Source of the DNA: Gemmatimonadota bacterium
GTDB taxonomy: Bacteria; Gemmatimonadota; Gemmatimonadetes; Longimicrobiales; RSA9
Assembly (NCBI GenBank): GCA_040905425.1
Contig: JBBDRO010000074.1
Coordinates: 1 to 25,129, forward strand
Direction of reading: 5' to 3'
DNA: 25,129 nucleotides
Shown: positions 1-25,129 of the stretch, piece by piece
Layout: every line of letters begins with the position of its first letter
Numbering within the stretch: position 1 is the first letter of the stretch
The notes under the pieces: model-generated
Database searches by the model: none
Told to the model about the DNA's origin: nothing
The model's input: only the letters and a program-made list of their open reading frames with translations
Translations under genes and position numbers: made by a program

Positions 1-352
1 CCGGCACCTCGTGGCCCCGCCAAGCGGCGGTGACGGCCGGGTCCCCCGAGAGCCCGAACTGCGCGATGTAGCCCTCGTTCACGCGGTGGAAGCGCGTGTC
101 GTCATAGAAGCCCAGGCGGACCAGGTTGTAGAAGCGGTCGGCGCCGCGCGGCCCCCACGCGCGCACCAGCTCGAGCACGAACGGACCCTTGCTGGTCTCG
201 AAGCGGAGGTGGGAGACGGGCGGCGCTGGCCGCGTCCATTCGGGGTGCGTGGGATCCAGCAGCAGACTGCGGGAGGGCGTGCTTGCCGGAGCAGTGGCGC
301 ACGCGGCGGCGAGCGCGGCGGATAGCGGGATGAGCGTGGTGGGCATGCGCAT
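1..352 (-). CDS. Cyclophilin-type peptidyl-prolyl cis-trans isomerase, probable lipoprotein; 3' end outside the window
   Basis: Not in the ORF track. Manual minus-strand translation from ATG 352 (alternatives 346, 376): MRMPTTLIPLSAALAAAC...RFETSKGPFVLELVRAWGPRGADRFYNLVRLGFYDDTRFHRVNEGYIAQFGLSGDP. This matches the cyclophilin pattern (F..LV..GFYD...FHRV....AQ.G). LAAAC resembles a lipobox. Confidence 0.85.
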   Translation of the reverse strand, partial: MRMPTTLIPLSAALAAACATAPASTPSRSLLLDPTHPEWTRPAPPVSHLRFETSKGPFVLELVRAWGPRGADRFYNLVRLGFYDDTRFHRVNEGYIAQFGLSGDPAVTAAWRGHEVP

Positions 353-384
353 GGGCTCAACTATGGCTATTGGCATGGCGGGGC

Positions 385-405
385 GAAAGGATCGCCGAAG
401 CGATC
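385..405 (-). terminator. Candidate intrinsic terminator after the propeller pair
   Basis: The minus strand reads GATCGC-TTCG-GCGATC-CTTT: a 6 bp stem with a C(UUCG)G tetraloop and a short U run, about 20 nt after the stop at 423. Confidence 0.45.
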
Positions 406-422
406 ATCCGCTCGGCGCTTCG

Positions 423-1598
423 TCACTTCTCGTTCCACTCCAGCGGCGTGAAGGTGATCACCGGCACGCCGTCCGGATCGCTCGATGCCGCCAGCACGTA
501 GTCGCTGCCGAATTCGATCCTCGGGCCGGATCCGGGGCGGAGAGGAACCCGGGGCAGGCTAACCTCGTACCGCGCTGCGCCATCGGCGTCGAAGACTACC
601 CACCGATCCTTGTCACCTCCCGATTCGTCGGCGGCTTCGATGAGGGTCCAGGTGCGGCCATCGGCATCCACGCTGACCCCGCGAATCTGCGGCTTTAGCT
701 GACCATCCCATCCGTTGGCCAGGGGCTTAGTGACACGCATGATCCGCTCGACGGCGCCCGTCTCCGCGTAGACGCGAACCTCAAGCCGAGCCGGGTCAGC
801 CGCGTAGTAGAGCCCGTCCGGTCCGGTGGCCCATTCAGGGACCGGGCCAGCGTCGCTTTCGCGGGCGTCGGGAGCGGCCAGTGCGGCATTAACCATCCTC
901 ATGGCGTACTCCGCGCCGGGAAAGGCCGTGACCTGCTCGGATTCACGGTCCATCAGGACCAGTCGTAACCTTGAGTCGGCCACGCCCTGGGCAACGGCAC
1001 TCATGCCCATCGATTCGTGGATGACCAGAGCGCCTTCAGGAAAAGCACCCACCACCGTGCCGGAAATGGCGAGGGATGAGCGCCGAACAAGTTGTCCGCT
1101 CGAATCGAGGATCGTGATGCGCCTTCCCAGCTGATCCACCACGAGCAGGGAATCGCCCGCGAACCTCCTGAGTAGGACGATCTCCCTGAATTCGCCAGGG
1201 CCCGAACCTCCGCCGCCCGCCTTGGTGAGAAAGGTCCCCGCTGCGTCGAAGAAGCGGATCTCCTCCGTGCGGGCGTCCGCTACGACGATGCGGCCGTCCG
1301 CCAGCCGGGTGAGTCCCGCGATGCCCGTGAACAGGTAGGGTGCGTCTCCGTCCGCCAGCCCGATCCGGACAGCGTCGGTGGCCGGCACAACCGCCAGCGT
1401 GTCGAGTCGTGCCAGGTCCGCGGTCTCGATGATCGTGACGCCCGCGCTGTCGCGCACGCTCCAGTGCCCCTCCTGAGCGGCTTCCCCCCCGCAGGCGGCG
1501 CCGGCCGCGACGAGCGTCAGGATGATGGACCCCCGCAGGGTCACTGGCGGAGCGAAGCCGATGCTGACGGCCGGCACCTCCCTCGTCCGCGAGCTCAC
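423..1598 (-). CDS. Six-bladed beta-propeller-like lipoprotein (DUF5128/TolB-like type)
   Basis: 391 aa. Hydrophobic stretch ending GAAC (lipobox-like), RDSAGVTII segment, DGRIVVAD blade, GGGGSGPGEF motif, C-terminal VDADGRTW...W.VFD..G blades. The GTG start overlaps the stop of the upstream gene. Confidence 0.75.
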   Translation of the reverse strand: MSSRTREVPAVSIGFAPPVTLRGSIILTLVAAGAACGGEAAQEGHWSVRDSAGVTIIETADLARLDTLAVVPATDAVRIGLADGDAPYLFTGIAGLTRLADGRIVVADARTEEIRFFDAAGTFLTKAGGGGSGPGEFREIVLLRRFAGDSLLVVDQLGRRITILDSSGQLVRRSSLAISGTVVGAFPEGALVIHESMGMSAVAQGVADSRLRLVLMDRESEQVTAFPGAEYAMRMVNAALAAPDARESDAGPVPEWATGPDGLYYAADPARLEVRVYAETGAVERIMRVTKPLANGWDGQLKPQIRGVSVDADGRTWTLIEAADESGGDKDRWVVFDADGAARYEVSLPRVPLRPGSGPRIEFGSDYVLAASSDPDGVPVITFTPLEWNEK

Positions 1599-2638
1599 CG
1601 GGCCCCCAGGGAGCCGTCCACCAGCCGCGGCCGCAGGATCGTGTAGGTGAGATCCGGCCGATCGTCATACCGGACCAAGCCCAGGAGCCCACCATCCACC
1701 CGCGTGGCGAAGCCCTCGATCCGGCCGCTTCCCAGCACGGCGCCGGTCGTTGCATCCAGCGCGTAGATGGCTGTGGCGTAAACCAGGGTGCGGTCCGCGA
1801 TCCGACGCCGGCCGTCCGGCTCTTCCCGGATCCCGCTCTCCCAGTCGCTCCCGGGCAACCTTATCATCACCCAGAGTCTATTGTGCTCATCCGGCCACAT
1901 TCCGCCGATGCTGGGCAGGGGCGGCGTCCGGAGTGAGTAGTCGAACTCTTCATCCGCCTCAGGGAACCAGGAGGGCGGTTCCGGAGAGAGCGTGCGGAGG
2001 TGTTCGCCGTCCAGCGAGAGGAGGCGGAAGGTCCACATTCGAGGATCCGCCTCCCAGACCTGGTCGCCCGCGTGGAAGGCGCGGCTGTGGTCGGGGTCGC
2101 GCGCGCTGAATGAACCGACGTAGCGCCCGTCAGGTGCAAAGCGGTGCAGGGAATAGTCGGCCGCTTCGGGCCGGCGGTAGCGGAGGTTAGCCACCACCAT
2201 CCCCGTGGACGCCACCTGGACGCGCATCCCCAGCACCGGCATCTCCGGCCGGAACGAGCGCCGCACTTCCAGGTCGGGCCCGAGCACGCTGACCCGGTAG
2301 TTGCCCAGGTCGTAGACGTAGAGGGAATCCGCCTCGACCTCCACCGCCGCGATGTCACCGTATTCACCCGGGCCGCTGCCCGGCCTCCCGACCTCACCCA
2401 CGCAGTCACCCTGCGGCGAGAACACCTGGAGCCGGTCCGAGCCCTCCCCGAACAGCACGTAACGGCCGCGAGCATCCACCGCACCGTACGTGGACTCGTG
2501 CGGGACCATGCACGGTGCGCCGGCTTGGCTGGTGAGGACGGCCAGCTGATCGAACTCGATCCGGTTCGGCGCCTCCGTCCCCGGGAGGCCCGCCTGCAGC
2601 AGGAGCGTCATGAGCGCCGGGGCGATGCTGATTGCCAT
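1595..2638 (-). CDS. Exported six-bladed beta-propeller-like protein
   Basis: 347 aa. N-terminal signal-like segment, GRPGSGPGEY motif, DSLYVYD and DEHNRLWV blades. GGAGG RBS upstream on the minus strand. Confidence 0.75.
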   Translation of the reverse strand: MAISIAPALMTLLLQAGLPGTEAPNRIEFDQLAVLTSQAGAPCMVPHESTYGAVDARGRYVLFGEGSDRLQVFSPQGDCVGEVGRPGSGPGEYGDIAAVEVEADSLYVYDLGNYRVSVLGPDLEVRRSFRPEMPVLGMRVQVASTGMVVANLRYRRPEAADYSLHRFAPDGRYVGSFSARDPDHSRAFHAGDQVWEADPRMWTFRLLSLDGEHLRTLSPEPPSWFPEADEEFDYSLRTPPLPSIGGMWPDEHNRLWVMIRLPGSDWESGIREEPDGRRRIADRTLVYATAIYALDATTGAVLGSGRIEGFATRVDGGLLGLVRYDDRPDLTYTILRPRLVDGSLGAR

Positions 2639-2672
2639 CCTGCGCCTCCGCTGTGTTGCGGGGCTGGGGGAA

Positions 2673-2758
2673 TTGCTGCGAGCTACGCCATGAGGGCATG
2701 GGTCGGATCGACGTTGGCGCTCTTCCGAAGATTCACCCGTGGCCCGGCCGCACGCAAG
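2673..2758 (-). promoter_or_regulatory. Conserved ~85 bp upstream element (copy A), homologous to the regions upstream of both ECF sigma genes
   Basis: Manual alignment to 19781-19865 gives about 64/86 identities. On the minus strand TTGCGT is followed 17-18 nt later by an xAxxxT hexamer, resembling a sigma-70 promoter. Confidence 0.6.
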
Positions 2759-2889
2759 GAATCGTCGATAGGCGCAGGCGCATCCTGCTATCGCTACTTG
2801 GCCAGGCGTTTTCTACCTTTGTCCCAGACGGTTGTTTTAGCACGCAGTACGTTATACGTTCTATTCAGGTCCTTCTAAGGGGACGCTGC

Positions 2890-3183
2890 ATGATCATTTC
2901 CTTTGCGAACAAGGGAACTGAAGACGTCTATGACGGCAGGAACACCAAGGCTGCGCGACGGACCTGCCCTGCAGCGATCTGGAGCGTCGCGCAGCGGAAG
3001 ATGACCCAACTCAACGCAGCCGAGCGCCTTCAGAACCTGGCGATCCCGCCGAGCAATCGACTGGAGGCGCTCAAAGGGGATCGGAAGGGTCAGCACAGCA
3101 TACGAATCAACGATCAGTATCGCTTGTGCTTCTCGTGGACGAACCACGGTCCGGCGGAAGTTGAACTCACCGACTACCACTAG
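2890..3183 (+). CDS. higB: Type II toxin HigB (RelE/ParE superfamily)
   Basis: From ATG 2890: MIISFANKGTEDVYDG...PPSNRLEALKGDRKGQHSIRINDQYRLCFSW...VELTDYH, the typical HigB signature. Toxin-before-antitoxin order. Confidence 0.93.
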   Translation: MIISFANKGTEDVYDGRNTKAARRTCPAAIWSVAQRKMTQLNAAERLQNLAIPPSNRLEALKGDRKGQHSIRINDQYRLCFSWTNHGPAEVELTDYH

Positions 3184-3193
3184 GAGGTCCCGC

Positions 3194-3502
3194 ATGACCC
3201 GGCTTCCCACGCACCGGCCGCCCACGCACCCGGGCGAGATGCTCATGGAGGAGATCCTGAGGCCGCTCGGCGTCTCCCAGACGGATTTTGCCAAGCACAT
3301 CGGCGTCTCGTACGTGCGCCTGAACGCCATCGTCAACGGTCGCCGAGGCGTGACTCCGGATACGGCCCTCCGGCTGGAGCGGGCTACGCGGATGACCGCC
3401 GGATTCTGGCTGAATCTCCAGCGCGACTGGGACCTCTGGCATACGTTGCACTCGGCGGCTGCCGGGGACATCGAGCGGATCCAGCCGCTCGAGGTGGCTT
3501 GA
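3194..3502 (+). CDS. higA: Antitoxin HigA (XRE HTH)
   Basis: AGGAGG RBS then MTRLPTHRPPTHPGEMLMEEILRPLGVSQ...IVNGRRGVTPDTALRL...FWLNLQ..WDL. Confidence 0.93.
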   Translation: MTRLPTHRPPTHPGEMLMEEILRPLGVSQTDFAKHIGVSYVRLNAIVNGRRGVTPDTALRLERATRMTAGFWLNLQRDWDLWHTLHSAAAGDIERIQPLEVA

Positions 3503-3530
3503 GGGGCTGCCCGCCTGTCCAGCGCGGATT

Positions 3531-4889
3531 CTATCTCGGTCCGCCCCGCGCCTCCGCCGCCACACGCCCCACCGCCGCCGCCGCCCGCTCCACGTCCGCC
3601 AGCGTGTTGTAGATGTGCGGGCAGAGGCGCATGCCGCCCGTGGACGCGCCGGCCACGCCGTGCTCCTCGTACAGGCGGCGGTAGAGCGCCCCGGCGTCCG
3701 CGCCCGCGAAGCTCGCGATGACCACGCCGGCGCGCATCTCGGCGGGCGCGGGCGTGATCAGGGTGGCGCCGGGCAGGGCGGCGATGGCAGCGCGCAGGGC
3801 GGTGGCCAGTTCCAGGACCCGCGCCTCCACCACGGCCGGGCCGATGGTCTCGTGGAAGGCCACGGCGGCGGCGAAGCCGGCGATGGTGGCGTCATTGCGC
3901 TGGCCGAGCGTCTCGAACTTGCGTGCGCCGCGGGCGCTGGTCGCGGCACCGTTGCCCCAGCCCACCCCCACCATGCCGGGCCAGATGGTCTCGATGCGCT
4001 CGCGCCGGACGTAGAGCACACCGGCCTCGTCCGGCCCCATGAACCACTTGTGCGCGCTGGCGGCGTACGAGTCGCAGCCCATGGCGTGCAGGTCGCGCAC
4101 GAGGGCGCCAAAGGTCTGCGCGCCGTCCGCGTGCGTGTAGACGCCGCGCTCGCGAGCGGCGGCGCACAGTGCGGCGCTGGGCATGCGTAGCCCGGTGGTG
4201 TTGGACACATCAGTGAACGCCAGCACCCGGGTGGCGGGGCGCAGCTCGCTCAGGAAGGCGTCCAGCACGGCGGCGGGCGTGGGCAGCGTGGGCGGCACGG
4301 GGATGCGCCGCACCGAGAAGCCGAAGCGCGCCGCCCGGACGTCCCACGCCACGTTGTTGGTGGGATGGTTCTGGTCCAGCAGGAGCACCTCGTCGCCGGG
4401 GCCCAGCTCCAGCCCGCCCACGATGATGTTGTTCGCCTCGGAGGTGTTGCGCACGATGGCAATCTCGTCGGCATCCGCGCCCAGGTAGGCGGCCAGCCGG
4501 GCGCGCGTGGCCTCCAGCAGGTCGCCATACTTGCCCCGGTTCTGGAAGGACACGTCCCCGTCCACGTCCCGCATGGCCGCCGCCACGGCGTCGATCACCT
4601 GGCGCGGCGCCGGGCAGAGGTTGGCGGCGTTCATGGGGATCACCCCCTCGCGCAGGGGGAACTGCGCGCGCACCAGCTCCCAGTAGGCCTCGTCCGGGGC
4701 CCGGGCCGGGGGCGGGCGCAGCGCCGGCGCCGCCGTGGTGCCGCGCGGTGGGGCGGCACGCAGGGCGCCGGCGGCGCCACCCAGGCCGGGCAGCGCCGCC
4801 AGGCCGAGCGAGGCGGCGGCCCCGCGGCTGAGGAAGCGGCGCCGGGACAGCGCGGCCGCGGTGGGCAGGTTCGCCGCTGGGGTGGCCAT
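3531..4889 (-). CDS. Aminotransferase class V PLP-dependent enzyme (isopenicillin N epimerase/cysteine desulfurase-like) with Tat signal
   Basis: SRRRFL twin-arginine leader; RNTSEANN, HPTN, HADGAQ and SAHKW (PLP lysine) motifs; C-terminal R.CPHIYNT. Confidence 0.88.
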   Translation of the reverse strand: MATPAANLPTAAALSRRRFLSRGAAASLGLAALPGLGGAAGALRAAPPRGTTAAPALRPPPARAPDEAYWELVRAQFPLREGVIPMNAANLCPAPRQVIDAVAAAMRDVDGDVSFQNRGKYGDLLEATRARLAAYLGADADEIAIVRNTSEANNIIVGGLELGPGDEVLLLDQNHPTNNVAWDVRAARFGFSVRRIPVPPTLPTPAAVLDAFLSELRPATRVLAFTDVSNTTGLRMPSAALCAAARERGVYTHADGAQTFGALVRDLHAMGCDSYAASAHKWFMGPDEAGVLYVRRERIETIWPGMVGVGWGNGAATSARGARKFETLGQRNDATIAGFAAAVAFHETIGPAVVEARVLELATALRAAIAALPGATLITPAPAEMRAGVVIASFAGADAGALYRRLYEEHGVAGASTGGMRLCPHIYNTLADVERAAAAVGRVAAEARGGPR

Positions 4890-4891
4890 GG

Positions 4892-7800
4892 TCAGCGCCC
4901 CCGCACCGGGACCGGCACCGGGGCGATCGCCGCGGGCCGCGCGTCGGCGGCGTAGATGCGGGCCAGCAGCGCCGGGATACGCTCCGTCACCACCAGGTTC
5001 AGCGCCACGACGGCCTCCGGCACGGCGTCCCAGCCTTCCTCCACGGCACGGAGCTGGTCGGCGGTGGGCCGACCGGCGGTGCCCTCCGCCCCGGAGCCCG
5101 CGCGGGCTCCGCTCGTGGCGGGGCCGAGCTGCTGGCGCGCGTCGGCCAGCGCGCTGCGGACCTCGTCCGCCTCACGGCGCAGGGCATCCGGCACGCTGGC
5201 GGCGCCCTCCAGCACCGCCCGCGCGGCATCGAGCTGCTCCTGCGCCTGGCTCGCCGCCGCGTTGGCACGCCCCACGTGGACGGCCAGCGAATCTGCGGAG
5301 AACATGAGCCGCTGGCGCGCCGCCTGCGCCGCCGGCTCCGGGCGTACGCGCGGGTCCACCCGCACCTCGAAGGCGCGCTCCGCGACGGGCGCGCCAGCGG
5401 CGTCCGCTACCGTGGTCACCCCCGCGGCGCCGGCAAGCCGGACCGAGTACATTCCGGGCGCCGCCAGCGGCCCGCGCGAGCCGCCGCCGAAGCGCCCACC
5501 GCCGCCACCCGCCTGACCCTCCTCGGGCTGGAAGAGCGGATCGTGGCGGAAGTCCCAGCGCACCGCGTGCACCACACCGGGCGTGGCCGGACCCTCCAGG
5601 GTCCGGATCACGGTGCCGGCCGCGTCCAGGATCTCGAGGGAGACGTCCGCGGCCTGATCGGCGTCGTCGCTTGAAACAGCCGCCACGGGACCGCCGAGCA
5701 GGTAGCGGATGAGCGCGCCCGAGCGCGGATTCTCCCCCGCGTAGCTGTCCGCCCAGAAGGGCCAGCCGCCGCTCAGGAACCACTGCGTGGCCGTGCGCAC
5801 GGGGAAGAGGTGCGCGGCGTTGGCCAGCGCGCCGCGCGCCAGCCCCTCGAGCGGCGCGATGTCATCCAGGATCCAGATGCTGCGGCCGTGGGTGCCGAGC
5901 ACCAGGTCATTCTCGCGCGGGTGGAGCTGGATGTCATCCACGGGCACGGTGGGCAGCCCGCCGTCTATCTGCACCCAGGCGCCGCCCCGGTCGAAGGAGG
6001 CGAAGACGCCCACCTCGTTGCCCACGAACAGCAGCTCGGGGGTGCGCGGGTGCTCCCGGACGCGGTTCACCGACTCGTCGGGCAGCCCGCCCACGATGCG
6101 CTGCCAGGAGGCGCCGTAGTCCTCGGTGACGTAGACGTGCGGTCGGTAGTCGTCGTGCCAGTGGCCGTCGAAGGAGGCGTAGGCGCGCCCGGGCGCGTGA
6201 TGGGACGCCTCCACGCCGCTCACGTAGGTGCCGCGCGGTAGCCCGGGGGCGTTCACGGACACCTCGCGCCACGTGGCGCCGCCATCCCGCGTGACCTGGA
6301 CGTTGCCGTCGTCGGTGCCCGCCCACAGGACGTCCGCATCCAGGGGCGACTCCGAGATGCTGGTGAGCGTGCCGTAGTTGGACTGCCCGTCGTGGCGCGA
6401 GAGCGTCTCGCGCGTGACCCGCGCACCCATGATCTCGAGGGTGTCCCGGTCGATGCCACGGCTCAGGTCGGGCGACACCTCGGCCCACGTCACCCCCTGG
6501 TCGCGCGAGCGCATGAGATGGTTGCTGCCCAGGTAGACGGTGCGGTTGTCATGGTGGCTGACGGCGATGGGCGTGTTCCAGTTGAAGCGGTAGGAGCGCT
6601 CCTCACCGTCCGCGCCGGGCCATGCCTGGGGCCGGATGCGCTGCACCTCACCCGTGGCCACGTTGACGCGGCTCACGTTGCCGCCCTGGCTCTCCGTGTA
6701 GACGATGTCAGGGTTCGTGGGGTCGATGCGATTGTAGAAACCGTCCCCGCCCGACACGTCCCGCCAGTTGCCGTGCTGGATGCCGTAGCTGGTGAGCGAG
6801 TGGTTGGGCGCGCACCATGAGCTGTTGTCCTGCAGCCCGCCGCACACGTTGTAGGGATCCGCGTTGTCCAGACCCACCTCGTAGAACTGGCCGATGGCCA
6901 GATTGTTGTGGTGGCGCCAGGTGCGGCCGCGGTCGAAGGTGGAGGAGATGCCGCCGTCGCTGCCCAGGATGATGTGGTCCGAGTCGTTCGGGTCGATCCA
7001 CAGGGCGTGGTGGTCCACGTGGATCCCCTCCGCCGCGTCACCACGCTCGAAGGTGCGCCCGCCGTCCGTGCTCGTGCCGAGCGACACCCCGCCCGCCCAG
7101 ATGCGCTCCGGGTCGTTAGGGTCCACGCGCACGAGCGAGAAGTACATGGGCCGCGGATTGTATTCGCTGAGCTGCTCCCAACTCTCGCCGCGGTCGGTGG
7201 AACGGTAGAGGCCCTGCCCGTCGCCGCGCGTCTCCACCAAGGCATAGACCAGGTTGCCGTCGCGCCGATAGATGTCCAGCCCTATGCGCCCCTTCTCACC
7301 CGCGGGCAGCCCGTCCGTCAGCTCGCTCCACGTCTCGCCGCCGTCCGTGGTGCGCCAGATGCCGCCCCCACCGCCGCGGGCGCTGAAGCCGAAGGCGGTG
7401 CGCTGGCGCTGGTAGGTGGCGGCGAAGAGGGTGCGCGGGTCCCCGGGGTCCATGACCAGGTCGATGACGCCCGTGTGCTCGTTGCGATAGAGGACCTTGT
7501 CCCACGACTCGCCGCCGTCGGTGGTGCGGAAGACGCCGCGCTCCTCGTTGGGACCGAAGAGGTGGCCCACCGCCGCCACGTACACGACATCCGGATCGCG
7601 CGGGTGGATGACGATGCGGCCGATGTGGCGCGTGTCCTCCAGCCCCATGGCCTGCCAGGTCAGCCCCGCGTCCGTGGACTTGAAGACGCCCGCCCCGTAG
7701 GGGGAGCTCTGCCGGTTCTGCGGCTCGCCGGTGCCCACCCACACGATGTTCGGGTTCGACGGCGCCAGCGTCACCGCGCCCACCGAGGCATTCGGCTGGT

Positions 7801-8119
7801 CGTCGAAGAGCGGCGTCCAGCTCATCCCCTGGCTGGTGGTTTTCCACAGCCCGCCCGAGGCCAGCCCCACGTAGAACTCCGTAGGGTCGGCCTGGTTCAC
7901 CGCCAGGTCCGACACGCGCCCGCCCATGATGGCGGGGCCGATCTCGCGGAATTCCAGCTCGGAGAGGGCGCGCTGGTAGCGGTCGGCCGCATCGAGCGTC
8001 GCGGCGGGGCGCTGTTGAGCGTTGACCGGTGTGGCGAGCGGAGCCACCAGCGCCGCGGCGCCCAGCGTGAGGAGGAGCGCGGCAGCGCGTGGGGCGCGGC
8101 GGAGGGCGGCGCGGGGCAT
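4892..8119 (-). CDS. Large exported Vps10/BNR (Asp-box) repeat protein, glycosyl hydrolase-like
   Basis: Likely start ATG 8119 (MPRAALRR..., signal peptide ending VNA-QQ). REIGPAIMGGRVSDL N-terminal motif and many S/TxDGGxTW Asp-boxes. Co-oriented with and 2 nt from the aminotransferase gene. Confidence 0.85.
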   Translation of the reverse strand: MPRAALRRAPRAAALLLTLGAAALVAPLATPVNAQQRPAATLDAADRYQRALSELEFREIGPAIMGGRVSDLAVNQADPTEFYVGLASGGLWKTTSQGMSWTPLFDDQPNASVGAVTLAPSNPNIVWVGTGEPQNRQSSPYGAGVFKSTDAGLTWQAMGLEDTRHIGRIVIHPRDPDVVYVAAVGHLFGPNEERGVFRTTDGGESWDKVLYRNEHTGVIDLVMDPGDPRTLFAATYQRQRTAFGFSARGGGGGIWRTTDGGETWSELTDGLPAGEKGRIGLDIYRRDGNLVYALVETRGDGQGLYRSTDRGESWEQLSEYNPRPMYFSLVRVDPNDPERIWAGGVSLGTSTDGGRTFERGDAAEGIHVDHHALWIDPNDSDHIILGSDGGISSTFDRGRTWRHHNNLAIGQFYEVGLDNADPYNVCGGLQDNSSWCAPNHSLTSYGIQHGNWRDVSGGDGFYNRIDPTNPDIVYTESQGGNVSRVNVATGEVQRIRPQAWPGADGEERSYRFNWNTPIAVSHHDNRTVYLGSNHLMRSRDQGVTWAEVSPDLSRGIDRDTLEIMGARVTRETLSRHDGQSNYGTLTSISESPLDADVLWAGTDDGNVQVTRDGGATWREVSVNAPGLPRGTYVSGVEASHHAPGRAYASFDGHWHDDYRPHVYVTEDYGASWQRIVGGLPDESVNRVREHPRTPELLFVGNEVGVFASFDRGGAWVQIDGGLPTVPVDDIQLHPRENDLVLGTHGRSIWILDDIAPLEGLARGALANAAHLFPVRTATQWFLSGGWPFWADSYAGENPRSGALIRYLLGGPVAAVSSDDADQAADVSLEILDAAGTVIRTLEGPATPGVVHAVRWDFRHDPLFQPEEGQAGGGGGRFGGGSRGPLAAPGMYSVRLAGAAGVTTVADAAGAPVAERAFEVRVDPRVRPEPAAQAARQRLMFSADSLAVHVGRANAAASQAQEQLDAARAVLEGAASVPDALRREADEVRSALADARQQLGPATSGARAGSGAEGTAGRPTADQLRAVEEGWDAVPEAVVALNLVVTERIPALLARIYAADARPAAIAPVPVPVRGR

Positions 8120-8345
8120 GGTACCGTCCGGGATGAGGTTGGGTGCGGAGCGTGGGCTCGGCGTCGGAGCGTACCTTCCCCCGATGGGAGCGCAGGTTCG
8201 CCACGGACCGCTCCAACTGAATTCCAAGCGACCCGTCCCGTCAAGCTTCGCAGGGGAACGGGCCGGGATCCCGGCCGCTTACTGTGCGTCGCGCGGGAGC
8301 CGGTGCAGATCCCTGCGGATGGAGTGGCCGCCCCCGTGCAGGGGC

Positions 8346-8643
8346 CTACCGCATGTGCTTATGCTCTGAGAAGCACTTGGGAGTATCCGGCGCCATGTCC
8401 GCATGGGGCTTGGCCACCGCGCCGCCGTAGGCGTGGCAAACACGGTTCACCATGGCGTGGCGCACGGTGGCGGTCCAGCCGGCGGCTGTGCCGGTGAGGT
8501 CGATGGTGGTGTGCTGCGGAACCTGGAAGCCGGCCAGCTCCGCCACCTCGGCTGCATAGCGCCGGTGCGCGGCGAAGTGCTCGTTCTGCCGCTCCACCAG
8601 CTCATCGAGGCCCTCGTGGAAGCCGTCCAGGGGGCCGGGGGTG
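8346..8643 (-). pseudogene. 3' fragment (copy 1) of the gene at 14357-14935
   Basis: 91 of 98 aa identical to the C-terminal part of 14357-14935 (DNA offset 6011). Homology stops abruptly at 8643, and the signal peptide and N-terminal domain are missing. Confidence 0.75.
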
Positions 8644-8651
8644 TCGAGGAC

Positions 8652-8705
8652 GGCGGCATGCCGCCATCCTGGCTCTCCGCCGCCCCCGGATGGCGGCATG
8701 CCGCC
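8652..8705. repeat. Twin 14 bp palindromes GGCGGCATGCCGCC within an 18 bp perfect inverted repeat
   Basis: Palindromes at 8652-8665 and 8692-8705, 40 bp apart. GGCGGCATGCCGCCATCC (8652-8669) is the reverse complement of GGATGGCGGCATGCCGCC (8688-8705). Confidence 0.85.
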
Positions 8706-8795
8706 AGACGAATGCGGCGCCATGGCACCTCGTTTCGGTCCATATGATCCCGTTACTGATTGCTATGTACGGCGTTGCGTCAATCCGACCCAAGA

Positions 8796-8812
8796 CAGGC
8801 ACGGGCCATGCC
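8796..8812 (+). promoter_or_regulatory. Candidate sigma-54 (-24/-12) promoter for the peptide-dsbA-propeller operon
   Basis: CAGGCACGGGCCATGCC: GG(8798-8799)-N10-GC(8810-8811) with a GGCACG core, compared with consensus TGGCACG-N4-TTGC. A sigma-54 activator gene lies in the same cassette. Confidence 0.5.
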
Positions 8813-8925
8813 TGAGCGAACCGGTCACCAACGGGTCTGAATGGGCGCGTGGCTGGCATCGATGAATCGACCACGGGCGTATCACAGGCTCGGCTGACTC
8901 ACCCTCCACAAGGACGGAGCATGTC

Positions 8926-9219
8926 ATGAAGAAGAATCGACTGTTGATGAAGGGGGCCGCAGTTGTGGCGCTCGCCACCGTGGCCAACGTCACCGCCTCA
9001 GACCACGCGGCCGCCGAGCCCGAGATCGACACGGCGCGCGGTTGCGCCGTCTGCTACTTGGAGCCCGGTATCTGCGAAGAAAACGCATTCGAAGACTGCC
9101 AAGAACTCTGCGATTCCGCACCGAGCGGCGAATGCCAGGACTACGAGGTGGGGGGCAACGTGAGCTGCGACACCGAGCAGACGGTGTACGAGTGGGTCGA
9201 CTGCGACGGTGCAGGCTAA
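8926..9219 (+). CDS. Small secreted cysteine-rich acidic protein (8 Cys)
   Basis: 97 aa. AAGGACGGAG RBS. Sec signal MKKNRLL...HAAA. The predicted 67 aa mature part has 8 Cys, 18 Asp/Glu and 1 Arg. Confidence 0.8.
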   Translation: MKKNRLLMKGAAVVALATVANVTASDHAAAEPEIDTARGCAVCYLEPGICEENAFEDCQELCDSAPSGECQDYEVGGNVSCDTEQTVYEWVDCDGAG

Positions 9220-9243
9220 TCGTACGATCAGTTCGACACGCTC

Positions 9244-9285
9244 CGGGGCCGCACCCGCAGGACGCGAGTCGAGGGTGCGGCCTCG
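9244..9285 (+). other. Stable intergenic hairpin between the peptide gene and dsbA
   Basis: GGCCGCACCC (9247-9256) and GGGTGCGGCC (9273-9282) form a perfect 10 bp stem, extendable to 13 bp with one G-U pair. No U tract follows. Confidence 0.6.
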
Positions 9286-9319
9286 ATCCATGGCAGGGAC
9301 TCCAGAATAGGATCAACCC

Positions 9320-10033
9320 ATGAACGGACATCTTGAAACGGCGGGAACGGTCACTGTGATCCTTGCGGCACTGGCAGTCACCTCGTCCGTCGTCCACCGT
9401 GAGTTCTTTAACCCCGGAGCTGCCGTCGGCGCGTCTGGCGCTGTACAGGGCGCTGTGCTGAGCGAGCGACCCACGGAGCCGGTGTACATAGAGGACTGGC
9501 GCGGCCTTCTCGAGCGCGGCACTCAGATTGGCGCCGACCCGGCAGCGGTAGAAATGGTAGTCTTTACGGACTTCCAGTGTCCCTACTGCCAGCGGTTCCA
9601 TGCGGCGTATAGGAATGCCAAGGCTCTGCTAGGAAACGACTTCAGACTGACATATCTGCACTACCCATTAACAACACATCCGCACGCGGAGCAAGCAGCA
9701 CAGGCAGCTGAGTGCGCCGGAGCGCAGGGGCAATTCTCGGCCTTTGCGGATGCACTCTTTGAACAGCAGGCGTCAATCGGTATCAAGTCGTGGATGTCCT
9801 ATGCCGATGGCGTCGGAATCCCGGACACGGCGACTTTTAATCGTTGCGCAGCATCGGACTCCCATAGTGAGAAGATTACGAAAGGCAAGGAGGAAGGGGT
9901 GGCGTTGGGGGTCACCGGCACGCCGACCGTGATCATCAACGGCTGGCGCTTGCCACGGCCACCCCATGACTCCTTGGCAGAGGTGATCGAGGCCATCCTC
10001 GATGGGCGGCCTCCCTATAGCAGTGCTGGCTGA
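9320..10033 (+). CDS. DsbA-family thiol-disulfide oxidoreductase, membrane-anchored
   Basis: FTDFQCPYC active site, HYPL..HPHA, GVTGTPT cis-Pro loop, N-terminal hydrophobic anchor. Confidence 0.9.
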   Translation: MNGHLETAGTVTVILAALAVTSSVVHREFFNPGAAVGASGAVQGAVLSERPTEPVYIEDWRGLLERGTQIGADPAAVEMVVFTDFQCPYCQRFHAAYRNAKALLGNDFRLTYLHYPLTTHPHAEQAAQAAECAGAQGQFSAFADALFEQQASIGIKSWMSYADGVGIPDTATFNRCAASDSHSEKITKGKEEGVALGVTGTPTVIINGWRLPRPPHDSLAEVIEAILDGRPPYSSAG

Positions 10034-10185
10034 GATTTGCGGTGGCTCACTTCGGAACCGGACGTGACCCTTTATCGCCGTATGGTTCTTGCATCAGCGC
10101 GTAAACTGGTTCAGCTCTTTCGAAAGAGAGGAAGCAGTCGCTGAGAGGCTTGAGCCGATTCGATGGAATGCACCGGAGGCATGGC

Positions 10186-11379
10186 ATGAGGCAGAGATGG
10201 TGGAGAGCAGTTTCGCTCAATAGTATGCTGCTGCTGACGATTGGTGCCGTCTGGGCCACTGGGGGTGGTGCGCAAAGTTTGCTGATTGACCGATCGTTGT
10301 CTCCCCCAACGGCCGTGTGGAGTCGCGGATTCACGTCGATCACCTCCGTCCGCGAACTGGATGGCGGAAGGACCCTAGTCGCCGATCGCGGTGAACGTAG
10401 TCTATACCTTGTCAATTGGGAGACGGGTGCTGTTGATCAGCTCTTACGCCGCGGTGAAGGCCCCGGGGAGTACCAAGAAATCGGCTGGCTTTATTCGGTT
10501 GGCGATAATGAGACCCTTCTCACAGCCGTCGCGCCGCGTCGGTGGATTCTGCTTCGTGACACCAAGGCTGCTCATACGTTCACCCGCGCCGATCCACTGA
10601 TCAGCCGATTCCGATCCCGTCTCGACGGTGTTGCCACAAGCGGCCGTGTCCTTGCTTCAGTCAGTGCGGAACGCCCCGGGAGCCTGACAGCTGACACACG
10701 CGTCATCGAGTTGACACTAGATCTGGCTCCCCACGAGGATCTCCCCCGCCTGGACACCATCGCCCGCCTCAGCGGCACTGGGTATGAGCAGCGGCGGTGT
10801 GTAGTCGTGGTGGCAGGCGGGGGCAGCGCGCCATCACCCTGCAATTTCCTCGAGGCCGAGGAGCAGGCCCTCATCTTCCCGGATGGGTGGATCGCAATAG
10901 CCTTACAGGATCCGTATCGCGTCTTCTGGTACTCTCCAGATGGTGATCTGATACAGGGGGAGGCATTGGAGGACGGCTCCGGTCCGGTGACTGATGCGGA
11001 GAAATGCGCTGCCCTCAACGGATGGGCGGAAGGCGGCGCGGCGTGTGATGCAGCCGCGGTCGAACGTTTTTCCTGGCCAGACGAGATTCCGCCGTTTCTG
11101 ACGGACTCGAGGACGTGTAGGGCTTGCAAGGGACTCGCTGCCGGAGTAGCGCCGTGGCTGTTCGCCGATCCCGGCGGGCGGCTCGTCGTGCGGCGCACGC
11201 CTCATCTTTCGCGGCGGGAAAATCGGTATGATGTTTTTGATCGAACCGGACGGTTGGTGGAGCGAGTCACCCTTCCGCACGGGCAGGCGATCGTCGGGTT
11301 CGGCGCATCGAGCGTATACACGATACGTATGGACCAGTATGATCTCCAATGGCTTCTCCGCCATCCGTGGCGGGATTGA
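10186..11379 (+). CDS. Exported six-bladed beta-propeller-like protein with three Cys pairs
   Basis: GGAGG RBS before ATG 10186. Signal peptide, VRELDGGRTLVAD, RRGEGPGEY motif, C-terminal YDVFDRTG...GFG.SSVY..R.D..DLQWL. Confidence 0.75.
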   Translation: MRQRWWRAVSLNSMLLLTIGAVWATGGGAQSLLIDRSLSPPTAVWSRGFTSITSVRELDGGRTLVADRGERSLYLVNWETGAVDQLLRRGEGPGEYQEIGWLYSVGDNETLLTAVAPRRWILLRDTKAAHTFTRADPLISRFRSRLDGVATSGRVLASVSAERPGSLTADTRVIELTLDLAPHEDLPRLDTIARLSGTGYEQRRCVVVVAGGGSAPSPCNFLEAEEQALIFPDGWIAIALQDPYRVFWYSPDGDLIQGEALEDGSGPVTDAEKCAALNGWAEGGAACDAAAVERFSWPDEIPPFLTDSRTCRACKGLAAGVAPWLFADPGGRLVVRRTPHLSRRENRYDVFDRTGRLVERVTLPHGQAIVGFGASSVYTIRMDQYDLQWLLRHPWRD

Positions 11380-11439
11380 AAGTCGCTGAGCGTGTTGTTT
11401 GCACCCGAATGCACCCGGCGCGTGACCACTCGTAGGTAT

Positions 11440-12861
11440 TCAGAGCCCCAGCCGTTCCATCCGCGAACGCAACGTGCTCCGCGCCACACCCAGCATTCGC
11501 GCCGCCGCGTTCACATTGCCAGCGGTTCGCTGTAGCGCCTCCTTGATATGCATCACCTGCGCCTGCTCAAGCGTCATCAGCCTGCCGTCAGGCTGATTGA
11601 ACCGCGCGCCTGACGTATCAGGATCGCTTGATCCCGATTCTGCGGCGATCTTCGGGCTCTCGGCCGATGCCGTAACGCCGAAGGAGGCCAGCGACTCACC
11701 GATTCGGAGGTCCTCCCGATAGATCACGCCGTCTTTTGTTCGCAGGACGCCTCGCTCGAGGCACCCTTCCAGTTCACGCACGTTCCCGGGCCAATCGTGG
11801 TGACGCATACACTCTTTGGCATCATCGCTCAGTATCGGAATTGTAGTATGGCCATTCCTCAGAGCAATGCGCGCGAGAAGGTGTCCCACGAGTGCCCCCA
11901 GATCGTCAATATGCTCGCGTAGCGACGGTATCCGGATCACGGCGACCGCTAGCCGATGCAGCAGATCGCTGCGGAACCCGCCCTTCTCGGTCAGGGCATC
12001 CAGATCCTGATTCGTGGCGGCGATCACCCGCGCGTTCGTCGTCAGCTCGGTCTCACCACCTATGCGATCGAAGGTGCCATCCTGAAGGACGCGGAGCAGC
12101 TTCGCCTGGAATTCGAGCGTGGCGTCTCCTATCTCGTCGAGGAGGATCGTGCCGCCGCTCGCTTGCTCGAAGCGGCCCCCGTGGTCCCGTGCCGCGCCGG
12201 TAAAGGCGCCCTTGGCGTGACCGAAGAGTTCGGACTCGGTGAGAGAGGCGTTCACCGCAGCACAGTTCACGGTCACGAACGGGTGGTTACGTCGTTCTGA
12301 ATACTCGTGGATGGAGCGGGCGACCAGCTCCTTCCCGGTGCCCGTCGGGCCGACGATCAGCACGGTCGCGTTGGTCGAGGCGAAGTCCGCGATCTGCCTG
12401 CGGACCTCGAGCATCTGTGCGCTCCGCCCGATCAGCCGAGGCTCCTGGTCGGTGGCGGACGTGGGGTAAGTCGGGTGGCATCGCTCGCGGATGCGGCGGG
12501 ACATGAATCCCCTGGCAACGCGATCCCGGATGTCCTTGTGGTCGAGCGGCTTCCGCAGGACGTCCAGGGCACCGATCTCCTTCGCCCGCAGGATCGTGCG
12601 GATGTCCGCCCCGCCGCTCATGAGCATGGCGTCCGCGTCGGGCGTCCGCCGAAGTAAGCGTTCGATCAAGTCAAGGCCGCCGAGATCAGGCAGATCGGCA
12701 TCTGCGATGAGGAGATGAGGCATAAAGCTATCCACCATGCGGAGTGCACCCGTTGGATCGTCGGCTTGTCGGAGTCGCCTCCCTTGGCCTCCGAGCGCAT
12801 GCGCAAGGATCCCGCGGGCCGATTCGTCGCCGCCGACGATGAGGATCCTCTCTTCCGGCAC
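11440..12861 (-). CDS. Sigma-54-dependent transcriptional activator, NtrC/Fis family (receiver-AAA+-HTH)
   Basis: Likely GTG start at 12861 after an AAGGGAGG RBS. Receiver domain, Walker A GPTGTGKE, ESELFGH..GAFTGA, Walker B ILLDE, WPGNVREL, Fis-type HTH GNVNAAARMLGVARSTL. Confidence 0.93.
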   Translation of the reverse strand: MPEERILIVGGDESARGILAHALGGQGRRLRQADDPTGALRMVDSFMPHLLIADADLPDLGGLDLIERLLRRTPDADAMLMSGGADIRTILRAKEIGALDVLRKPLDHKDIRDRVARGFMSRRIRERCHPTYPTSATDQEPRLIGRSAQMLEVRRQIADFASTNATVLIVGPTGTGKELVARSIHEYSERRNHPFVTVNCAAVNASLTESELFGHAKGAFTGAARDHGGRFEQASGGTILLDEIGDATLEFQAKLLRVLQDGTFDRIGGETELTTNARVIAATNQDLDALTEKGGFRSDLLHRLAVAVIRIPSLREHIDDLGALVGHLLARIALRNGHTTIPILSDDAKECMRHHDWPGNVRELEGCLERGVLRTKDGVIYREDLRIGESLASFGVTASAESPKIAAESGSSDPDTSGARFNQPDGRLMTLEQAQVMHIKEALQRTAGNVNAAARMLGVARSTLRSRMERLGL

Positions 12862-13503
12862 GGAACGCCTCCCTTCATGTGGGACGCCCGGCGGGGTAGT
12901 GCTGGCATGGCAAGGGGAGCGCGCACGGCAGGCGTTGGCCTGAGGCCACCCGATTCGAATGACCGGCAAACGTCGATCCGACCGGCGGCAGCTAAGGTGG
13001 TGTGCCTTCCCCGCCCCTAGCTGGGCCGTGCGCCCGGGGAGGAATGAGCGCCTTGTCTATAATAGCACATTCGGCTGCCGGAGGGGAATGTTGGCCAGAC
13101 CCCGGCAGCCATTTCGGAAGGCTGGGCTACTTCAGGTTGTCGGAGGGCGGCGGCGCGGCCGGCGGAGCTGGTAGCGGCAGCACGAGGAAGGCCGGCGGTC
13201 GAAATCGTTGAGGTACGTGGGCCGAAGGGGGCTTCCAGTGGGTGCGTCGGCGCGAGGAGAGACAGGGGTCCCGAGCGGCGTGGAGACGCCGCCTTGGGAT
13301 GAGCGTGGAAGCGGATCTAAGCTGCGCGCCTAGCTGGTGTCGTAGGCCACGTCGCGAGCGAGATTGATCCAAAGCAGGCGGCACAGCTCGATGGCGCTGT
13401 ACGGCTTGTTCGTACCGCGACGGAGGTAGCGCAGGCGAGAGAGCCGGTCCACGCACATGGCGAGAAAGGTGAGGAGGGTGCGGGCCAGGACGCTGTTGGG
13501 GTG

Positions 13504-13791
13504 GTGGTGCGGGGTGGCGGTCCAGCCGGCGGCTGCGCCGGTGAGGTCGATGGTGGTGTGCTGGGGGACTTGGAAGCAGGCCAGCTCCGCCCCCTCGGAC
13601 GCATAGCGCCGGCGCGCGGCGAAATGCTCGTTCTGCAGCCGTACCAGCTCATCGAGGCCCTCGTGGAAGCCGTCCAGGGGGCCGGGTGTGGTGATGATCG
13701 AATAGACACCGTGGCGCGTGCTGAGACTGAACATGCGCTCCACGGCCGCGTAGCAGATGACCTCGGCACTGACGGCGGAATCCGCACTCAC
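13504..13791 (-). pseudogene. Internal fragment (copy 2) of the gene at 14357-14935, running into unrelated sequence
   Basis: ITTPGPLDGFHEGLDELV...GWTAT is nearly identical to the other copies. The upstream plug-like part is diverged, an in-frame stop lies shortly upstream, and the sequence after GWTAT is unrelated. Confidence 0.7.
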
Positions 13792-13887
13792 GTCCGCGTT
13801 CGTAAACTCGGTCCTTTCACTTCAACTCAAGGGTGACGATGCCAACGATTTCCCTTGATTTCCGATGGGACTCCCCTATCTTGCATA

Positions 13888-13905
13888 GTGTAACTAAGGT
13901 GACAC
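13888..13905 (+). promoter_or_regulatory. Probable autoregulatory operator of the AbrB-Doc module
   Basis: Imperfect inverted repeat GTGTAAC-TAAG-GTGACAC next to TTGCAT (13881-13886), just upstream of the antitoxin RBS. Confidence 0.4.
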
Positions 13906-13926
13906 ACCCCCTGTACAGGAGTCGCT

Positions 13927-14160
13927 ATGTCCACACTCTCAAGCACTACGCGGAGCCAGGGGGCCTCGGTCGTGACAACCCTCCCGGCAGAGGTCGTCCG
14001 GCGGCTTGGCATCCCCCCAGGGCAGCGGTTGGACTGGATTGAAGATGGACTGGGCGGATTTCGGGTCGTCCCTCATTCCGAGGAACTTTCGGCAGCCGTC
14101 GAGGCCCATGAAGCGATCATGGCCGAGTACGACGGAGTGTTCCGCGAACTGGCGAAGTGA
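13927..14160 (+). CDS. AbrB/MazE/SpoVT-family antitoxin
   Basis: 77 aa. QGASVVTTLPAEVVRRLGIPPGQRL swapped-hairpin motif, and a C-terminal IMAEYDGVFRELAK tail typical of AbrB antitoxins paired with Doc. AGGAG RBS. Confidence 0.82.
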   Translation: MSTLSSTTRSQGASVVTTLPAEVVRRLGIPPGQRLDWIEDGLGGFRVVPHSEELSAAVEAHEAIMAEYDGVFRELAK

Positions 14161-14322
14161 GCGGCCAAACGGGCATGGAAGAGCCCCAATGGCTCACTGA
14201 GACTATGCTCCTGGTGATCCATGCCCAGCAGGTAGAGCGGTACAGGGGAGCGCACGGTATTCTCGACCAGGATGTCGTGCGCTCCACGCTTGCGCGACCG
14301 ATTCACCGGTGGGCCTATGATG
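14157..14322 (+). pseudogene. doc: Truncated Doc (death-on-curing, Fic family) toxin
   Basis: WLTETMLLVIHAQQVERYRGAHGILDQDVVRSTLARP..RWAY matches the Doc N-terminus. The start overlaps the antitoxin stop. The frame then runs into the antisense strand of the next gene, and the Fic motif HxFxDGNKR is absent. Confidence 0.75.
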
Positions 14323-14356
14323 ATGCGCGATCACGCGGGGCCGTGGTGACCGGTTC

Positions 14357-14935
14357 CTACTGGCCGTGCTTGTGCTCTGAGAAGCACTTGGGAGTATCCT
14401 GCGCCATGTCCGCATGGGGTTTGGCCACCGCGCCACCGTAGGCGTGGCAGACCCGGTTCACCATGGCGTGGCGCACGGTGGCGGTCCAGCCGGCGGCTGT
14501 GCCGGTGAGGTCGATGGTGGTGTGCTGCGGAACCTGGAAGCCGGCCAGCTCCGCCACCTCGGACGCATAGCGCCTGTGCGTGGTGAAGTGCTCGTTCTGC
14601 CGCCGCACCAGCTCATCAAGGCCCTCGTGGAAGCCGTCCAGGGGGCCGGGGGTGGTGATGACCGACAGGACGCCGCGCTGCACGCTGAGGCCGAACATTC
14701 GCTTTGCGGTTTCGTAACAGAGGACCTGCACATAGATGACGGTTTCCGCGCTCAGATCATAGTCCCAATTGTCGATGGCTACGACCTTCCCGTTCACGAG
14801 GATCATCCATTCGGGCTGCCCGACAGTGACGTCGGGTCGTACCGGACAGCCCCGATCCGGTGAGGTGCGCGCTCCGGGCACGGCCAGCAGAAGCGCCATC
14901 GGCAGGACAATCAGGTGCAGGCTCGGGAGGTTCAT
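14357..14935 (-). CDS. Exported hypothetical protein with a TonB-plug-like N-terminal segment and a pilin-like C-terminal domain (intact copy 3)
   Basis: Signal-like MNLPSLHLIVLPMALLLAV. ILVNG...DLSAETV..VQVL...A..MFG....GVLSVIT resembles the plug-domain signature. QNEHF..HRRYA...GWTAT..H....C..Y.G...C resembles a pilin head domain. Confidence 0.6.
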   Translation of the reverse strand: MNLPSLHLIVLPMALLLAVPGARTSPDRGCPVRPDVTVGQPEWMILVNGKVVAIDNWDYDLSAETVIYVQVLCYETAKRMFGLSVQRGVLSVITTPGPLDGFHEGLDELVRRQNEHFTTHRRYASEVAELAGFQVPQHTTIDLTGTAAGWTATVRHAMVNRVCHAYGGAVAKPHADMAQDTPKCFSEHKHGQ

Positions 14936-15028
14936 CGGACTCGGGTCGCGAGAATCCACGGTCTTTGCAGTAGTAACGTCTGAGCGGGGGGAATGGTGAC
15001 GGCGGGCGGCAGTTGGCAGCGCGGGATG

Positions 15029-16249
15029 CTACGGCCAGTCGATGCGGTACACGCGGATGGATTGCACGCCGAACTCCCCGGTGAAGATCCCCCACAGGTG
15101 GTTGCCGCGCAGCCCGAACATCCGGAATCCCTCGGGGAGAAGCACCCGAGCCCGGAAGGCGCCATCCGGCTCGAAGACGTCGTAGGCGGTCGGTTCGGTC
15201 CATTCATCGTCGACCAGGCGCGAGGGCATGGAGACCATGGCCAGCAGCCTGCCATCTGCCGAGAACGTGATGCCGCGGAGCGGCGGTTTCTGCGTGGGCA
15301 TGGGCGGGATGCGCAGGCCGCCGGCCCCCTCGACGCTAGCGATCTCCTCTTCCAACCGTTGCCGGGCGGCCGCCTGCTCGGCTTCCGGGACGGGGATCGG
15401 CGGGATATCCCGTGTGAACACGGGGGAGGGCTCTGCGTCCCGGGCGTCGCTGCCGTCTGCGGCATGGGGCGGCGGCAACACGTCGATCCGGTACCGGTCG
15501 GTGCGGGTCACGGCGAATCGGCCCCCGGGACTCCACGACCAGAGTCCCCACGGCTGATAAGGCACCGTGAAGCCGCGCATCGAACGTCCGCCGTTGGAAA
15601 CGTGCCGGAGAGTCTCGCGCTCCACGTCCGGCACGGGTGGCAAGGCGACCGTGTCGAGCACGCTGCCTGCCTGGCTCAGCCGCAGGAAGCGGGTTGGCGG
15701 GGCGTTCGGTCCGGGACGTCCCCGGAACGGGAGCCACAGAAGGCCGGCCGTGTCAACCCGAAGCGGATCCCGCCCCCCATGGGTATAGGTTAGCCGCGTC
15801 TCCAGCGTCCACACCGTGTCCAACCCACCGTCGGCCGTGTAGAAAGTGATCCTGTCCGGCAGGCTGTAATCGCGGAGCGCCACGCGCCCATCGGGCGTCT
15901 CAGCCAGCCCATTAGGCGCGCGGTACTCACCAGGGCCGGCGCCGTCGCGGCCGACGTGCCGCACGTAGCTCCCTTCGGCGTCGAACTGCCGGAGCATGGC
16001 GCGGGCGCCGCCCAGACCCGAGGCGTCTCCACCGTCGGCCACCCAGATCATGCCGTCGGAGGTGCGCAGGATGTTGACGATGGCGGCGAATTCGTAGTCG
16101 GCGCCGGACTGGTCCTCACCGATGGTGGCTTCGAGCACGAGGTCGGCGTAGGGGCCGGCGGCCTCGGGGTACAGGTCGGGTGCGGCGTCGCTGTTACCGC
16201 AGCCAGCGGTAAGGACGGCCATAGAGAGGACGAGGGCAGGGGCGCGCAT
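15029..16249 (-). CDS. Six-bladed beta-propeller-like lipoprotein
   Basis: Start ATG 16249 (alternative 16288). Lipobox LTAGC, GRDGAGPGEY motif, C-terminal YDVFEPDG.F...V.LP...GEFGVQSIRVYRI. Confidence 0.78.
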   Translation of the reverse strand: MRAPALVLSMAVLTAGCGNSDAAPDLYPEAAGPYADLVLEATIGEDQSGADYEFAAIVNILRTSDGMIWVADGGDASGLGGARAMLRQFDAEGSYVRHVGRDGAGPGEYRAPNGLAETPDGRVALRDYSLPDRITFYTADGGLDTVWTLETRLTYTHGGRDPLRVDTAGLLWLPFRGRPGPNAPPTRFLRLSQAGSVLDTVALPPVPDVERETLRHVSNGGRSMRGFTVPYQPWGLWSWSPGGRFAVTRTDRYRIDVLPPPHAADGSDARDAEPSPVFTRDIPPIPVPEAEQAAARQRLEEEIASVEGAGGLRIPPMPTQKPPLRGITFSADGRLLAMVSMPSRLVDDEWTEPTAYDVFEPDGAFRARVLLPEGFRMFGLRGNHLWGIFTGEFGVQSIRVYRIDWP

Positions 16250-16458
16250 CGACTGCCACGCCACGGGGCGGGTCGGGTCGCGGAGCATACCGATACGTAA
16301 GCAATCGTCGCTTGCCGGGCAACAACTTGGCATCCACCCCTTGGCGGCCAGGAGCTGCCACGCCGTATTCCCCGCCTGCTAATCCAACGCTCCGCCGCCC
16401 ATCCGAGCATTGAACGCGCCCGCGGGTGGGTCTATCTTGGATGGAGGGAGGTCATGCC

Positions 16459-17037
16459 ATGGAGGCACGCAGCACTGAGCGGCAGCCCCGCCCCCGCTGG
16501 ACCTACGCGGAGTTTGCCCGCCTGCCCGAGGCGGGCAGCTCGCGCTACGAGATCATCGCGGACGAGCTCGTGATGACGCCGGCGCCCGGCACGCGCCACC
16601 AGCGCATTTCCGTCGAGTTGAGTTACGCGCTTCATGGCCACGTGCGTACGCATGGGCTCGGGCAGGTCTTTCACGCTCCACTCGATGTCCTGTTCGCCGA
16701 CGGCGACTTCTTCGAACCGGATCTGGTCTTCATCGGCAGCGACCGCCTCGAACTCCTCTCCGATCGCGGCATGGAGGGAGCCCCTGACCTCGTCGTGGAG
16801 ATCCTCTCCCCCTCTACCGCGGCCCGGGACCGGGGCATCAAACTGGAGCGCTACAGGCTCTACGGCGTGGCCGAGTACTGGATCGTGGACCCCCAGGCGG
16901 AGCGCGTGGAGGTGTGGCGGCTCGGCGCGGGTGCGGAGACGCCCGAGACCTGCGGGCGCGACGGTCGCTTCACATGGCAGCCCTCTGCCGACGCCCCCAC
17001 GCTGGCGATCGATCTGGCTGATCTCTTCCGCCAATAG
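16459..17037 (+). CDS. Uma2 family (DUF820) putative endonuclease
   Basis: WTYAEF..LPE, RYEII..EL.M.PAP...HQ, EPDLVF, GAPDLVVEILSPST...DR..K...Y...GVAEYWIVDP. GGAGG RBS. Confidence 0.9.
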   Translation: MEARSTERQPRPRWTYAEFARLPEAGSSRYEIIADELVMTPAPGTRHQRISVELSYALHGHVRTHGLGQVFHAPLDVLFADGDFFEPDLVFIGSDRLELLSDRGMEGAPDLVVEILSPSTAARDRGIKLERYRLYGVAEYWIVDPQAERVEVWRLGAGAETPETCGRDGRFTWQPSADAPTLAIDLADLFRQ

Positions 17038-17164
17038 CGCGGGGAACTCGGCCACGCGGCAACGAACCACGCCTGCGCCAGCGCGAGCACCATCTTGCGT
17101 TTCGGGAGATAGCCACACGCCAGCGTCCACATTCGGAAATGGCTAGAGCTAGACTGCCCCTGGC

Positions 17165-18397
17165 CTACCCTGGGCCTCGCGTCAAAGTGTGGAGGTGTAC
17201 GTACTCCACATCATATTCCCCGAGGTGTCTTCCAAGGATGTAGTCCAACCCGATATCCAGCACGCGTTCGAACCGCGGCAATTCGGCGGTCGCGACGAGT
17301 TCCCCGGTGGGCGTGTAGATGCTCCAGGCCGCGGATGAGGCACTGGCATGCGCCGGGTGCTGGACCCAGAGTAATCCGGCGCGGTCGACGTGCATGTCGA
17401 CGAAGTAGGGGTGGTACTCCGGGATGGGAGTCCGCTCTACCTGGTCCTTCAGAGTCGAATGGAATTCTGCCGGGAAAGTTTCGAACAGGAATCCGTTTTC
17501 CATTGCGGCGCGGAATGCACGTTCATCTTCATCCGTCACGGGCAACCGAGGCGTCCTCACCGGAATGCTGGCGAGACGGTTTCCCTCGGGAGCGAACACG
17601 GAGATCTGCGGCTCGGAATTGTCGCCAACGAACACATGATCGGCCCCGGCCGCAAAAATGGTCGAGCTACCGTAGGCGACGGGCTGTGGTGGAAGGACGG
17701 AGTTGTTCCGGTCCCGATACACCTCGCTGCCGAGGAAATCGCCCAGTGTGTCCGTCCGGGCCGACCTGGCGTGCCAGATCATAAGCTGAAATCGCGGGCG
17801 TTCCGTTCCGAGAGGGCTAAGTACGGGTGAACTCGCTCTGCCCGAAAACAGAAAGCGCTCAGCGCCGAACGGTTCCCAGGAGCCGGCAGGCGGGGTAGCC
17901 GAACTGGCACGCGGCCCACGATCCGTCCTCGCCAGGCTGAAATCGGGCAGATGATAATAGTAGAACCCGTCCCTTGTGTTCTGCACCCGCAAGGTGTCGA
18001 CGCTGACCTCGGCGAGCGACGAAATGAGGTCGAATTCGCCCGGACCGCGGCCCTTGCGACCGACGGCCTGTTGGAAGACCCCATCCGCGAGGAATATCCG
18101 CATTTCCAACGGATCGCCGTTGGCCACGACGATGCGCCCATCACTCAGCTTGATGGCATTAAAGACTCTGTTGAACAGGTACGGCGCTGCCCCTTCCAAC
18201 TGGCCAAGCTCGAGGGATGGCGTGGGACTGACTGACCACGGCTCGCCGGGAGGATCCTGCGCTCCGACAGCATGAGGGAGGATGGCGACCAACCCCAAAG
18301 CGATGGTCGAGACAGCCCATTGGCATCGCTGGTGCCAATTGGTCCGATTGGGAACAGCGATGCAGGACTGAGGCGAAGTACTTGTATCCGCTGCCAT
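17165..18397 (-). CDS. Exported six-bladed beta-propeller-like protein
   Basis: 410 aa. Signal ending VGA-QD, G..EG..PYLF, LSDGRIVVAN, GRKGRGPGEF, VDRAGLLWV, W..Y...G, EYDVEYV. Starts 8 nt after the peptide gene stop. Confidence 0.78.
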   Translation of the reverse strand: MAADTSTSPQSCIAVPNRTNWHQRCQWAVSTIALGLVAILPHAVGAQDPPGEPWSVSPTPSLELGQLEGAAPYLFNRVFNAIKLSDGRIVVANGDPLEMRIFLADGVFQQAVGRKGRGPGEFDLISSLAEVSVDTLRVQNTRDGFYYYHLPDFSLARTDRGPRASSATPPAGSWEPFGAERFLFSGRASSPVLSPLGTERPRFQLMIWHARSARTDTLGDFLGSEVYRDRNNSVLPPQPVAYGSSTIFAAGADHVFVGDNSEPQISVFAPEGNRLASIPVRTPRLPVTDEDERAFRAAMENGFLFETFPAEFHSTLKDQVERTPIPEYHPYFVDMHVDRAGLLWVQHPAHASASSAAWSIYTPTGELVATAELPRFERVLDIGLDYILGRHLGEYDVEYVHLHTLTRGPG

Positions 18398-18405
18398 GGA
18401 TGATG

Positions 18406-18981
18406 TTACTGCTGCAAGGCGGCGGCCATCCGCCCTGACAGTGGGATTCCTATATCGAGACCAGTACAGGGCGCGACTGTCAATACATTGCGCATTGCGT
18501 CGACCGAGACCTGGGATGGACGTGCTGCCAATACTTTTTTCAGGGCTTCAGTCCGTCCGTCGACGACGAGGCTCAGGATGTAGGTCAACCCTGGGTCCCA
18601 GCAGCGCATGGTAGGACATTCGCCTGGCTGCCAATTCTGGGTGTCGCAAATGCTCTGAAGTCCAGCCTGCAGGTTTTCGATTTCACAGACGCGGCATTCG
18701 TCTGGAGCTTCGGAGCTATCGCATTCGAAAACACTCGACCAGATGTGCATGTCCGTGCTGTCGTTATAGGTGCAGTACATGCAATTAGGGTCCAGGGCAT
18801 TTGCTTCTGTTGGAGAGGTGGTGGAGGACGCTTGGGTCGACGTCCCATCCGCCACCGAAATTGCTGGAGGGGCTGGGAGTTGGACGGCGCCGTCCTGGGC
18901 ACGAAGGTCGACCGGCGTCGTGAGGAGGACGACGGTGAACAGTGCGAGCCCGAGTGTTCGGAAGGCTACTGAGGTGATCAT
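18406..18981 (-). CDS. Secreted cysteine-rich protein (8-Cys core plus a C-terminal domain)
   Basis: ATG 18981 after an AAGGGAG RBS; 191 aa. Signal peptide ending LRA-QD, Ser/Thr/Pro linker, core CMYC...C...CRVC...C...CPTMRC, then a tail of about 60 aa with one more Cys. Confidence 0.75.
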   Translation of the reverse strand: MITSVAFRTLGLALFTVVLLTTPVDLRAQDGAVQLPAPPAISVADGTSTQASSTTSPTEANALDPNCMYCTYNDSTDMHIWSSVFECDSSEAPDECRVCEIENLQAGLQSICDTQNWQPGECPTMRCWDPGLTYILSLVVDGRTEALKKVLAARPSQVSVDAMRNVLTVAPCTGLDIGIPLSGRMAAALQQ

Positions 18982-19066
18982 GGTGGCTCCCTTGGAGTGG
19001 GCGCTGGGCCGGTAAGGTCCCGTCCCGTATCTGTATCTGATCATACCCTAGCTTCACCGAACCGAA

Positions 19067-19753
19067 CTACTCCAGGTCCTCGTGATCCACCTTCATCCCG
19101 TCCTTGAGCGGCCCGCGACCCTTCCGCAGCGTCTCCCTGACCGTCGCAACCGCGATATCGAGATCCTCAGCGATTTCCGGGGCGGTGGCCTCTTCGAAGT
19201 AGTACTTCCGGGCTACCTCCTCCTGGCGGGGTGCCAGCCCGGAGAGGGCCGCGTCGGCTTTCTCAAGCACCTCGCGAGAAGCTGCCGACTGGTCGGGTTG
19301 CGTCGGAACGAGGAATTTCGGTGGGTGCTCCTGGAGCCGTTCACGGCGCCGGGTCTGGTCGCGCCAGAGGTTGCTGATTCTCCAGCGGACCGCCTTAAGC
19401 AGCACCCTGATCTGATGTTCGCGGGGGATGCCCTGAAGCGGCAGCTTGCCTCGGGCCGCCTTCAGAAATACCCACTGCACCACATCCTCCGGTTGCACGC
19501 ATCGCTCCACCTTCGCGCCGCCCATCATGCGGTTGGCATGCCTGAGCATCCTTGGCTGCGCTTCTGCCACGATTGCAGCAAATTCAGCCTCGGGGAGGCG
19601 GCGGCGACCGCCCTTCGGTCTCGCGGTTGAGCCTCCGGATTCGTGGGGCTTCGAACCCCGCTGCCGGTCCTTGACGGCCCGGCGGCGAGATGGGGTACGT
19701 GACATGCTGGCGCGGTCAACGGGCGTCCGGGCTCGGCTGAGGGCCATGCTCAC
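19067..19753 (-). CDS. ECF-type sigma-70 family sigma factor (copy 1)
   Basis: Region 2 (RMLRHANRM...PEDVVQWVFLKA) and region 4 HTH (LSGLAPRQEEVA...TAPEIAEDLDIAVATVRETL.K.R), with an Arg-rich N-terminal extension. Start is GTG 19753 or ATG 19747. Confidence 0.82.
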   Translation of the reverse strand: MSMALSRARTPVDRASMSRTPSRRRAVKDRQRGSKPHESGGSTARPKGGRRRLPEAEFAAIVAEAQPRMLRHANRMMGGAKVERCVQPEDVVQWVFLKAARGKLPLQGIPREHQIRVLLKAVRWRISNLWRDQTRRRERLQEHPPKFLVPTQPDQSAASREVLEKADAALSGLAPRQEEVARKYYFEEATAPEIAEDLDIAVATVRETLRKGRGPLKDGMKVDHEDLE

Positions 19754-19780
19754 CTCGCGCGTTCAAGGGCGGGTAGACGG

Positions 19781-19865
19781 TTGCCGCGAGCTACGTCACC
19801 AGGGCAGGGGTCGGATCGGGGTTGCTGCTCCTCCCAACGTGTGAAAGCGGCCCGCTGCACGCAAG
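19781..19865 (-). promoter_or_regulatory. Conserved upstream element (copy B) of the ECF sigma gene
   Basis: Minus strand reads TTGCGT-N17-CACGTT then a leader containing GATCCGACCC. Homologous to 2673-2758 and 24305-24389. Confidence 0.55.
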
Positions 19866-20007
19866 CCTCGTTTGCAGAACGCAGTGCCACACCGTTTGAT
19901 CCCCCACCCGCCCCCCGGTACTTTCTCCCCACGACGAACGATGCCCCGCCGCCGGTGAGCCGGCGCGGGGACGTCGCTTACCAGGAAGAGAAGGGGCGGC
20001 GGCAAAG

Positions 20008-20442
20008 GTGAGTGAAGAAGATCAGGTGATACGCATAGCCTCCGGGCAGGGCTTCTGGGGGGACCGGCTGAGCGCGCCTGTGGAGCAGGTGCGGCGCGGG
20101 CGGATCGACTACCTCATGCTGGACTATCTGGCGGAGGTGACCATGTCCATCATGCAGAAGCAGCGGGGGCGCGATCCGTCCCAGGGGTACGCGCGCGACT
20201 TCGTGCCGCTCATGGGGGAGATCCTGCCGGACTGCGTGAGCAAGGGGATCCGCGTGGTGGCCAACGCGGGCGGGGTGAACCCCGAGGGGTGCGGCGCGGC
20301 GGTGCTGGAGGAGGCCCGACGGGTGGGGCTCAAGGGCCGCGCGCGCGTGGGCGTCATCACCGGGGATGACATCCTGGACCGCCTGGAGGAGCTGAGTGAG
20401 CGGGGGCACGCGCTCCGTAACATGGACACGGGGCGGCCTTGA
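20008..20442 (+). pseudogene. Duplicated 5' fragment of an acyclic terpene utilization AtuA (DUF1446) family gene
   Basis: [12 protein letters not shown]...[15 protein letters not shown]. Nearly identical to 24532-24962 but ends at TGA 20440-20442, where the repeat ends, whereas the other copy continues. Confidence 0.85.
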
Positions 20443-20468
20443 TTCAGCTGACCGAACAACCGATCAGA

Positions 20469-21725
20469 TCAGGACTCAGGAGTTCCAGTCACCTCCTCCA
20501 AGGTTCGGAAATTCCGTGGCGCAAGGCGCAGTTCGAAGAACTCGATCGAAAAAGATCCCAGCGAATCTGGCAGCGGGCGATAGCTTGCCGCCCGCCCCGC
20601 TATGAATGATGCGATCGGAGGCACGTCACGCTCGTCTTCTCCTGGTAGATTGTCGAGCCGACCGGACGCGAGGACCATCCCTCGCTGGGGATCAAGGACC
20701 TCATAGCGAATGTCGTAAAGTTCGCTGGCTGCTTCGTCCGGGGCCCGCTCCTGCTCGATGGATCGGCCCTCCGCGTCCTCGACCAGCACCACGATCCAGA
20801 GACGGCCGTGTTCGTCCAGATGTAGGATTCGAACGTCGGGTAGCTGTTGTCCCCCTCGTACCACCTCAGCGTGGATCCAGTCTGCCTCCCGTCGGATCAC
20901 TTTCCCGCTATGGCCGTTGATGCTCCATTGCTCCAGGACCAACTCACCCGTTGACTGGACGGGCAGAGCGGCCCAGAAGGTGGTATCTCCGTCGTAAGCA
21001 CTGGGGCGCGGCGGAAGCATTCCGGTGGTCTCGGCATCTCCGGAATCGACTGATCCAAAGGATTGTACGACATACCCCTCGGGATCGAAGATGTGAAACC
21101 ACTGGTCGGTCGGCGCACCACCCACGCGGCCAGTCGAAAGAAACCGGCCGTCACGCAGGATGTGGAGGTGCCTCGGAATGCCTTGTATTGCAGGGCTCGT
21201 GATGGTCCGGCCATACGAATGATCCGGGCCGAAGACGGTCCACTTCACCCCGTCGCGTACATAGATCGAGTCCGCAGGCCCGACGAAGACCCGAGGCAGA
21301 CCCTTGCCACTGAGTTCTCCGGGGCCGCTCCCCGGCGAACCCAGGCTCTCCAGGAACATGCCATCGGCGCTCCATTCCAGTACCATGCCGGGGCCAGACG
21401 CCAGCGTTGCAGGTGTGTACATCCGGCCGTCGCTTGCTCGAGCGATGCTGTTCCAACTCGGATCGGGACGTTTGCCGGTCGCCGATGGCTTCAACATCTG
21501 CACCTGACGGACTGCGACCACCCGGCAGGGGGCCGGTAGTCCACCACGTATGACAACCGGTCCCGATGCCGCGGTCCTTTCGCCAGCCCGCTCCGGCTCG
21601 CATGCAGGTATTCCGACACCAGTTTCGACGCTTATGATCTCGATTGGCGCTTCGGCTTCTGACACATCACAGCCGACTGCCGCTACACCCAGGCCACAAA
21701 GTGCGGTCACCGTCGCCGAGCGCAT
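20469..21725 (-). CDS. Six-bladed beta-propeller-like lipoprotein
   Basis: Likely ATG 21725 (MRSATVTALCGLGVAAVGC lipobox). GSPGSGPGEL motif, GPADSIYV, LDEHGRLWI, YEVLDP..G.VLASG. Confidence 0.75.
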   Translation of the reverse strand: MRSATVTALCGLGVAAVGCDVSEAEAPIEIISVETGVGIPACEPERAGERTAASGPVVIRGGLPAPCRVVAVRQVQMLKPSATGKRPDPSWNSIARASDGRMYTPATLASGPGMVLEWSADGMFLESLGSPGSGPGELSGKGLPRVFVGPADSIYVRDGVKWTVFGPDHSYGRTITSPAIQGIPRHLHILRDGRFLSTGRVGGAPTDQWFHIFDPEGYVVQSFGSVDSGDAETTGMLPPRPSAYDGDTTFWAALPVQSTGELVLEQWSINGHSGKVIRREADWIHAEVVRGGQQLPDVRILHLDEHGRLWIVVLVEDAEGRSIEQERAPDEAASELYDIRYEVLDPQRGMVLASGRLDNLPGEDERDVPPIASFIAGRAASYRPLPDSLGSFSIEFFELRLAPRNFRTLEEVTGTPES

Positions 21726-21736
21726 GACGATTTGTC

Positions 21737-23002
21737 TCACGGAGCGCTCCAGCCGATGATTCGGAACGCCTCGTATCGCCCGCCGAGCGTATCCGATCGC
21801 TCGGCGACGAGAAGTCCCTCGGAAATTCCGACTGTACGAAAACCAGCAGGGATGGTCAACTCGGCGAGAAGCTGCCCATTCGGGCCAAGTACAATCCACC
21901 TCTCGCCATCTTGATCGTTTCCTGGCAGGTCATACTCCCGGATGAAACTCGTGCCGTCCGGTAGCGCGATCAGCCGGGAGGCCGAGGGGAAGCGGGACGC
22001 CGCGGCCCTGGCCGCGAGGTCCGTAAGGCTGCGCTCCACGCGTTCTGGGTGATCGCTCCCCACACGCACGATGCTCTCAGCATAAGCCTTCCGCCAGGCA
22101 TCGACAGCAGCAGGCGTTACGGAGCGATCCGCTGTCGACCATCGGGATTTCCACTGCGGCTTTCCTTCCAAAGACAACGAAAATACGACAGGTGCCGTAT
22201 CGGGCACCACCAGAAGGCCGTCGGATGTGACATCAACAGCAAAGCCCGGGTGGTATCCAAAAATGGGACGTGAGCCAGACTCTTCGTCCCACTCAACGCC
22301 ATAATGGAGGATCGTATCCGTAGGGTAAGGAGAGCCGATGTGCGACAACGCCGATCCGGGGACCATGACTACGCCACCAACCATTTCCTGCCCAAGTCGT
22401 TGCGTCCGCATCGAAAAGAGCAGTGACGTGTCGGCAAGCACCCCGAGAAACGGCCCAAGCTCGACCGGGGCGTCCCGGAGCCTCTTCGGTGTGTGACCGA
22501 CCGCAATCGTCCAGATATCCCGCCGACTGCCCTCGTCGCTACGCCAGGCTGCCACGATCACAACGGTGGAGTCGACTCCTGAGGCACCGAAGTCCCCGAA
22601 GCCTCGACTCGAGGTGGGCGCAATGATGACTTGCGAGGGTGAAGCAGGCGTACCTAGCGAATCGAGCCACAGCACCTGGATCTGGTTCTCTGCAGCCTGG
22701 AACACGATTCCCGTCACGCGGCCTGGGAGCGCCACAACATCTTCAACGTATGCCTCTCCCGGTAGCGCAATGGGGAAGCCGTCGCCGATTGTCCACTTGG
22801 CCGCGGATGCTCGGGATTGCTGCGAAATCAATGTGACGTGATCGACCGGCGTGGAACTCCGCAACACCTCCTGAGCGGGTCCTCTACCTTCAAGCTCTGC
22901 GGAGCATCCGAGCAGGAGAATGCTCAGGGGGACAATAGTTAGGAGCGTGCGCGGTATTCGATGAGAGCAGCCGGCACCATGTGGATCGGGAGCTACGTTC
23001 AT
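21737..23002 (-). CDS. Divergent beta-propeller-like lipoprotein
   Basis: ATG 23002 (alternative 23038). LLLGC lipobox. The C-terminal half (R.VT....AW...FP....LI..PDG..F.REY......WIVLGPNG.L.A.L..P.GF) resembles the other propellers, but GxGPGE is missing. Confidence 0.65.
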   Translation of the reverse strand: MNVAPDPHGAGCSHRIPRTLLTIVPLSILLLGCSAELEGRGPAQEVLRSSTPVDHVTLISQQSRASAAKWTIGDGFPIALPGEAYVEDVVALPGRVTGIVFQAAENQIQVLWLDSLGTPASPSQVIIAPTSSRGFGDFGASGVDSTVVIVAAWRSDEGSRRDIWTIAVGHTPKRLRDAPVELGPFLGVLADTSLLFSMRTQRLGQEMVGGVVMVPGSALSHIGSPYPTDTILHYGVEWDEESGSRPIFGYHPGFAVDVTSDGLLVVPDTAPVVFSLSLEGKPQWKSRWSTADRSVTPAAVDAWRKAYAESIVRVGSDHPERVERSLTDLAARAAASRFPSASRLIALPDGTSFIREYDLPGNDQDGERWIVLGPNGQLLAELTIPAGFRTVGISEGLLVAERSDTLGGRYEAFRIIGWSAP

Positions 23003-23082
23003 GAATCCGATACGTCGGAAACGACATGGTTCATGCATGATGTTGCCCCGTCATCCACATTCCGGTGTCTACTGAACACTGG

Positions 23083-23116
23083 CGTACGGAACACACCAAC
23101 GTCGGGGCTCCGCACG
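23083..23116 (-). other. Intergenic hairpin after the peptide gene
   Basis: On the minus strand CGTGCGGAGC...GTTCCGTACG forms a 10 bp stem with two G-U pairs. No U tract follows. Confidence 0.4.
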
Positions 23117-23141
23117 TTAGCTTGGGCGTTGCCGTTTCGCG

Positions 23142-23468
23142 CTAGCTCTCGCCGCCACCGGAGCAACCATCGACCGGGTGCTCCATGGAATCGTCCGTGA
23201 AATAGTCGTTGAGCGAGCCGTGATTGGTGCCCTTGCGACCGTTCGCATAGCCCTCGAACTCCCACTCTCCGTCCGGCTCCTGAAGGGTGGGTTGGTCGCC
23301 GCCGTTCCACATGTGATGAGGGTCATCAGGATTCAAGGTATCGATCTCCCACCAGTCCTCGTAGTCGTTGCAGCCGTCCCTCGATGCCGCCGGCTGAGCA
23401 GTGGCCAGCATCAGGATCGCCACTCCCGTAAGCGACACGGTTCCCTTAGCGATTGTCTTTCCGGTCAC
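23142..23468 (-). CDS. Small secreted acidic protein with two terminal Cys
   Basis: GGAGG lies 5 nt before GTG 23468; 108 aa. Hydrophobic signal ending QPAA/S. The mature part RDGC...VDGCSGGGES has 20 Asp/Glu, 4 Trp and 4 His. Confidence 0.72.
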   Translation of the reverse strand: MTGKTIAKGTVSLTGVAILMLATAQPAASRDGCNDYEDWWEIDTLNPDDPHHMWNGGDQPTLQEPDGEWEFEGYANGRKGTNHGSLNDYFTDDSMEHPVDGCSGGGES

Positions 23469-23590
23469 GGTTGCCTCCGCTTGGGTAGAATCAACTGGGC
23501 TTCGCATCCGGCTGCGTAGTCATCCATTGAAGGGCTGACCGTTCACACCAGGCACCTACATCTTCTATACCCTGGCTCTACCGAACCGAA

Positions 23591-24277
23591 CTACTCGAGG
23601 TCCTCATGCACCATGTTCAGCATGTCCTTCAGCTTGATCCGAGCCTTCCGCAGCGTCTCCCTCACCGTCGGAACGGCCAGGTCGAGTGCTGCAGCGACTT
23701 CCGGGGCCGTGGCGTCTTCGAGGAAGGACATCCGGGCCACCTCCTCCTGGCGGGATGCTAGGCTCGAAAGCGCCGCGTCGATCCGCTCCAGCGCCTCCCT
23801 GGATGACGTCTGTTGGACTGGCGTTAGTAGCGCGGCCGGCTTTGGTGGTTGCTGATCCAGCCGTTCCTGGTGGCGGGTCTGGTCGCGCCAGAGGTTGCTG
23901 ATTCTCCAGCGGACCGCCTTAAGCAGCACCCTGATCTGATGTTCGCGGGGGATGCCCTGAAGCGGCAGCTTGCCTCGGGCCGCCTTCAGAAATACCCACT
24001 GCACCACATCCTCCGGTTGCACGCATCGCTCCACCTTCGCGCCGCCCATCATGCGGTTGGCATGCCTGAGCATCCTTGGCTGCGCTTCTGCCACGATTGC
24101 AGCAAATTCAGCCTCGGGGAGGCGGCGGCGACCGCCCTTCGGTCTTGCGGTTGAGCCTCCGGATTCGTGGGGCTTCGAACCCTGCTGCCGGTCCTTGGCG
24201 GCCCGGCGGCGAGATGGAGGACGTGACGTGGTGGCGCGGTCGACCGATGTCCGGGCTCGTCTGGGGGCCATGCTCAC
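23591..24277 (-). CDS. ECF-type sigma-70 family sigma factor (copy 2)
   Basis: 228 aa paralog of 19067-19753. Residues 33-135 are identical, while the linker and region 4 are diverged. Confidence 0.82.
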   Translation of the reverse strand: MSMAPRRARTSVDRATTSRPPSRRRAAKDRQQGSKPHESGGSTARPKGGRRRLPEAEFAAIVAEAQPRMLRHANRMMGGAKVERCVQPEDVVQWVFLKAARGKLPLQGIPREHQIRVLLKAVRWRISNLWRDQTRHQERLDQQPPKPAALLTPVQQTSSREALERIDAALSSLASRQEEVARMSFLEDATAPEVAAALDLAVPTVRETLRKARIKLKDMLNMVHEDLE

Positions 24278-24304
24278 CTCGCGCGTTCAACGGCGGGTAG
24301 ACGG

Positions 24305-24389
24305 TTGCCGCGAGCTGCGTCACCAGGGCAGGGGTCGGATCGAGGTTGCTGCTCCTCCCAACGTGTGAAACCGGCCCGCTGCACGCAAG
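24305..24389 (-). promoter_or_regulatory. Conserved upstream element (copy C) of the ECF sigma gene
   Basis: Nearly identical to 19781-19865, including TTGCGT-N17-CACGTT. Confidence 0.55.
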
Positions 24390-24531
24390 AGTCTTCCGCA
24401 GGTGGGCCACCCACGCAGTTTGATCCCCCACCCGCCCCCCGGTACTTTCTCCCCACGACGAACGATGCCCCGCCGCCGGTGAGCCGGCGCGGGGACGTCG
24501 CTTACCAGGAAGAGAAGGGGCGGCGGCAAAG

Positions 24532-25129
24532 GTGAGTGAAGAAGATCAGGTGATACGCATAGCCTCCGGGCAGGGCTTCTGGGGGGACCGGCTGAGCGCG
24601 CCTGTGGAGCAGGTGCGGCGCGGGCGGATCGACTACCTCATGCTGGACTATCTGGCGGAGGTGACCATGTCCATCATGCAGAAGCAGCGGGGGCGCGATC
24701 CGTCCCAGGGGTACGCGCGCGACTTCGTGCCGCTCATGGGGGAGATCCTGCCGGACTGCGTGAGCAAGGGGATCCGCGTGGTGGCCAACGCGGGCGGGGT
24801 GAACCCCGAGGGGTGCGGCGCGGCGGTGCTGGAGGAGGCCCGACGGGTGGGGCTCAAGGGCCGCGCGCGCGTGGGCGTCATCACCGGGGATGACATCCTG
24901 GACCGCCTGGAGGAGCTGAGCGAGCGGGGGCACGCGCTCCGCAACATGGACACGGGGCGGCCGCTCACCGACGTGCTGGACCGGGTGGTGAGCGCCAACG
25001 CGTACATCGGGGCCGCGCCCATCGTGCAGGCGCTGCGCAGGGACGCCACGGTGGTGGTGGCGGGGCGCACTACCGACACGGCGCTCACCTACGCGCCCAT
25101 GATGCACGCCTTCGGCTGGTCGGAGGAGG
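24532..25129 (+). CDS. Acyclic terpene utilization AtuA (DUF1446) family protein; 3' end outside the window
   Basis: GTG 24532. [27 protein letters not shown], then SANAYIGA.PI..AL...A.VVV.GR.TD. The frame is open to the window end. Confidence 0.88.
   Translation, partial: MSEEDQVIRIASGQGFWGDRLSAPVEQVRRGRIDYLMLDYLAEVTMSIMQKQRGRDPSQGYARDFVPLMGEILPDCVSKGIRVVANAGGVNPEGCGAAVLEEARRVGLKGRARVGVITGDDILDRLEELSERGHALRNMDTGRPLTDVLDRVVSANAYIGAAPIVQALRRDATVVVAGRTTDTALTYAPMMHAFGWSEE

Follow-up and report, generated by a model that had tools for sequence, protein, structure and literature searches.

Cassettes of small exported proteins and propellers at duplicated anchor genes in a sediment Gemmatimonadota bacterium

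The window, the whole 25,129-nt stretch that we analysed (contig JBBDRO010000074.1), comes from a Gemmatimonadota bacterium from sediment and contains three gene groups, whose reported coordinates and ORFs proved correct on re-check. Group 1, on the forward strand, consists of mini-protein 1 (8926-9219; 97 aa, 8 Cys, a signal-like N-terminus, mature D+E/K+R 19/1), a membrane-anchored DsbA-like oxidoreductase with a CPYC motif (9320-10033; PF13462, E 4e-19) and propeller p1 (10168-11379, with an uncertain start at 10150-10225). Group 2, on the reverse strand, consists of a 191-aa protein with 9 Cys, here termed class B (18406-18981; mature D+E/K+R 21/9, a Cys/His N-domain and a conserved C-domain), and propeller p2 (17165-18397). 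Group 3, also on the reverse strand, consists of mini-protein 3 (23142-23468; 108 aa, only 2 Cys, 4 His, acidic, mature D+E/K+R 20/3) and the lipoprotein propellers p3a (21737-23002), which is very divergent and for which close relatives were not found, and p3b (20469-21725), a member of the class-B-partner (PB) clade of propellers. An earlier note on this DNA had described a small gene followed by one or two propellers, with DsbA once in between, and coordinates and ORFs confirm this layout; all three of its co-oriented groups exist, but orientation is common only inside a group. The same note had called the small proteins acidic, secreted and Cys-containing: they are acidic and have signal-like N-termini (the N-terminal hydrophobic stretches of the group proteins, all positive by an in-house heuristic, are predicted only), but they are three different things, and mini-protein 3 has just two Cys.

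Propeller pC (15029-16288, reverse strand) has no small partner, and propellers pA (423-1577) and pB (1595-2638), both partnerless and on the reverse strand, lie outside the three groups, pB belonging to the PB clade. An 86-nt element upstream of pB (2673-2758, reverse strand) is 74-76% identical to the DNA upstream of both ECF σ genes of the window, ECF1 and ECF2; it is possible that it is a shared promoter or the remnant of a fourth cassette. Toxin-antitoxin and Uma2 genes are also present in the region, Uma2 outside both of the inserts described next.

On the left, a 297-bp direct repeat (8355-8651 vs. 14366-14662, 94% identity) bounds a 5.7-kb insert with group 1. Its left arm is the displaced 3′ half (8355-8651, reverse strand) of an intact gene for a secreted 192-aa protein (14357-14935, reverse strand), the anchor of this insert, whose weakly pilin-like C-terminus is inferred from a phmmer match (E 7e-4); a second partial, diverged copy of that gene lies at 13330-13791 (reverse strand; 83% over 287 bp). 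On the right, the two copies of a 1,396-bp mosaic direct repeat (19043-20438 and 23567-24962) lie around 3.1 kb: the left copy carries ECF1 (19067-19753, reverse strand) and an atuA 5′ fragment cut after codon 144 (20008-20442, forward strand), and the right copy carries ECF2 (23591-24277, reverse strand) and the 5′ part of an atuA gene that runs on to the contig end (from 24532, forward strand). The ECF1 and ECF2 proteins are 80% identical, with no change in 84 σ2 codons and 33 of 62 σ4 codons changed, and the atuA parts of the two copies show two differences in 431 nt; the 1.4-kb duplication is real, includes a truncated atuA and holds the two ECF σ genes as mosaic alleles of a single gene. 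An assembly chimera of two strains is ruled out because a contig of run X1, which may be the source sample, crosses the 20438/20439 junction with no differences and because contig depth is equal on all three cassettes (33.5-37.9, vs. 57 on the repeat). Of the 55 relatives that have an atuA match, 54 carry one copy of the gene; the relatives include no same-genus genome.

The footprint is not confined to this contig. Contig C58 has the same architecture as the window with a different ECF gene and an MFS gene, and duplication-bounded segments make up 2.2% of the genome, yet hold 8 of 21 small partner genes and 14 of 120 propellers; half of these segments (11/22) carry unrelated cargo and no propeller. 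The GC content of the cassettes is 0.60-0.61 vs. 0.70. With one contig per strain as evidence, variants occur in other sequencing runs: on one contig of run X5, which belongs to a different study, an ECF1-type allele is followed by a mini-3-type gene (87% identity over a gap-free stretch), and one contig of run X3, from a related strain, lacks pC through a 1,328-bp skip. Both inserts are shorter than 20 kb, are flanked by repeats longer than 30 bp and lack an integrase; the three tyrosine recombinase matches of the genome lie on neither C74 nor C58, and C74 has no PF00589 match. ComEC and DprA families are present in the genome. Because the footprint recurs on C58 and single contigs show reshuffled or missing genes, the proposal that such modules are exchanged as cassettes is supported, and the bacterium appears to hold foreign-looking cassettes that are stacked and reshuffled between strains.

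The regulators do not follow the groups in the way that had been proposed. That each group has its own regulator is unsupported: the gene for an NtrC-like σ54 response regulator (11440-12861, reverse strand), inside the group 1 insert, is convergent with group 1 and downstream of it, and the ECF genes are one duplicated gene. The 400 nt that precede each of the three small genes hold no −24/−12 motif, a σ54 motif scan of 19 upstream regions gave one loose match and none in the window, and σ70 promoter and terminator scans stayed at shuffle level; we found no support for control of group 1 by the σ54 response regulator. Six of 21 small partner genes follow an ECF-like gene (two in the window, one on C47 and three on C58, one of these broken), and none of the remaining 15 was seen behind such an ECF gene. 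Close kin of this ECF subfamily were found neither among 40 relatives (best E 1.6e-7) nor among 400 genomes of the class (best E 3.6e-17), and a metagenome scan confirmed none. No membrane anti-σ gene lies beside the ECF genes, the products of the following genes having about 10 residues before their hydrophobic stretch. Both ECF alleles share σ2 and the recognition helix, and it is therefore unlikely that they use different promoters.

All seven window propellers fall into one HMM family of 120 ORFs built from this genome, and they are, as previously noted, highly divergent (best-scoring window pairs share 23-41% identity in local alignments of 68-385 aa). The suggested membership in known propeller families held in part: PF17170 (cut-off 22.9 bits) is above cut-off in pA (26.8) and p2 (24.2) and below it in pB (22.6) and pC (17.2), with no match in p1, p3a or p3b, whereas PF15869 (TolB-like) matched none of the 25 scanned window proteins and no PB-clade member; weak PF17170 matches extend to four of the seven window propellers and, in the PB clade, to 23 of 38 members. 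For p3b, the one window propeller covered by fold prediction, the model is a six-bladed NHL-like fold (pLDDT 76, pTM 0.77) whose best match is PDB 3S9J (Z 20.7, rmsd 3.7, 310 aligned residues, ~10% identity), with a fold likeness to the lyase PAL (3FW0, Z 16.4). Like Bacteroides BVU_1028 (DUF4221, 3S9J), BF0058 (4RAA) and DUF5128/PF17170 proteins, p3b is an exported, functionally uncharacterised protein with a predicted NHL-like six-bladed fold; it differs in that identity is ~10% and that here a clade is tied to an undescribed, non-NVEALA partner family. The NVEALA link in the earlier note is an analogy only, as PF14055 and PF15869 matched none of the 25 scanned window proteins; at E 0.01, PF14055 found none of the three small proteins, and a genome-wide search was blank, as was its control. 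p3a gave two partial matches in 250 genomes and only itself among proteins. A literature search that covered few subscription papers and no supplements found no paper naming DUF5128, and for DUF5128, BF3164, PF17170 or “6-bladed beta-propeller” the matches listed used the generic term only. NVEALA gave none where coverage of subscription papers is thin, and Gemmatimonadota with beta-propeller and cysteine-rich gave PilY1 work only, in the text available from those sources.

Small Cys proteins pair with propellers beyond chance in this genome. A co-oriented propeller lies at most two genes downstream of 10 of 44 small secreted ORFs with at least 4 Cys (two of the ten being DsbAs and two the window's own), compared to 96 of 3,606 non-propeller genes overall and 4 of 289 small secreted ORFs with fewer than 2 Cys; the enrichment predicted for such neighbours was borne out. 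The genomic data show at least two types of cassette. In type A, a dedicated DsbA accompanies a mini-protein that is hypervariable, acidic and Cys-rich, often with a propeller as well; in type B, a class B Cys/His protein is joined by a propeller from a single clade.

The class B family, to which the 191-aa protein belongs, is undescribed so far and has 1,707 representatives. In the source genome it includes nine paralogues of the window member (leave-one-out E 1.2e-6), and there are ~10 diverged copies per genome with 17-27% identity. Three His, four N-domain Cys and one C-domain Cys are 91-100% conserved, the three His being kept in 108 of 117 members; the window protein retains just one of the three. 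Within those 117 members, no Pfam family matched more than one and PF14055 matched none; fold comparison gave no Foldseek match at E 0.001, a best VIA Z of 4.3 for the C-domain only and Atlas TM of at most 0.36. In a tree of 115 propellers of the genome, the PB clade has 22 members (support 0.997); it has its own conserved Asp-x3-His (92%). At 85 foreign loci, 85 of 94 class B ORFs adjoin a PB-clade propeller; four others lie beside a general-type propeller only and five have no propeller, two of these at contig edges. Class B and PB propellers co-vary over 78 pairs (rho 0.38, null max 0.08), and when partners are shuffled within genomes (49 pairs, 14 genomes) the value of 0.37 compares with a null mean of 0.12 and a maximum of 0.28, with 0 of 999 shuffles reaching it. 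Class B co-varies with the PB clade beyond host ancestry, and tandem class B–PB arrays occur in G027 (L146, with three pairs) and G414 (L144).

These results support the idea of cognate pairs at the family level, for class B and its propeller clade. However, the group 3 propeller p3b represents this clade in the window, and p2, which the earlier note had paired with the class B protein, does not. Profile scores separate the two (p2: 235 bits for the general type, PN, vs. 56 for PB; p3b: 133 for PB vs. 55 for PN), and of the two, p3b is the likelier candidate partner of the window class B gene. Among 92 candidates, co-variation ranks p3b 24th and p2 33rd for the window class B protein, with a method that ranked six of the nine true pairs of the source genome worse than 30th. 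A complex prediction for p3b (36-412, 38-row alignment) and the window class B protein (62-191, 117 rows) gave scores of 0.01 and 0.00, with an uncertain partner fold and without controls, and carries no weight for or against binding.

For the mini-protein of group 1, the partner that is conserved is DsbA, which belongs to a subfamily tied to Cys-rich minis. A co-oriented Cys-rich mini is found at 21 of 29 foreign loci of this DsbA; the opposite strand has one at 3 of 29, and random windows give 21 of 300. A propeller lies within 1.5 kb at just 15 of the 29. Relatives of p1 have a credible upstream mini in 2 of 29 loci and DsbA in 1 of 29. The 8-Cys mini-protein is tied mainly to DsbA, not to its propeller; adjacent, co-inherited and variable pairs are found for class B–PB and not for mini 1–p1. 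Mini-protein 1 is one of eight minis with 8-12 Cys that adjoin propellers in the source genome; the minis have no common Cys spacing, and propellers adjoining 8-Cys minis form no clade of their own in the genome propeller tree. Mini-proteins 1 and 3 match only themselves among 5.8 billion proteins, and an Atlas search with mini-protein 1 gave a best feature score of 0.78, below the lead threshold. That mini-protein 3 is a free class B N-domain was rejected for now (hhalign probability 1.6%, no match in the paralogue search), and no likeness was found between it and the other 2-Cys mini.

GC3 divides the PB clade: it is 52-70% in each of the 10 paired members and 73-93% in each of the 12 orphans, with p3b entered as paired despite 1.5 kb of duplicated DNA between it and the class B gene. 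Paired PB propellers thus look recently acquired and orphans more host-like, a split as would be expected if propellers outlast their small partners; alternatively, orphans could derive from older acquisitions that never had partners. Receptor genes behave similarly in the Bacillus Rap-Phr systems, in which orphan Rap receptors accumulate and outlast co-encoded peptide genes. Rap proteins are cytoplasmic TPR proteins that pair with short linear peptides, and we claim no homology.

We propose, at a little under an even chance for footprint mobility and ligand-binder function taken jointly, that the window is a place where exported cassettes of two or three genes, all of one family, are captured. 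From the observed footprint we infer that DNA of a related strain, with another cassette behind the same anchor (an ECF gene and a divergent core gene), enters and recombines with the anchor by homology, while its distal end is joined illegitimately; the old allele would remain in tandem with the new one, separated from it by a cut copy of the core gene, and no integrase would be needed. Two described processes come close. According to PMC5361080, homology-anchored illegitimate recombination is proposed to add paired modules to Vibrio cholerae Type VI effector-immunity arrays, with mosaic alleles and orphan partner genes kept. The paired modules, mosaic alleles and orphan retention are alike here; however, no secretion machine or recognisable toxin domain was found with our cassettes, both partners are predicted to be Sec-exported, the anchor is an ECF gene and a core gene that ends up in two copies, one of them cut, and the old small gene stays instead of being exchanged for the new one. 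Tandem alleles and arrays and the orphan GC3 split would fit arrays built by displacement, with orphans as putative descendants of pairs. Insertion with long target duplication, as PMC2853133 presents it, involves inserts below 20 kb, long imperfect direct repeats (46 to about 420 bp) and no integrase, mostly in naturally competent species and with restriction-modification cargo. Insert size, imperfect direct repeats and integrase absence agree with our locus, whereas here the repeats span 297-1,396 bp, the footprint is repeated and nested, and the copies are diverged alleles; restriction-modification genes are absent from both window inserts.

As for function, the small protein would be disulfide-folded in the periplasm and become a specific ligand of the co-inherited propeller, and propellers would be kept after loss of the small partner, like orphan immunity or receptor genes. 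As strains differ in their pairs and propellers seem to outlive their partners, we favour a strain-recognition or conflict role, in which the small protein may be a signal received, or an inhibitor neutralised, by the propeller; on sequence evidence, we regard such a ligand-binder role as possible, though somewhat short of probable. The fuller picture, an undescribed polymorphic recognition system of this phylum with private strain sets of disulfide-bonded secreted ligands, cognate NHL propellers, integrase-free stacking behind ECF genes and orphans kept as receptors or neutralisers, is more doubtful. Several observations weigh against the ligand-binder reading: no toxin, signalling or enzyme domain was recognised in the small proteins (Pfam for 117 class B members; NCBIfam for 26 small proteins, none above cut-off), no dedicated outer-membrane exporter or delivery gene was found among the 25 scanned window ORFs, and the co-variation can be explained by linked transfer alone. 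If true, the fuller picture would explain the roughly one hundred propellers of this type per such genome. The hugely expanded DUF5128-type propellers now have candidate ligands in class B proteins and DsbA-linked minis, and their turnover a proposed genetic mechanism, with the prediction that orphans are leftovers of pairs. Should the recognition or conflict reading hold, strains of a soil and sediment phylum that is abundant but little studied would interact through a new kind of system, which would also supply natural scaffolds in the form of disulfide-rich mini-proteins; otherwise, the locus is a clear multi-locus example of integrase-free cassette stacking.

The conserved three His look more like a metal site than a hypervariable toxin, and an unlikely alternative to the ligand-binder reading is that the cassettes are periplasmic metal or redox modules: class B would bind Cu/Zn via the three His and form a two-subunit enzyme or chaperone with its propeller, 8-Cys minis would be DsbA-oxidised metal- or ligand-binding proteins, and stacking would be a by-product of a transformable genome and would not reflect conflict between strains. 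The conserved His and Cys of class B, the Asp-x3-His of the PB clade, the metal enzyme PAL among propeller folds and the unrelated cargo of half the duplication-bounded segments are consistent with it; the many diverged class B copies per genome, the tandem arrays of diverged pairs, the kept partnerless PB propellers, the unshared Cys spacing of the minis and the lack of metal-resistance genes in the window argue against it. Extracytoplasmic sensing, in which small protein and propeller sensor would control the co-encoded ECF σ factor or be its output genes, draws on the six partner genes behind ECF-like genes and on the 86-nt element that precedes both window ECF genes and pB; we consider it improbable, given the missing adjacent anti-σ gene, the isolated ECF subfamily, the 15 partners not seen behind such an ECF gene and the σ2 and recognition helix common to both alleles.

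The minis also resemble precursors, with a signal peptide and a hypervariable Cys core, and NHL propellers include the peptide lyase PAL, so that an exported propeller might process the co-encoded peptide after DsbA oxidation. Bufferin/oxazolin-type peptides combine a signal peptide, a Cys-rich core and a nearby ECF σ gene; these features recur here, but with DsbA and propellers instead, and DUF692 (PF05114) has no match in the 96.7% complete genome (control positive in Caulobacter). With residues conserved across 115 propellers mostly Gly, Pro and Trp (few Asp/Glu/Arg positions), a best structural match, 3S9J, of unknown function and ~90 genome propellers without a nearby peptide, we think this substrate-enzyme reading quite improbable. 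A chance pile-up of unrelated secreted genes in a plastic, propeller-rich region is very improbable as a general account: 120 propeller ORFs, the toxin-antitoxin and Uma2 genes and the lack of a conserved partner for p1 and p3a speak for it, whereas the clade-specific adjacency (85/94), the class B–PB co-variation that survives within-genome shuffling and a mini–DsbA link that exceeds its controls speak against it. Chance may account for mini 1–p1, mini 3–p3a and class B–p2 only; it is excluded for class B–PB and mini–DsbA.

The window system is real, partly as the earlier note saw it, and represents genome behaviour of a known kind that carries undescribed protein families. The genome (G000; 4.12 Mb, 70% GC, 96.7% complete) is contained in sediment metagenome runs, and the window is its complete contig C74; an iterated HMM search seeded with the seven window propellers identified 120 propeller ORFs in it, with gene calls and signal peptides being heuristic script predictions. 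The three gene groups reported earlier are present (8926–11379, 17165–18981 and 20469–23468), and the association of small Cys proteins with propellers exceeds chance: a co-oriented propeller lies at most two genes downstream of 10 of the 44 small secreted ORFs with at least four Cys in G000 (two DsbAs and two of the window's own included) vs. 96 of 3,606 non-propeller genes, and 16 of 20 acidic secreted small ORFs with at least six Cys have a same-strand propeller nearby. The regulators differ from their earlier description as one per group: the σ54 response regulator is located downstream of group 1, in convergent orientation; no −24/−12 motif was found upstream of the small genes; and the two ECF σ genes (19067–19753 and 23591–24277) are alleles in one duplication.

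The small proteins of the three groups differ in kind. Mini 1 (8926–9219, + strand) contains eight Cys, and mini 3 (23142–23468, − strand) two Cys and four His; each matches itself alone in the protein collection. Mini 1 is among eight minis with 8–12 Cys that adjoin propellers in G000 and share no common Cys spacing. The five nearest paralogues of the group 1 DsbA (9320–10033) in G000 all lie within loci of this mini-and-propeller type, and a profile of mini-linked DsbAs has matches in 85 of 251 genomes of the order. The 29 best foreign DsbA loci include a co-oriented secreted Cys-rich mini at 21, a propeller at 15 and both at 11 (controls for the mini: 3/29 on the opposite strand and 21/300 random windows); the 29 best relatives of propeller p1 (10168–11379) have a candidate mini at three, one being a spurious frame, and DsbA at one. 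By these neighbourhoods, mini plus DsbA is the conserved unit of group 1, with the propeller as a looser companion. Some DsbA-linked minis (L084, L087, L089, L094, L097 and L102–L106) are 57–77 aa long with adjacent Cys-Cys pairs, at times two in tandem; their Cys-Cys pattern presumably recalls conotoxin or knottin frameworks.

The small protein of group 2 (18406–18981, − strand) belongs to a family, class B, with ten members in G000, matches in 51 of 401 genomes of the class, 1,707 representatives at E 0.001 and no Pfam family. It comprises a Cys/His N-domain followed by a conserved α/β C-domain (model pLDDT >90 across most of residues 131–190). Of 117 members, 108 keep three His. One of these remains in the window copy, which may therefore be degenerate. 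The propellers adjoining class B genes form one clade, PB (22 of the 115 G000 propellers that reach 300 aa; support 0.997), with a clade-specific conserved Asp-x3-His motif. Among 94 foreign class B ORFs at 85 loci (the best-scoring matches fetched from the class-genome search, with two broken genes counted twice), a PB propeller is adjacent to 85, a general-type propeller alone to four and none to five. Class B similarity follows PB-neighbour similarity (ρ 0.38), also against shuffling of partners within genomes only (0.37 vs. a null maximum of 0.28; reached in 0 of 999). The two families are thus co-inherited; binding is a separate step that we infer. Two foreign loci (L146 of genome G027 and L144 of G414) contain diverged class B and PB-propeller genes in head-to-tail arrays, with three class B genes in L146.

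The idea of cognate pairs survives, as co-inheritance, for class B with the PB clade; p2 (17165–18397), the propeller of group 2, is of the general type. Profile scores (PB vs. general-type bits: 133 vs. 55 for p3b, 20469–21725; 56 vs. 235 for p2) identify p3b, not p2, as the PB member of groups 2 and 3. Disregarding the 1.4-kb duplicate, the window order is PB, class B, general propeller, as in 11 of the 94 foreign cases; class B followed by a general propeller alone occurs in four, in two of which a PB gene comes next. The reconstructed gap between class B and p3b is ~90 nt vs. 0–20 nt at seven other G000 loci, and p3b, ranking 24 of 92 in co-variation with the window class B protein, is not singled out. 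Despite these two observations, the protein probably belongs with p3b rather than p2.

Module propellers have GC3 far below the rest (22 vs. 93 propellers of G000, p 1e-7). Within the PB clade of this one genome, ten paired members (p3b included) span 52–70% and 12 orphans 73–93%, with no overlap. No class B gene was found around the PB orphans, and other small secreted ORFs were found near one orphan only (contig C36). The simplest reading for this genome is joint acquisition of both genes of a pair, the propeller persisting longer than the small partner.

Cassette exchange, also proposed earlier, is borne out by a duplication, a parallel locus and variant contigs. Each copy of a 1,396-bp direct repeat (19043–20438 and 23567–24962) carries an ECF gene together with the 5′ part of atuA, a divergently oriented core gene. 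The left copy of atuA is truncated after codon 144; of 55 relatives with a match, 54 have a single atuA. The copies are mosaic: atuA has 2 differences in 431 nt and σ2 has no changes in 84 codons, while 33 of 62 codons are changed in the σ4 region, with third positions enriched. An X1 metagenome contig spans the junction with no differences, and contig depth is 57 on the repeat vs. 33.5–37.9 on each cassette (X1 is possibly the source sample); together these rule out assembly error as the origin. In one 583-nt contig from another study (X5), an ECF1-type end (13 differences in 265 nt; ECF2 vs. ECF1, 39 in 214) adjoins a mini 3-type gene (29 differences in 227 nt, gap-free), which suggests that strains reassort ECF alleles and cassettes, and one X3 contig has a 1,328-nt skip across propeller pC.

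The same architecture occurs at C58:18369–31487 with a different ECF gene, present three times, a truncated MFS gene and a 1,115-bp duplication of ECF plus the MFS 5′ part. The three cassettes there stand in tandem, are ECF-led and differ from one another (8-Cys mini and propeller; class B, carboxypeptidase-regulatory-like protein and PB propeller; 12-Cys mini and two 91%-identical propellers). Contig C47 carries a third paralogue of the window ECF, followed by another 8-Cys mini, propeller, DsbA and propeller. As an alternative for the right locus of the window, a single longer operon could have received the 1.4-kb piece as an insertion, but the C58 parallel makes stacking likelier.

Group 1 occupies an insert of 5.7 kb between two copies (297 bp, 94% identical) of the 3′ half of a neighbouring gene, with a third partial copy nested inside. 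At C100:152279–158799, a 6.3-kb insert with a GC content of 56% is delimited by a 128-bp repeat at the 3′ end of a large transporter-like gene. It contains an 8-Cys mini, a DsbA, a PB propeller and class B, and, as in group 1, a σ54-type ATPase in convergent orientation. Duplications of neighbouring 3′ ends (405 and 305 bp) bound inserts with one propeller at C80:31588–34619 and two at C30:22018–24999, with no small partner found in either. From 31 intra-contig repeat pairs, 22 segments were kept after removing five C32 rows (short-repeat array or tandem paralogues) and merging four nested rows; these candidate inserts, defined by repeat bounds, make up 2.2% of the genome, and 8 of the 21 small partner genes and 14 of the 120 propellers lie in them. 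Cassette GC is 0.60–0.61. The footprint fits homology-anchored illegitimate insertion, as proposed for Vibrio effector-immunity arrays (PMC5361080), and insertion with long target duplication (PMC2853133). G000 has matches to ComEC and DprA, both widespread in controls; no tyrosine recombinase was found on C74 or C58.

The analysis demonstrates small exported Cys proteins, a DsbA subfamily linked to the minis, a propeller partner of class B that is specific to one clade, and cassette exchange at ECF-anchored loci. In the proposed mechanism, DsbA would fold the minis and the propeller would bind the small protein encoded with it. Recognition or conflict between strains could account for pairs that are specific to a strain and for the orphans that are retained, a reading we hold tentatively, at somewhat below even chances. 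The main rival, a metal-binding two-subunit module of class B and PB propeller, draws on the conserved His triad of the one and the Asp-x3-His of the other; we consider it rather unlikely. The fold of p3b is nearest to 3S9J (Z 20.7), a Bacteroides protein without an assigned function, and thus offers no structural clue to a role. In its workings the system resembles polymorphic paired-gene arrays, but it cannot be classed among them because no toxin or delivery system is evident; by profile the window is not an NVEALA locus, and a search of G000 indicated that its loci are not DUF692 peptide systems. Within the literature searched, no paper on class B/mini–propeller pairs was found; new here are the two loci with stacking behind ECF anchors, the variants among strains, the co-variation control with shuffling inside genomes, the GC3 split between paired and orphan propellers, and the revised assignment of partners.

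Further features were noted. A cluster of overlapping GC-rich palindromes (8652–8719) coincides exactly with the left junction of the insert that carries group 1. Both left cassettes have toxin-antitoxin genes at their flanks: a HigBA pair (3001–3502) lies just upstream of propeller pB, and 13957–14441 encodes a MazE-like antitoxin and, downstream of it, a short ORF that is truncated at the edge of the repeat (72% DNA match to C65:14556–14922). The secreted protein of 14357–14935 has no Pfam match; its C-terminal region is weakly pilin-like, and two larger proteins on C106, one of them a propeller, carry a similar region as a fusion. An 86-nt element (2673–2758) upstream of the orphan pB has 74–76% identity to DNA upstream of both ECFs, nhmmer finding no fourth copy; it is possibly a promoter or the remnant of a lost cassette head. 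The gene upstream of atuA (24532–25129) in 15 of 24 relatives has its G000 orthologue at C100:3–1307, running off the contig start, and the window in its entirety may have built up by accretion between atuA and this core gene.

What the first reader, a model, noticed from the sequence alone, without database searches (positions are those of the whole stretch)
19043..24962. 1.4 kb direct repeat carrying sigma and atuA 5' end, with different cargo behind each copy
Seen: the constant part (atuA 5' end, promoter region, ECF sigma) is duplicated at offset 4524. Similarity stops about 24 bp past the sigma stop codon, and each copy is followed by a different peptide-propeller set that looks less GC-rich than atuA. 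The first atuA copy is truncated exactly at the repeat end. No recombinase is visible. Inference: a cassette array grown by homology-anchored insertion at atuA, in which recombination between copies could excise a 4524 bp unit.
Basis: partly seen in the sequence, partly recalled or inferred. Interest (0 to 1): 0.78.

Follow-up and report, generated by a model that had tools for sequence, protein, structure and literature searches.

The report
Tandem sigma-factor operons with gene remnant
Two neighbouring copies of a regulator gene (an ECF sigma factor), each followed by different secreted-protein genes, are separated by a leftover piece of the next gene, which marks a recent recombination accident rather than a dedicated gene-cassette machine.

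Summary
The repeat is real. Bases 19043-20438 recur at 23567-24962 (offset 4524; 124 mismatches in 1396 bp). Each copy holds an ECF sigma gene, its upstream region and the first 144 codons of atuA. The left atuA copy stops exactly at the repeat end. Different cargo follows each sigma: a small secreted protein plus DUF5128-type propeller lipoproteins.

The window is a whole contig of a Gemmatimonadota MAG. Independent k=31 contigs of the likely source run bridge the atuA'|cargo2 joint. Depth there is about equal for cargo1, cargo2 and the rest of atuA, and higher in the shared part. That rejects a chimera of two strains.

Identity is mosaic: 71% in the sigma 3' half (dS 0.75), 98-99.6% in two tracts, and 54-91% between them. 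So two old modules were joined recently. One recombination end was homologous and one was a non-homologous join inside atuA.

No recombinase, IS, tRNA or attC-like site is present. The sigma subfamily was found only in this genome, so variable cargo across strains could not be tested, apart from one 198-nt hint.

The 503 bp and 272 bp exact tracts could delete or amplify the 4524 bp unit. I rate it an ordinary recombination product of moderate interest.

The parts
19043..20438 (.). Repeat copy 1 (sigma1, upstream region, atuA 5' remnant)
23567..24962 (.). Repeat copy 2 (sigma2, upstream region, 5' part of the intact atuA)
19067..19753 (-). ECF sigma factor 1 (228 aa; ATG at 19747 with a GAGGTG Shine-Dalgarno is the likelier start)
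23591..24277 (-). ECF sigma factor 2 (228 aa, 79.8% identical to sigma1; codons 34-134 identical)
20008..20442 (+). atuA' remnant: 144 codons, 100% aa identity to atuA, two synonymous differences, ended by a TGA created at the joint
24532..25129 (+). atuA, first 199 codons; runs off the contig end; the rest is not in the MAG
20438..20439 (.). Non-homologous joint: atuA codon 144 against the sequence 30 nt past the stop codon of the last cargo2 gene
   Evidence: bridged by X1 record 3
18406..19044 (-). Cargo1 small secreted Cys-rich protein (probable start at the second ATG, 18981)
   Evidence: sequence; no family
17165..18397 (-). Cargo1 DUF5128-type 6-bladed beta-propeller
   Evidence: PF17170, 24.2 bits, cut-off 22.9
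23142..23507 (-). Cargo2 small secreted protein (121 aa)
   Evidence: no family
21737..23038 (-). Cargo2 propeller lipoprotein (lipobox LLLGC); DUF5128-like by language-model features 0.93 and structure TM 0.72-0.77
20469..21899 (-). Cargo2 propeller lipoprotein (likely start 21728, lipobox AVGC)
19904..19980 (-). Module 5' boundary: TAAGCGACG tag plus GC-rich hairpin. Homology with the third sigma module on contig C47 starts exactly here. The second copy is at 24428-24504
19781..19866 (-). About 87 nt promoter-like region upstream of sigma. It is repeated at 24305-24390 and, ~80% alike, at 2673-2760 upstream of the propeller pair 2638->423
19043..19066 (-). 24-nt sigma-cargo spacer ending GGTAT: 21/24 identical between the two copies and 15/24 with the C47 module (random mean 6.0)

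Best explanation
This is a genuine head-to-tail pair of two old, paralogous ECF-sigma operons lying directly upstream of atuA. Each operon has a tag and hairpin, a promoter region, the sigma gene, a 24-nt spacer, a small secreted protein and propeller lipoproteins.

The 1.4 kb repeat is a composite of two layers:
(i) Old paralogy of the sigma genes and their upstream regions (54-91% identity).
(ii) Two recent copy tracts. One covers the sigma-2-domain coding part. The other is 541 bp and covers the tag/hairpin plus the first 144 codons of atuA.

The second tract began in homologous module-upstream sequence and ended in a non-homologous join at 20438/20439. That join left the atuA' remnant between the two operons. 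The mechanism is therefore general (RecA-type) homologous invasion resolved by an illegitimate end join, with no dedicated recombinase. The template was either the same or the sister chromosome (slightly favoured) or DNA of a related strain.

Consequences (inferred):
- Both sigma genes share promoter, N-terminal half and recognition helix, so they are probably switched on together. Each carries its own cargo.
- The exact tracts of 503 bp and 272 bp make the 4524 bp unit prone to deletion or amplification by unequal recombination.
For: Shown:
- The repeat and its mosaic identity.
- Divergence by segment: dS 0.75 for sigma codons 135-228, 0.014 for codons 34-134 and 0.155 for codons 1-33. atuA' has 2 synonymous differences in 431 nt. 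The modules are therefore much older than the event that made atuA'.
- The cargo sets are not homologous at DNA level, and their propellers are only 25-33% identical.
- X1 contigs. Record 3 (3537 nt, depth 34.7) spans 20367-23903, so it bridges the joint by 72 nt and carries the two copy-1 SNPs. Record 8 (2398 nt, depth 33.7) starts at 24891, carries the copy-2 SNPs and runs on past the contig end. Record 1 (cargo1) has depth 37.8, and shared pieces have 45-59.
- The ends of these three contigs at the edges of the exact tracts (19379, 20367, 23903, 24891) each lie 30 nt from a copy-distinguishing SNP.
- cargo1:cargo2 depth is about 1:1 in X1, X2 and X3.
- A third module on contig C47 has the same layout, and its homology starts at the same TAAGCGACG tag.
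- No recombinase, IS, tRNA or Rfam family is present.
- The recognition helix TVRETLRK is identical in both sigmas (the helix position is recalled from general sigma-70 region 4.2 knowledge).
Against: - X1 may be the sample the MAG came from, so it is an independent assembly but not an independent sample.
- Whether X2 or X3 bridge the joint was not shown in the rows listed.
- The 503 bp exact tract is not spanned by any k=31 contig. Phasing across it rests on the MAG assembler.
- The same graph also fits a chromosome without cargo2 plus a 4524 bp circle.
- No conspecific genome exists to show the state before the event, so the template (own chromosome or foreign DNA) is unresolved.
- Co-regulation and instability are inferences with no expression or population data.
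Confidence: 0.6

Rival explanations
1. First reader's reading. A sigma2-cargo2-atuA segment from a related strain entered, for instance by transformation. It integrated with a homologous anchor in atuA/sigma and an illegitimate join at atuA codon 144 (homology-facilitated illegitimate recombination). The locus is a growing array of variable cassettes behind a constant part.
For: - The geometry fits exactly: donor cargo2-sigma2-IG-atuA, anchored right of codon 144, with the left end joined at 20438/20439.
- Cargo GC of 0.60-0.61 lies in the lowest ~1% of the genome.
- The 476-aa propeller has 50% and 45% homologues elsewhere but only 26% to any own paralogue. The pair order 433-like then 476-like is kept on a foreign contig, L106.
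- A 198-nt contig in X3 and X4 (depth 10-14) shows a third sigma 3' end followed by unrelated sequence from 19058 on.
- The same model was proposed for T6SS effector-immunity arrays (PMC5361080; passages read).
Against: - There are only two units.
- The diverged 207 bp patch (19691-19897) between two near-identical tracts needs extra events.
- cargo1 and the C47 cargo are equally GC-poor, so low GC does not single out cargo2 as the newcomer.
- No sigma relative was found in 72 same-family genomes, in the 5.8-billion-protein set, or in JGI metagenome, viral and plasmid collections.
- 0 of 80 atuA loci of relatives have a sigma or propeller hit.
- Competence of this lineage is unknown.
Confidence: 0.25
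2. The tandem is not in one chromosome. Either the chromosome has cargo1-sigma-atuA and cargo2 sits on a 4524 bp circle (an excision product), or the assembler mis-joined paths through the exact repeat.
For: - The k=31 graph (two in-edges and two out-edges around a 503 bp exact tract) fits both a tandem and a chromosome plus a circle.
- The contig ends only 167 bp after copy 2, and the rest of atuA is not in the MAG.
Against: - Equal depth of cargo1, cargo2 and atuA-rest in X1 (37.8, 34.7, 33.7), and about 1:1 cargo depths in X2 and X3. A non-replicating circle would not track the chromosome in three samples.
- A two-strain mix predicts atuA-rest equal to the sum of the two cargo depths, which is not seen.
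- The joint itself is real at full depth.
- The unit has no replication gene.
Confidence: 0.07
3. A dedicated site-specific system, integron-like or directed by the AAGCGACG tag, inserts sigma-cargo modules at defined sites.
For: - The 5' boundary of the module coincides with the genome's over-represented TAAGCGACG tag at both loci, C74 and C47.
- A 24-nt spacer ending GGTAT marks the sigma/cargo boundary in all three modules.
Against: - No integrase or recombinase was found in 65 ORFs.
- No conserved inverted repeat or shared motif lies at the cargo distal ends.
- The joint lies inside atuA, not at a tag.
- The tag occurs 602 times genome-wide, so a coincidence is easy.
Confidence: 0.04
4. 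A plain tandem duplication of a 4524 bp unit, followed by divergence of the cargo.
For: Head-to-tail geometry with a truncated gene at the join point is the classical signature of a tandem duplication (recalled general knowledge).
Against: - The cargo sets share no DNA similarity and differ in gene number.
- dS is 0.75 in the sigma 3' half but about 0.01 in atuA' and the sigma middle. A single duplication cannot give both ages.
Confidence: 0.02

Closest known systems
Orphan-module arrays of Rhs / CDI / T6SS effector-immunity loci (C-terminal displacement; HFIR model of Kirchberger et al. 2017, PMC5361080, passages read)
   Same: A constant 5' part acts as homology anchor. The variable 3' part of the same gene travels with its downstream partners. 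Units lie in tandem, and one end of the event is illegitimate.
   Different: Here the constant/variable gene is an ECF sigma factor rather than a toxin. Both units keep a full-length gene with its own promoter, so neither is an orphan fragment. The remnant belongs to a neighbouring, unrelated gene (atuA). There are only two units and no population data.
Segmental tandem duplication with a truncated gene at the join point, later homogenised by gene conversion (general bacterial genetics, recalled)
   Same: Direct repeats, one novel joint inside a gene, exact tracts that allow RecA-dependent loss or amplification, and patchy identity.
   Different: The material between the repeats is not a copy of what lies left of copy 1. 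The two units carry different cargo that is much older than the joint.
Integron cassette arrays
   Same: A series of promoter-proximal, compositionally atypical gene sets behind a constant part.
   Different: There is no intI, no attI or attC, and no recombination sites at the cargo ends. Each unit brings its own regulator and promoter.
Propeller lipoprotein genes attached to signalling modules elsewhere in this genome (earlier notes e1-3576129, e1-3576131)
   Same: DUF5128/TolB-like propeller lipoproteins are co-oriented behind a regulator and are patchy and fast-changing.
   Different: The regulator here is an ECF sigma factor with a basic N-terminal extension and no visible anti-sigma factor. 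The module is duplicated in tandem.

Membership tests
ECF (group 4) sigma-70 factors | Sigma-2 and sigma-4 regions only, scoring above the family threshold | tested here: met
   TIGR02937 scores 54.6 and 58.2 bits against a cut-off of 42.9. PF08281 scores 30.2 and 30.5 against 25.7.
ECF (group 4) sigma-70 factors | Cognate anti-sigma factor encoded next to the sigma gene (common, not universal) | tested here: not met
   The downstream small proteins match no family in Pfam, NCBIfam or PADLOC. Each has only a signal-peptide-like N-terminus.
AtuA family (PF07287) | Match to the family model above threshold | tested here: met
   221.9 bits for the 199-aa piece and 136.3 bits for the 144-aa remnant, against a cut-off of 22.8. 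The remnant covers only model positions 1-132 of 437.
Integron | IntI tyrosine recombinase next to the array | tested here: not met
   0 of 65 ORFs scanned have a recombinase or integrase family.
Integron | attC-type imperfect inverted repeats at each cassette end | tested here: not met
   No inverted repeat lies at the cargo ends. No shared motif at the ends was found genome-wide.
IS / composite transposon | Transposase and terminal inverted repeats | tested here: not met
Displacement arrays (Rhs/CDI/T6SS E-I type) | Constant 5' and variable 3' part within one gene, with the variable part linked to downstream partner genes | tested here: met
   Sigma codons 34-134 are identical. Codons 135-228 have dS 0.75 and dN 0.31. 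Each copy is followed by different cargo.
Displacement arrays (Rhs/CDI/T6SS E-I type) | Displaced units are promoter-less orphan fragments; arrays vary between strains | tested here: not met
   Both sigma genes are full length with the same upstream region. Strain variation could not be tested, apart from one 198-nt contig.
Simple tandem duplication | Both units are copies of one another throughout | tested here: not met
   Only 1396 of 4524 bp are alike.
DUF5128 / TolB-like 6-bladed propellers | Match to PF17170 or PF15869, or the same fold | tested here: met
   17165-18397 scores 24.2 bits against a cut-off of 22.9. 21737-23038 has Atlas feature score 0.93 and TM 0.72-0.77 to DUF5128 clusters. 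20469-21899 is shown only by BLAST to window paralogues, E 2e-9.

The most novel reading that the evidence does not exclude
ECF-sigma modules of this lineage are discrete, movable units. Each is bounded 5' by the lineage's TAAGCGACG tag and split at the sigma-2/sigma-4 linker into a constant half and a variable half that travels with its cargo. The constant half plus promoter serves as a homology anchor through which new sigma-4 plus peptide-propeller sets are captured from the population. That would build arrays in the way toxin-immunity arrays grow, but for regulators and envelope proteins.
Probability: 0.12. Interest if true: 0.7.

Novelty: new member of a known kind. Interest (0 to 1): 0.35.

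Why it matters
This is a clean, read-supported example of how one homologous end and one illegitimate end can stack two regulator-plus-cargo operons. It leaves a datable remnant of the neighbouring gene, in an uncultured Gemmatimonadota lineage where nothing is known about recombination.

It also shows that a lineage-specific ECF sigma subfamily (three paralogues, not found elsewhere) is consistently tied to small secreted proteins and propeller lipoproteins from a very large, fast-changing family. That gives a handle on what controls this family.

If the bolder reading held, it would extend constant-anchor, variable-tip evolution from toxins to transcription factors.

Tried and rejected
Searches for comparators, none of which gave a usable relative of the sigma gene:
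- 40 relatives: best match outside this genome 28% identity, E 1.6e-7.
- 72 genomes of the same family at E<=1e-10: 0 of 72.
- The 5.8-billion-protein collection: only the window's own two proteins.
- JGI metagenome contigs, viral contigs, and plasmids by DNA: nothing.

The counts include the unpublished genomes G016, G018 and G026. These gave only weak or no matches.

atuA loci of 80 relatives: 0 of 80 have a sigma or propeller hit at E<=1e-5. These are other genera, so they say nothing about strain-level cargo variation.

Motif and element checks:
- A shared motif at cargo ends: the resemblance between the sequence after the sigma stop and that after the 476-aa stop has no genome-wide support.
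- Reading the 87-nt upstream region as a sigma-54 or standard ECF -35/-10 pair by eye: spacings do not fit, so it stays 'promoter-like'.
- The sigma-70 and terminator scan found no more than the shuffles.
- Rfam and tRNA scans found none.
- The hairpin as a REP family: only the two local copies at <=5 mismatches. The weaker genome-wide matches come from the AAGCGACG tag.
- PADLOC on cargo and sigma: nothing, except Uma2 matching candidate family PDC-S03.

Literature: 'DUF5128', 'NVEALA', and 'Gemmatimonadota' + 'ECF sigma' + 'beta-propeller' each returned 0 papers in the held library.

Runs: the X4 run (share 0.12) is too patchy to use. Holes in its cover are not evidence.

Technical: script failures were rerun. 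The coordinate error was corrected.
Full report
WHAT IS THERE

The window is the whole of contig C74 (25129 bp) of a MAG with 115 contigs, 96.7% completeness and 2.7% contamination. Its AtuA relatives are named Gemmatimonadota, mostly Longimicrobiales.

The direct repeat is real. Bases 19043-20438 recur at 23567-24962, offset 4524. There are 124 mismatches in 1396 bp, and blastn gives 91.5%.

Each copy holds three things:
- An ECF sigma gene on the minus strand: 19067-19753 and 23591-24277. TIGR02937 scores above its cut-off, and the proteins are 79.8% identical.
- About 250 nt of upstream region.
- On the plus strand, the first 144 codons of atuA (PF07287).

Copy 1's atuA stops at the repeat end, inside codon 144, and a TGA follows immediately. 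Copy 2's atuA reads on to the contig end. No other AtuA sequence is in the MAG.

Similarity ends 24 nt past the sigma stop codon. Behind sigma1 lie a 212-aa Cys-rich secreted protein and a DUF5128 propeller. Behind sigma2 lie a 121-aa secreted protein and two propeller lipoproteins. The two cargo sets share no DNA similarity.

IS IT AN ASSEMBLY ARTEFACT?

Five public runs hold the stretch or part of it. One of them (X1) may be the source sample. I laid four of them, X1 to X4, as Logan k=31 contigs.

In X1:
- Record 3 (3537 nt, depth 34.7) covers 20367-23903 with no differences. It crosses the joint 20438/20439 by 72 nt and carries the two SNPs that mark copy 1.
- Record 8 (2398 nt, depth 33.7) starts at 24891, carries the copy-2 SNPs and continues about 2.2 kb past the contig end.
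- Record 1 (cargo1) has depth 37.8. It ends at 19379.
- The ends of these three contigs at the edges of the exact tracts (19379, 20367, 23903, 24891) each lie 30 nt from a copy-distinguishing mismatch. A k=31 graph of the MAG sequence predicts exactly that.
- Shared pieces have depth 45-59.

A mixture of two strains, each with one module next to atuA, predicts that the rest of atuA has the summed depth. It has single depth, so that model is rejected. cargo1 and cargo2 are also about 1:1 in X2 (3.6-3.9 against 4.1-4.8) and in X3 (5.7-6.5 against 3.7-6.3).

Three uncertainties remain:
- The 503 bp exact tract (19894-20396) is not spanned by any contig. The graph equally fits a chromosome without cargo2 plus a 4524 bp circle. 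I rate that unlikely because of the constant 1:1 depth and the lack of any replication gene.
- X1 is an independent assembly, not an independent sample.
- I could not see whether X2 or X3 bridge the joint.

AGE STRUCTURE

Identity by segment and the matching divergence:

| Segment | Content | Identity | Divergence |
|---|---|---|---|
| 19043-19340 | 24-nt spacer + sigma 3' end (codons ~138-228) | 71% | dS 0.75, dN 0.31 (codons 135-228) |
| 19341-19690 | sigma middle (codons ~22-137) | 98% | dS 0.014 (codons 34-134) |
| 19691-19869 | sigma 5' end (codons ~1-21) + upstream | 91% | dS 0.155 (codons 1-33) |
| 19870-19897 | short upstream block | 54% | - |
| 19898-20438 | tag, hairpin, atuA' | 99.6% | 2 synonymous differences in 431 nt of atuA' |

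A single tandem duplication followed by divergence cannot give these different ages. The sigma 3' halves and their cargo are far older than the event that produced atuA'. At least two recent copy tracts exist, separated by a 207 bp older patch.

THE MODULE

A third sigma paralogue (36-39% identity) sits on contig C47. It is followed by a 117-aa Cys-rich secreted protein, a TolB-like propeller, a DsbA-like protein and a DUF5128/NHL propeller.

Three features are shared with the C74 modules:
- Its upstream region is homologous to that of sigma1 (local score 90, shuffle maximum 44).
- The homology begins exactly at TAAGCGACG. I count 602 occurrences in the genome, with a weak consensus beyond about 6 nt.
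- The 24-nt spacer after the sigma stop matches at 15 of 24 positions (random mean 6.0; P about 5e-5) and ends GGTAT in all three modules.

So the unit is tag/hairpin, promoter region, sigma, spacer, then cargo. The atuA piece is not part of the module.

All three cargo sets are GC-poor: 0.60, 0.61 and 0.58 against 0.705 for the genome. The lowest 1% of 1.5 kb windows begins at 0.61.

The propellers belong to a very large family. One window member gave 40 tblastn matches, and another gave 37, on many contigs. The cargo2 proteins have no close paralogue. Their best relatives, at 50% and 45%, are in other metagenomes. On contig L106, a 433-like gene is followed by a 476-like gene in the same order, at normal GC and without a sigma gene.

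MECHANISM

The recent 541 bp tract starts inside module-upstream sequence that is homologous between modules (19904-19980). It ends at a joint with no homology, 30 nt past the stop of the last cargo2 gene. That is the footprint of a homologous invasion resolved by an illegitimate join.

Two routes fit:
- (a) The two modules were already neighbours. A break near sigma1's upstream region was repaired from sigma2's upstream region, copying on into atuA before the end was captured. The sigma-middle tract is then a separate gene conversion, and the 207 bp patch is old paralogous sequence. I favour this route slightly because it explains the patchwork.
- (b) A related strain's allele was inserted by homology-facilitated illegitimate recombination.

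Supporting route (b): a 198-nt contig in X3 and X4 (depth 10-14) carries a third sigma 3' end followed by unrelated sequence from 19058 on. That is thin evidence.

No recombinase, transposase, integrase, tRNA or Rfam element is present (65 ORFs).

LIKELY CONSEQUENCES (INFERRED)

- Both sigma genes keep the same upstream region, N-terminal basic extension, sigma-2 domain and recognition helix (TVRETLRK). They probably respond to the same signal and read the same promoters.
- The differences lie in the linker and the first helices of region 4.
- The 87-nt region upstream of both sigmas recurs, ~80% alike, upstream of the propeller pair 2638->423, and nowhere else in the genome. This suggests a small regulon.
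- The atuA' promoter now points antisense into cargo2.
- The 503 bp and 272 bp exact tracts allow RecA-type loss or amplification of the 4524 bp unit.

CONTEXT

In 63 of 67 relatives' loci with at least 2 kb upstream, a carboxyltransferase (AtuC/MccB-like by its sequence; the name is recalled) lies upstream of atuA on the same strand. In 22 of the 67 it ends within 700 nt. None of the 80 loci has a sigma or propeller hit.

In this MAG that carboxyltransferase is at the very start of contig C100 and lacks its last 108 codons. The sigma modules therefore sit at a break of conserved synteny. Two contigs end within about 0.6 kb of that break, which may reflect population heterogeneity there.

VERDICT

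- Observation: confirmed.
- Interpretation: partly supported. The joint is real, and the event had one homologous and one illegitimate end. A 'cassette array' is not shown.
- It is a well-documented but ordinary product of general recombination in a plastic region.
- Interest 0.35.
- The bolder reading (movable sigma modules with a constant anchor and a variable sigma-4-plus-cargo tip) is not excluded, at probability about 0.12.

Noticed in passing
window 8355-8651, 13504-13790, 14366-14662: A second direct-repeat family. The 3' ~300 nt of a small-protein gene occurs three times (94% between the outer two copies, 83-90% to the middle one). The outer copies, 6011 bp apart, bracket a lower-GC stretch (two genes measured, GC 0.61-0.64) with a DsbA-like gene, a propeller and a sigma-54 activator.
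   Followed up: partly
G000 contig C100:3-1280 (minus strand) and window end 24532-25129: The conserved upstream partner of atuA is a carboxyltransferase, present upstream in 63 of 67 relatives' loci. In this MAG it lies at the very start of another contig and lacks its last 108 codons. The sigma modules therefore sit at a synteny break, and both contigs end beside it.
   Followed up: partly
window 19972-19979 and 24496-24503; G000 C47:7196: The lineage's over-represented word AAGCGACG (602 occurrences in the genome) marks the exact 5' start of homology between the sigma modules of C74 and C47.
   Followed up: partly
window 2673-2760 vs 19781-19866 and 24305-24390: An ~87-nt upstream region is shared, at ~80%, by both sigma genes and by the propeller pair 2638->423. 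These are the only three copies in the genome, so it may be a common promoter.
   Followed up: partly
window 2632-3502 (+): A HigB-like toxin domain (PF05015, E 6e-16) is followed by an HTH_3 antitoxin-like gene, lying between the aminotransferase and the propeller pair.
   Followed up: no
window 16426-17037 (+): A Uma2-family putative endonuclease (PF05685, E 4e-37; PADLOC candidate PDC-S03) lies on the opposite strand between two propeller genes. The 232-aa minus-strand ORF over it is spurious.
   Followed up: no
runs X3 and X4, at window 19058-19088 / 23625-23708: A 198-nt contig (depth 10-14) carries a third, mosaic sigma 3' end followed by unrelated sequence. X3 also holds a related strain with many differences across 23755-25074.
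   Followed up: no
G000 C47:7414-11616 (locus L105): A third sigma module with the same layout: sigma, 117-aa Cys-rich secreted protein, TolB-like propeller, DsbA-like protein, DUF5128/NHL propeller. Cargo GC is 0.576.
   Followed up: yes
L106:8770-11272: A foreign metagenome contig keeps the cargo2 propeller pair in the same order (29% and 45% identity), at normal GC (0.68-0.74) and with no window sigma homologue among its ORFs of 100 aa or more.
   Followed up: partly
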